A stretch of DNA of 63,452 nt, the filler included, from Sluysia triapertura (taxonomy: Eukaryota), in the NCBI GenBank assembly GCA_046118255.1. It is 5 parts of 5 records of this genome, joined end to end, with 100 filler letters (N's around TTAATTAATTAA, not from the genome) between each part and the next. Parts side by side here need not be neighbours in the genome. Positions count along the whole stretch, not along the records: positions 1 to 11,285 come from JBJNIA010186369.1; positions 11,386 to 24,642 come from JBJNIA010049450.1; positions 24,743 to 36,623 come from JBJNIA010161263.1; positions 36,724 to 51,009 come from JBJNIA010000345.1; 1 more part is not named here. One strand, 5' to 3'. This document shows positions 1 to 63,452 of this stretch, in pieces. The stretch's first letter is position 1, and each line of letters begins with the position of its first letter. Both the position numbers and the translations under genes were made by a program. The notes beneath the pieces were generated by a model, which was not told the DNA's origin, made no database searches, and saw nothing but the letters and a program-made list of their open reading frames with translations.

Positions 1-7
1 TTTTTAC

Positions 8-72
<65 letters not shown>
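1..72. repeat. (TTA)n microsatellite
   Basis: Near-perfect TTA run. Similar tracts at ~8260-8510, 15880-15940, 21520-21560, 24600-24642, 36724-36771 and 51410-51452. Confidence 0.95.
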
Positions 73-76
<4 letters not shown>

Positions 77-1376
77 ATGAAATTAGTAGAGATCTTTCTG
101 ATACACATACAGTGGATTCATCAGGATCGTTTTATGAACAAATATAATTGTATTTTATTCTATCTGAAAATTTTACTTAGGAAAAAGTATTCAATAGTCT
201 TCCATTTATAATTAATGCACCACCAATGAGTGCTGAAGAACCGTGGCGTGCAGTAAAGTTATCTACAGTATATGAACATAATTTAGCATCATCGCTAAAA
301 CCACATTTTGTAAATACTAGTGTTCAATGTCACCTAATATCCAGAGTTATAGATCGATATATAAAACTTATTATTTATAATCGTTTGATTAATACTGGAA
401 ATCTGATATCTACATAATGTACTAAAGCAATTACCAGTGGTTGTACTATTAAGAATATTAAAATTAATGCACATTGTTGTAATGATACTTTTTATCCACA
501 TCAAAATATGAATGAAAATTATAGATATTATGCATATTGAAAATACTGTTATTGAGTTAGAAGCTAATGAAGTCTAGGCTTCTTGGAAACAATTAAAAAA
601 GTTATTGATGGTAATGGTACTCATTATTTTATAACATGTTTATCAGGAGATAAAGACCACAAAATATATCACAAGTTTGACTGCCTATTTAATAACTTTA
701 AAGTTGTTGCTTCATATATAAATAATGAGTGGAATGTTAGTGAGATATGTGTTTATACATTTTGCTGTGTTTTATAATAAAATGAAAAATTTTATGTTTG
801 CATTGACGCATTTTATTAGTACTTTTTTTTAGTACTACCTTAATTATCTTATTATCTTATTTAATTTAATTTAAATGTCAATAAGAATAATAAAAACATG
901 TCTTTTCGAAGATTTTGTCACTAATTTTATGTTAAATTAGAAGTAGATTTTAACTTATATAAGTAATGACTTTTATTATTAGTCTTAAGTTAGTACAATT
1001 AAAAATGATTTTAAAACTGTATAATAATCAATATGTAAGTTAGCTTAATATACAATAGTATAATATTGCATAATATATACAATAGTAATTTAAATAAAAA
1101 GACAGTTTATTATATTAGGACTTTTCTTAATAATTTCTTTCTTCAAATTTTAAAAAATTTGTTATTTCTAACTTAACGTTAGCCGAAAAATGAGATGAAA
1201 TTTACCTAATCTCATTTAAGTACCTTACTTTAAGTAATGTGAAAATCTTACATAATAAAAACGTAAAACAAATTTCGATCCTCCCAGATTTACCTACCGA
1301 CGACCAAAATTTGTGAACTGAAGCACTTAATTCACTTGAAAATATTGTATCTCGCAATGCTTGTAAAATTGCACAA

Positions 1377-3224
1377 ATGCCAATGAAATCAAGTTCAAAT
1401 GGTTATTTAATATGTCAGTCACATTGTTTGATATGCCAGTTTAAAGGATCAGTATGTTATTTATGTCTCATTGGATTGCATTCTGAAACTAAAACTGCAT
1501 TAGTACCTAAAAATATCATCGCTGGAGTAACACATAGCGTAAAAATTGAGATGTTTGTGATGATCCGTTATCGCGAAAAAAATGAGTATCCACAATGAAT
1601 CTCACGTTCCGAAACAAAAATTGAATTGCATTTATATTCTTTGACATTGGATTCATTCAAAGCGATATTATGCGTTTCAATTCTTGTCCGATTTATTTGT
1701 ATTCGCTCCCATAGTTCGGATTCCTATTTACGCTAATTCTTTGCCTAATGACTTTCTCCGTAAAAGTGTGCAGGGCTCAAAAATGTTTAGTGACACCCCT
1801 AAAATTTAAAACTCATTGAAATCAATGGGTGCCAATAGAAAAATTGCTTAAACAAATAATATATTTGTGAATAATTTAGATTTCAATTCACGTACATTAG
1901 TTTTAACAATACCGTCGTATTTCGATCAAAATCAACGTCGCATTATGGGTTCCATTTGTGAAGCAGCCAATATAACTTTACTTAAACTGATTGAACCGTC
2001 GAGAATAGCTTTTCATTCGATTGGTTCACGTTACTTGTTACCGAAAAAGTCAACTGGTATTTATGGAATAGTGTATGGAAATGTCATTTGCAGATTTTCA
2101 AAATATTCGACTTTCGTATAAAGGTGGCTCATATGATGCAATGACTGCCAAAATTTTAACGACAAAATATATGAAAAATCGCGGTTTACTTTCATTGAAA
2201 CGTGAAATAATCCAACATTTCCTATCTGTGCATCCTTTTGATAAATTGAAACTTTACCTCTATCGTCACAAAGATAAAGAAACGCAAGAGTGGCATCAAT
2301 CTTATCAACAATATCAAGTTTTGGGAATGTTTTATAAAGCAATATATGAATTATTGGAAAACTTAAGGTTTAATCGAGCAACAACTCAGATGTACTATGA
2401 TAACAAATATCATACATTATCTTTACGAAATAACGTTCTCAATCAACTGCTAAATAAGTCTTTTATTCCTGAACTAATTTATTTGATAAAAATTACTTTG
2501 AAAAGCATGAAGTTTTGGATTATTCCTAAAACAATATTTCTAATATCCACAGAATTTCAATTACCTTTTGTTACAGAAACAATCCGTAACAATTTACCTA
2601 GGTATGTTTTAATACTGTAAGGATAATTTGAAATAATTTGAAATCATATTAATCATATCAATAAGAAAACATATTAATAACCTTAGCATAAAATTTTAAG
2701 TAAAATAAAACTTAATAATTTTAAAAGAATATTTTCGGAGCTTTAGAAGATACATTTTAAGTAATCATGAAGTAAACAAAAGAAAATATAAATAAAATGT
2801 AAGAAACATGGGTTGCAAGTTGCCGTGTCTTAATTGACAAATTGAGAAGAATGTCAATATGCTACCGGAAGAACGTAATCAGTGATTTTGATAATACGAA
2901 TTCTAAAAAATACACAACTACTATGTGAGTATGTATGAATAAATAAAAAAATTATAATGGGGCCAAACAGGTATTATACGAGAAACTTAATATATAGGTG
3001 GAATTTTCCACATCACGATAATTATTATATTGAAATAATTTGGAAAATTTTAACCGTATAAAGAAATTAGGTGTATAATAGACTTCAAGCATAAGGAGAA
3101 ATTTTCTCTAGAAAAATTATATAATAGAATTGAAGAATTAAGTGGTCATGGTATAATATTGCTAGAAAACAGTATAAAAATCAAGATTGATAGTAATGGT
3201 AATATAAAAGTAAGAGTAATATAA
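1377..3224 (+). pseudogene. Highly divergent, disrupted Hsp70-like gene with an upstream Cys/His-rich (B-box-like) segment
   Basis: Hsp70 motifs appear in the correct order across frames: IAFIFFDIGFIQS (~1627; cf. GIDLGTTYS), LVLTIPSYFDQNQRRIMGSICEAANITLLKLIEPS (cf. [34 protein letters not shown]), IFLISTEFQLPFVTETI (cf. IVLVGGSTRIPKIQKLL), ELSGHG..IKIKIDSNGNIKVRV ending at 3224 (cf. ELSGIP..IEVTFDIDANGILNV). Frameshifts and stops lie between them. Upstream ORF 1377-1598 has CQSHCLICQFKGSVCYLCLIGLH. Confidence 0.7.
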
Positions 3225-6200
3225 CCATAATAGTTATAATTGTACCGTAGTCTAGAATAAATAATTTTCGGAATACTTTAACATATATTACAAGTACGCA
3301 TGATATTTAAGGTAAAGTAAAAAACATCAATATTTGTACTATAATAATAATATTATTATTGTTGTTATTACTATATATTATAGTTATGATAAAAATAAAA
3401 TGAAAATAAAAATAACTATGATAAATATTTAGATTTACAATAATAAAAAAATAGTCAAATTAATAATAATTACAATGTCAAACATATTTAAATATAATTT
3501 ATATTCCTTTAGTTATAAAATATCAATCCATTGGGCTCAATTAATTTCTTAACTTCGACATTCACATTGTTAATATTGTATTTATTATTTTTACTATAAT
3601 ACTAATATGATAATACTTACTGACAACAATAATAATATTTATATTTATTTTATAATCATTGTTTATTTCAAAATAAATTGAAGTAAATTTCAAATTAAAC
3701 AAATGCAGCAATGTTTAATTATATATTATTTAGAATAAATATTTTCAAGAAATCAGGTTTATATATTAATCAAAACAATGTTTACCAGGGCTTCAAATCA
3801 CATTCAAATAGAAATATTCTTGTATCTTTATTACAAGTATCATTTGCAAAGAACGTGTTAAAATTTAGTTTTTATACGTCAGTCATTCTGTAGCATAAGT
3901 TTTGAAAATGCATTTGAAAAACAGTGAATGAAAACTAAAAATTTCTTAACATGCACACTAAAACCGTTACTTAATGCCTAATATTAATAAAATGACTCCA
4001 TTTTAATAAATTTAAATTTCTAAAATTATTATTAACTTTCAACAAATTTTCAGGCATAAATTTTTATATAATTTTAATGAAATTGAAACCATTACTTGGT
4101 CAAGTGCTCTTATGGCTGCTATTTATGCACCAGGACTTTATCATAAATCGATAATCTTGCATGAATCTCCTATTAGTTCTATTATGGTTAGTAATATTTT
4201 CCATATAATAATTATGATTTATTTTTAAGATTTATTTATAGCAGTTAGGTATTCTATTGTATCATGTTTTGTAAAAAAAACTCGGATACGAATTAATGAA
4301 GCAGTTCTGATTTTACCAAAATCGTCATAAAAAGATAAAACATATTTTAAGTTATTAAATTCGTCTGACAAATGTATTTTGGATGCGGAATTAGATAATT
4401 TGGTCAATTCATTTATGAAAATCAAAAGTATGAAAATATACCAAAACCTAGTACATTTCAGCTGTATCACATGTATTTTTAAATGAAGATAAAATTTATA
4501 AATTCAAATTATGCGCTAAAAAATTGTCACCTCAATTTCATGTGCTCTTTTATTAAAAATGTTTAAAGGAGAAAGTAAATAAATTCAACATGCTAAATGT
4601 AATTCCAAAACAACCTTAAATAAATTTTAATTAAATGCACATCAATCAACTAATCAAATCATTCAAAACTTGTGTCCGCTAAACTACTGGGGAGGGTGGT
4701 TTAGTACGGACATATATATCGGCTAACATAACTCCAGCGCGAATGCTTAAGAAATAATTAAGAAACTTACATTTTTTTCTATCATCACGCATAGTATTAT
4801 TTTAAAATATTTAATAACAAATTTTTTGGGTAAGTTTTTATTTAATATTTTATTTTAATATTTTTATTTAATATTTAATTAATATTTTAATATTTTTCAA
4901 TATTTCGTATGATTTTTAAATCATTGCAATTAGTATTTCTTAAATTAGAATTAATAATACTGTAAAAATTTTGTTGAATCTTATAAGTTGTAAATATTTG
5001 AATATACTCAAGCGAAATTTATAAATCAGTTAATAGTTGTCTTATAATAAATTTTATGACTTAAACTTTAGAGTTTTCTTCTAAGAAGTTCAAATCAAGA
5101 TTCAAGAATCTAAATTATTATTAACTTCTTTAATAATATCTGTATTCTATATTAATATATTAACTGAAAGTACTTTATCTGAAGGTACGATTTATTATTA
5201 ATGTAAGGTTCTTCTACTAACTTATTCTACAAATTATACCTATATTCTAGACGTTAAACATATCTTATCTGGAAGCGTGAATTCGAATACTCGTCTCAGT
5301 TATTTGAGATATTATGTTTTATAAACTTGTTACGTTAGTGCTTAAGAAACCTTTATTTTTCTTTAGATTTATTTCCTATAATATAATATTTTCATTTATT
5401 ACTTTATTTCCCACCATTTTGATAAACAATTTAGAATTTAAATTTATGCAAAATTATGTGATGTTCAGAAATATTTTAGTCGTGATTTAAATAAATAAGG
5501 AATTTGTACAATATTGATGAATTCATTAATTACAATAATTGTACAATAACTATACTTTTATAATTTATCAATTACAATTAGTTTAAATAATTTAGTTTAC
5601 AAATTCAGACTAAAATCAAAGTTACTATTAACCCTAATAGATCAATTGTAAATTGTAAATAATAAGTCTTCAGTAAGGTTTTTCCACGTATAATTCTTTA
5701 ATAAAATTTCTTCAAGTAAACATTTATAAATAATAATTCTTAAGCAAATCTTCTCCGTATAAAATTCTTTAATAACATTTTCACTACTATAATTCTTTTT
5801 TGTGTGTCACTGTAGTAAGAACCACACTATTAATACTGTTAGGATTATAGACCAATAATATTTTAATATCGTAATTAATTTTAATTTTAATTAAATTTAT
5901 TTTGAAAATGAAAATAAATAATTTTAAATTTATTAAAATTAAAAATGAATTTAAAAGTGGAAATTTGAAAATAAAAATTTTGAAAAAATTTGAAAATTTA
6001 ATTAAAGTCAAAATGAATTAAATTTGAAAATGAAAATTTGATAAAAAATGAATAAGAATTTAAAAATTTAATTTAAAGTGAAAATGAGATAATTTACTGT
6101 GAAAATGAATATTATTACAATACATAATGACATTTATTACCTACTGTGTCATTACATGACAAATTGAGTTATATATATTAATTTCTTATGCATCATCTTA

Positions 6201-7714
6201 ATTTTGCAAGTAAGTTTTTTTATATATAACACTTTCTATATCTAACCGGTACTATTTGGGAAAAATATCACAATATTTAGTAATAATTGTCTACAATATT
6301 TATATTTAATATATTTATAAAAATTACAATTATGAATTATTAATTCTAGGTACAATTTCAAAAAGGTGATAGTACTTTTCGAAAGTTCATCAAAGTTACT
6401 CCCAACCATACATCAGTAGTTACTTTTATTAATATTCATTCATTTGAATGGAATTTTTCTGTGTACTATCTTTCAACGGCAACTTCAGTGTTAGTAATCT
6501 TTATAAATTTTAATTGAATAAAGTATTGTGCGAATGATCTTTAAATTTTAACAATGCTCACTTTTTTAAATAATGTTCATGACTAATGCTCATGAACATA
6601 AAATAGAAAATAAAAACCCAAAATACTAAATATTCTCATATAAGTAAATATTATGTTGCTTAGAGAAGCGTAATAACTCTACTCAACAATAAAACAATTT
6701 CTTACTTCTTTCTTACAGGTTATACATTTATCTAGCACTTCATAAGTGTATTTTACTAGAAATGTTTTCAGTAGAGCTTTAAATAACCTAATAATAACAA
6801 TAATATTATTATTGTAACATAATATTCATAATATTTCCATTTAATCATAATATTTTCATTTAATATTTTATTCATAACATTAAAATAATAATATTTCATT
6901 TAAAATAAAATCATTTTTAAAATTTGAATTAAATTAAATGGAGACTATTATTATTACTATTATTCTACCATTATTACTATTATTATTTGTACTATTACTA
7001 CTACTATTATTATTATTTCATTGTAATAATTAATTATCCAAAATAAAATAGAATAGTAATTATATCATTGCTGTTATTGTTATTACTATTATAGTTTATT
7101 GGTTTACATGAAATTATATATAATAAAATTTGTATGTAATGAAATTTACTATGTTGTAATTTATAAGTAATAAAATTAATACTATTATAGTTTATATGCT
7201 TTTGAAATTATATATAATGGAATTATTACTACTATTCATGTGCAATGAAATTAAATTTACTATGTTGCAGTACATGCTTTTATTATATTAATACTGATTA
7301 TTGAAACTGTTGGATTAAAAAAGTATAAAAGGAGCGACGAGAATCTAAGAAAAACAATCATAGTTTATACGTACTGAAATATATTAATACTACGACCATA
7401 AAGAAGGAGCAAGGAGAATAATCATAGTTTATATATACTGAAATATATCTTAATACTGCGACAATAAAGAAGACAACTGTAGTATTGGAAAAGTTAAACA
7501 GTTCTGTTGAAAATTATTATATTAACTTTGACTAATTTAGTAAGTGGTTATTTATTGTTTTATTTTATTTTGGTCTTTATAAATTTTTGTTTAATTTCAA
7601 TAAAAAATACGTACATTTTAAATAAAAATAAATAAATAATTTGTTATTCTTGTTTTATTTTAAAGCTAGTTGTTAAAGTCAATTGAGGGTGGTACCACTG
7701 AGAAAACGACTTTG

Positions 7715-8040
7715 TAAAATACTATAATTGAATATTGATTAAGGCATAACTAATACTAATAAATTATTAAGCACTTCTATCCTGAACAGCAAGGACGAGT
7801 ATACTGATTATACCTCCAGTTAAGTTTAATATAAAGTGATAATATTAATTGAAGTTCAGAATAACTATAAATTCTATAAAGAGATTTGAATTAATAATAT
7901 AGAGCAAGGATTTTTTTAGAGTATAAAATAGTGTCCAGACATAGTTAAATTTGATAAAATAAAATTAAAGAGACAACGCATAAGATTTCAAAGAATTAGA
8001 AAAAGTCAAGACAAATTTTTACATTAACATATACATAACA
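7715..8040 (+). repeat. Dispersed repeat, copy 1 (copy 2 at ~24745-25070); possibly the 5' internal region of an LTR element
   Basis: gcacttctatcctgaacagcaaggacgagtatactga...aagtttaatataaagtgat...gacaaattttacattaacatatac aligns with 24800-25066. Confidence 0.8.
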
Positions 8041-8475
8041 AACAATAAAAAAATTATTACAATTCAATTTGAGATTGCTACTATATTTTCTACAGGAATA
8101 ACAACCAGTCTGTATCATCTTCATTACATCATATTAAATTAAAACATATTTGTTCGGTAGTATATAAAACTACTACATCTTAGGAATACTCTATAGTCTC
8201 TTATTTATTTTATTTTCTTTCGTAAACAATAATAATACACTCTTCCGGTTATTTATTATTATATAATAATATAATAATAATAATGATAATAATAGTAATA
8301 ATAATAATGATAATTATAATAATAGTAATAATAATAATAATAATAATAATCCTTTATGATAATTACTATAATTAAATATCAAGAATTAAAAATAAAAGTA
8401 ATAATAATAATAAAAACAGTAACAGTAAAAATTATAATTATCATTCTTATAAAAATAAGCATAATAATAATAGTG

Positions 8476-8511
<36 letters not shown>

Positions 8512-8801
8512 GTGTTAGCACTTTTTACATATAATCACTACTATTTTCACTATCATCATTGTCATCAGAAGTATCATCGTTACCAAATATACTTTTGCGT
8601 TTTTAAGGTAGTTAATTAATTAAATTATAAAAATTATGAAGATATCATGTTCGACATTGGTTTAATCTTTCAAAAGCTGATGATGAGAATGAATCGTGAC
8701 AGTACGAAATTTTAGATATATTTCGTGATGAGATTTTAAATTCTGTTGAATGTTAACCGTGGGACGATAAAAAAATAATATTAGAAATCGTCATACGATA
8801 T

Positions 8802-8955
8802 TGTTGGGATATAGTCATAAGGTGCCATTTGGTATAATTGAATATAATAATCTAAATTGTTAGACGGGGCTGATAGCACAGTGCTAGAGCATCGAATTGC
8901 GCCGCTAGAAGTCCCGGGTTTGATCACCGGTCAATCTATTTTACGAAGTCTAACA
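8802..8955 (+). mobile_element. Short TGTT...AACA (solo-LTR-like) element carrying a tRNA-like sequence, copy 1
   Basis: Starts TGTTGGG, ends GTCTAACA, flanked on both sides by ATAT. tRNA-like unit at 8867-8938 followed by TTTT. Homologous to 11434-11578 and 45526-45680. Confidence 0.8.
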
Positions 8956-9059
8956 ATATCATATGAAACAAATTATTAAAACTAGGCAACGTTGTAGCTT
9001 TGTAGATTTGTCATAACAATATTATTAATTTAATAAATATTTTACAATCATAATTATAA

Positions 9060-9365
9060 TCATAATAACTGTAATAACAAACTATCTGTAATTGGATCCA
9101 TAAGTGGTTCATGTAATTCTGAAATATTTGCATCAGTAACATCAAGTCGTCTATGAGTTGGAGATGGATGCAAAGGACCTATAGAATGAGGCCAAAATGG
9201 ACCATGTTTATCTCGAATAATACCATATTTATCACGATACTGTCCTCCAGCCAATAGTTCTAGCTTACTTCCATCAGGTAATCGTCCTAAACGAATTGCC
9301 TCTTTGAAACCATCTTTAGTAAAACAACTAAACAGTACTTCTTTTTCACGAGCAGTCAGTGACCC
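9060..9365 (-). CDS. Probable internal exon of a conserved protein (possibly the N-terminal extension of a cytosolic carboxypeptidase 2/3-like protein; tentative)
   Basis: Open frame with higher GC and a protein-like composition: LELLAGGQYRDKYGIIRDKHGPFWPHSIGPLHPSP. A tag acceptor lies near 9366. The family guess is from memory only. Confidence 0.45.
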   Translation of the reverse strand, partial: GSLTAREKEVLFSCFTKDGFKEAIRLGRLPDGSKLELLAGGQYRDKYGIIRDKHGPFWPHSIGPLHPSPTHRRLDVTDANISELHEPLMDPITDSLLLQLL

Positions 9366-9479
9366 TATGTGTAACAAGGATTTTAAGTTTCATTGCTATA
9401 GTTTAATTTATCATTATTTTGCATTTATACGTAATAATCTACAAATGTATCAACAAAACAAAATAAAAATAATTAAAAC

Positions 9480-10130
9480 ATAAAAAGTAACTATTTTTTG
9501 TTATTATTCGACTTAGGACTGACGGTGTTAAAGTTTTGCAATCAATATACAAATTTACAACAAATACAACACAAATTTTGGAGTCATGCATTTACTAATA
9601 GATGGACATTATCAGCAGTTATTTCAAAATTAAAAATCCAAAAACCGTTTTACAACGAATCCAATATTTTAGAAGTTTTAAATGAATTGAAATTTATGAA
9701 AAATATTAGAAAAATAGCTATGCAATCTGAAGTAAATTTATCAAAACTCCGTAAGAATCTATAATCAACAGAAATCATATTAAAATATTATGAACAGATG
9801 ATACCAAAGGCGTGGGGATTTGGTATTAGTTAAAAAATAACTTTATAAAATAAATCTTATATTAGAATAAATTATGTCTTAATAAATAGTGACTTGACAC
9901 TTGAATGACATCATTTTTCATGTATTGTTTGTATTATTATAAAATGAATTTGATTTTTATTTATTCGACTACAAAATATCCAACATTTATTTGTTTTCTA
10001 GGAGTTGATTTGCAAAATGAAAAATGATGTATTGATGTATATCTATTTCAACATTTGCAACATAGTAAATGTGTGAAAATACGAAGGAAGCATGCGGTAA
10101 GTACTTGCCTTAAGGATATTAATTGTATTT
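9480..10130 (+). mobile_element. Heavily deleted piggyBac-like transposase remnant
   Basis: YEQMIPKAWGF at ~9788-9822 (cf. IDEQMIP...KWGFK) and a Cys-rich tail CENTKEACGKYL at ~10070-10110. Confidence 0.35.
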
Positions 10131-11285
10131 GCGATTTTATTGTTTCGATGCATCTCAACGACTGCATATCGCTTATCTTCTAAAGTAGGGCGTAATGATT
10201 TTTTCTAATTATTGTTTACTTTGTATGGTGAATGTATCTTTGATTAATCTAAGTTAGTAGATAAAGTTTTTTAGCTAACACATGGTTTCGTCCATGTTTT
10301 GATAAGGAAAATGGAAATTGACTTTATTTTTACGATTGGTTTATTTTAGTACTTATGTTTACATGTTAGGTTTATATATATATATAACAGGTAAAGATAA
10401 TATTTTTAAATTTAAACTAATTAGGCGAATACAAACACTAAGAGGAGAATAAATTATTAATAATATGCAGCAATTGCAACCACAAGATAAATAAATAAAA
10501 TATAATAATTTATTAATTCGTTTTCGTATTCAGAACCGTCGTATAAATACCAAATTGAAGTAAATATATCTTCTTTGCCCTTCTTAACACAAAGTAATGC
10601 TACATACATTTTAAACATTCTATAAACAATTGTAAATTTATTTTGTTTATATCAAGTAGATTAATTTCATTGTTTATTTGTACAAATGATGTTTTTGAGA
10701 TGACTAAATTTATTTCACTGAATTTATTTCAATGCTTGTTGAGTAAATAGTTCTATATTTTCTAGATATTACCAAATTTGGTTTTGAAAATATAATAGAT
10801 TTACAAAAAATATTTTATTTTATTTACGATAAATATTCATTTTGCCAATTTCTCTGTCAAATATGGATGATGCCGATTTTTTTACACCAGTCAAATTTGC
10901 GCTTCAGTCATTATATAGAAGAAATAATTTAACAGAAAAAGTAACTCATATTTACACTGAAAATTTTTTTACGTAAGAAAAAATTAAAATAATTTCATAT
11001 CTCATTTCTAATTGGATAATTTCAAGCTAAGAATTAGTGTAATTAAAAATTCATTTTATCACTTTTGGCAACTCATACAAATCAAGTTTTACAAGTACAT
11101 CCTCTACAACGCTCCCGAACACATAAAGTATACATAAATATGTAGGTTTTGTGATTTTATATTATTATTTAGTAATATTTAATAATGGATAATTTAATAT
11201 CATTAAAAATTAGGTTAGTATCAATCAGAGATGAATATTTGAATGATCAATGTATATGTTGTTAGATAATGGTATCCAAATTGTG

Positions 11286-11385
11286 NNNNNNNNNNNNNNN
11301 NNNNNNNNNNNNNNNNNNNNNNNNNNNNNTTAATTAATTAANNNNNNNNNNNNNNNNNNNNNNNNNNNNNNNNNNNNNNNNNNNN
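11286..11385. other. Artificial contig spacer (N44-TTAATTAATTAA-N44)
   Basis: The same 100-bp six-frame-stop linker occurs four times in the window. Confidence 0.97.
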
Positions 11386-11433
11386 TTTATTAATTTTATA
11401 TCAAAATTAAATGAATACGAATCTCAATATATT

Positions 11434-11578
11434 TGTTAGACTTCATAAAATGGACTGACAGGGAATAGAACCCGGGACCTCTCGCTGCACAGTTCGATGC
11501 CCATCTAAGAATTTTATTTTATTATAGTCAATATTACTATCGTAATTCTACATAGCACTTTAGGCCTTTACCCCAACA
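11434..11578 (-). mobile_element. tRNA-carrying TGTT...AACA element, copy 2 (5' part of the tRNA-like unit deleted)
   Basis: tgttagacttcataaaatggactga...ccccaaca, flanked on both sides by TATT. Confidence 0.75.
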
Positions 11579-12680
11579 TATTTATCACAAATAAATACAT
11601 AGTACTCATTTATGAAATAAACTATTAAGATACATTAAATTAAATAATCATTCTGGTTATAAAAAATATTAAAATATAAAAATTATTGAAATATAGAGAT
11701 ATAAAACTAAAGTACCCAATAGTCAAATTATAATCAGAAAAAAAATAAACTGCCGTATCAGCCGGCCTTTGTTTTAGTCACAGTTTAACAATATATCTTG
11801 TATAAAAATGTATCTTACTCAATTACTAAAGAAAGCTTTTAGCATAATATTATTCAAAAAAGTATCGCAAACGTTGTCTTACATCAAAAAGCTTATGTGG
11901 ATTGTAAAATTTAACTATATGCTAATGACATTAGTTAAAATTAATTATATTTCGCTATATGAATAAACGTATTTTGTATTATTTCTTTTTTTAAAACAGG
12001 AATATGTTTCATTTTACCTTATTAATCATGCTGATTTCTCAAATACAAATATTGGACACAAAGTTATTCCGTTAAAAAAATAATAATTTACTTTCATGAC
12101 TTAAAATGATTTACTTGAGGTTTTCTGGTTGATTTAAACATCTTATTTAACTACCGTATAAACGAATGGAATTAGACAGTAGATTTTTGTATACACCAGT
12201 TTAATTTTTTACTTATTATTTTGTTATCACTTTTCATTTAGTAAATACATTCTAGCTTATAATATTTTAAAGCAAACTTAGCAGATGGTTTAAATAAATT
12301 CAGAAATATGTAATTCACATAACTCAAAATTGTACCATTTAATAAGATCATAACTAAACTCATTCATTTTAATGCATTTTTGATACTTAATACAATTGTA
12401 GAATATATATTGGAAAATGTTGAAAAGGTTTGTTCTTAAAACTCTGGCTGACTTGAAAAAAGATGAATGTTTTCTGTATTTTATAATTAGCCTAATGGGT
12501 TGATTAATGTTTCTTGATGCTGTAATTTTTTAAAGGTTTTATGGTGGGTCATTACAAATAAAAATTGATATTAATTATAATGAAATTCGCATAAAATAAG
12601 GATGTATTTAAGGTTTTAGGGAAGTTTAGAAATTGGTTTGTGGTCATTACAATTAAGTTAAGATTTTGAATGAATTAATG

Positions 12681-12890
12681 TGTTAGGTTGTCATAACGAC
12701 CTTCTAAAATCATTCAAAATGCATTAAAATTATTTATAAATGTCTAAAAACACTTTAAAAATGTTTATTTTCTAAAAAAGAAAGTTTGCTTCTATAAATA
12801 GAAAAGAAGCCTCTAGTATGTTCTAGACAGTTTTAGAATATTCCATCGATTTTCATTGGCTTTTGACTAATATATAAACTAGGATCAGTT
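12681..12890 (+). repeat. LTR-like dispersed repeat starting TGTTAGGTTGTCA (inverted copy at ~55450-55634)
   Basis: gcttctataaatagaaaagaagcctct...ttttagaatattccatcgattttcattggctt matches the reverse complement of ~55480-55545. Confidence 0.7.
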
Positions 12891-13149
12891 GAAAATCGAC
12901 ATTTTACAATTGTCAGACATTTTACAATTTTGGGTCATTTTACAATATTCAGCTATTTTAATTAGTCAGCGCCATTTTATAGTTTTAAATTTACTATTCA
13001 ATCTACTCAGTACACCAGCAATTCAATTTCAAGCCGGATCGGCATTTTTTAATTTCCATACAAGGGTAAATAAATTTATTTTAAGAAGATTTTGACTTTT
13101 ATATAAGCCAAAATCATAAAATCCAGGTAAAATTAAAATTAAGTATTAT

Positions 13150-13900
13150 TATTTTAAAGATCCCGATACATTGAGGGAAAATCTCCTACTCAAATTGAAA
13201 TATAAAACAAATCGAAGATGCAAAATGTATTTTGATTTTAAAATCTAAATTTTTCATTTTTTTAATTCCTATTGTTCTTGTGGTGGCCAACCTTTTCATT
13301 CGAAATTTTAATTCAACATTACACATGAAATATCGCATTTCTTAATATTTCACATTTTAATTCTACAGATTCATTAAAATTTTAGATACTTTAAAACATT
13401 TTAAATTCACAGATTCATAACATTAAAATCCTAATCAACATCGAAAATTATCAAATGTAAATTTCACGTCAATTCAAAATATCTCAAGTTCACAATTTGA
13501 TAACATAAAAATCATTAAACCTATAATTCAAAATTATCTTAATACTCTAAAACTCTTTATTCTTTATCAATAAAATCATATATAACATCAAAAATGTGGT
13601 GGCCAACATGTAACCTTAATAATTTTATTAAAATTTAATTCAATACAATTAAAAACATCTGTAAAATCAAATAAACACATAACCTCATAACATCCAAACC
13701 ACAATATCATCTTAAACCATTAAATTACATTAAAAATCCATCTAAAGTATTTTGTCTTTTATCTCAAAACAATTCAATTACAATCACATTTGAAACTAAT
13801 CAATAAATATCGCCAGAGAAAATCAAACATTATAAATTCATGATCTTGTACTAGTAAATCCGAACATTCAAACATCACCTTCACTCAAAAACATTAATCA
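13150..13900 (+). mobile_element. Degraded Ty3/gypsy pol remnant (RNase H-integrase region)
   Basis: KMWWPTC (cf. the integrase zinc-domain WWP motif) followed by HLKPLNYIKNP (cf. LQPLPIPERPW). Many stops. Confidence 0.45.
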
Positions 13901-14287
13901 GCATCCAAAAGTCATTGTAAATATTTATACTTCAATACACCTTCAGCTTGAAACATGACTTTCTTTCAAAACACCAAACATACATTTAAAAACTAATTTA
14001 AAACAGCATTTAAGATGTATATTACAAAGCCTCAACACCACAAGTTCATTCGCTTCTACAATTTAAATATGCTAAGAAATATAAAGATATTCAATTTTTA
14101 TTAGAGCTAATATGTTAAGAAAGTGAAGAATATATAAGAAAGTTTGTGTTTTAGTAAAAGAAAAAGAAAATTATGCAATTTTTTAATAATAATAATAATA
14201 ACATCGTATTGTTATCATTATTATCATTTTATTATTATTATATTAATCAATTTTGATTACATTAATGATTAACTAACTGGTAATCGC

Positions 14288-14458
14288 CATCATCGGCAGT
14301 GACATTTTCATTTGCATCTATAATTCCATGTCAGTGTAGATGATGATTGGCATCTCAATGTATTTATCTCATCAATTATAATTTTTATTCATTTATTGGC
14401 TACCCAACCAGAACGCATTTTTACATTGCTTTTATATGTTTCTGGTTGAATAGCCGAT
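14288..14458 (+). promoter_or_regulatory. Twin inverted repeats upstream of family locus A
   Basis: IR1 14288-14304/14329-14345 (14/17 paired). IR2 14395-14413/14440-14458 (16/19, contains ATTGG). The regulatory role is inferred. Confidence 0.7.
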
Positions 14459-14615
14459 CGGTAGAGTACTATCAAAAAATTTCTGTATTCATTATTACAT
14501 TTTACTTTTATAAAAAGAAAAAAAAATTACTGACCACAATTTATTTCAAATTATGTCAATTTATTTTATCTGAGCACAATTTTAATTACTACTTTTTGGC
14601 TCAAACAATTTTAAA

Positions 14616-15265
14616 ATGCTTCATGATGAAAACATTTATGTAATATTCAGTTACGAAACTAAAACTAATGTGTTCGATTACAATAAAGATTATAAAGATT
14701 ATGGCCATAAATTTAAAGATTATAAAGATGATGAAAATGATTTAAAGACTATAAAAATGATTATAAAATTAAAGATCATCATGATGATAACAATGAGTTT
14801 AAAGATTATAAACATGATGATTATCGATTTAACTATTTTAAAGATTATATAGATGATAACAACGAGGTCAAAGAGTAAAATCGGGACTATGAAGTTAAAG
14901 TTAACAATATTGATTATCATGAAATTAACGATAGTAAATATGGCCCTTATAAAACTAACATGGTTGCCATCTGTCCATTTGCGACTGATGTCTATGACAT
15001 ATTTATAAAGAAAGGAAGTTCTTGGTGCTACTCCCATATAGTTTGCGAATTACAGTGGATCAAGGAAAACAATTCGTATTCCTTCAGAATTACCGAATTA
15101 GTCAAGAGCCTTAGTTTGTGGACAACGATACCTGTTGACAATAAATCTATTACGAAATATCATGATGTAATTAATTCACTTGCTCATTGTAATAATATTA
15201 TAAATAATGTTTTTTCTTCAGATAGTGAAACAGAGACACATACAAAGATGGTGTTTAACATTTAA
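14616..15265 (+). pseudogene. CCCH-family locus A: acidic KDYKD-type repeats plus a degenerate CCCH finger
   Basis: YKTNMVAICPFATDVYDIFIKKGSSWCYSHIVCEL aligns to the family finger with two Cys lost. Frameshifted. Confidence 0.6.
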
Positions 15266-15886
15266 AATTTTTGTAAATAGAACTCTATATAAACATTTTG
15301 TTTTGTCTTTCAAACAAGATTTTAATGATTATATACAATTTTTAATTTTAAAAAATTAACTAATAAAATTTAATGAATGTTGTTTTAATTATTTTAATCG
15401 TAATCAGACGAATACAATGTATAAATTTAAACTTAATAATCATCTTTAATACAACAAAAAACTATTAAAGTTACATTTTAAATGTTCTGCAAAACATCAA
15501 ATTAAAAAGAATTTTTTACATCAATGTATTACCTTGTTATTCTTCGTGATATTTCTTTATAAACCTTATACATCTCTTTTATTTTTACGTTATTTTTAAA
15601 GAATACAAGATGTCGACATTTTAAGCATTTTAGTTATCAAAGAATCAAACTAAATTAATTCATAAAGGAGATTTATGTTAAAAGAATATGCTTAAAAGAG
15701 TATGCTTAAAAGAAATTTATTTTAAGACATGTTAAGTTTTTAAAGAAATTTAGAAATAATTTCAGGAAAGAAATCAAAGATTTATGTTAAGAATTTATGT
15801 GTTATTTATTTATTTATTTTATTTTAATTATTTTATTTATTATTATTATTTACTTTATTACATTTTTATTATCGACATTTTTATTA

Positions 15887-15939
<53 letters not shown>

Positions 15940-15975
15940 TATACTATTAATTTTCATTAGCATTCATTATATAAT

Positions 15976-16043
15976 CTGTCATTAGTCGACAGTTTTAATT
16001 AAGTATAATGCAAATCACCTTATTAACTCTCGACTAATGACAG
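15976..16043 (+). promoter_or_regulatory. Inverted repeat upstream of locus B
   Basis: ctgtcattagtcga (15976-15989) / tcgactaatgacag (16030-16043) is a perfect 14-bp pair, extendable to 18/19. Confidence 0.7.
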
Positions 16044-16275
16044 TTGCTTAGTACAGTAACAATTTAAATTAACACCACTTAATGATGTCTGTTGGTCAGC
16101 CCATGGGATCTCACTTCTTATATAATTACAATTACGGTAATACCAAAATAATTAAAGGAAAATTTTCAATAATTTTAGTAAAAAGAGAGTCAAAATTTTC
16201 ATGTCACTTATAATACAAGTAAATGTTAAAATGTTTAAACAATATTAAATATTAAAATATTAAAATATTGTTAAA

Positions 16276-17217
16276 ATGTTAAACAATGATATAATCAAAA
16301 GAAAATTTTCAACATCAATGGAAAAAGTGAGTAAAAGGAATGATATTCCATGTAAAGTAGATAGACAAGTTCATCTTGATTATATAAATTATCTATGCAA
16401 AGAAATAGAAATGACAATAAAATTATCAGAATGTAATTTTCTTACCAATCAAAAAGATCTACTTAAAACATAACAAATGTTTAAATCAAAATATTGTATG
16501 TCTTCAATTCAATTATTAGATGTTCTTAAAAAAGAATCCATAAGTGTAATTTTATTAGACGACAGTGTATTAAGACAACATAAAGCTGGCCACATCGTTG
16601 TAGTTTATTCTGTGAATTTTACTTTAAGATCTTTGTATATGAAATCAAACAAAATTATTTAATGTTTAATCAAAATGATATGTAAAGATGATTTAGTTAT
16701 TCAATTTATAGTTAAAACGAAATCTCAACATAACATGATCATCCCTAAATATAAAACTGAAATAATCGATTTATTTAATACAATGTTCGAACAAGCCTAA
16801 GATTTATTCGTTAAATATCGTCAAAGAGAATGCATTCAGAATTCAATAAATCAATATAAATTTTATACTACAAACAATCTCAAAAATCCCGTGATTAGAG
16901 CACCTAAGTAATAGAGCAGATGCAGAATAAACAAATTTTACAAATGTCTCAAAGTAAAGGCACTATGGCCGTCTCACTTAAATGAACATGTCTGTATTAA
17001 ATTTTGGTCCGTCATGTATATGCTCAGTGTCCAAGAATTACATTCATATTCAATCTTCACAGACTGTCCAAATGATCATGTTGAAAGGATCAACGAATTA
17101 TTAGATTCAATACAAGCGAATCAAATTCAAGCGGATTCCGCAACTAACAATTACCAGATCCAAGCTATAGATGAAACTTATTCAATTCCTTCTATCTTTT
17201 ACGCAGAACTAAAATAG
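16276..17217 (+). pseudogene. Locus B: stop-interrupted ORF of unknown product
   Basis: ORFs 16276-16473, 16477-16662 and 17014-17217 are all in the same frame, separated by stops, and lie behind the family-type IR. Confidence 0.45.
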
Positions 17218-17869
17218 GACTCCTCATAAGAAGTTCGTGGTATTCCGAAAAATAGACCGGCTAATAACCATATCTATATACATAACATTTTATAGTTTAT
17301 CTAATCGTAATTAATTAGTTTATCTAATGTTGTAATTAATAAAATATTAAGCCTTTATTTAGTAGATCTATTATTTATTGATTTTAACAGTAATTTATTA
17401 AAAATTTGTTTCTCAAAATCTGTAAATGATAATTTTGACATTTTAATATTTATTTTTGTAAAAATCAACAAAACTAATTTTAATTTAACTTTTATAAAAA
17501 TAAAAATAACACTTGATCACCCAAAGTTCTTTGTGTATAATAACTTGAATTTTGTTAATTTTTATATTTAGTTAAGAAAATTAAAATAGTTAATATTTAC
17601 TCATTGTGACATTTAAACGTATTATTTCTAAGTAAGATTCTCAACTTTTTAGTTACAGAAACGCCAACTACTATTTGTAAGACGTTTACTGTAACCAGAC
17701 CCTGCTCAATTTTTTATTTTATCCTAAGTTTAGCATTAAGAAAACCACAGCAAATGGATATTTATATTTTGAAAATAGAATTTCTTAAATTACTTAAACT
17801 TTTATTTAGTATAATTGATTCTTTTAATATTCATATCATAGCTTAATGATAGATTAATTATCTAAACCG

Positions 17870-18360
17870 GCATTCCATATGTAAGTGGTAGTGTATTAAT
17901 ATTTATTCTGACCAATTATGTGTGAAACGTTTTTCAAAATGATATTTATATTTATGCGCCATTACTTTTTCTTATTTTATATTTTAAATTATTATTCTTA
18001 TTATTAATATAATTATTCTTTAAATCATTAGCATTATTATTTATTACCTCAAGATTTTTAGAAGCATTAAATTGAATTCCATTTATAATTGAATGAACTT
18101 TATTATAAAAGCTTATTAATTGTGATAATAATTTAAACCATTCCATTTTCAGTGAAATGTTTTTATTAAATCATTCAGTAATCATTGCTTTTGGTTCATT
18201 TTCTTCTAAATATAATTTAATGTTATTTGCATTAAAAAATTTATATTTAAAAAACCACAATGTTCCTTTATCATGCTTGAATATTCAGGAATTCTTTTAT
18301 ATCCTCAAATGTATTTTGAAACATTTGGTTCTTTTTCTTTTCTATATTTTAAAGGAGTAA
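17870..18360 (-). mobile_element. Degraded retroviral-type integrase core fragment
   Basis: IINGIQFNASK (cf. SDNGxQFxS) followed by KSNGA (cf. PQSNG). Confidence 0.4.
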
Positions 18361-19539
18361 ACTAAGTTCGTCTTGTGAGTAAATCAATGACTGTTAAAAT
18401 ATGTTGTAACAAATACCGGAAGCATAAAATCTATAAAGTCGAACTAAATATCGTGGGAATTTAATTTAAATGATGTTGATTCTTTTGTAAAGTGTGTGAG
18501 TCCCCTACGGTAATGGTCTTATACAGTTAAGGGCCAACTCGTAGGTTAAACGGAAGAAATGGAGGTCAAATGTGTTACCTGATTAATATTCGAATTTTCG
18601 CTTTATAGCGAGTTTAAATATGTAATTTTGCATATGATCCCAGTTTTAAAAGGATCTAAGATTTAAAAGTTTAGTTATTATGCGTTCGACAGAATTATTA
18701 CGTCAAACTGGACTTTACGTTGATTTTACAACTATAGAACTTGATTTTATACGATAAGATAATAGTTTTAAACCTTAAAGCGCAATTAATTCTACAATTT
18801 ACCTATAGTATATTTATAGTAATAATTCAACAAGGTTTAATAGAGTTCAAATAACAGGTTTATACATTTCATATAAAATAATATAATTACTAATAAAACC
18901 ATTTAATTTCGTCAACTCATCAATTTATCTCAAATAAAAGTTGTATAGGAATTTTAAAAAGTTTATCTTGTTTACTTAATAAACTGAAATTACTACACAC
19001 AAGTTACACAAATAATTTTAGTAAATTTATTTTATTTAAAATAGTTATTCTATTATGAACTAAACTAACGATTATGTACATTGTGAATTAAATTTTTTCT
19101 AATATAAATTTCTTCATCCTTGTTCACACTAATTTAACAGAATTGTTATGAATAACTAGAGAAAATGCTGATCAAGATTTTTCTAATATCAAAATCCTTA
19201 TAACTGAAGCTTTTTATTAAAATCCGTTTTTTAACCCAACTTGTAGTTCAGAACAAAGCTTTAAAAAATCTATCTCTTTTAAATTTGTATAAAATACTGT
19301 TTGACAAATATTACAAAACTTGTAAAAATAATCACTTGATGAATAACGTTCAAGTTACTCACTTTTAGTGTTGTGAGTCATACGGTTTTTAACTCTTTTT
19401 AATTATGAGGTCGTTGACCTTATAGAAATAGATTTTGTACTAAAATAATTCAATACTTTGAAAAAGAATAATAATGGTACTAACAACAATCATAACATAA
19501 TAATAATGCTGTGGTTTTCTTAAATCTAAACCTAAGGCA

Positions 19540-20320
19540 AATTAAAAAATGAGCAGAATCCCGTTATAGTGTTCCTATAACTATGTGTGAATAAAACTTA
19601 GTAAAAAAGAATTTTATGCGTAATTCTTATAGCAGATACAGAATATAATTAAAAAACGTAAAACTTTATTAAATTCTTACAAAATAGGATAAGCTATTAA
19701 AGAATTAAAGAATCAAAATTCAAAAAATAAAATTAAAATGAATATTTAATTTTATCGATAAAATTTAAATTAAAATATTTCCCTTACTAGATCAGGGAAC
19801 AAATGAACTTTAGTTACAAAATGTTTTGAGTAAATATTATTATCTTACCTCCTCGAGGAAGATAAAAACGTCCTAATAAAATCAACTTACCGCAATCATG
19901 GAACTTCAAAGAAATAAGAAACTGAATAATATAATTTTTCGCTGCGAATACTGAAATCGTTCGAATATAATTGTTGATTGAAAAAACTTGACTTAAATAT
20001 AAAATGCTGGGTTTTTCTTAACAAAGACTTACCTAACAGCAAAATAAATTAATATTCATAGTCCCCTTACAGTATATGACATACCAATGGCATATCTGCA
20101 AGTAACGTTTAACGGTATAAAATACTTCTTGCTTTAACGTAAACAATAGAAGACAAAATCGTCGGTAATATTGTTAAACAAATATCGTAAAAGTGCAGTA
20201 ATAACAGTGATCAACGCGTGCGTCTGTATTTAAGTTTAAATATAACTTTGTGCGAATATTATGTCAAGGAAAGTGATTAATTCTCCTACAGATTATCAAT
20301 ATATTTTAGTAGAATATTGT
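19540..20320 (+). mobile_element. Degraded gypsy reverse transcriptase/RNase H remnant
   Basis: Traces of PYRVP-, YPLP- and FEY-like motifs in the expected order; heavily decayed. Confidence 0.3.
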
Positions 20321-21526
20321 TATAACTGAATTTTTTGTTGTAACCTTAATTATTTTGAAGTACTCCAATTCTTATATTAAAATTAACAAATATTACAAAA
20401 ATATATTATTCAAAAAACAAAATTGTCAATTCTATACTATGATTAATACCCAAAAATAATAATATAATATCGATACTAAATTATTTGTAATAAGAGACCT
20501 AGCCCAAAGACTCGATCTATTTATAATTATTTTATAATTGATCTTAGGGGCCAAATAAAAGATGGTGATTTATATTTTAGTGTTATTTTATAATTGGCCT
20601 TAAGGACCAACTGAAAATTAAATAGTTTGAGTCAAGATTTTAACTCTTGCGAGTCTATACGTTATGTAAAATAAACTTATTACTTAATGTATAAAATAAT
20701 TAATAATTGTGATTGAATGTTCGAAGTCAAATATGTTTTTCGGTAATAGTTTGGATAGATCGAGGGCAACTGGAATTTGTGATCTCTCTAATCATAGGCG
20801 CGAGACGAAAGTAAATATTTTAATTGATGAAGCTTCTGCAAACCAAAGTAGAAATCGCAAAATGTAATTGTATTAATATAGTCGCTAAAAGCAATATGGC
20901 CGCTAAACTATTAAATAGAAATTGCAAAATGGTGGTTCTACTGCTGTTTGTTTATATAGTCTTTTGATTATAAAGAGTCGTGTTTTTAAATTTGAGTTAA
21001 TAAAACAATTTATTTCTAGAAACTTCTATTTGAATTACTTTTAAAATAACTAAGTATTAATTTTAATTTTAATATAATTAGAATTTGGATATTTTAAAAA
21101 TTAGTAATTGGAATACTTTTTTTATAGTATTTAATATTATAATTTTTTAATAAATATACAAAACATGCATAAAATATAAAATAATAAAATATAAATAATT
21201 TTATATAAAAATATCAATTAAAATGCTTATTTACAACCTTTACAAAGATGATCATTGACACAAAACAAAAAGCAAAATGACGAAATTAGTAAAATTGATT
21301 CTAGTTTATATATTAGTCATCAACCAATAGTAATCGATGAATGTTCTAGAAACTTCTTTTCTATTTTTAGTAAGGAATTTTATTTTTTAAAAATTAAGTT
21401 TTCTTTTTTAGAAAATAAGTTATTTTATTGCAGTATATTGTTTTTAGGTTTTTTTGAATTTTTAAAAGGATTGTGATGACACTAATAATAATAATCATCA
21501 TCATAGTCATAATCATAATCATAATG

Positions 21527-21562
<36 letters not shown>

Positions 21563-21829
21563 GTAATTTATGTTCATCTCAGTTTGTTTTTCCCATGAAT
21601 TAAACTATTTAATATATAAACAATTTTTAATGTTACATTCATAGTATTTATAACAATTTATTATCATTATCAGAACATGAATACAAATACAAATTTTAAA
21701 TTCTAACAGTCATTTTTGTCTACGTTAAAATAATAATAATTATTATAATTATAATAATAATTATAATAATATATTAATGTATATTGCGCTCATATCTACT
21801 ATGTAAGTACTCAAAAGCGCTTAAGGTAA

Positions 21830-22390
21830 ATTTTTCATCATAATATTTCTGAAACAGAAAGAACTTTGCCTTTTTCTTTGAACTTGTGAACATTTAGATC
21901 ATTTAAGACCTTAGTAACATTTAAGTATTCTTGGAACATCGATAAGCATTTGAGATCATTTAGTAATTTTATAAAGTATTTAAAATCGTTGTTATTGGTA
22001 TTAAGAATAAGTAGAAAAATGAATCAGAGAGGTGAAGGTGAAAAAATCTAGAGCCTCCTGAATGCCTTATAAATTACTAAATAGTTTTAGAATATCAATA
22101 AAATCTTTAAACATAGAATAAGATTCAGTCTAAAAAACAGATTAAAATTAATTAAAATCTTAATTAACTTAATTAAGAAAAAGTACGTTTTTATGAATAA
22201 CTTTTGAATGCGGAATGCAATGTTGAATTTGAAACTGTGTATGTATTTGTTTTTGGAAAGACCTTTCGATGAAAGTATGGTTTGACCGAGTTCAGGCAAG
22301 GAAAGCCTTAATATTGAGCAAAGTCAAGTTTTAATTAATTCTTATTATGCAATGTTGAATTTTTTATATTTAGAGTGATGCAAAAATAAT
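21830..22390. repeat. Dispersed ~0.6-0.8 kb repeat family, copy 1
   Basis: The core agaggtgaaggtgaaaa..tctagagcctcctgaatgccttataaattac...ttaattaagaaaaagtacgttttt is shared with ~33 kb, ~38 kb and ~45 kb. Confidence 0.85.
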
Positions 22391-22589
22391 ATGTTGTGAT
22401 GAATTATTGTTTATGGTCTTTGAATTAAAAATTAAGTTTATAATGATATTTATTTTATCCTTGTTAAACAAACTTATTAGATTAATTAAAAATTTATTCT
22501 TTAAACTTATAAGACAAAGATAATTTTGAAATCATAAGTAATAAACAGTAGAAACTACATAAAAATTTATTTGTAATAATTTTATATTT

Positions 22590-24182
22590 TATAGATGTAA
22601 TCCTGTGTATGCCGTTGATTGATTTCCACATTTCACTATCTGAATAAAAATAAAAGGTTATGGTAACATCAATGAAATGATAGAAATTATTTACTTTTTT
22701 GTTTGTCTATGATTAACGTGTTATTTGACGTATCTCGAACTGGTGATCCGAAACTTATGAGAATTCTTTCGATTCTGGAAAGATGGTCATCATAGTATAT
22801 GCTTCCTGCCTTGGTAGATACTAATTGGTTGACTGTGTGGGCATATTGGCATTCAACTGGCATTCAATCACTGTTGAATGGGCAGAATACTTTTTTGATA
22901 AGTTGACTCGAATTTGGTACGATTAAAGCGTTTATACATTTTTCCGACTGTAAGCTGTAAGATGTAAACTGCTAGCATGATTCTTGATAGTTTCTTTACT
23001 TTCTAATGTATCATAATTCCGTGAAATCGTTTGACAATCATTTGCATAGCTTCGTGTTGCATATTCTACAGTATAATCGTGCATATCCATCATAATATTA
23101 ACTAGAACTGGGAATTGCATTCATGTTTTGAGAAAATGTCATCATCATCATTAATTATAATAGATTCCATATTCACTGATTCATCATCAATATTAAGATC
23201 CTTGGACGAATCATTAGAGATATTGTTCCAAACCAAGTCAGTTAATTTTAACGCATCCATTAGGACATTCACTTGTGCTTTACCAAAACATCGATCATCA
23301 TTAAAAACCAAATGTGACTCCTCTAAAATCTCATATCCATATTTGCAAGAGAATAATGACTTATCGTAAAATGTGCCGTTCGTACCACCGGGATGATAAT
23401 TGTCAGTTTCAACCACAAATCTGAAAGATTTATCTTCATCAAATCCCATCCACTTTATTTCACCATAAAAACTTAATCTATGTTCGTTTTTACATAAGAC
23501 TGCATAACCAATTCCAAAATTGTTTTCTATTCTCTATTCATCTGGTTTCAATACTGTTTTGAAACCGTTGATTGGTTCTTCAATTTTACATTTAACTTCA
23601 TCGATTCCGTAAGTTTCGATCGCATTGTTCTGTGTCTCAACAACACATCTGAAATCTTCATTTTCGAACTGGCACCTTATTATTTTACATTCTGTTTCAT
23701 TTTTAGCAATTACATTAGTTTGTCGTTTAATGTAAGTAAAAATATTGTTATGTTCAGGAATGATACAATGATCATCTTTTTTAATTTCTTTCAAAGAAAT
23801 ATATACTTCAAACTCTTTTTTTCAACAGGTTCTTTCTTAGGAATAGGTTGATCTGTTTTTACTAAAGAACTATTAATTTCTTTAATTTAACCAATTTTCA
23901 ATACTTTTTCACAAAACTGACCATGAATCGTATTCAGATATTGAATTTAAATGTTTTACTTCAATTATATTTGTCTCATAATAATCACAAAATTCATTAG
24001 ATAAATCTAATTTTAAAGACGCTTTGATTTTATTTTCTTCATAACTACTTGTTTACCTTCAGATTCTACAATGATTTTATCACGCTCATTAACGCAATCT
24101 AATACTCTTCCTACAACTTCTTCATGATCATAAAAAATATTATATTTTCATTAATAAGTTCGCATTCAAATTTTTCGCTCAT
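22590..24182 (-). pseudogene. Family locus C: CYLD-type CAP-Gly domain plus C-terminal CCCH finger, with a 3' intron
   Basis: FGIGYAVLCKNEHRLSFYGEIKWMGFDEDKSFRFVVETDNYHPGGTNGTFYDKSLFSC (~23330-23520) resembles CYLD CAP-Gly3 FYGVIRWIG...[22 protein letters not shown]. FCPF...ECQYAHTVNQL at ~22820-22890. GT-AG intron ~22642-22694. Several stops and frameshifts. Confidence 0.7.
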
Positions 24183-24336
24183 TTCTAATTACAAATTAAA
24201 AGTTTGTGAGAATTGTCGTTACAGAAATTTTTTAGTTATCAAATAAATTTGAGATAGAAACATTGTATTTTCTGCAATGTGTTTGGATTGGTTGTTATAT
24301 TTTTAGCAGCTGTTTAATTTTACACCTTTTCTGGAT

Positions 24337-24493
24337 TGGCTGTCCAACCAGAGATAGACAAAAATAATGATGAGATTCACTCTGGTTGGACAACCAGTAC
24401 TAATACGAGCTATTTCAGTGTTGCACAGTCAACCACTATCAATGGTAACAGGATTCACAGATGGTAACTAAACAATGTCACCATTGATGGTGG
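24337..24493 (-). promoter_or_regulatory. Twin inverted repeats upstream of locus C
   Basis: IR1 24433-24450/24476-24493 (16/18). IR2 24337-24353/24380-24396 (16/17). Same order relative to the gene as in the + strand loci. Confidence 0.75.
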
Positions 24494-24598
24494 GTGGCAA
24501 TCATTGGTTTAGTAACAAATTTGAATTAATTAAAAATGATAAAATTAAAGCTGATAATAATAATAATAATAATAAAAATGGTAATAATAATAACACAA

Positions 24599-24642
<44 letters not shown>

Positions 24643-24742
24643 NNNNNNNNNNNNNNNNNNNNNNNNNNNNNNNNNNNNNNNNNNNNTTAATTAATTAANN
24701 NNNNNNNNNNNNNNNNNNNNNNNNNNNNNNNNNNNNNNNNNN
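24643..24742. other. Artificial contig spacer
   Basis: N44-TTAATTAATTAA-N44. Confidence 0.97.
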
Positions 24743-24744
24743 TT

Positions 24745-25070
24745 AACTATTGAGTATTGATTGGAGTATAACCAAAAAACTATTATTAATAAAATATTAC
24801 GCACTTCTATCCTAAACAGCGAGGACGAGTATACTGACTCATAAGTTTGTAAATAAGTTTAATATAAAGTGATAGTATTAATTGAGAAGTTCAGAATAAC
24901 TATAAATTTTCTAAAGAGATTTGAATCAATAATATAGAGCAAGAATTTTGAGTATAAAATAGTATCCAGACATATTTAAATTTGATATAGATTTAAACAA
25001 AGAGATAACGCTTAAAATGTTAAAGATTTAGAAGAAGCAAAGACAAATTTTACACTAACATATACTTACA
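24745..25070 (+). repeat. Dispersed repeat, copy 2 of 7715-8040
   Basis: Direct alignment with 7715-8040. Confidence 0.8.
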
Positions 25071-25265
25071 TTTATATAAACTAACTTTAAAAAATTTATT
25101 ACATTACTATTATTATTATTCTTGTTCATTTTTATTATCATTATTATTATTATTATTAAATTAATCGTTAATAATTATTAGTACTAGTAATTATTTATCT
25201 CAGTATTCATTATCATTATCCATTATTCGTATCACATTATTTTTTTTGTTACTAATAGCATTTGT

Positions 25266-25411
25266 ACTGTCAGTAATGACAATCTTTTATTTCGCATAGG
25301 TATTCACTGTCATTACTGACAGTGACTAATAAACAGAGTGGGAGCTATTGGCTGACAGTCACTACTAATCAAATTTTACGTTAAATCATGAATTTTATTG
25401 ACAACCCAATC
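25266..25411 (+). promoter_or_regulatory. Inverted repeat(s) upstream of locus D
   Basis: actgtcagtaatgaca (25266-25281) / tgtcattactgacagt (25308-25323) is a perfect 16-bp pair with a 26-nt spacer. A degenerate second IR follows (attggctga...acaacccaat). Confidence 0.75.
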
Positions 25412-25617
25412 ATTGTTCAGTAGACACATTTTGCTATTAATAGTAAAGATAATAATAGAAATAAATAAACATAGTTTAAAGTACAATTTTTAGAAAATCA
25501 CAATAAAGTCAAGTTTATACGTTGGCAAATAATAGAGTACCTGATATTATAAAGCGATATTAGATAATTTTTATCATAAATAAATTGCTCACGATATTGT
25601 ATATTTAAGTAATAATT

Positions 25618-26290
25618 ATGTACCATAACAATATATTTTCAACATCTACAACATCGTTGATCACTTCGACCGATACTATATCTACTTCAAATCAGAGTAG
25701 TCACATGAAAGAATATTTACAAATATGAGATTACAGAGACGTGGAAAGAAGCACAGTATTCAAAGTGTATTGAATGATAATTCTATCAATGTTATACATA
25801 AATCTTATTCAACAGATGATAACCTTATCAAGCAAAGTAGCAATGATAGAAATGATAATTTTATTATGAGTTCTTTACTAAATAATCGAGTTCATTTTAA
25901 TATCCAAACGACGATCAATTCTTTTACATCCCGTCCAATCGATATGGAAAACAGCTACAAAAGTCAATTTAAAGATAAATTTAAACTTCCAAAATGCACA
26001 TTCTGTCCATTTCTAGTTACATCATCAGGACAATGTATGAAATATGGCAACGTATGTTCGTATGCCCATAGTTTCAATGAATTAGTTTCAATTCCTGATA
26101 ATACAAACCAGTCATCACGCTCCAGTATTAAAAATTTTAATAAAGTAATTTTTTATTTTGTCAAACATTACATTATTTTTGATTCTTATGTATGCAATTA
26201 CAATTCATTAACATTATTTTTAGGACCTGATATAATGTCTTATAGCATCCTCGAGAAATAAAGAAAATAATGTCTATATAGCTTTTTGTG
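25618..26290 (+). CDS. Family locus D: Ser/Asn-rich protein with an intact C-x9-C-x6-C-x3-H finger (may be frameshifted at the 5' end)
   Basis: ORF 25725-26261 contains FCPFLVTSSGQCMKYGNVCSYAHSFNEL. A GT-AG intron at ~26145-26223 follows the finger. Confidence 0.6.
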
Positions 26291-26869
26291 GTATTATTAA
26301 TAAATATTTCGTAAATTAAATTTGTTTTTTTTATTAATTTTATAAAGTTCTAATATGATCTAATGAATTTTTCTTTATTAACAAAAATTTAATTCATAAT
26401 AAACAGCTTAAAACTACAACCACACCAAAATGAATATTGATCTTATAAAGAAATGGAATTAAAGTTTGAAAGTCAAAACTCGCATCATGTATAACTATCT
26501 CAGGTGAATAAGCAACTTTAATCAATGAAATTTTTTTATGAATATTTGTGGAATTTCCAATTTTCTGAAACCTATTTTAATAACTACAATCTACATACAC
26601 CAAACAGATTTGAAATTATTGATTGATGAATTTCAACAAAAGAGAAACAATTAAGAGATATAAATACTGGAAATCAAAACACCTTAAAAGAAAATATGAA
26701 CAATGTACAATAAAACTAAAAAAACCTCTTCGGAGCTAAAAATGTACTCGAATAAACAAACAAAAATATAAACGAACAACTTCAAAAAAATAAGTTAATC
26801 AAAATTGAAAGTACAATAAAACCACTAAAATGAAATAAGTCGAATTAGTTAATAAATCAAATGTTAAGT

Positions 26870-27850
26870 CATGAGTTACATGATGAACCAAGTATAAAGT
26901 GTCACGAGTCAATCGTCAATCTAAACATGAAGTGTAATGAGTTGAATGCTACATCAAGCACAAAATATGATGAGTTAAACGATAAATTAGACGAAGTGTG
27001 ATCAGCTAAATGTTAAATTAAAAAGGTAAGTGTTAGATCACTCTTAACGAATAATGAAGTTAACACTGAACCAAATGTAAAATACGATGAGTTAACTCAT
27101 GAAATAGATATGAAGTACCACGAGTCAGAAGCTACCTTAAATCGAGATGAACCTAATGACAAAGCATGCGGAGATTCAGAACTTTCCAGATGCATGCTCA
27201 ACGACAATTTAAGTGTGGCTAAACAATATCAACATAGAAGAGCCCAGCGATCAAAGACAGCTGACTATTGTGATTTTTTTATTGTATGCAGATTTATATT
27301 CAATTGTTATCAAGGTGACTTGAAAGAATTACGTCATTAATTAATATCATCAAAACTGTTTGTATATATAACCATAATAGTGTTACTATGTATAAAAATA
27401 AAGGTCTTTACTTCTTCAATTTCTCAAAGTCAGTGAGTTAAAATTTATACAAATGAAAAATAGCATATCCAAGAGGAAATATAAGTTCTTAATAAATCAT
27501 AAAGTTAGTGGAATCGATATTTGTGCTGAAACACAAGCCGTTAATATTCTTTAATAATAAAAATATCAAAAGCAATAAGTTATGTCCAAAACTAAATAAT
27601 GAAATCAAAATCATATTATCTATTTATCGTATTTACCGCGTAAAAAGTTGTACCCAGAAAACAAGGAATTATTTCAGATTAAAAACTGAAACAAGCATAT
27701 GTTTAAATTCTCGAATCAAACATTCACAGCTCATTTCTATTACATTAATAATATTCTTTACTATTATATTAAACTGTAGGGTTCGTTGTTCTATGATCAT
27801 CAATGTAAATATTGAGTTCTTCCTTTCCTGTAGACAACCATCAATGCACG
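26870..27850 (+). pseudogene. Decayed family-related locus with 33-bp (11-aa) repeats
   Basis: 33-bp units such as gatgagttaaacgataaattag are shared with 62070-62225. DYCDFFIVC resembles DFCDIYFTC at 49349. Confidence 0.45.
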
Positions 27851-27984
27851 ACTACATTCTTCATTAAATCATTCTACAAAGTCATCAAATCATTAACATA
27901 TTTACCTTATCTAAAAAATATAAAAAACCCATCACACTTAAAACATTCAAAAGACATTAAAACATCGTCACATGTAAAACCAGC

Positions 27985-28760
27985 AGTTTCAAATTATCTT
28001 TTGTTGTTTTCGCAAGTGCAGACAATTCCTTTCTGCTTGCACGTATTGTTTCGACTAATGTTGTGCCTTTGCCAACAATTTCGAAGCCATAAATGCAGTG
28101 ATGAAAAAATTGTGTTATATTATTTCTCCCACTGTGGGTTCGACTAATTTCATAACAAATTCACTCAGTGGTATTGACGCGGGTGTTGTTTAATACCGTC
28201 CGTTTATAATATATTTATGTCAGCTGTCAACCAAAATTTGATTCCAAATATGTCATGTTTTACGTAAATTTGCATCTTGTTTGCTCGATAATGCTCAGAT
28301 CCGCGCCTGGTTTACAACTTTGATTATTTTCAATGAATTTGTTCCATGAGCATGAAATTAAAGCAATTTTGTCCACACGATCAAACGTTGAATTCGTTGC
28401 TTTAGAGGCCTTTCGTTTTGTATGTGCTGTTGGACCTGGCACTTCTCTGATCGCCGGCCCTTTTGTGATTCGATGCTAAACAGTTCCATCATGAGCCGTT
28501 ACACTGTCTTCAACATTCTGCTCATCATCATGTTCAGAATCAGACAAAAATCTTTGACATCTGTGCCCGAAACATTCAAAACATTCTAATCTTCATAAAA
28601 CACATCATTATGCTGACTTTCCTCGTCGTCTGGAAAGTCACTTCGACTTTCACTTTGCTCATTTTCAGATAGAGAATTTTCCCAACTATAACTAGAGTCA
28701 AAATTGGTGTCATTGATTAAAAAATTTCATGTTATTACTACAGTGGGTTCTGTCATTTTT
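27985..28760 (-). mobile_element. piggyBac (PGBD4-like) transposase remnant with internal deletions
   Basis: Acidic N-terminus, then TAHDGTV, REVPGPTAHTKRK, ALISCSWNKFIENNQSCKPGADLSIIEQ..TRCKFT, NFF, MASKLLAK, TLVETIRASRKEL in piggyBac order. Confidence 0.8.
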
Positions 28761-31254
28761 ATGTTTCTGTCATTTGAATTACAGTTTAATTTCCTTGGAT
28801 TAGTTATTTTATTTATTCTTTTCTCAAGTCTCATATTTTTTTAATTTTACTTTCGGCTTAAGGCGACGGAAACAGAAAAGCATTAATATTTTAACTACAA
28901 CAGATTCACACAAAACAGAGTGTTTTATATTAGCTGTAAAAAAATAAACATAGAACATAAAGAATAATAACGTTAAAGCTACAACTCACAACAATCGTAG
29001 GTTTACTTGATTAACCATTACATTTGATATTTGTGAATCAGCCAAAGTTAGTGATGGTGTGATCGACGCCAATATTTAATTGTCTCCTGAAGAACGTCTT
29101 TCCACTTTATGCCTAAGTTTGCATGATAATTGTTTAATACCACTTGTACATAAAGTGAAACGTATAACAAAAGCCAATTATTAAATAGCATACCAAGAAC
29201 GACTATAACTAAATGAAACGGTATCAACAATAACAAAAAACAAACTATGATTATCAACTTGTAACGAAAAAATTTCTTTAGGAATTTTTATAATACTGAG
29301 TTTGATCAATATTAAAAACATATGAATATTTCATCAGGTTTGCATATAATCTATGTACACTGATCATCAAATATATTATCTTCTCTTCCGAATTGATATT
29401 TAATAGTATTTACTATTAAACAAATAAAAGCTGCAAAACTAATGAAATTTGGGTCAAATAAAGATTTGAATCTATAAATACAAATAAAATTAAGAATGAT
29501 GAAACAAAAACAGCTAAATTACTCGTATTGCTAATGTAATCTAACAATAATAATACGTACTCTCATTCTTCACTATACATGTTCAAAAAATCGATAACTG
29601 TTTAATTAATTACTTAATTATTATTTTTATTTTGCTATGATCATGATCGCTATAGTGATCAAGTAATATAATTTTATAGTAATAACGCTCATAATAAAAA
29701 TATAATTTAATTTATTAATTATTAGCTACTGTTGTTATTCAGCAGCTAGTAATTAGTAAATAATGAAAGTAATAATAATTCTTAATTTTGTTTGTAAAAC
29801 AATATAGTAAGTTTTATAATATTGTAGATAAACATAGAAAATAATTTTTTATTGATTTCGGTGGTATTAATGAATATAATAATTTTCGATTTTCTATTAT
29901 GCGGAATGTTTCAATAAAAAAAATATTAAAGAAATGATTTCGTAGATAAACTTAAAATTAATAAAATTATGGCAATATTTTTTACGCCGGTACCGATATA
30001 CACTTAAAATCGTAGGTAATTATTAACTAAGTTTAACAGGAATTAATAAAGATGATTTTGCCAATGTTTTATGTAGATAATATTAATTTTGCTTGCAAAA
30101 CTGAATTTAGTTTTAAAGAAAGCGTATATTTGTATACTTGTGATCGTTGTGATCATTATTGTTATTGATAATTTTTATCTTTTTTATCCATTTTTTATTT
30201 TTTTGCAATTAATAAAAACCTTACTGCATAAATCAGCGTTAAGTAATAAATTTTGCAAAAAATACGTCTGAATTACCGAATATAAAAGAAAGTAATATAG
30301 ATTATTGACATTTTGCTTCATAAATATGAAGACTTTTTGTTGAAGTTAATAAAGATAAAAATTTAAGTGACTCAAGAAATGAACAGGTTTTGCAATACAA
30401 TGAGGCTGACAACGAAAATTATACTTGATATTGATTCTTTATTAAAATCTTGGTACAATAATGAAAATATAGATGCTCCTGAAAAGGAAAGCACCAAAAT
30501 AGTTACACATACAAATATACGTAAATGCAACTCAACTCCTGCAACAATAAGATTTAACCAAGTATGGTATTATTAGAACTGTGCTTGTTTCATATGTATT
30601 GTATAATGGTTTGATATGTTATTTATTTAATTACTTGCTTATGTAAGACATGTTAATTTGTGTTGGTGTTTGTTTGTGAATATTATTGTAATTTGATCTC
30701 GAGTTCACTACAATCACAAATTAAAAAACATTTGAACTAGATTAATTGGTGCAACATTGGACTAGAAATTCCAAAAATTGTCAAAGTATATCACTATTTT
30801 AATATTCTGCTGTTTAATCCAATGAATAGTGAAATGTATTATACTGGAGAATATTTTACGTCACCAAATAAAATATCTTGCACAAGAACATGCGGTTACA
30901 GCATAAAAATATCATACCAATGACATTAATTTATCATCATCTTACTCATCTGAAACAATTTCGTTTCAGTAGAGTAATTTCTAAATGTTAGCTGCCCAAA
31001 TTTACAAAGAAAATGCACTTATATTACATAATTACAAACCTTATAAAGAAATCCTGAGTAATGATAGAAGATTGAAATCGTACTTCGGTAAACTATAATA
31101 TCCTTAACTTTATCCATTTGTTCAATAATTAGCGACAGACATTGATGTAAGTGTTCTTAATTGCGATTATTCTCATTAATATTATCTCGTTCAACAATAA
31201 CACTGATTTTGATAGTCACGAAAAACAAATTATTAAATATATTTAATTACTCAC

Positions 31255-31894
31255 TTGTGTTTCTGCCAATGATAATGTCAAAAGATTATGACAAAATTTT
31301 GCAATATCTGTTAAGGCAATATCAGTAATCTTCTTACAGCCTGATAAATCAATAATTAATAAATTAGGACATCGTTTAACCATTACTGATATCGAATAAT
31401 CGTTTATATCTAAGCATTGGCGTAATTGAACTGCTTTCAAATGACTCAAAAAGCTTATAGTTTTCAAAAAACCTAAACATTAAATAAATTAAGGCAAATA
31501 AACCAACATGAATCTGTTATGGTTGGAAAGGTTTTTTTAATTGAATTAATATTTAAATATTCTAAATAATGACATTTCCGAAGCATTGCTAATATATTAT
31601 TGTTCGGTTCACAATACGACAAATCAATCCTTTTAGTATTTTCATTAAGTAACTAAAAAATTTCAAAATAAAATTTCCAAATAAATTCACATATGAAAAC
31701 GTGGATTCCTCAACATCCCCTTTATTCATAAGTCCATTTAATATATCGTTTTTCAATTTATTAGGTAAATTTAAAAAGTCATAATAAATATCTTTATATG
31801 AATTAATAACCTTATTCATACTCCTAAATTACCTTATAGCATTATTAATAAAAAATTACATATTATAAAGCGACATATAATGAACTCGGAACAT
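31255..31894 (-). CDS. AMN1: AMN1-like leucine-rich-repeat protein (first four exons; 3' end not resolved)
   Basis: Spliced over three ~35-38 nt GT-AG introns: MFRVHYMSLYNMSMNKV..LPNKLKNDILNGLMNKG..LLNENTKRIDLSYC..LRKCHYLEYLNIN..AVQLRQCLDINDYSISVMVKRCPNLLIIDLSGCKKITDIALTDIAKFCHNLLTLSLAETQ. Colinear with AMN1. Confidence 0.75.
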
Positions 31895-32949
31895 TCTACT
31901 TTTAGAAGTGTAGTAAAAATTAAATTTTAAATACTAATATACGTAACATGAATTTTATGCACTTTTTTCCTACATTCAAATAATATTATTTTTTCGTTAC
32001 ATTCATAAACCTGTAAAATATTTATGACAACATAGTTAAAAAAATTAATTTTAATCATTTCTAAATTTCGGCTAATTCAAACAAATAAGAAATTCAATAA
32101 TTTTCCTTAGTTACATTTATTTAAAATTAATTTTTAAACACAACAGAGTTGTCATGTATCAATAATTTATTTTACAGCTTAACATTAATTTAACATTGCA
32201 TCTGGGTGAATACAATGTCTACTGCATTTATATTTAATACTCTTTAGAATCTCATAGAATGTCATTACGTATAGAAGAATTTAGAGACTGCATGTCTCAA
32301 GTAATGGCACTTCCAAAATTAAGAAAATGTTTTAGTTGAAAAATTTAAAATTTGATTATATCCAGAGTTAAGAACTTTATGCATTACCTTTTAAGGATAT
32401 TGCTAAGAACTTTAGAGTGTTAAAGAAATCTCGAGCCGAATAACGTGATAAAATAAGTTGATTAAGATAGTTTAGAATAGAAATTTTCTTAAGAAAATTG
32501 ACTCACCATCCTTAGAATAAATAAAGCAAAAATAATAAAGGTACTTGACTGTAATCAACAACAAATAAGAAGAAACTTTTCAATATTAGATAATGAAGAC
32601 AATTCCGAGTCAAAACTTAATGTGCATGTTGGAGTTAATTCGAGCACGCTAAACAAGCCAAATTGGTCATATTCTAGATAATTAGAGTTGGTCGTTTTAT
32701 TGATATTTATCATTTTTTAAAATAAATACTATTGTTATTATTATATCTGCTGAAAAAGTATAAATGAATATTTTTACTGATATTTGAAATGAAAGATAAT
32801 TAAAGTCGATGAACGGTGTTGAGATTGCCAAATTTTGGAACGGAAGATAGATGGGAAACACATGAAATTACAATTGCATGATGAATGAATGTAAACGATG
32901 AATAGAAACAGTAAAGTATTGTTGGAGTAAGAATGATGAAGATTGAAAT

Positions 32950-33480
32950 GATTATTGTTGCGTTGAGAGCTTAAGAATCCCTTTGAATTCCAAAGACCTA
33001 AATGAGGTGTTGAGACCTTTTGGAAGCTTGAGAAGCTTTAAAGGTATTGGGATATCTTTGAATTTGTGAACTCTGATATCATCTGAGACTTTATGAAACT
33101 TTTTGAAACCTTGACAAGCATCTAAGATCTTCAAGTAACTTTACAAAGTATACAAAATCTTTGAAATTTTTCAGAAATAAAATCATTGTTATTTGTATTA
33201 GGAATAAATATAGTATAGTAATAATTAACGTAAAGATGTAGAAAATGAATCAGGGTAGTGACGGTAAAATGTGTAGAACCTCATGAATGCCATAAAAACT
33301 ACTAAATAACTTTAGAACTTTGAAAACACCTTTAAACATAAAATAAGACTAAGTCTAAAATAGATTAATTAATTAAAATCATAATTAACTTAATTAAGAA
33401 AAGTACGTTTTTGTGAATAACTTTTGAATGTGGAATGCTATGTTAAATTTGAAGATATATATGTATTTGTTTTAAAAATG
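32950..33480. repeat. Dispersed repeat family, copy 2
   Basis: Aligns with 21830-22390 and 44700-45460. The minus-strand peptide KLPKGLNTSFRS matches KLPQGLNTFYRS in copy 4. Confidence 0.8.
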
Positions 33481-35429
33481 TTGGGATTGCCCAGTTAGTG
33501 TATAGAAAATAAGGAAAAGATAATAGAATTTAAAATATATAAGAAAAAGTAATATAAAATATCTGAAATATGATAAAATAAATATAATCAAATATTTCTA
33601 GAGCAAGATTAATTAAAAATAAAATGTCTATAATCATTTTGAAACCGAAGAATATGTTGAGATTGCCCATGTGTAGATCAGAAGATGAGTGATAAACAAT
33701 GTAGAACTATTAAATGAAAAGAAAACTGATACAAAGTGATGGATTTGTTGTGTCTTTTATACTTTTTATTTTACAAATTATTAATTAAAACCCAATAATT
33801 AAACAACTTCAGAATCTCGATATATTCTTTGAATAATCAAAAATTACAATTTAAAAGATAACAATTTTTCTTTATGACAAAGACAATACAAAGTACTCTA
33901 TAACAAAATACAAATTATTCTTTATAACAAAATTGCAAATTATTCTCTATCACAACGTAAATTACTCTTTAAAAACAAATTAAAAAGCCAAGGGTGACAG
34001 AACTTAAATCCTCACACCCGAATTAATGCAAAATACACTCAATACAAAAAAGATCACTAACCCTAGGTCCTCTAACTCTAATTGTTTATAATGATCAGTT
34101 ACTAAAGCCCTGATATCACAGTTAACCACAGATGTATCAAGGCAGCGTCCTTCGGCTAAAAAGTTTTGATATTCCAATTTAATGCTTATCTCTGTCGATT
34201 TTTATTTCTAATTTTATGCAAATTTGTAACTGCTTATATAGAACTTTTATGATGCCGTAGGAAATTAAAATCAAATATTTATATAACATAATTACTATTA
34301 ATTTTCTAAATATTGATATTGTTAGTGTCTGTTGCGTCACTCGCGGTTGTTTTGTCTTAATTAGATTGTAATATCCTTGATTTTATTATTAAACGCTATT
34401 ATTATTAAACGTTATTTTAGTTGTTCTCAGTAGTTAGTAAAGATTCTTATTGATAATAAATTGTATTACGATTTTTTGGCTAATAGTACATTATTGTCTT
34501 ATTTTTTATGTGATTTTCAAGAACTTAAATTTGAAATAATAGTTATTACTATTATAATAGAAGATTACTACAAAATTATACTTAATATACTGACTATTTA
34601 AATTATTAAGGTTCCTTTAAGCTAATCAAGTTAATATTGAGTTGTAATAACTAAATAATTTTAGAGACGCAACATTATGACATAATTGATCTTTTCTCAT
34701 TATGCAACACTTTTATTTATTAAATAATTATTTCTAATTATTCCTTCATACAACATAAATTATGCATCGTTATACATTGTCTATTGAATAAGTTCATGTT
34801 TCTATTATAACTAACACATATTATAAGTAATTTTAACATAAAATTTCATCAACATGGTTAAAAGATTTCTTAGATATTAATTACAAGTTAAAAATAAGTT
34901 TCAAAAATGCGTAAGTTTTTTATTCAATACTTAAATTTTTGTTTTTTATAAAGTGCGTAATATTTATTTATTTTTATGATGAGCGGTTTTTATTATCTGT
35001 ATTTTTACATTAACTCATTACTGGCTGTTGACGTAGTAATACACGTCATTTTTTATTCGAAATCCAGAAGCCGCTGACGTAGTAGTACGTTTTTTGACAG
35101 AATAACTTTGTTCTTGTTGCCATCAAACAGTCGATTAAGAAGTTTTAACGGCTAGTTATGAGTTAAGAAATGTTTTGTCTTTATTTAAAAAGCATTCGAT
35201 TTTGTATTACTTTTTAAATATTCTAAATGTGGTGATTTATTATTTAATGTATTTATTAATAACATTAATTTTATTTCGTTAAGAATTGTTATCGAAAATG
35301 AAAATTCTTCTTAATTATATATTTCTTTAAAAACTTTATTACTAAAATTAGTTTGAATTTATTCAAATCAAATAACAATTGAAAGTAACAAAGGAAACTA
35401 TCTATTTTTATTAATTCTATACAAAAAAA

Positions 35430-36490
35430 TTTCTTAATACAACGTTTTACCATTTTTTGAACATGCCAAGACCTAATTTCATTTATTTCTCTAAAAAAAT
35501 ACAAATAGATAAATCGAGTTAAATTAAAATAATTCGAAACAGAATATATAATTACTTGTGTCACTGGGTCGAATGGTATGTTAATACAACTATGATTCTT
35601 AATGTCAACAGTACTAATAGATAAGCTTTGTATGTCGAGTATGATTCCTAAAGTTGATAAAATAGATTTGATTCTACGATAATGATCATTGAAATTTGCA
35701 GGATGACTAAGAACATCTTTGAATTCATAAATTCCGTGGTAATATCTACAGTGGTTCCCATTTCTAGAACATTCGCCAGTTTGAGTAGTTTTATACAAAC
35801 AAAGAGCGATCTTGCAGTGTTTGTTATCATTAACATAATTCAGTGGATTTATATGTTAAGGCTTTATATGTAAAACGGCCAGTTTTTGATCTTTCGTTCG
35901 ACAAGTCTGTCTTTAATGATACTACTTTATTTGTTATTACAAATGAATCAACATCTACTATATTTGTAAAAACTAATTCGTGAGCCGTTGGAAACATATT
36001 AATAGGTTTTTCTACAGCTTGACCGTCATCTTGCTTTATCATTTTATATTTCAAAGAATAGGCATGATTCTTTGACTTTTTTGTTACCTGAATAAATCAT
36101 AGTAATTTCTTTCGACTGAGATGGATAAAATCATGCAGTTAAACTTCTTGTACTAGTATTTTGTACTTGCACTAATCTAACATAAATTTCATTAATTTCA
36201 CAATTAATAACTTTCGGTTATATTCCGTGTAATCCATGAAACATACTAGTTAAAATTAATTATTTATACGTAGTTAATGTTGGCTTAACAAATTTTACAT
36301 TTACTGGATAATTATTCTCGTCTTTAAAATATTGCGATACATCACATCCATCTTCAAATCTACTATTTTTTATTTACTTAACGTTAACAGAGTAAAAAAT
36401 ATAACCAATTTTTAAATCATCTTTTTCACCAAAGTCATTTTCACCAATTTTAATCAACATATTTGAATGACATATACAATGGAAAACAAA
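35430..36490 (-). pseudogene. CCCH-family locus (close paralog of 57960-59100)
   Basis: KHCKIALCLYKTTQTGECSRNGNHCRYYHGIYEFK finger; IVDVDSFVITNK; FNDHYRRIKSIL; GT-AG intron ~35490-35554; frameshifts. Confidence 0.7.
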
Positions 36491-36623
36491 ATGTCTTATC
36501 TATATCAATTGTTGGAATGCAATGATCATAATAATATCGTAAACCACCCGATTCACTAATAATTATAATACGATAAATGTACATTACAAAGCAAACGTTA
36601 ATGTAAGGATCAAAATAAACAAT

Positions 36624-36723
36624 NNNNNNNNNNNNNNNNNNNNNNNNNNNNNNNNNNNNNNNNNNNNTTAATTAATTAANNNNNNNNNNNNNNNNNNNNN
36701 NNNNNNNNNNNNNNNNNNNNNNN
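36624..36723. other. Artificial contig spacer
   Basis: N44-TTAATTAATTAA-N44. Confidence 0.97.
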
Positions 36724-36773
<50 letters not shown>

Positions 36774-37399
36774 TGCAAACTATTAATAATCATAATAATC
36801 TATAACAATAAATTCATAATTAATAATGATAATAAGGTTGTAATATTGTCAAAATAATACCTTAAGGGTGTAACACCTCTATTAAATTACAAAAATTATT
36901 TTTGATAAAGAAAAGTAATATTTGGCGCGTCATGCCATAATTATATGAAGAGTATGTTAGTAAAACAAAAAAATTACACAACAAAGTTTATGCAAAATTA
37001 AATCAACTTTGATATTCACAGTGGCAACCTAAAAAATTGTGTTATTTTATATAATCAGGTCACTTATTTTATAAAAAATTGTGAGATGAAGCATCAAAAT
37101 AATTGAGTTATCAAACTAACCAATGATGTTCAACGTGATCCTAATTTTCAACAACGTAATTTAGAATACACAGATTGCTTAACAATTATTTGGTAAGAAA
37201 ATAATTATAACCATTAAATTCGTATATTTGTATTGTTAGCTTTCCCATGTTTACTGCTACCTGAAAAAAATCACATTTAAAATTTATATTATTGTATTAA
37301 GTTAATCTGCTTTATTTTGTCTTTATTATTGTCTTGTTTTTATATAGAGATAAACTTTCAAGAACTATATTTTGTGTTCGATTTCTCTATAAAAATCAA

Positions 37400-37680
37400 C
37401 AATTATAATTTTAAATAAATCGGTCCGTCTGTATATTGCGGTTTACGTCTGAACGAGGACGCAATTACAGATGCTAAAAGAAATTAAATCTTTCCTACAA
37501 AAATCGAAAGATCAACTTGAGGGTCACTAATTTTCTTTTTGATCAGTCCTTTAATGCAGTCTGCGTTTTACTGTTATACTTTTCTACAAACTCCTAAATT
37601 TAATTTACTTAAGCTATACAGATTTTTAGTTCAGAGTATTTACTGAACCGTGAGACCATTTGATACATCATCAATCTCTA
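37400..37680 (-). mobile_element. Degraded integrase core fragment
   Basis: DDVSNGL(TV) and VEKYNSKTQTAL (cf. SDNG...VERFNRTLKTAL). Confidence 0.4.
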
Positions 37681-38300
37681 AAAATCTTCGAAACTTTCAT
37701 AAACATTTGAGAACTTTGAGCAACCCGGTAAATATTTGAAGTATTTAAATATTTGTGAAATAAAAGCATTGATATTAATATTAAAGGTAAATATTATATA
37801 GTAATAATTAATATAGAGAAGTAGAAAAGGTACCAAAATTAAAGATGAAAGCATCTGGAACTCTCTGACTGCCTTATAAAGTTCCAAACAACTTTCAAAA
37901 CCTAATAAAACCTTTAAGCATAAATAAGATCAAGTATGAAAATAGATTAATTTATTAAAACATATAATTAACGTTTTATGAATGTTTGAAAGCAGAATGC
38001 TGTGTTAAAGTTATAACTGTGTGTGCTAGTTTTAATAATATCATTAGATGGAAATATGGTTTGACCGCGTTTATGCGATGAAAAATTTAAAATTGAGCGA
38101 AGTCAAATTTTTATTAACTTTCATTTATAAAATAGTAAATTTTTTATATTTAAAATAATAAAAATATAATGAATTGAATATGAGATGACTGCTATGAAAG
38201 AGAAGAATCCGGAAATAAATTTGAAATGTTAATACAAAGGGCTGTTTGAGAATAATAACCTTAAACATTTGCTATTAGAAAGGTAATTGAATTCCAAAAC
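37680..38300. repeat. Dispersed repeat family, copy 3 (more diverged)
   Basis: tgccttataaa...tatggtttgaccg...aagtcaaattttt...tgctatgaaagag aligns with copies 1 and 4. Confidence 0.75.
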
Positions 38301-39099
38301 TAAAGTTAATATTTGTTGACAATATAAATAAAAATAGATCGAGTAGAGTAGAGGATCATTAATTATTAATCTACATCTAATAAAGTCTGACAAGCCGCAG
38401 TATGTTACAGTCGATTTCAAATGATTTATGTAAAAGAATGTTTGACTGTATAACTCAAGAGTGACTGAATAATGAGAAAGTATAAAGGGAATACTTAAAA
38501 ATTTTATTCACAATAATTAACGTTTATTATTTAAAACGCAAAACTTTAGAAAATGGCAAACCCTTTAATTTTTTACGCGCATCACATTTAACTGCAGAAT
38601 TGTACAAAACAATAATAATTCGTAATACCAAAGAGAACAATTCCATATTGTGGGTAATATTTTTTATTTCGTTTTGTTATAAAATAATAATTCAAGTATT
38701 TTTTGGGAGTCCTCATTTAGATTTTGTATAATAAATTCAGATAGTTTTTTGTGAATCATAGCATCTTTATTCATTTCATCTATTTATTTATTTATTAAAT
38801 ATTATATTAATTTTATATTCAAATATTTTTTAAAAATCTTCTCTTTATTTTATGTATTAATGTATGACTTTAGATTATTGGTGATCCGCCTTTATATGAT
38901 TCAATATTTTTGTTCAAAATATTTATTGAAAATATTTAAATTTTGTTTGTGCCAATTGATAATTATTGTTTTATTATTATTATTATGTTATGTGAGAGAA
39001 TAAAAGAAGAGTTTATGTAAAACTTAAAAGTGAGTTCATCAACGTACTGGACTTACCAACGAGGGCCAGCCTTTGGATTTTAATGTAAGATAAAATTTT

Positions 39100-42000
39100 A
39101 ACTAAATGCAATACTAAGTTTGCCTAGAGCCTTAAATCTTTATCAATGTCAAACAATTGCCTTAAATCTGAAGTTTATTATTGTCAAACTAATTTAGAGT
39201 AACAATGATTTTGCGTATATCCTATTATATAGGATCGATCTAAGAAATATTGTTTGCTATAATTAAAATCTAGCGTGTAAAACAAAATTTTTGTTATCTA
39301 AATGATTTTATTATAAGAAATAATTTAATTACTCAATGATTTATTAATTAAAGAAATACACAAAAAGAAAATATAGTACGGATTTTACTTTAACTAGGTA
39401 GAACTAGTTACACAAAACTCAATATTTTATAAAATTGATTTTACCTTGGACCCTTATATGGTCCAGTTATATGTTAAGAAATTTAACGTGAAGTTTACTT
39501 ATGATATTAAATATCAGCTCTTAATATTAATTAAACTAACGCGAATTTACTAAGTTAATAAAACTTCTTTCTTCAAATTGATATCGTAATTAAAAAATTT
39601 TTCCGAAAATGTCACCGTAACTTTAAATAAAATTGTGTTTAAAAATCTTTTATAAAATTATTATAAAATTATTGAGATTATGTTAAAAATGTCTTTGCTT
39701 ATATAGTGTTTTAACCTGACCTTGAAAGGTCAGATTAAAACAAACTAAAATAATTTTTTATATAGTCGCGTTATTTAATAAAAATTTTAAAAAAATATTT
39801 AACATAATTTAATATTAAAAATAAAATAACATACTTATTTTAATAATAACAATCCAAATAACAATCCAAATAACAATCCAAAAAATTTTTTCAAAAATAA
39901 CAAATATAATAAATTCAATAAATATGTTTAAATTCAATAAATATGTTTATCAAAATCAATATTATGTCTCTAAATTATTAATGTTCGAATTGCGTTATAA
40001 TTTATCAATGTCCAATGTCCAATATTTCAACACAACAATATAAAAGTCATTCGCTAATACTCTTTAACTTATATCACACAAATTACAGGACCAAAAATAA
40101 ATAAATAATTAATAAAAATAAAAATCTTCAACATAAACTATTATAATAAACTATTATTATAAATTGTTACGTTTGGTTCAGCTGATATCGCTTTTCTAAT
40201 TTGTCTCAACATCACCTCCGAAACATAATTACTCTCACTCTTCGTCCTATTACTATTAGTCTGGAAGACAAAGTTAAATTAGTCTGTAGTTAGTCTTTCA
40301 ATAAAAGATTACTTAAACTTGAATAATGTAGGCATTTTGAGGAAAAGGGAAAGAGAATTATAGAGATTTTAAGAAAAAAGAAAATTATAAAATTGTTAAA
40401 AAGAAAAAGAAAGTTTTAAAGATTTTACAGAAAAGAGAAAGAAAATTATAAAAATTTTTTTAAGATAAGAAAAAGAAAATCATAAAAGTTTTAAAGAAAA
40501 AGAAAAGAAAAAGAAAGTTTTAAAGATTTTAAAGAATAGTAATAATAGTAATTACGAAGAAAGTTATATTATGCATTTTTTAATTACTAATTAGAAAGAA
40601 ATTCAAAAATTTAGAAATTGCATTTTAAAAATTAATTACAAAGTGTCAGAAAGTTATATTTTGCACTTTTAGAAGACGTGCAAGATATAAGTCCACGTAT
40701 AATCTCCAAATACCAGAAAGTTATATTTTGCATTTTTAGAAGACGTGAAAGATATAAGTCCACGTCTTATCTCTAAAAACTATTTGAAAAATGACAGATT
40801 TGATAAAGATATTTCTCAGAACAAAAATAGTTTTAAATGGATTCGGATCAGATTTTTATGGTGGTTTTTTGAAAATAATTCTCGAAGTGAATCCATCCAA
40901 GATCAATGTAAGTGGTGGCCTTTATTTCACGTACTGCAGTGGAATGATTAGCATGAGAATACATATGAATGATTTTTGAAGCAACTCAATGGATGATTCA
41001 GCTCCTGTCTCAATGTTTTTGGCTTAGATTTAAATTTTTATGGCTTTAGACCTTTTATGTTCCTGATTTGTTACCATAACTTTGACAAAACCCATAACTT
41101 TTATAAAAAGAAATGTATCAGTCACAATTTTTATGCTACTAAAGACGATTATTACGTATATCTTTGCTACCATGTAAGTTATTTGTGTGCTTGACGTTTC
41201 GACGCACGGCTGAATTCAATTTGTGTAGCTATTATATTTTTCTGTGTTAAAGCAAGAACATTTAATTTATGGTAATGTAAAGTCGTTAATTATTTCATCT
41301 ATTTGTAAGGATCTTAAGTCCGTATTGCTTTTAAATAATTTAAATGCAAATTACTAGCACAAATAAATGCATATCGGACATTACAGAACATGTTTCGTTT
41401 ACTCACTCTTGTATAATGTCCATACTTACCACAATTATCACAGTTTATTTCCCCATCTATGTTAGTTTGTGTCTTGTTATTATTTCCATATTTCATTGGG
41501 CTCTTACTTCTATTTCTATAACTGTTAATATTAGAATTAGGTGGATATCTTGGTCTTTGTTCATAGTTAGATGCACCATATTTGCTTATTTTGGAACCCT
41601 TTACTTCTATTATTATTACCCCTATAATTATTTGTATTACTTCCATAATTATTAGTATTATTTCTATTATTTGAATTACCTCTACATGGGCTACTGTAAT
41701 TACTATCTCGATCATTATATCTATTGTAATTTAAGGAATTATATTTATTATTATTCTAATCATAATTATTTCTATTTCTTTTTAGTTTAGGACTTTTATC
41801 TCTTTTATTTTAATCTTTGTTATTACTTACTTAGTTAATATTATCCTTATCATAAATATAAGATTGTTCTTAATTTCTTAATTATTTCTTTTAAAGATTT
41901 TCCTTCTATTAAGGTAGCATATGTCCTTAATTCTGGTCGTAAGCCAGTTTTTAATTTGTCTATTATGTCGATTTTTTTATCTTCAGAGATTTTTGCCTGG

Positions 42001-42507
42001 TACAAGGCTTTTAAGAGCACAAGCGAATTCAAATACAGATTCGTTTGGCTTTTGTATTCTTGAGTTTAACATTTTAGTGTAATATTTTCCTATGTCATCA
42101 AGTGCTATCTCTTCAGTATAGGCGTTAACAAATGCATTCCAAGACTGTTTATCAGTACTGATTATTTCCTCATATGTCTGGATCACGCCCCATTTAAATA
42201 ATTTTAAATTCTTCTTATATTTTTGGCTTCGGCGATGTTTTCATATTCAAATAAGAAATCGCAGAGATCTTCTTCTGCTCCGTAAAATTTTTTCATTTCA
42301 GGTAATGCAATTATAGGGAGCATATCTCTGGCTAAATGAACCATGCATTCCTTAAAATCATCGTCGTACAGTACAATTTGTTTATCTATTTTTTGCATAA
42401 GTCTTACTATAATTAGTTTAGAGTATAGCAATTTAACAACTAACACTTGCGAAATCTATATTTATTTTATATATCCTTCTGAATACTGTGCCTCACTCTG
42501 GGTACCA
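39100..42507 (-). mobile_element. Decayed Ty3/gypsy LTR retrotransposon: PBS, gag, zinc knuckle, protease, weak integrase traces
   Basis: PBS-like TGGTACCCAGAGTGAGG (42507-42491). gag: KKFYGAEEDLCDFLFEYENIAEA, RIQKPNESVFEFA, KLKTGLRPELR. Knuckle CDNCGKYGH. Protease IETGAESS (~41014-40990) and a frameshifted ILGMD-like motif (~40900). The left boundary rests on weak GPY/F traces and is uncertain. Confidence 0.8.
40647..40780. repeat. 67-bp tandem duplication
   Basis: cagaaagttatattttgca...agatataagtccacgt..atctc occurs at 40647 and again at 40714. Confidence 0.9.
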
Positions 42508-44699
42508 GTTTATTATGCAGAAAAATTTTGTGTTAATTTGTGATTTATGTTTATGTATGATGGGTCCCTTACAATCTTAGTTTTACTCACTTAAGGGCTA
42601 AGTTGTATACAGCAATCAAAAGAAGTAATAATTGGAGGTAAGTAAGATTTTTAAACGTTAATTATTTTATGTAAAATAAAGTCGATTCTTTCCTTAAATA
42701 ATAATTCACGTAAAAGGTTGTAATCATACAGAAAAAACGGTGTCTTAAATTCTTTCTTTTTAATAAGTGGTATCAGATGATGCATTTCTGAACAACTAAA
42801 ACCTCCTTTGACAATTACAAAAAAAAACAAATGATAATTTACATGTGTAAGAGAAGGAATATAAATATAAGTATAAAGAACTGAAATAAACTCATAGAGA
42901 ACAAATAGTTGGATTTTGATAATTGAAAGAAAGTGAATTTAATTTAACTTAAATTAAAATAGAGCTAATGGTTAAAGTCTTGTTAAAATTGAAAAATAAT
43001 TCACTAAAAGTAAATAACATTGTATTTACTATTCTATAAAAAGATTATAAACCAAAGATCATAAGGAGTAAAGTTTAGATAATCATAAAGTCAAATTAGA
43101 ATTGAGATAATCAATGATTTTAATAGAAAAAGAATCGAGTAAAATTTTAGACCTTCACTTAGGTTAAAACCAAAACAGTTAATTATTATAAAATCAAGAC
43201 TTCTTAAGTAGTTAGACCCTCCATTAAAAATCCTACGGGAAATTCGCGTAAAGCATAAAACATTAATCGTAGGTGAACCTAGTAGTTAGTTAAGTTAGTA
43301 GTTAAGTTAAGAAAACACTAACAGCTTTAACTCTCAGCCGTGTGCATTATCAAATTGATTTTTAACACTGCAAAATTATTTTATATGAGGATGAAGCCGA
43401 ATTAGATTTCTTCAGAAAAGACGGGTTTATAGGATTTTATCAATTAATCTACGTTGAAATGTAAAATGCCTTAATCTTTTTACTATTATAAAACAGTTTC
43501 GTTTGAATTGTAAATTCTAATTATTAGTTTATGAACGCATTAAAATTTTCTTCCACTAACTTTGTCGATTAAATAATGAAATTAACATTGAATATAAGAC
43601 AATTTAAAAGGAAAGAACTTTAAACAAGATACCACAACAAAATACAAGATGATAATAATAATAAATAATATGAAACTTTACAAAAATTAAGATTTCTTTT
43701 AATATTGATTTTAAATATTTTAATTTGATTTTCAAGAAACCACTAAAATCGCTCAAAAGGTAAATGATTTTAAGTCTTACATTAACCTAACAAAACAGAT
43801 TTACGCATTACATGGAAAACTTGTAAAAATCAGAATAATAATTAATGCTCCATAATTCCAGGTTAAACAATTATCATTGCTAATGGTTATGAATTTGTCT
43901 TCACTTTGTCAATTGTTGTTTTGCGTTGGAATTTCACTGTCGTAAATAACCACAATACAGCAAAATATTATAATAAATTTTTTGCTATGCACTTGAGCCA
44001 AAATTTGCCTCTAAGAAACTATTTATCTTTTCACTCATGAGCCAAAAATTATTATTTTTGTTAAGCTTTCAATTCCTTTTTTACCATTCAAAAGTTATTA
44101 TAAGCAATTAAAAACAATTGTATTATTTTCAGTGAAATTAATTAAACTAAGAGTTCGTCCGTAGGATCTTGGAATATAAATTATTAAAGTGAGGTTAAAT
44201 GCTTAAAAGCAAAATTCATATGACTTTCAAATGATCGTGTTAAGTAAGACAGTATGCACTAAATGGAATAGACTTTATAATTGTTATGTGGTTACAATAT
44301 GGATTTTGTTGGGGTTCTACCTAGTTTAAATTAGATGATATATTTGAGTATCTTTTTGTACTAAGACTAAAACTAAGATTATCGTCGTGAAAAACTTTAC
44401 AAAAAAGACTTATTTTATGAAGTCGAGACTATATAATTTAATCCTTTGTGATTTTGAATCCTATTTAAAATGATTTGTAAAAATTGTGCGCGTAGATTTA
44501 GTTTTTGGGGATTGACTAAAAATAAATTTATAAAATTTAACGCATCTATTATCATGTTTGAATTGTCCAACTGTGGTTTAGGAGATGAGTAGGAGACATA
44601 TAGAATCATAAAATAAAGGAAGTGATAGATTGAAATTATAAACATTGTTGGAAATAGAATCATGAAAATAAAAACATTTATAATAAGGTTAGCAGCTAA

Positions 44700-45460
44700 A
44701 GAATACTTTAGAGTTTCATAGACCTATAGAAGGTGTTGAGACCTTGTGGAAGCTTGAAATTGACTTGAAAAACCTTTGAAGTTATTGGAGTAACTTCGAG
44801 CTTGTGAACATTGAGATAATCAGAGACATTATTAACCTTTAGGTATTCTTGAAACCTTGATAAGCATCTGGGTTCTTCGAGTAACTTTATAGAGTATTTA
44901 AAATCTTTAAAATATTTGAGAAATAAAATTGTTGTAATTGGTATTAAGAATAAGTTTAGTATAGTAATAATTAACATGAAGAAGTAGAAAAATGAATTAG
45001 AGAGGTGAAGGTGAAAACATCTAGAGCCTCCTGAATGCCTTATAAATTACGTAATAGCTTTAGAACCTCAATAAAACCTTTAAATATAGAATAAGCTTTA
45101 GTTTGAAAATAGATTTATTAATTAAAATCTTAATTAAATTAATTAAGAAAAAGTACGTTTTTGTTAATAACTTTTGATTGCGGAATGCTATGTATTTATT
45201 TTGAAAAAACCTTTCGATGAAGATATGGTTTGACAGAGTTCATGAAAGGAAAGCCTTAATGTTGAACAAAGTCAAATTTTAATTAATTTTTAATTAATTT
45301 TTAATTATGTAATGTTGAATTTTTTATACTTAGAATGATGCAAATGTAATGAATGGAATATGGGATGATTGCTATGAAAGAGGAGAATCTATAAGTGAGT
45401 TCAAAATGTTTGTGGAATTGTTTGTTTGAGAATAAGAACCTTAAAATATTTTTCATTAGA
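44700..45460. repeat. Dispersed repeat family, copy 4 (longest)
   Basis: Aligns with copies 1-3. Confidence 0.85.
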
Positions 45461-45525
45461 CAATTTGGCGTGAAAAATCGAAAATCAATTAAATACTATA
45501 AAGTGAATTGAATTCATTATTTTTA

Positions 45526-45680
45526 TGTTAGACTTCGTAAAATGGACTGACCGGGGATCGAACCCGGACTTCTCGCTGCGCAGTTCGATGCTCGACCACT
45601 GAGCTATCAGCCCCGTCTAACAATTTTATTTTATTATAGTCAATTTTACCAAATGGCACTTTAGGCCTTTTACCCCAACA
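45526..45680 (-). mobile_element. tRNA-carrying TGTT...AACA element, copy 3 (best preserved, no TSD)
   Basis: Reverse complement reads TGTTGGGGTAAAAGGCCTAAAGTGCCATTTGG...TGTTAGAC-G-[tRNA-like]-TTTTACGAAGTCTAACA. Confidence 0.8.
45543..45613 (-). ncRNA. tRNA-like Pol III unit (pseudo-tRNA, Ala-like body)
   Basis: GGGCTGA/TCAGTCC acceptor stem, GCTC/GAGC D stem, CCGGG/CCCGG T stem, A box TAGCTCAGTGG, B box GGTTCGATCCC, followed by TTTT. The anticodon stem does not pair properly. Confidence 0.75.
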
Positions 45681-48099
45681 GAAGTTAAGTATAGAAAAGT
45701 TATTGTAGATTTTGAATTAAAAAATTTATTGGTCACAATGTATCATTAGAAAATAACTAATTTTAATTTGGTCATCTCATTGAATATTGTAAATTTGAAT
45801 TTGAAGTCATTATTGAAATGTTAATAAATCTACAAAAAAGGTCAACTAAATTAGATGTTTTAGAGAAAACACTAAAAACTTCAAAAGAGATTTAGAATAA
45901 CTTTTGAATAAGATGATAAAAATCAGAAAACATAAAGAAAATATCCACGAATCCATTGCACTTAATTAGCATGTACACTAACAATCACAAACAAATACAA
46001 GCTAACAAAAATGGCATAATCCAGAGGTTCCTAAACCCCTTATCATGTTTTTCAGATAGATCCTTTGCTATTCGCTTTGAAAGATTTACGATAAAGTTTG
46101 AAAATCTAATTTGAATACGCTTTTTTAAAATAATACTGTGGGGCAATTCTATAGAATCATAAATAAAGATCATAAATTTGAACTAGAGCTATTTATTACA
46201 TATGTATCTTATTATTTTAACTTATTTCTGAGTGTAATGAATTGGAATTTAACTTTTTACAACTATTAATCCTTTGCGATCCACTGTCCAGAACCACTGC
46301 TCATATATTTCATTGACTTACATTGATTATAGTTATGTTTCTTTTCCATTTATTTAAATTGACTTATTTCATTCTAAAAATCAGTGGATCACTTCAATAA
46401 GAATGAGACTAATTATAAACCGATTTGCTTGATAAAATTTATGTAAACTAAAAATTATCCGTTACATTTTAAAAATTAAACACTCATAATACTAATGACA
46501 GCTTTGGTAATTGTAATAAAGCGATAAAATAGTATAACTTTATTAAAAATATAATTGTGTGCAGATGATTAAAAAAGACAGTTATTAAAGTCGAAATATA
46601 ATGGAAAAGTGTCGATTGGTTAATCTTTTGTTGATTATGATTCAAAATTCGTTCTATAAATAGAAATTCTTATTAGAAAGTATCAATAGAGGATTGTGTT
46701 GTAATAAATATATATTTACTTGAACCATTAAACGTCTGTCAACTATTATTCAAAATTCATTATATAAAATAGCATTAGTTTATTAACTACTAAAATATCA
46801 ATTTTCAATCTAGATTTTCTTGTTAATTATTTATTGAAGTTTCTATTATTTATTTACTCGTTTCTATTGTTAGATATAGAAATACATATTAAATAGAGTT
46901 TGTTTCTAATCTCGGTTTTAAATATCCTCACTGGTTTCGATTAGTAAATAAATGAACACTTAATTTTTTGAAGAAAAATGTATTCATAACAAAATAAACA
47001 GTTAAATAAATAATATTAGTAATAAATAATTAAAATTCTATTATAAAGAACAGTTATATTTATTTTAATGAGATATTATACAATATCGTGTCCGTCATCA
47101 TGGAAAGGAAATCACAATATTTAAAATCAGATTGTTTTAAAATTCTCCTCTATTCTTAACTTATGAATCTCCTTTTATAGTAGTTATCCTACCAATTTAT
47201 CCAGTTGGTTACCCATTCTATAATACTGTAAAATTTTATAAAATGGCCTTATGTTTTTCTTTTGAAATTAAATTAAAGAATTTCTTAGTGAATTCTATAT
47301 ACATTTACAGTTAAGGTAACTTTCTTTATATGCTCGCTTTATTTTGATTTTAAGATTCAAACTCTTTAATGTGAACTTTATCCAATGTTAATAATAACGT
47401 CAAAATAATGCTTTGAATTATTTTGTAACGAATTCTGAACTTTTATCAATATGTATTCTCAATCTTCAACAATTATTATTACTCGTTAACAAGAGTTTAA
47501 AGTATCTTAATAATTGTTTTACCTTATATCGTATAGACTCTTTATCGTCTTGCTTTGTATAGTATTTGTCTTAGATCTATTTTATCTAAAAGTGTGAGCT
47601 GCAATATTCGTTTCGTTGACCTGAAATGGAAACGCAAAGCATGTGTAGATTCTGTTTTAAGATTAAATATAATAGTCAAATACTTGAATTACTAAAATTA
47701 TCTTTTATTATCACGTGGTCTATTAGCCTGCTTTTTTCTGGGAACTCTACTTTCAATAAAAGATCTTCCTCAATAAAATTTATTATAAAATTTTTTATAA
47801 AAATGCCAAAATTAAATATCAATAATATGAATAATAGAATAAGGAAAAATTTTGTTATAAGAATTTTATAGTTAGTTATATTGTATTTAATAATGAAAAA
47901 GATTTTTCTTTTAACTTTTACAAAATTTACAATAAAAAAATTAAATATATTATTATTCAGGCTAATTAGTAATAAAAAAATCACTTACTCAAATAATTAT
48001 CAAATTCTATGAAATAAGGATAACTTGTTCCTTTAAATTTTTGTCTTTGGAATTTATTTAATGTCGTTATATTCTCGAAACTTCGTTAATTAGTTTGTA

Positions 48100-49700
48100 G
48101 ATCATTACTATCAATTCTAGATTTGGTTAGAGCGAAGAAATATTTAACTTGTTGGAAAACTGAAATTTAACAGAACTTCTTAAAATTTTGATTTTTATTT
48201 TATTCTTAATATAAGTTAACCTAATCAAAATATTAACAAATTTAATTTTTAAAACCATTACAAACTGTACAACAAATAAATTGAACAAGCCAATAAAATT
48301 TTTATTATAAATATTATATGAAGGAACGCAACAAATATAAATATACCTATAGTTATAATGCAAGATTCTTTTAAAATTTCGAATAGAAGCGTGATCCATT
48401 TGATAACTAGTCTGCCTACTTTAGCATAAATGAATATTAAACAAAAACTATCAGATCTCGATTCATTACATATCAAAAGACTTGAATTGATACTTATACA
48501 AAAATTTCGAAACTTGACATGATTTTTAAATCTATTAGGACGGCATAAATAAAAAAGTGAAGTCTTTTGAGCTAAAACAAAATTAATATTTTCATCAAAA
48601 TATTGCTGAATATAATAAACTCAACATGTCGTAAAATCAAATATACAAAATTAAATTAAAAAACCCATAAATTTAAAGTTTTTAATGTAAAATAAGAAGA
48701 CATATCTAATCGTATTCCATTCTCTAAACTTATTTCATGTGATATAATAATTGTTAAATTCACGTAAATACCACTAACTGCAGACTGAATATGAATTATA
48801 CTTCGGTAAATTGATACTGCAGTTAGTATAGGATCTAATTTAGTAAATTTAATGAATATTCCATTTATAAATGATAAAATGTTCATAAAAAGTAGTTAAA
48901 ATATTCCAATAAATAATGACATACTTCCAATAGAAGTATCGTAATAAATACTTATTGTTAACATTGGAATAACTTGTTAAAAATTAATATCGATTTTTTT
49001 TATTTAGGTTTCCGAAGAAATTAACTAAAATTAATTTATATATTTTATATTTTTACGCAATTTCAAATGCGGAATGAGAAATTGATCTGTATTTTTGAAC
49101 ACTCGCCTATAATTTCAATAACTTTTCGTAAAAATACTTAAAATCAGATCCATCACTATAAATAATATACGAAATTTCACAAAATAAAGATTTCAAATTT
49201 TGGTGATGTGCAGTTACTGCACTTTGTAGACTATCATATTTGCTGCAGCTTTCTTTGTATTTATTTTCGTTACCAGATGAATAATACACTGGATTTTCAT
49301 GTGATTCTGAAGAAAACTGACACGTAAAGTATATATCACAGAAATCCATTATCTCAGAAATTCGTAAAACATACTTTCTTTCTGATAAATTGTTAACAAA
49401 ATATCCACAAAAACAATTACATCAAATAAAGCAAGAATAATATATAAAAGTTGTTTTTCCATCGTTTCTTTACTCTTGATATATAAATTTGTACAATCAA
49501 GAATAAGTAGCTTTTGATCAATATAAAAATGAGTAACTGCATCTGGGGTTAGATTTTCAGAATGAATTTCTGGGAATTCTTTATTATTTTCACAATTTAA
49601 TAATTTATTATCAATAACTAAATTATCAGCATTCTCTAAAAATTTTACAATAAGAACTATTAGTGCTTCGTCAACCATAAATCTTTTGTAAACTCTTCAA
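48100..49700 (-). pseudogene. Decayed CYLD-USP-like family locus
   Basis: QLLYIILALFDVIVFVDILL (cf. [22 protein letters not shown]) and LAQKTSLFYLCRPNRFKNHVKFRNF (cf. [25 protein letters not shown]). Chain of broken ORFs. Confidence 0.4.
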
Positions 49701-51009
49701 GTGACCTAATTTGTATATTTATATGTTTATATAAATAATGACTTGTGGTGTGTAAGTTAATATTTTCTATTTGAATGAAATTGTCATTTTTCGACCTAAA
49801 ATTTTCTGAATCATACGAATTCGTGATTTTTTCTTGTATAAGTACCTTCTGATTTGCTTTCCCTTTTGTATATAGATTTGTATATAGATTTGTATATAAA
49901 CAGTGATATTTGCATAAGTCAAATATTGTTTATGTTTAGAAAATATAAGTAATTCACAAAACTTCTTTAAATAAATTTGAAAAAAACACAATATTTTATA
50001 GCATAATTCCTAAACATTTCTAATTGAAACGTCACATACAATGGTGCTATTACTATTGATTGGTGCCATGAATTGATTGGGATTTGACCAAGATTTTGAT
50101 GCTTATTGACTATTTAATTGTGTTGATAATTATGATAATAATAGTTGACTTAAAAGTTATCATGCATATATACATACAGAAAATAAATAAATGTATATAC
50201 AAGTATACATACGTAGATGTATATTTTCATATACACACATGAAAATAAGAAGGAAGTGAAAAGTAAGATAGCTGCGATAATAATAAATTTATGATAAAAA
50301 CAATTGTGAGATTAAATTTATAAGAGAATTATTATGTAGCTTAAAGTGATAATGCTGATAGAGTTACGATGACATGAAATTATTGTGAGAGTAATTATTG
50401 TGGTAGGAGTTGTGATAACAATGAGCGTAACTAATGATAATTATATATAATGACTCAAGTAAATTATTTAGTGTTTTGTTTATGTAAGAAATGTTCATTT
50501 GTGATGAAATGTATTTGTGATTTTGATGTAAAAATGTGGAGTTCCCTATAGTAAAAGACTATTTATCGTCGTAGTTAATTTACAGATAAGTACTTTATTT
50601 ATTCTTATACCTTTTAAAATTTTGTGTGGTGGCTGTATTATGTATGCATAAAATTTTGTTAATAATTTTATTAATAATAGCAGATAGCAAAATTTAATAA
50701 TCATCACAATAATATAGAACATAGTAATAATTTACGGTATTATAAACTTTAATGACATCGTAATAATTTGTACTATTATAAATTTTAAAGTAATAAATCA
50801 CATAGTAATATTTTGTTGATACATAATAATTCATTAATAATTTATTAATAATTTATTAATAAACGTAATAATTTATTAATCAATTAACACGTAAAACTAA
50901 ATTATTCTATTCAACAAAAATTCTACAAAAATTATCAAATTTATAGAAATTAATATAAAGAGATAAAAACAACTAGAAAATTTTGAGATTAAAGCTCCTA
51001 GAGCGTTTA

Positions 51010-51109
51010 NNNNNNNNNNNNNNNNNNNNNNNNNNNNNNNNNNNNNNNNNNNNTTAATTAATTAANNNNNNNNNNNNNNNNNNNNNNNNNNNNNNNNNNN
51101 NNNNNNNNN
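51010..51109. other. Artificial contig spacer
   Basis: N44-TTAATTAATTAA-N44. Confidence 0.97.
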
Positions 51110-51406
51110 CTTTTGTTTATATATTTTTACTTGAATAATTTATTTTAAAATTTGTATAAAATTTATTTAAATTTTTTGAATTGATTAATTTATGCAACAA
51201 GGTTCAGTTGAAATGAATGAAATAATTTTTCTTCAAAATATAATACTGTAGACTTCGATAATAGAGTTATAATTTTCATAAATAATAATAATAATGATAA
51301 TAATAATAACAATTATATAGAAACTTAATAAAAATAACCAATTACTCCAATGTAAATATTATTTTTATTCGATTAGGCGGTTCAAAATTAATGTAAACAA
51401 TTTTTA

Positions 51407-51453
<47 letters not shown>

Positions 51454-52967
51454 TAATTTGTAAAGTTCAATACAAAATATAATGCGCTTAGTGTGCTTCA
51501 TACTTATCGTTACTAATATGTTGTATTTCAGTTATAGTTTAATTAACTTATAATAGCTTTTAGAGCGACTACAAAAGAAATTTATAGACCTAAGATCCTT
51601 ACTGAAATAAATATTAAACTAATGCGACTTAAGATCAACAAAACTTTACAATGCATAACTTTTGAGCAACGATTCTGAATGCTTAAATCACAAATATGAC
51701 AGGTATTTATTGAAAGCATAATTGAACCTAATTTGAATAAAATTCTGAAAAAGAATTAACAATACTTCTCGTTTTGAATCTAAAGCATTTATATTATTCT
51801 AATCAGTGATATATATTTCTAATCAGTAATATATATCAGTAATATATATTTTTGATTTTATAATTTTATTAAAATTCCTTCTACTAGCATGATATATTAA
51901 TGTCTTTAAACTTGATTAGCGCATCTCTAAAAATGTATTAGTAAACGTAACAATACAAAAATCTTTACGAAAATATAAGTTATCATAGTTTGACATAAAA
52001 CTGTAGTGGACCACCTTTATAACTATAAAAAATTCAAAAATTTAAAAGAAAAACTAATTAAATCTTCAACACCTCAATATTTATACATTCACAAATCAGT
52101 TCTTTTCCTTAATCTAAGCTATATTCAAAAACTTATAATATATAAATCACAATTACATTTAATACCATTAACTTACACCAACAAATTTATCTGAAACATG
52201 TAAATTATCTACTTTACACCTTCGGATCAATTACAACATCTTAAATTCACGATTCGTCTATGCATAATCACCAACAACACAATATAACATCATCAAAAAC
52301 ATCAAATACACAAATCACATAAAACATTGTACAATAATATTTTAAATATACCAAGAGTTGTATTGCAGTTGCCTTTTTAGATTTACTAAATTACAATCTT
52401 CTCAATAAGCCTTTTATCCACGATCTTCCAACACCTAAATATCGTTTTCAATTATGAACTTCAATACCATCTAAGAACTCATTCTAACATTCTCTATTTC
52501 ATCTAACGACTTAAATCAATTATTATATCTTCAAATGTTAACTAAACTTATCAACTCATTCAAAGCAATTTTTACTCACAACTTTAGTTCCCAACACATT
52601 TTAAATTTATTCCAATATGTTAGAAATCTTTAAGAATTAATGGAAGATCGTGTACAGTTTTAAAGAATTCAATTGTATACAATGTAATAACAACAATAAC
52701 TTGAACATTGTGCACCTTGTTACTGATGTTATTGCATTCAATTTTATCAATTTATGCTTCATTTTAATTTATTATATGTTGAGAAGAAAGACTAGAAGGA
52801 AGTTCGTGTTACACAGAGACAAGATTTTATGCATTTTACTTTACTTTTCTTTTCCTTTTTTTGTTAATAATAATAGTAACAATATTGTTATTGTTGTTAT
52901 TATTATATCAAATTATCAATTTAATTATATAAAAATTTATTGATTAAATTTTATAAAATAACATAAC

Positions 52968-53140
52968 TGGTTACTACCATCACCAGTGTTGACATTTTTC
53001 ATCACAATCATCATTATTGAGTCAACACTGATGATAACCAATCATTCATTAATACTACTTCTATAAATAAATATTGGTACTCATAACTGTCATCTAATTT
53101 TATTAAACTGTATACTAGATAATCCTGATTGGATGACCAA
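52968..53140 (+). promoter_or_regulatory. Twin inverted repeats upstream of locus E
   Basis: IR1 atcaccagtgttgac (52979-52993) / gtcaacactgatgat (53021-53035), 14/15, with outer tggtta/taacca. IR2 gtcatctaat (53089-53098) / attggatgac (53128-53137). Confidence 0.7.
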
Positions 53141-53319
53141 CCACTGCACTATTCTAAAAATAAAACTACATTAATGTAATAAATTTTTATTGATTACAAT
53201 ACAATTAGATAAATGTTTTAATAATAACACTTTTACTCGAGCTAAATTCTCTACATCGTTGATATTATAATATTTTACGTCTTATATTATACTAATCCAA
53301 ATTAATTAATCAAATCTTA

Positions 53320-54400
53320 ATGGAAATACAATTTATAAACTATCTATATTCGACAAACAATGAATTACTATCGTGTTCTCCTGATTCATTTCAAAGAATT
53401 GATCTTGTTGAATTCAATAAAAATTCGCAATTGAATAGGACAATCCTGATGGTAAATAATCAAGCATTGAATTTGGTTCGTAATCAACCTCGAGCCAATA
53501 CTCTTATCGCATCAACTTGTCATTACGTCGTCTCCAAAGATTATGTGATATTAAAGTCAGTAAATATGTGCTATTCCAACAAGATTAATGAATTCATGAA
53601 TAAGATAAGTTTAATAAATAAACTTCTACAACAACCTAACACTTTGCGAAAATATTACTATCAATTGGTCATATTTATTATTAGACATAGATGATTCAAT
53701 TACATTGTTAAAATCACGATCTATGAAAGCATTTAGCAGATCTAAGTCAATGAATGTGATCATTGTTATACTGAAAGATCATGTAATAGTATATATAGCA
53801 CAAACAATATGCTTACTGATGTCATTGTTTTTACCATAAAGTATAAAGAATCCGATTTCGTATTATCGATCATTTTAGCAAATGAAAATAATAGATTTAA
53901 TAAATTAAAGTTTATCTCGGTTCGAATTATTTACATTATTAATAAGATTTCCGCTCATAATGGCTTATATGTTTTAGTTCATTTCGTTAAACTTATCATA
54001 AAGAGTGGACAGAATAAAGTATTATCCAATTTTTAGAATTGTCAAACATTTATTTCCGAGATCCTCAATCCAATGTAACCACTCTACGATCCAAAATGAG
54101 ATTTGAGTTTTTATTCAACGTTCCAATTGAACTCAATGATACAGATACATTTAACATATATATAAGAAAATTCTGCGACTTAGATCCCCTTCAAAATAAA
54201 CACAAGAACTATCGTGAAAATTTATTCGCATTAAATTTTTATTTTTTATATTCATACTTTTATATAAATATTCTATCTTTTTTAGATTGTTTGCCTTGCT
54301 TTAAGGTTCATTATGTATATTGGAATGCAGATCGGAAAACGATATATACAGATTTAGTAATTAACAAAATTTCAATATTCAATTGTTTTCATCATAACTC
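53320..54400 (+). pseudogene. Locus E: decayed CYLD-USP-like (C-terminal half) gene
   Basis: NECDHCYTE (cf. B-box YECRECYDD) followed by FVLSIILANENNRF (cf. MELFAVLCIETSHY). In-frame stops and probable short introns. Confidence 0.4.
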
Positions 54401-55449
54401 TATCTGTAAAATAATAAAAGTTTGTCTTTGTGTATCTCTTAAAGATCCTATTATTAATATATTATGGAACAATTATAATTTTGTAAAAATTTCTTATAAA
54501 ATAAAATATAGTTTTAAGAAAAACCAACTAAATAATCCTAAGTTATTCGTAGACAATTCTAAAAAAATTAAATCCATTAAATTATCTTATCAGAATTTCT
54601 TGTCGTACAATAGATTTAAAGAAATTAAAGAATTTATCATAATTTTATTAATATATTTTAAAGTAACCACTTCGAACCGATTTTCGGCCATTTAAACTAA
54701 TTTTCCAAATTATACTATTTTTTCAAATTGGTGTAAAGAATTTAAAATAATTTTTCCAAAAAGATAACGAAAAATAAACTTGCGATTTACCAGGATTTCC
54801 GAGATCTGAATACGTTAATTATAAAGTGTTGTTATTTACGTTAATCGAAGCACGTAATCTGTATCAAATCAAAATTACGTTTTTAAGTTAAACCTGTTAC
54901 TTAATCGAGTTAATCAAAAAAAACCATTCGACAAGCAAGTCGATAATTATTATTCGATATTCATTTTGGTCATTTTCAAGCGTCTGTAGAATCAAGAGAA
55001 CGAGTTGATTCATTGAGTGAATTGGTAATCGATCCTCCGACAAAATCACATTCAAAAATTCATATGGACATTTTTATTACTATTATCATAAGATTATTTT
55101 CAAGTTTCCTTACATGCACCAGGCTAAAATCCATATAATCATAACAAATTTTTAGTAGTAGCTTTAAAATCAACAATAAAATCTTAAATCGATTTTAGTT
55201 TTCATTAATATTTTAATTTATTATTGTAACTCTTGTTACTGTTTTGTCAAACCCTATCTGATTGTAATTATATATACTTATTACTGTTGTGGTTTTTCTA
55301 ATTCTTAACCTATGTCAAAGTATTTTTTGATCAGGGTCCGGTTACAGTAAACATCTTACAATTCACAATTCCTCCAACAAAGACACATAAAATTGAATCA
55401 AACTAAACTGATTTTTCAAAATAGGGATGTTGAAATGGCGATTTTCATT

Positions 55450-55634
55450 AAACTGATGCTAGTTTATGTCATATTCATAAGCCAATAAAAATCGATGGAA
55501 TGTTCTAAAACATTCCAGAAGCTTCTATTCTATTTTTAGAAGCGGATTTTCTTTTTTCGAAAAATAATTTCGTTTTTTTAAATGATTTTAAATAATTTTA
55601 AGTCATTTTATAGGGTTGTGATGACAACCTAACA
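55450..55634 (-). repeat. Inverted copy of the 12681-12890 LTR-like repeat
   Basis: Ends gatgacaacctaaca (reverse complement tgttaggttgtcatc). Confidence 0.7.
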
Positions 55635-56674
55635 ATACTTACACGCAATAAAACTTTTTAATTTTTTAACTATAATTTATATTTTCAGGTACCCTGCTCA
55701 ATCAATACATTCTTATCCAAAAAAAGTCAATTATAATAAATTTTTGATTCAACTTTTCTTTATTATTATAATTATATAGTTATATTATTATAATTATAAT
55801 TAAATTTAAGGTAACAATGATGCTGATGGAACATTTTAAGTGAAATTATTGATTTGAGAACATGGATTAAAGTCCAAGAATGATTAACATTTAGTTTTTT
55901 GAAGCACTCAATAAAGTTGTGATGGTGAATTATAAAATAATATTGGAAATTGAAAGTGAACTTTCACATAATATTATTTATTATAAACATTAGACTTGAC
56001 TGAACTGAACGAAATGCTTTAAAGAATTGAATAATTGTGTAAGGTTTGAAGCAGAAAATGTACTATGAAATAATAAATGATGTGAGAGTGATTTCAAAGT
56101 GGATTCAGTAAACTGATTAGTAAATTAAACTGGTTATTATTAGCTAAAAAGAAGTATCTAACCTGAGGTTGCACAAGAAATTAAATCTTAAAAATTTGAA
56201 CATCCACCCGATGACTGTAGATAATAGTAGAAATAAAGTAATGTAGCACTGATAAAAATTGAAACGATTGACCCACTAACGAAAGATTTCTTTTATAGAA
56301 AGAAATCATAAATCCTACAGAAGAGTCTCTTGCCTTAGCGAAACCAAAAATATAATACAATTTTTAGATAATATAAATCGTTTCATATTAAAATACCAGC
56401 AATAATAATAATAGTAATAATAATTATTATTACTATTATTATTATCAATGAAAGTAATCTGAAATGAAAATCTCAAATTTAAATTGATAAATATTGTTTA
56501 TATTTTTTTAATTTTTGGCAATCTCCTGACATTATCTACTTTATGCGCCTAGTTCTATCATTGCTTAAGAAAATTTAATTAAATTTTCATCATCAAACAC
56601 ATTTTATTTTGTAAAACGTCATCATTTTGAAGTAAATTAAATTATATTTTATTCAGAATTTCAATAAAAATAAC

Positions 56675-57740
56675 TTACGCTGATCTATCATTTCTAAACA
56701 TGTATGGTTTATTAACATACATCTGAATAGATTCCTTTCCTTCTATCTGATAATTTCCGTACTCTTCACTTTGATTTGGATATTCTTTGTTATTTTTCCT
56801 TCCACAAAAGTGTATAACAATTACAGCAAATATTACAACAATAATTATTACAGCAATAGATATCACCTATATATTAATTAATTGTAAAAAATGAAATATA
56901 ATAAGTCTTACAATGTATTTAATGTTGCTTTCGATAACTGAAGGGTTAGATTTAATGTGCTTCAATGTGTCGCAAGCCACCAAATCACCACATGAAATTA
57001 TTTGATATTCATCATAAAAAGATTTAGTTAGTTTTGAATTATTTTTATTGCTTATTTGAGTATTGAAAATAGTATTATTTCTATTAAAATGGTTGTTTTT
57101 TATCATGCAAACAGGATATGGAAATATTCCACCTGGGTTGCGACAATAATTAAAGTTCAAATTTAGATTTTGATTATAAAAAGCTTCTAAAAAAGTTGAA
57201 GGTGCGTATTTCCATGGTAAACATCGGTTTTTGTCATTAGATTTTCCAGTAATAAATCGATCTAAAAATGGTACTAATAGACATATAATGTCAACAACTG
57301 TTGTAAAACGTGTATGAAAAAATTAATGCATATAAAAACAAAATATAATAAAAAAAAGGTAGTGTTATAGTGATGACGAGGTGACAACAAGCGTTACGTA
57401 TAATAAAATGTTAATACAAAAGATTTATTTCGCTACTAAGATTTGCCAGAGATAAAAGTGTGATAATGCAGATATTGTAGATGTGTTTTATTTCGATATG
57501 AATTTTGTTTGTGATGAGGTTTATGTGGTTGATGGTGATAGTGGATGAGATGTATATGATATACATCACAGTTTTGTATGCGTTGATTTTGATATGATTG
57601 GACATCCAATCAATACCTCTTCTTTTGCGATCATTGTTAATTGTAAGTGGATGTCCAATCAATCGTCTTATTCCGTATTGTTGTTTCATTTTAACTGTAC
57701 AACCAATAAAAAGCCAAATTCCAATTAACACACACAGCAT
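56675..57740 (-). CDS. Single-pass membrane protein with one kringle domain
   Basis: Hydrophobic N-terminus MLCVLIGIWLFIGC, RKRR site, kringle RCLPWKY...NFNYCRNPGGIFPYPVC...SC, intron ~56867-56910, TM ISIAVIIIVVIFAVIVIHFC and a short Tyr-containing tail. Confidence 0.75.
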
Positions 57741-57959
57741 TGAATTAAAATTAATCACAACCACAACATGCGATACAATAATTAAAGTGTTTAGTTAAAA
57801 ATTTATTATTTTTCAGTTTGTGATTTGAAAATTTATTATAAAAATGCTTTTTATGAGTTTATATTAAATAATAGTTATTTATTAAAACTTATTAAATTTA
57901 AAAGTTAATTGAACAATTTTAATCACTATTTTATAATTTTAAGTTCTACTATCATAATT

Positions 57960-59100
57960 ATCAATGAATTTCGTATTGTACAATATTGTTATGATCCTTA
58001 TATTTCAACTATAGACAGATAAATCATTTAATTTTCCATTACATGGGTCATTCGCTTATGGTAATAGAAATATAGTACTCAACTTTAGTGAAAAAGATAA
58101 TTTACAAATTGGTTGCTATATTTATCCTATTAACGACAAGCAAATAAAACATTATGAACCTGTAGATGAATGTGATGTACAGCAATCTTTTAAAACCCAG
58201 AATAACTATTCAAAATTAGTCTCCGAGAATATTTTTATGATTTACTCAATACATCACCGAAAATTTTAAAGTATTTCAAATACCAAATTAACGAAATTTA
58301 TGTTAAATTAGTGCAAGCACAAAATAACTGTACAATTTTATCCTTCTGTGTCGAAAGACATTACTTTGTTTTATAAAAGTCACGAAATAGTCCTATTTTA
58401 AAGTTTACTTCAAGTCTATTCATCGAACTTTAAAATGACAAACGTAAATAAACGTAAAGGTAGATTAACACTAACTGCTAATGATCAAGTTATAGATAAT
58501 TTAGTTAATATAATTCTTGTATTTCACAAATTAGATATTATAAAGATAATTGATGTCGATTCATTAGTCATGACTAATAAGGTGAAATTATCCAAGACAA
58601 ACTTGTTAAATCATAAACCAAAAGTCTATCATGTCAAGTTGTTATATAATGTGAGTGACATTAAACATTACAAGATGGCTCTCTGTCCATTCAAATCCAC
58701 TCCAACTGGCGGATGCTGTAAGCACGTCAAGAATTGCATCTATTTCCACACAATTTATGAAGTTAAATGTGCTACTATATATCAAACAGATTTCATCACC
58801 CACTAAGACAAAGTACAATCTCTTTTAGCAAATCTCTGAATCAACTTCAATTTACGGCAGTTACATAGAGAAGATGTTGGATTCTGTGGCAACCATCACG
58901 ACAGTGTTCCACTCGCCTCCGAAATATACAAAGAACTAAAAGTAATTCTAAATTTTTTATTAAACTTTATTCATTTGAACTATTTTTTATATCTAATTTG
59001 TTTTAGAGGAGCGAAATAATCATCTCATGGCTTAATCAAAAACGTCTAGAACATTATGCTAATAAATTTCAAATTTTTAATGTGAAAACTAATACATTAA
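57960..59100 (+). pseudogene. CCCH-family locus (close paralog of 35430-36490)
   Basis: KHYKMALCPFKSTPTGGCCKHVKNCIYFHTIYEVK; IIDVDSLVMTNK; GT-AG intron ~58942-59006; in-frame stops. Confidence 0.7.
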
Positions 59101-59499
59101 ATTGTTGTATTAGTCCTGATTACTCGTATTATTTTGTAATTTAAAATTAATCGTTATAATTTTTAGTAAACACAATTTTAATATTCATTATCAGTATTTA
59201 TTAACTTGTCTCAATAAATTTAAATTAAATTTTCTAGAGAAATTTTCAATTAAATGTAGTAATTCAAGAAATTGTATTATACTCAATAATAAAAAACATA
59301 AAAATACACCACAGTAATGATAATTATGATAACGACAACTAGAAATTATAATGGATAGAATAAATAGAATAAATGGATAGATAAATGGATAAAAATAATA
59401 TTTTAAATTATTTGAAGCTTTATAAATTTACTGTTTTAAGACATAGTATGGTAATGAAAATATGGGAATTGATGTGGTGTTATGTAATAGTGTGTGTGG

Positions 59500-60150
59500 A
59501 GTATGTGTGGTGTGTGATGGTGGAGAAATGTAATCGCAGGTGAAGGATTGGACCATCCCAAGGTTGTGAAACTTAATAAGTCTAGATTCGCTAGTTATTT
59601 CCTTGCTAATATAACTAGTGTATATGATTTTTTTGGCTTTCTCATTTTATGTTCTGTTAGTATCATATTTGATTATTAAGTTGCATCAATTACTAAAAAA
59701 TCTGTGCCAAATTAATTTTAAAAAATGACATCAAAACTTTTTATGGATTAAGTCTGACTTTAAAACTTTAACAAGAGTTTCTCCAGGTAACACTCATTCT
59801 TTAGATAACCGTGTAGGTTTTAATGTAGAGAGTGGAATTTCTTCCTTCGATATTATATTTTGGAAATATTTTTGTCATTTTCCTTCAAAAATTTCATAAT
59901 TCACATTAAGGCATTCGTTGCATATAGTCACACATGCATACAGTTAAAAAGTGCGGCACAAACCATAAACTATACCAATAATTTTTAAGGTATTGTACAA
60001 AGAATAATAACTAATCACATGCATACCTGATATTTGATTGAAATTTATTTGAACAAAAACGAGAAATTTCGTTTTCGGTTGACCTACCACTCTTAAAATC
60101 TATAAATTGTTGATCTATGTGGGTACGATTTATTATAAACTTTTTGGGGC
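59500..60150 (-). mobile_element. Degraded gypsy integrase traces
   Basis: YACVTICNEC (zinc domain) and QPWDGP (GPY/F-like). Confidence 0.3.
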
Positions 60151-60329
60151 TACCAAAAATCTGATCATTAACCTTATTTCTACTTTATCTATTTTAAAAG
60201 TAAAATAAAATAAATAAAAATATTTATTTTCAAATTATGTATACATTGATTTTTCCAAAAAATAACATTCATGTTTAGCATAATATTTTTGAAATACATA
60301 AGTGACATTAAAGTTCATCATATATTTAG

Positions 60330-61050
60330 GCTTCAATGGATGGTACTGTAGAAGAAACGCAACAATACAAGAATTGGCTTAATCATTCAATTTTTAAAAT
60401 AAAGCAAGTTATTTTAATATAATTTTTGAAAATCAGTTGGTGTTGAAATATGTTCTTAAACTTTTATATTGTAAGACAGTTACCATCTTTATCATATAAA
60501 TTATAAAAATTTGGAAGTAATTTTGATTCTTTTTACGGTGTTCCAACTTTCACACAAATTTTTATTTCAAACAACTATATAACAACAATTTGCCACACCG
60601 AAACAAAATTTAAATCAAATATAATAATATTGAATAATGTAGAAGTTGTAATGAAAATGAAATTTATATTTTGTCGTTTTTTTAAATATAATGGCATTTA
60701 TTGTACCGTTTTCAAATAGCGTAAGTCAAAGTTAAACTCAAGACATTTTCAACGAGTGCAAAGCTAATTTAATAATTTATGTACTAAAGTTACATATGAG
60801 AGCATAAACATAAAAAATTTCCAAAGCAATGATGATGAAATATACTTACTTCTTGAGTATCGAACAGTTATAAGAATGTGAAAATAACTAAATCTCATGT
60901 ACCGTAGGTTTTGCAAGAGAAGTTTCCGCGAAATGTTGCAAAAATGTTACACATCGTCCTAGAATCTACATCGAAAAATGCACAAGAATAAAATTTAAAA
61001 TCCATGTCAAAAAAGAATTTGAATCATCAGATGACGATAACAGTCAGTTA
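60330..61050 (+). mobile_element. Degraded piggyBac-like C-terminal remnant
   Basis: GTV, PET-like trace and a Cys-rich tail (SCTVGF...KCCK...EKCT). Confidence 0.35.
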
Positions 61051-61868
61051 GTGATTTATTATAAAAATATATGGATACATTAGTTTGAATCAATAAATCA
61101 GATATCAAAATCGAAAACTGACCAACAAAAGTAATTTTGTCATTTTTGTCAAAAACGTCAGATAAAGATAATTCAGAAAATATGGGAAAATAAGTGAAAG
61201 AATCAAGGTGGAAGAAACTCCATAAATGATTAATTATTGACAGAGAGAGCTAAAGAAACAAAGTGTTAGAAAAATCAATGGAATAATATAAAGATAGTTG
61301 AAATTTATATTTGTTAATTAAATTTATTAATTAAAAAGATACGTAAAATCGCTAAATCAGTACTTTAATGCACAACGAAGCGACCTGATTGAAGAATCTT
61401 TAAGCAACATTAATATTCGAAATTTAAGTCCTCCAAAAAAGATGACGAGTGATTCCAAAAATTAACTGAAGAGAACTATAAAGAAATTTGTAAGCTTTTG
61501 ATTTTCATAGAAATCTAGTAAATAATGTTAAATAGCTTTAATTCAAGTTTATTTTATGTAGTGCTTAATGTATTTATTAAAGAAAGAATTTGACGATGCA
61601 AATGAAGCATAATAATAATAATAAAATTATAACAATAATTGTATACAATTACAATAGTAATAATAATTTGTTAGTCACGAAATCGATAAAATATGAATGC
61701 ATCTTTGTTTTCAGTCAAGTTGTTAAATCAAATGAAATGTGAAATGGCTAATTCATATTTTATTGAATGGATGTATAGCAAAAATTTCATGTGTACATGG
61801 TCAATAAAAATAAAATATTTGTGTGAGGGTAGTTAATGTTGTTAAAATGGACAAAAATAGAAAATAAA

Positions 61869-63250
61869 ATGGCTTCCGATTCACTAGTAAGAAAGATGGC
61901 AAATTCGCAATTAAAATTATCTAGTAAAAGTACAAGGATGACAATATTTATAGTTAAAAAGTTAAAAAATAAACTAAAGCAACCATATAATGTTATCCAT
62001 GATCAATGATGATTCTTACTATAATACTAAAGCAATTGTAAAGTTTAGTGATATAAATGATAAAACAAGCACAAATTATGATGAGCTGAATGTTAAAGCA
62101 GACGTATGATGAGTTAAACGATAAACTAAATGTAAATTACGATGACTTAAGTCTTAAAGAAAACGAAGATTACGGTGAATTAAAGGTTAAAGTAAACATA
62201 ATTTGTGATGAGTTAAAAGTAAAATTTATGTATTAAAGCTTAATGACTCCTGTTGGTGCCATTCCATTAACATTTGAAAATGTAGAATGTACTGAAACAG
62301 TATTTAATTGTCAATTAAATATATCTGAAGGCTTAGCTTAACGTAGACGATTGTCAAATAAAATTAATCAATTCCGGTTCAAATGTAAATAATTCTCAAG
62401 CAAGACTAATCGACTATGGCAAGCTTTACATGGGACGGAGTAACAGATGATTGTGAACATCCATATTATAATTCAATTTAGTTTTTATTGCTCTTCTTTG
62501 TTCAAGGTAACTCATTTCCCAAAAATTCATGTAAATGATTTTTTATAAGGAAATTAATTACACAGAGATCGAAAATCAAACGATAAGGAATTCGATGAAT
62601 GTGAACGAGTTGTCATAATAATGTCTGCGAAAAGGTTATATCTTCATTGAAGTTCAAAGAAAATTATGAGTTAATATTAAATGAATCTTGTCAAACTCAT
62701 AAATTAGTAAAAGAATAGATTGATAATCCATTACCTTCTTTAGATGTTGAAGTTAATTTAAATTATATACACAGTTACGATAACCATAAATTTGCCATCT
62801 ACTATTACGAATCTAATAAGAGTGCTTGGTACTTAATTGAAAAATTATATCACTGAATAACAAACGACCTGTAAGTTAGACTCTTCGTTAAAATTGATTC
62901 TGATATTTTCTCAATTTCGCATAATAAAGATTTAACACACAAAGTTACACTTCAAAAAATGTCATCCAAAATGTCACCCTATCCAAATTTTACAGATGGA
63001 TAATGATTTTACAGATTTTGAATAATTGACAATAAAGCCGACACTGCATTCAAAAATGTGGAATGTTATGCAAACCGATTACTCAGCACATGAAAATCGT
63101 AATCGAATGCTGTTTTCTTTCAATGTTAATTATATTTACGTGGCTTATTTGTCAGAAAATGTTTATCAAATGTTTATGGCTTCATCAATTATTTTTATCT
63201 AAATGGTAAAATTTGTGATATTTCCATTGGTTACGTTGACAAAATACAAA
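61869..63250 (+). pseudogene. Locus F: 11-aa repeats plus a catalytically dead CYLD-like USP domain with B-box remnant
   Basis: GVTDDCEHPYYNSI*FLL aligns without gaps to the CYLD Cys box [18 protein letters not shown] (Cys->Pro). Then LRKGYIFIEVQRKL (cf. LRIYGYVCATKIMKL), PSTITNLI (cf. VPTIQQLL), TIKPTL (cf. KIFPSL), VECY and YF..KCLSNVY (cf. QFCKTCNTQVH). Confidence 0.55.
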
Positions 63251-63452
63251 AAAAGAACATATATTGAAAGAGTAAAGAATAATAATTTTGTTTAATAATT
63301 TTTCAATAAAGAAATAATCAGAAAAATATAAATGTGTATTGCTACTGTTATCCATTACTATTATATTTTTATTTCTGTTCGGTTTTCCTACTCTTCGAAC
63401 AATTATAAAAAATGTTAAATTTATATTTTGGGTCCGCCTACGCTAAACGATT

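Follow-up and report, generated by a model that had tools for sequence, protein, structure and literature searches.

Copies and ends of the repeat

The window analysed here, i.e. the whole stretch of 63,452 nucleotides from Sluysia triapertura (GCA_046118255.1), consists of five segments separated by N-linkers. Three of the five segments carry one copy each of a short repeat, which in all three cases starts with TGTTGG and ends with CTAACA. Copy 1 is 154 bp long (8802..8955, plus strand), copy 2 is 145 bp (11434..11578, minus strand) and copy 3, the best preserved of the three, is 155 bp (45526..45680, minus strand). A preliminary description had proposed three copies with these ends, and their coordinates and strands were reproduced exactly. 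A profile built from the three copies finds only these in the window, with E-values from 7.8e-53 to 6.2e-39 that hold by construction, and the next match has an E-value of 10. Neither a fourth copy nor a paired copy, i.e. two LTRs around an interior, was found by this search in the window.

Copies 1 and 3 are 85.9% identical according to blastn (E 1e-45), and the homology among the copies ends exactly at TG and CA. The alignment shows that copy 2 has lost its A box and D arm through a 21-bp deletion and has an 11-bp insertion in its 5' part. The first 58 bp of copy 3 (45623..45680, minus strand), a putative U3, consist of the TG end followed by an AT-rich spacer that differs among the copies; loose ends of contigs occur within it, at 45632. 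The observed/expected ratio of CpG is 0.98, which does not indicate methylation decay.

Copy 1 is flanked by ATAT on both sides (8798..8801 and 8956..8959, plus strand) and copy 2 by TATT, as read on the plus strand (11579..11582 on the element's 5' side and 11430..11433 on its 3' side), in agreement with the duplications proposed earlier. The flanks of copy 3 show no duplication of 2-6 bp, and a 5-bp duplication is found in none of the three copies. A 4-bp match at such spacing occurs by chance with a probability of 0.0106 in the window, giving 3e-4 for at least two out of three copies, a small sample. Both duplications are AT-only, and if AT-only flanks are assumed the chance rises to 0.066 for each and 0.004 for two. 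The rebuilt target sites are GATATC and AAATAT.

The tRNA-like unit and the inner inverted repeat

A tRNA-like unit begins at base 66 of copy 1 and base 68 of copy 3. The earlier claim of an internal unit about 65 bp from the 5' end holds for these two copies, where the unit is whole; in copy 2 the A box and D arm are deleted. In copy 3 (45543..45613, minus strand) the acceptor (7/7 pairs), D (4/4) and T (5/5) arms are kept, while the anticodon arm is broken (1/5) and no anticodon can be assigned. Only copy 3 is called as a tRNA, both by Rfam (46.7 bits, E 7.8e-7, cut-off 29 bits) and by ARAGORN (type undetermined). The unit of copy 1 (8867..8938, plus strand) is more decayed (acceptor 6/7, D 3/4, anticodon 2/5, T 4/5) and falls under both thresholds. 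The minimum-energy folds of the unit contain no cloverleaf (z -1.4 for copy 3, -2.5 for copy 1).

In copy 3 we find an A box, TAGCTCAGTGG (45596..45606, minus strand), that follows the motif given in section 3.5 of PMC10886601, and a B box, GGTTCGATCC (45555..45564, minus strand). A run of four T follows the unit in all three copies (8939-8942 in copy 1; 45539..45542, minus strand, in copy 3) and is a possible weak Pol III terminator. The tRNA-like part, a broken tRNA copy, probably serves as a promoter; the Pol III gene of the preliminary description is putative.

Just ahead of the unit lies an inner arm, TGTTAGAC (8858..8865, plus strand, in copy 1; 45615..45622, minus strand, in copy 3). 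In copy 1 it is the complement of the last eight bases, 8948-8955, and in copy 3 the corresponding terminal arm is GTCTAACA (45526..45533, minus strand), the putative U5 and integrase end. The preliminary description had called this repeat perfect, which is correct for two copies; in copy 2 the arm matches at 6/8 bases. The perfect repeat encloses the inner 97 bp, and the target duplications flank the 155-bp unit. We considered whether the 58-bp 5' part arose by duplication of the inner unit and then decayed, and rejected this, as 1514 of 2000 shuffles align equally well.

Abundance and flanks in public contigs

We compared the element with contigs from four of the five public runs listed (X1-X4; X5 was left out). 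None of the listed runs is an RNA run, which has no bearing on expression. In X1 the summed contig depth reaches 0.8-1.3 million across the element, compared with 23-72 in the unique flank at 45714-46019; such depth is not equivalent to copy number. In the same run 255 records stop at 45526 with flanks unlike each other (agreement 0.44). Three contig records of the set stop at 45680. These contigs show a dispersed family of very high copy number whose 3' end is sharp. At position 45594, in the A-box region, 99% of the X1 depth restores the canonical TGGTAGAGC.

Loose ends at 45525 in X2 (three records), X3 (one) and X4 (four) have a common core, GTGAGCCCAC on the element strand, and diverge past it. 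In X2 and X3 the core starts with TGG two bases past the terminal CA, and in the X4 consensus one G of the TGG is missing (agreement 0.66). By eye, nine of the first ten bases from TGG agree with the tRNA-Trp primer site in Fig. S2 of Kojima. This PBS-like core thus comes from eight contig records of three runs, where the repeat is present at trace level and the unique flank is uncovered; X2-X4 therefore probably contain DNA of the same or a close organism and are not independent hosts. The core is absent from the six rows of X1, the run with most of the repeat, among the 24 of 1168 loose-end rows listed. In the window the motif has one match at two mismatches, equalled in 24 of 100 shuffles, i.e. 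at chance level, and no PBS or purine tract (PPT) adjoins the window's own copies. As a motif, a PBS-like sequence after the terminal CA would point to an LTR rather than to a DNA-transposon MITE or a SINE.

A repeat of about 800 bp adjoins copy 3. It was rejected as the interior of the element, as its three other copies in the window have no LTR; 4 of the 15 joints listed tie different points of it to the element end, weakly, with sides of 21-25 letters. The element motifs have no match in metagenome contigs or in prokaryote genomes. Viral contigs give 9 + 1 exact motif matches, which we rejected as chance, since the profile adds nothing beyond the motif in nine of the ten loci (E 0.11 or worse) and finds nothing in the tenth.

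Nature of the element

With a probability of about three in four, we interpret the three copies as solo LTRs, of which two are clean and one is rearranged, and their source as a small non-autonomous LTR retrotransposon built like Helenus/TRIMp3. It is probably a new Helenus-type family, known here from LTR copies and contig ends, of a kind already described in 2024.

Alternatively, the solo LTRs could stem from a longer element (a LARD or an autonomous gypsy), transcribed by Pol II, whose LTR happens to hold a tRNA- or SINE-derived piece as passenger or helper. The interior of the element was never seen, the ends in X2, X3 and X4 share only the core, and copy 3 is followed downstream at about 3 kb, on its own strand, by a decayed gag-like stretch. 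Further, Kojima notes tRNA-like parts in other Repbase LTRs and retained only those below 1000 bp (PMC10886601). However, 155 bp fits the Helenus range, the boxes and three arms are preserved across a large family, and the gag-like stretch has just a sub-threshold zinc-knuckle match (E 0.4). Copy 3 has no PBS after it and its segment no second LTR. We consider a longer element unlikely.

The preliminary description also offered a Ginger-mobilised MITE with a Pol III promoter; in the version considered here, a Ginger2-type cut-and-paste transposase would move a MITE that carries a captured tRNA-like piece. According to the part of the Ginger paper available to us (PMC2836005), Ginger termini are TGTNR, and Ginger2 inserts at AT-rich RTATAY sites, duplicating 4 bp. 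Ginger1 and Ginger2 resemble our element in the TGT..ACA ends, the 4-bp duplication and, for Ginger2, the AT-rich target, and the AT-only duplications and the perfect inner repeat would suit such a MITE. However, the same part of the source gives Ginger elements long terminal inverted repeats of about 40-300 bp, against outer ends that pair here at only 5/8 bases, and specific targets, CCGG/CCGT for Ginger1 and RTATAY for Ginger2, which neither rebuilt site matches exactly, AT-rich as both are. Ginger elements as described there have neither PBS nor tRNA part. A PBS-like flank would have no role in a MITE, and the duplications bound the 155-bp unit instead of the inner 97 bp. A Ginger-mobilised MITE is thus disfavoured, and we hold it to be quite improbable.

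A tRNA-derived SINE, inserted in a conserved flank or moving along with it, would account for the boxes, the T run and the very high abundance. The tRNA head of a SINE is expected first, but 65-67 conserved bases precede the unit, and contigs cover the 5' spacer as deeply as the tRNA part. The copies stop at an exact 3' end that lacks any A-rich or simple tail, and the duplications are 4 bp. The SINE reading is already largely refuted and has very little probability left. That genuine tRNA genes were dispersed by segmental duplication is hardly credible, even with copy 3 above the Rfam cut-off and called by ARAGORN, as the flanks are unrelated, the homology stops exactly at TG and CA, copy 2 has no D arm and the anticodon stems are broken.

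Proposed mechanism and significance

As a small Helenus-type retrotransposon, the complete element would consist of LTR, PBS, short interior, PPT and LTR. RNA polymerase III would initiate in the 5' LTR, at its tRNA-like unit, pass the weak T4 stop in some cases, and end at the T4 of the 3' LTR. With such a start and end, the R region, which is repeated, would be the tRNA-like unit. Reverse transcription would be primed at the PBS by a host tRNA, probably that for Trp, and a gypsy-type element would supply reverse transcriptase and integrase in trans, with 4-bp duplications of AT-rich targets as the outcome. If the two LTRs of one element recombined, a solo LTR that keeps the duplication would remain, as in copies 1 and 2; copy 3, with no duplication, may stem from recombination between LTRs at different sites or from a flank deletion.

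In a more far-reaching version, which we regard as unlikely, a Helenus-type family would have arisen independently in an animal phylum from which no Helenus is recorded, reached some ten thousand or more copies and come to use a built-in panhandle. In the transcript outlined above, the U5 arm GUCUAACA would be confined to the vicinity of the 5' end and the inner U3 arm UGUUAGAC to that of the 3' end. Their pairing would bring both tRNA-like R regions together for the first strand transfer, with a counterpart in the CYC5/CYC3 pairing of Ty1, as far as the available part of PMC3592414 goes. The inner arm may also mark where an older LTR of 97 bp once began before 58 bp were added to it, in which case this fossil end would record how such LTRs grow.

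The gain is modest: a Helenus-type family that is probably new and is very abundant, whose host may belong to an animal lineage not yet listed, with a PBS-like motif whose primer site lies outside the published Helenus set (PMC10886601). Copies that pass Rfam and ARAGORN, like copy 3, inflate annotated tRNA gene counts. An abundant family with subfamilies is also good material for a Pol III test of Helenus and for a covariation test of selection on the inner repeat.

Comparison with known systems

The literature searched (Helenus/TRIMp3 since 2024, tRNA-derived TRIMs, Myxozoa and planarian, with most subscription journals and Repbase outside its scope) contains no description of this family. 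The closest known system is Helenus (TRIMp3; Kojima 2024, Biology 13:119, PMC10886601). Complete Helenus elements measure about 0.3-1.3 kb in all, with two LTRs and a short non-coding interior. Animal Helenus make 4-bp target duplications (5-bp in fungi and plants), depend on gypsy, and are often left as solo LTRs, with listed LTRs of 104-323 bp. Like our element, they carry an A box TRGCY..YGG and a B box GGTTC in a tRNA-like unit inside a short TG..CA LTR, followed by a T run and a short tail. The LTR length is in range, the 4-bp duplication and the solo LTRs recur, and in both cases the tRNA part is unlikely to be functional. The Helenus PBS starts with TGG a few bases past the LTR, to which the PBS-like core of X2 and X3 may correspond. 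In the available portion of Data S1 parts 5 and 7, bivalve, brachiopod and nemertean LTRs show the same order of TG end, variable 5' part, tRNA-like unit, T run, short tail and ACA.

However, five LTR motifs and the primer-site motif of our element match no LTR of Data S1, so it is not a listed Helenus family. The host, an AT-rich eukaryote (24.8% GC) and probably an animal, has short introns and highly divergent proteins and, as far as we can judge, corresponds to no listed host. Protein searches to place it gave no hit, or none of use, apart from generic LRR proteins, one unnamed protein and CAP-Gly clusters below 0.9. The largest counted Helenus family has 5575 LTRs, and the abundance here seems to be above this, by contig depth and not by copy number. 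For Helenus, the part of the paper available to us says nothing of an inner 8-bp arm that is perfectly complementary to the end. Pol III transcription is expected for Helenus and validated for none (PMC10886601).

The preliminary description had proposed, as its first option, a tRNA analogue of the Cassandra TRIM, which we read as an LTR with a tRNA-type promoter moved by a gypsy-type integrase. The matching layout and the PBS-like flank in public contigs support this option; the class is known as Helenus/TRIMp3 (PMC10886601) and hence not novel. According to the available parts of PMC7215508 and PMC10886601, Cassandra likewise places a Pol III promoter and terminator from a small RNA inside the LTR of a non-coding retroelement. 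It differs in being a plant element with 5S rRNA (boxes A and C) instead of a tRNA, and its Pol III transcription, predicted here, is demonstrated in Cassandra (PMC7215508, same part).

Copies, ends and target duplications

The window has a GC content of 24.8% and consists of five segments with N-linkers between them. Three of the segments carry one LTR-like element each, copy 1 at 8802-8955 (+, 154 bp), copy 2 at 11434-11578 (-, 145 bp) and copy 3 at 45526-45680 (-, 155 bp), in agreement with the preliminary description. The start TGTTGG and the end CTAACA reported there are found in all three copies, and the similarity breaks off at those ends. Copy 1 aligns to copy 3 at 85.9% identity (E 1e-45). 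Copy 2 carries an 11-bp insertion and a 21-bp deletion spanning the A box and the D arm. No fourth copy was found when the window was searched with a profile built from these three.

The 4-bp duplications described for two copies were recovered, ATAT at copy 1 and TATT, on the plus strand, at copy 2. Copy 3 has no target duplication, and none of the three copies has a 5-bp one. The caveat that such duplications can arise by chance was quantified: a chance 4-bp match at the element spacing has a probability of 0.0106 in the window, giving P = 3e-4 that two or more of the three copies show one, or P = 0.004 for two duplications if AT-only flanks alone are counted. The perfect 8-bp inverted repeat stands for copies 1 and 3, where the inner arm, TGTTAGAC, and the final eight bases of the LTR are exactly complementary, but not for copy 2 (6/8). 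Exact complementarity of the two arms was reached in 0.3% of 100,000 shuffles. At the outer ends of the element 5 of 8 bases pair.

The tRNA-like unit

Only the unit of copy 3 (45543-45613) is called, both by Rfam (46.7 bits, E 7.8e-7) and by ARAGORN, which reports a tRNA of undetermined type. Pairing is complete in its acceptor, D and T stems (7/7, 4/4 and 5/5) and reaches 1/5 in its anticodon stem; the values for copy 1 are 6/7, 3/4, 4/5 and 2/5. Both the A and B boxes are present in copy 3, and TTTT follows the unit immediately in all copies. Judged by its sequence, the unit is a promoter-bearing tRNA mimic and no usable tRNA gene.

The family in public sequencing runs

Words of the window region 45000-46500 occur in five public runs, and the contigs of four (X1-X4) were aligned at 80% likeness. 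X1 is the main holder of the element and possibly the source of the window itself. Its summed contig depth, which by the tool's own warning is no copy number, is 0.8-1.3 million across the element versus 23-72 across the unique flank 45714-46019. Loosely read, this suggests about ten thousand copies as an order of magnitude, which agrees with three copies per 63 kb. At the 3' end of the element (45526), 255 X1 records run on into dissimilar sequence (agreement 0.44), the pattern expected of dispersed insertions with a fixed end, and the 5' end (45680) is the stop point of three records in three runs.

At 45594 the canonical TGGTAGAGC is restored in 99% of the depth. Further loose ends represent subfamilies set apart by their anticodon region and by their AT-rich spacer; those at 45567, 45573 and 45594 have either an anticodon region that is longer and in part palindromic, or another tail, ahead of an unchanged GTCTAACA end.

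In X2, X3 and X4 the repeat is present at less than 1% of the X1 depth and the unique flank 45714-46223 is uncovered. These runs therefore look like trace DNA in which solely the commonest sequences assembled, and they are not independent hosts. Loose ends at 45525 in X2 (3 records), X3 (1) and X4 (4) have a common core, which on the element strand reads GTGAGCCCAC. Its X2 and X3 versions start with TGG two bases past the terminal CA, the position of a primer-binding site (PBS); the X4 consensus misses one G of TGG. When the ten-base stretch opening with TGG was compared by eye with the tRNA-Trp site of PMC10886601 (Fig. S2), 9 of 10 positions agreed. Against a PBS and a complete element, the 24 of 1168 loose-end rows listed include six from X1, none of them with this core, and a purine tract is seen in none of their 5' flanks. 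No PBS or polypurine tract (PPT) was found adjoining the copies of the window, as expected of solo LTRs.

Other repeats and coding fragments

A dispersed repeat of ~800 bp has four copies on one strand, 70-83% identical (21876-22390, 32918-33473, 37644-38279, 44644-45460). Its depth in X1 equals that of the LTR family, its ends are undefined, and it has neither a tRNA part nor a coding match. Two ~230-bp repeats, 12681-12912 (+) and 55433-55634 (-), are 72% identical, start with TGTTAGG and seemingly end in ACA. They are possibly solo LTRs of another family; a check by eye found no clear duplication. Another dispersed repeat, of ~330 bp, occurs as a pair (7748-8069, 24778-25111; 81% identical), each copy adjoining (ATT)n runs. 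A gag-like stretch at 41300-42500 (-) is decayed: its frame is interrupted several times and its zinc knuckle is broken, the zf-CCHC hit in Pfam (E 0.4) staying below the cut-off. No LTR pair surrounds it.

CpG is not depleted in the window, and introns look very short. Gene fragments weakly match CAP-Gly, Kringle, LRR, Unkempt-like CCCH zinc fingers and Hsp70, all below Pfam cut-offs; we take the Kringle-plus-membrane, CAP-Gly and LRR fragments to resemble animal proteins, so the DNA may come from an animal whose genes evolve fast, which the 4-bp duplications would fit. The Unkempt-like fragments lie on different segments (25701-26261 (+), 35289-35855 (-), 58402-58806 (+), and near 14879-15265 and 22600), two with a Pfam E of about 1e-6, and are read as an expanded or mobile gene family. 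A CAP-Gly-like stretch at 23105-23820 (-) has one in-frame stop near 23534, due to a pseudogene, a tiny intron or a sequence error. Related degenerate 33/66-bp periodic coding-like repeats occur on two segments (26864-27110, 62041-62226). A 109-residue frame at 9063-9389 (-) ends about 100 bp from copy 1 and matches the 235-residue protein P0151, which has no Pfam family (53% identity over 70% of the query, E 2e-19). Copy 1 may lie inside or just behind the 3' end of this gene.

Proposed mechanism

From what is established on LTR elements, and from PMC10886601, the full-length form would be expected to read LTR-PBS-interior-PPT-LTR. Pol III would initiate at the tRNA-like unit, leak past the T4 of the 5' LTR and halt at that of the 3' LTR, which would make the unit the R region. 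Reverse transcription would be primed by a host tRNA, probably Trp, with reverse transcriptase and integrase supplied by a gypsy-type partner, and LTR-LTR recombination would leave the solo LTRs. Copy 3, which lacks a duplication, is bordered by repeat DNA at one end and by unique DNA at the other; its best reading is that two sites recombined or that a flank was deleted.

One possibility for the inner arm is that it was once the end of an older, 97-bp LTR and survives as a fossil; among the animal Helenus LTRs listed in PMC10886601 the shortest has 104 bp. Alternatively, it may form a U3-U5 panhandle that closes the transcript, much as CYC5 pairs with CYC3 in Ty1, where reverse transcription requires this pairing according to the part of PMC3592414 available.

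Comparison with known elements

The element is very likely an LTR of some kind. The proposal of a tRNA analogue of Cassandra is supported; Cassandra, in the accessible part of PMC7215508, is the 5S analogue of the element. The class itself is already described as Helenus (PMC10886601), which the element matches where tested. A MITE mobilised by Ginger fails on terminal-repeat length and target motif, as far as the available portion of PMC2836005 describes these transposons.

Helenus elements are small, non-autonomous and carry a tRNA-like part in the LTR. Their animal families generate 4-bp duplications and use the primer sites of gypsy elements as well, some fungal families persist solely as solo LTRs, and Pol III transcription is expected, not validated (PMC10886601). 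Known here from its LTRs and contig flanks, our element is alike in every respect tested, and probably belongs to Helenus. Motif searches of Data S1 of PMC10886601, which a distant relative in parts 2-4, 6, 8 and 9 could escape, gave no matching LTR or primer site, and the literature searched holds no description of the family; a 2026 meeting report, in its accessible part, mentions Helenus without new hosts (PMC12859917). We put the chance that the copies are solo LTRs of a Helenus-type family, probably a new one, at about three in four. The original observation is real; Helenus-type elements were already known, and what it adds to them is probably a new family.

Follow-up and report, generated by a model that had tools for sequence, protein, structure and literature searches.

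Paired inverted repeats with covarying arms upstream of decaying zinc-finger genes in Sluysia triapertura

Inverted repeats in the window

The DNA analysed here, a stretch of 63,452 nucleotides joined with filler from five records of Sluysia triapertura (GCA_046118255.1) and called the window below, carries inverted repeats whose arms differ between loci while each arm matches its own partner. The AT-rich sequence is that of an invertebrate animal, probably a spiralian. What keeps the two arms alike, and what could such hairpins do in front of genes? The full window was searched for arms separated by 18-42 nt and holding at least four G:C pairs. Eight repeats scored at least 15, compared with a mean of 0.08 and a maximum of 1 in 60 local order-2 shuffles; at a score of at least 13 there were 10, compared with a mean of 0.45 and a maximum of 2. 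The inverted repeats upstream of the gene family are real and exceed shuffle expectation, and the possibility raised with the original prediction, that such repeats are equally common at random, does not hold against shuffled sequence. Seven of the eight strong repeats lie directly 5' of a long decayed reading frame. The module, an IR1 followed by an IR2, is always oriented with the gene, as had been predicted, and ends 152-313 bp before the ATG (start codons picked by eye) instead of the proposed 150-250 bp. Hairpins span 49-71 nt with spacers of 22-39 nt, IR1 and IR2 are separated by 29-53 nt, and the inner words of IR1 in loci A, C, D and E keep a fixed gap of 24-26 nt. The density amounts to six hairpin loci in 63 kb.

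All five IR1 copies were found by scan and sequence where the original prediction had placed them, as were the IR2 copies of A and C. At locus A (plus strand), IR1 (14288-14345) has 18-bp arms around a 22-nt spacer and is decayed, with 15 of 18 pairs Watson-Crick, and IR2 (14395-14458; scan and folding) has 19-bp arms and a 26-nt spacer. Locus B carries a single repeat on the plus strand (15976-16043; scan and folding) with 18 of 19 arm positions paired and a 30-nt spacer; 48 nt past it lies half of an IR2-like repeat, TTGG-N4-CCAA with one change (16092-16103, plus strand), which is weak by itself because the window holds 17 such one-mismatch words. Locus C, on the minus strand, has an IR1 (24428-24498; scan and folding) with 23-bp arms, 19 Watson-Crick pairs and a 25-nt spacer, and an IR2 (24335-24398) with 19-bp arms, a 26-nt spacer and a 7-bp palindrome as left arm. 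In D (plus strand), all 16 pairs of IR1 (25266-25323) are formed around a 26-nt spacer, with a 9-bp palindrome as right arm; the predicted degenerate IR2 (25347-25411) does contain ATTGG and CCAAT and pairs poorly, below the scan threshold. IR1 of E (52979-53035, plus strand; scan and folding) has 15-bp arms, 14 positions of which pair, and a 27-nt spacer. The predicted IR2 of E (53089-53137, plus strand) exists as a decayed repeat of only 10 bp, pairing 53089-53098 with 53128-53137, and the ATTGG at 53073 is not its start. A further locus, G, absent from the original list of loci, holds an IR2-type repeat (57595-57661, plus strand) with 14 of 14 pairs, a 39-nt spacer and an 8-bp palindrome as left arm.

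With hairpins numbered after their repeat, gene-strand folding gave z-scores of -5.5 (A2), -5.3 (B1), -4.3 (C1), -4.7 (C2), -5.3 (D1), -3.8 (E1) and -4.9 (G), while A1 and E2 were weak at -1.4 and -1.7; values were alike on both strands. Upstream of module A lies a C-rich, G-poor tract (13351-14100, plus strand; C skew 0.46-0.68), with a like tract before E (51901-52650) whose alignment to it (z 4.9) may be partly compositional. It is followed by a block (14110-14150, plus strand) common to E (52774-52810; z 5.1, reached by 0 of 100 shuffles) and by a candidate (AAT)n/(ATT)n fold-back (14190-14225, plus strand), a low-complexity feature about 85-100 bp before IR1 that alignment, folds and motif scan also place in C and E.

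Homology of the loci and paired changes in the arms

Homology links four of the loci: A, C, D and E. Pairwise alignment gave z 17.5 for A-C and 6.4 for A-E. By sequence alone B and D do not align to A, C and E, and a covariance model built from these three recovers D (33.9 bits, E 2e-6); in the window scan it misses B (11.7 bits) and F. At F, where a weak trace had been suspected, the repeat (61758-61809, plus strand) forms 10 of 15 Watson-Crick pairs and was missed by both models, and its membership is unsupported. A-E homology reaches about 180 bp 5' of IR1, while that among A, C and E ends at the right arm of IR2 (downstream z at most 1.5). The loci also have more in common than the inner (T)GACA to which the original prediction confined the likeness of their IR1 arms: CCAYCA-N7-TGACA occurs three times in the window, always within A, C and E, and all four occurrences of TTGG-N4-CCAA lie within modules.

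An origin from small MITEs that inserted without regard to the genes, or from chance folding of AT-rich sequence, is very improbable. With 14-23-bp arms that enclose an AT-rich core, the repeats do resemble very short MITEs, and B and G remain unaligned to the cassette of A, C, E and D. Such an origin is, however, at odds with 8 repeats where 0.08 are expected, with the place of 7 of the 8 just 5' of a long decayed frame, with the fixed IR1-IR2 order and the homologous spacers and flanks of A, C and E, and with the lack of a consistent target-site duplication.

Covariation between the arms is real. Among the possible pairings of arms, that of each arm with its own partner ranks first of 120 for IR1 (67 of 75 identities) and first of 24 for IR2 (31 of 36), which bears out the earlier claim that divergent arms each match their own partner. 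In A, C and E, 11 of 36 pairs have changed on both sides, a value reached by none of 500 shuffles, although the relatedness of the sequences inflates this control. Simple decay, as had been argued, does not explain these double-sided changes. The mismatches among 153 arm positions (5 G.T vs 6 A.C) show no strand preference, a weak observation drawn from 11 mismatches in dead copies.

Related contigs from one public run, X1, which may be the source of the window, show that the loci are multi-copy: 23 contigs cover position 14416 and 43 cover 16003, with summed depths of 803 and 1069 compared with 12-18 for identical single contigs (depth here being no copy number). Among the 40 of 1486 contig differences that were listed, three fall on arm positions of A (14334 and 14346 in IR1, 14449 in IR2), and all three turn a mismatch into a Watson-Crick pair. 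Because the listed arm differences at A all restore pairs, it is likely that source copies have near-perfect stems and that dead copies decay one-sidedly, as seen at three positions of this one locus. The window copy of A keeps 7 of 38 pairs in non-Watson-Crick form, and the related contigs carry the pairing letter at three of the positions; therefore, of the two processes offered earlier, selection on pairing fits better than automatic correction of one arm by the other.

This bears on a rather unlikely reading of the module as a promoter acting in double-stranded form, with palindromic factor sites arranged in two pairs (NF-Y-like CCAAT and TALE-like TGACAG). On that view, template switching during replication would passively hold the arms alike, and the family would have grown by ordinary segmental duplication. 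Within modules lie 7 of the 16 window matches to CCAATC(A/G) and 7 of the 21 to TGACAG, compared with 0.3 and 0.4 expected (the modules having been chosen with the words in view); the fixed inner-word gap in IR1 of A, C, D and E and the position before the ATG point the same way. Template switching is described, in the available text of PMC8604942 and 10.1101/2021.04.15.439925, as homogenising short inverted-repeat arms and able to yield compensatory changes. However, factor sites need no matching middle letters, yet the arms match, and the 7 of 38 uncorrected pairs in A imply that passive correction is slow relative to mutation. The specific TALE/NF-Y (DECA-CCAAT) composite is absent from the modules: exact DECA does not occur in the window, and no module has TGANTGACAG with CCAAT 10-12 bp away, the spacing rule taken from the part of 10.64898/2026.02.16.706105 at hand, even at two or fewer mismatches.

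A family of Unkempt-like finger genes downstream

The frames behind the modules are mostly broken. Gene A (14616-15265, plus strand) has frameshifts and a stop, and encodes Tyr/Asp repeats followed by a degenerate Unkempt-like finger (14942-15073) that scores 36.2 against a null maximum of 29.5, and only 4.7 bits in an HMM built without A. Gene C (22813-24182, minus strand), also broken, encodes a CAP-Gly-like segment (23339-23524) with weak matches to CAP_GLY (E 0.027) and to the CYLD chain 1ixd_A (E 0.76), then an Unkempt-like finger (22813-22887; 10.1 bits vs a null maximum of 8.7, and 38.5 vs 28.8). Gene D (25725-26261, plus strand) has its finger at 25974-26102 and a putative GT-AG intron at 26145-26223. 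The broken gene G (57964-59140, plus strand) carries a finger (58654-58785; 63.2 vs a null maximum of 29.5) and a putative intron (58942-59006). Its homologue Z (35292-36570, minus strand) has a finger at 35700-35831 and a putative intron at 35491-35555; the contig, which ends at 36623, truncates its upstream region. Genes B (16318-17217, plus strand; 299 codons, 5 stops) and E (53320-54036, plus strand; 238 codons, 3 stops) could be assigned to no family and have no finger above chance, and finger-like remnants seen by eye in B, E and J did not exceed the null. The single amplified gene family of the original prediction is thus upheld for A, C, D and G, and also for Z, and is not demonstrated for B, E and F.

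Judged by their sequences, A, C, D, G and Z form one family of Unkempt-like CCCH fingers. D and Z match the Unkempt-type finger zf-CCCH_UNK (Pfam PF25427; E 3.6e-6 and 1.2e-6), though both lie below its curated cut-off, and unlike that type the family has one finger per gene, N-terminal cargo that differs among loci, and many broken copies. D, G and Z each have a putative GT-AG stretch of 65-79 nt 3' of the finger, and sharing it would indicate that the genes were copied as DNA. A SAM domain suspected by eye past the intron received no support from Pfam. Protein search returned no relatives of D and Z, and Atlas gave only CCCH leads below 0.9, for Z; for an exon at 9063-9377, word-index protein search gave no relatives and Atlas nothing usable. 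The finger alignment holds no stretch conserved enough for a viral pattern scan.

A proposed folded-DNA copying signal, possible RNA hairpins and known systems

We hypothesize, with a rough probability of 0.35, that the twin hairpins are a folded-DNA copying signal of a selfish finger-gene unit. The module would be the common upstream cassette of multi-copy, decaying CCCH-finger gene units, which would have spread as DNA, as the common putative intron suggests, and whose intact source copies would have needed the two hairpins for duplication around the genome. Each subfamily probably descends from a source copy whose stems were nearly perfect. A candidate copying protein could recognise the conserved symmetric words TGACA (IR1) and TTGG-N4-CCAA (IR2) within hairpin stems, formed by single-stranded DNA or as cruciforms, by analogy with rolling-circle elements, which read their end hairpins; if symmetric words are read in the stem, the middle letters would be free to vary only by paired changes. 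In addition, CCAAT and TGACA may double as a promoter of the downstream gene.

Several observations weigh against such a copying signal. Given the A-E homology upstream of IR1, the hairpins are internal, while known 5' hairpins (5' ATIRs) lie 0-4 bp from the element's 5' end, and a promoter or leader would account no less well for the position and orientation ahead of the ATG. Within the window contigs no arm has a distant copy, and far-end partners are only chance-level 8-9-mers in 6-13 kb; one 9-mer partner of a D arm, about 9.6 kb downstream and with a hairpin after it, was put down to chance, since D has three such 9-mers. Direct repeats flanking 12 repeats or modules measure only 0-4 nt and none is common. 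Of the mobile-unit ends offered earlier as one option, neither boundaries nor target-site duplications nor far-end partners were found. CTRR at the canonical distance is absent from 5 of 7 ends, the window holds 26 Helitron-like 3' ends vs 27-46 in shuffles, and no transposase or Rep was seen in it. An improbable extension is a novel kind of selfish, gene-carrying element that has neither terminal repeats nor LTRs and makes no target-site duplications; the twin hairpin of each subfamily would drift in pairs as an identity code, and the subfamily's own fast-evolving CCCH-finger gene would read or protect that code. At six loci per 63 kb, such an element would make up a major share of the genome of this animal.

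It is possible, though doubtful, that the hairpins act as RNA instead, either as a dumbbell of pri-miRNA type or as a structured leader at the 5' end of the finger-gene transcript. Pairing would then be selected in expressed source genes, and the CCCH protein that the gene itself encodes may bind the hairpins. The spans, with two hairpins in a row 29-53 nt apart, the double-sided changes, the constant orientation with the gene and the RNA-binding class of the downstream finger agree with this, as do gene-strand stems that extend to 29-35 pairs in A2, C1 and D1, and long loops occur in miRNAs of flatworms, rotifers and annelids (PMC11701709, in the text available). Against an RNA role stand the even G.T and A.C counts and the like folding of both strands, and self-palindromic arms would compete with a long stem. 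Compared with the canonical miRNA shape, a stem of 30-35 bp with a loop below 15 nt, to which invertebrate exceptions exist, just 2 of the 9 gene-strand hairpins attain 30 pairs; CNNC at +16 to +18 occurs in 1 of 8, and the conserved letters are split and symmetric, with no contiguous seed. H/ACA, Sm and donor signals are missing: the ANANNA hinge occurs once in three on the gene strand and in all three on the opposite strand, and an ACA tail 3 nt before the end in 0 of 6. For spliced-leader RNA, with a donor past the first hairpin and an Sm site between hairpins according to part of PMC8629364, RGGTAA was absent from both strands of all 6 modules, and Sm-like words occur only outside the hinges. 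No Rfam match comes near its gathering score, the only overlap being mir-582 (25 bits vs a cut-off of 84, E 1.6), consistent with the earlier statement that the module belongs to no recognised family.

If the hairpins are a copying signal, the gene-carrying element would be missed by current repeat finders, which look for ends that it lacks, and it would account for the large growth of a family of RNA-binding fingers in an animal. If they are RNA, they would form a lineage-specific family of hairpins in pairs, small RNAs or leaders, each tied to its own gene. In either case, the many copies offer a natural series for an old question about stem evolution: two selected steps, or one templated step.

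No description of the twin-hairpin module was found in the literature covered, which included few subscription papers; published figures and supplements may show Helitron2 ends of nearer geometry. Matches to the module pattern elsewhere (2 in metagenome contigs and 25 in viral contigs) were rejected as chance, in DNA of 34-63% G+C and mostly without extended arms. As far as the available text of the sources goes, animal pri-miRNA clusters share paired precursor-size hairpins and compensatory changes with the module (PMC11701709, PMC12553114); the module differs in its short stems, 22-39-nt loops and fixed place before a gene, and in having no strand bias, shared seed or Rfam match. TALE/NF-Y (DECA-CCAAT) promoters likewise cluster TGACAG and CCAAT words before a gene (PMC6023610, 10.64898/2026.02.16.706105), but the module lacks DECA 10-12 bp from CCAAT, and its words lie within inverted arms that pair with each other and change together in their middle letters.

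Among mobile elements, Helitron2 (Helentron), DINE-1 and HINE elements resemble the module in a short arm with a nearby inverted partner, in palindromic arms, in compensatory changes between related families and in lacking a target-site duplication, and they spread as DNA with passenger genes, as the units here may have done (PMC3627910 and PMC4067079, in part). Helitron2 elements keep their 5' hairpin through compensatory changes (PMC3627910), and the subTIRs of mite HINE elements, of 12-15 bp, are palindromic (PMC4067079); of the 18 module arms, 4 are palindromes themselves (P<0.02) and the other 14 are not. Unlike them, the module consists of two long-loop hairpins side by side rather than one per end, set at least 180 bp inside shared sequence, and no far-end partner, short 3' stem-loop or RepHel was seen in the window. 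Its spacers measure 22-39 nt, compared with the 3-22 bp given for DINE-1 hairpins, and the canonical Helitron 3' end, a 16-20-nt palindrome about 11 bp before CTRR, contrasts with hairpins of 49-71 nt and CTRR within 30 nt at 2 of 7 ends. Like the module, HelibatN3 and other promoter-capturing bat Helitrons (PMC4778049, in part) have amplified one promoter-like upstream cassette in front of varied downstream sequence; here, however, no canonical Helitron ends were found, the cassette is itself the hairpin pair, and in four or more loci the cargo has a CCCH finger in common.

Inverted repeats and homology among loci

A cassette of two successive inverted repeats (IR1, then IR2) before a decaying family of CCCH-finger genes is real, multi-copy and covarying; it has no match in Rfam, and no description of it was found in the literature searched. 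In a scan of the window for arms 18-42 nt apart, eight inverted repeats scored at least 15, against a mean of 0.08 per local shuffle (n=60), which bears out the repeats of the original prediction. They comprise the IR1 of loci B (15976-16043, +), C (24337-24493, -), D (25266-25411, +) and E (52968-53140, +), the IR2 of C and of A (14288-14458, +), the previously unlisted locus G (57595-57661), and H (48773-48827), of unrelated look; the IR1 of A scored 13.6. That the hairpins are MITEs or chance is very improbable. The IR2 of E had been described as similar in geometry to its IR1, but its arms measure just 10 bp; the degenerate IR2 of D stays below the scan threshold, and the trace at locus F (61758-61809) is unsupported as a module member.

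The alignments of A with C (z 17.5) and with E (z 6.4), in which spacers and flanks take part, indicate that the similarity of A, C and E is homology, beyond mere shape. A model built on these three picks up D at E 2e-6 but misses B, F and G. The inner words of IR1 are spaced 24-26 nt apart in A, C, D and E. Similarity between A and E extends about 180 bp 5' of IR1 (z 5.1) and is gone 3' of IR2 (z 1.5 or less). On their 5' sides A and E each have a C-rich stretch some 750 bp long.

Several other features lie near these loci. An imperfect A/T-rich 20-bp inverted repeat (52681-52738, score 14.2) stands 240 bp 5' of the IR1 of E, and no counterpart was seen before A. Before G (57360-57590) and at locus J (59450-59566) a common G/T-rich tract closes with a GATTGG...CCAA word (z 5.4), its skew being the opposite of the tracts before A and E; J has a finger-like remnant around 59920, which scores 13.1 bits if one frameshift is allowed and does not exceed the null in separate scoring. 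Behind a C-rich tract at 50050-50550 (-) come two CCAATCA words, some 380 bp ahead of the frame at 49352-49678 (-); this region shows no clear inverted repeat, has z 2.6 to A and may be a decayed cassette relative. On the 3' side of the same frame, H is a perfect 11-bp inverted repeat with CTGCAG in each arm, and 380 bp from it (49208-49222) a short, fully paired hairpin contains a related word; the two may mark the ends of some other element.

Covariation and decay of the copies

The original observation that each arm matches its own partner is upheld, since left arms pair best with their own right arms both in IR1, where this pairing ranks first among 120 with 67 of 75 letters matching, and in IR2, where it ranks first among 24 with 31 of 36. 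Any two of A, C, D and E differ by 2-5 double-sided changes within 15 bp of IR1. In the A/C/E alignment 88% of cells are paired, and double-sided change is seen at 11 of 36 pairs, a result reached by 0 of 500 shuffles; in the five-row IR2 alignment, where D is poorly paired, it is seen at 8 of 19 pairs (18 of 500 shuffles); these shuffles take no account of relatedness, and their counts are not probabilities. The fixed letters are symmetric, namely TGACA/TGTCA beside the IR1 loop and TTGG-N4-CCAA in IR2, the latter occurring four times in the window and every time inside a module. In addition, 4 of 18 arms are palindromic by themselves (P<0.02). Each repeat may thus be seen as a pair of palindromic sites whose cores are inverted and match.

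Contigs of the one public run that contains the stretch (X1, share 0.53), which may be the source of the window, were placed on 14100-24560 with a likeness threshold of 80%. Those identical to the window have a depth of 12-18, while position 14416 is covered by 23 contigs (summed depth 803), position 16003 by 43 (1069), and the bins spanning genes A and C reach 500-1450; the plain reading is tens of related copies per subfamily, summed depth being no copy number. Of the 40 differences listed (of 1486), three lie in the arms of A, at positions 14334, 14346 and 14449, where every placed contig has the other letter, turning each mismatch into a Watson-Crick pair. Together with the non-Watson-Crick pairs of the window's A copy (7 of 38), this points to one-sided decay of dead copies without efficient correction. 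From this one locus we infer that the double changes separating the subfamilies most plausibly arose in source lineages for which pairing was important.

All the genes are interrupted somewhere by stops or frameshifts. The Unkempt-like CCCH finger is matched by D and by Z (35292..36570, -), a homologue of gene G, and scores above the null against other seeds in A, C, D, G and Z, and not in B, E, F, J, D2 and H. The predicted amplified gene family is thus shown for three of the five original loci, plus G and Z, with differing N-terminal parts. Gene C has a weak CAP-Gly-like segment (Pfam E 0.027), its closest solved relative being CYLD (E 0.76, weak). A GTAATT...TTTTAG stretch 3' of the finger measures 79 nt in D and 65 nt in both G and Z; if this putative intron is one, it would imply copying as DNA. 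Two broken frames with Tyr-Asp-Glu-Leu-Asn repeats (26849-27481 and 61960-62300; 74% alike over 93 bp) resemble the repeats of gene A in make-up.

Other sequences of the window

The window (contigs at 1-11285, 11386-24642, 24743-36623, 36724-51009 and 51110-63452) has 25% G+C and a CpG observed/expected ratio of 0.98. For an exon at 9063-9377, 72 relatives reach E 0.001 or lower; the named ones (3 of 20 examined) are nemertean, oyster and scallop proteins, and four of five scanned are cytosolic carboxypeptidases. On this basis the host is an invertebrate animal and likely a spiralian, the identities being just 57-60%. A repeat of 500-800 bp occurs in four copies 70-83% alike (21876-22390, 32918-33473, 37644-38279 and 44644-45460), the first extremely abundant at a summed depth of 660,000-965,000 against 12-18 for single contigs. 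Three copies with common flanks (45498-45680, 8802-8955 and 11406-11578) belong to a tRNA-derived repeat, likely a SINE, with an Rfam tRNA match at 45543-45613 in the first. Two dispersed repeats have three copies each (12681-12904, 21275-21447, 55433-55634; and 17675-17752, 19507-19570, 55285-55361), and on contig 5 imperfectly matching inverted sequences around 55325 and 55700 may mark the two ends of a MITE some 380 bp long. No module-type inverted repeat precedes the degenerate Hsp70-like frame at 1768-2620, one part of which matches Pfam HSP70 at E 0.15. The broken gag-like remnant at 41314-42400 (-), which includes a zinc knuckle (E 0.14 to zf-CCHC), is likely an old LTR retrotransposon, and at 35015-35100 a short G+C-richer word stands in two direct copies, the first of which forms a hairpin with a run of T behind it.

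RNA, promoter or copying signal

Structured RNA is a reading of the hairpins only slightly less probable than the one preferred below. On the gene strand seven of nine fold with z of -3.8 to -5.5 (A1 and E2, the IR1 of A and IR2 of E, show no such z), but folding is alike on both strands, and 5 G.T against 6 A.C pairs in 153 arm positions favour neither, the events being few. Runs of at least four T lie inside the modules on the gene strand (6 of 6), where polymerase III would stop. Only two of nine gene-strand hairpins reach 30 pairs, whereas canonical miRNA hairpins have 30-35 (PMC12553114), with exceptions among invertebrate miRNAs (PMC11701709). Rfam gave no match near a cut-off, and motif checks of the modules showed neither H/ACA nor spliced-leader signals (features of the latter from PMC8629364).

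We prefer, at a probability of roughly one in three, to read the hairpins as a folded-DNA copying signal. Sequence is read by proteins more readily in a DNA stem than in an RNA stem, and symmetric conserved words with free but matched cores fit the former.

A promoter held symmetric by template switching is somewhat less probable again. Template switching is able to homogenise such arms (PMC8604942, 10.1101/2021.04.15.439925). The modules, drawn with these words in view, hold 7 of the 16 window matches of CCAATC(A/G) against 0.3 expected, and 7 of the 21 of TGACAG against 0.4. For the TALE/NF-Y promoter originally proposed, the composite as defined in PMC6023610 and 10.64898/2026.02.16.706105 is absent, and the pairs left uncorrected in A speak against template switching being sufficient by itself.

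As for the copying signal, membership in Helitron2/Helentron fails: the hairpins are internal to the shared sequence, no far-end partner was found in the window contigs, and the modules have neither a regular CTRR at their ends nor a target-site duplication. The promoter-capturing Helitrons of bats (PMC4778049) served as a source of comparison. Closest among known systems are the Helitron2/Helentron ends, with a 5' hairpin maintained by compensatory changes (PMC3627910), and Helentron-type elements of mites carry palindromic subTIRs (PMC4067079). The module, not classed as a rolling-circle element, resembles the hairpin ends of such elements in its anatomy and evolution.
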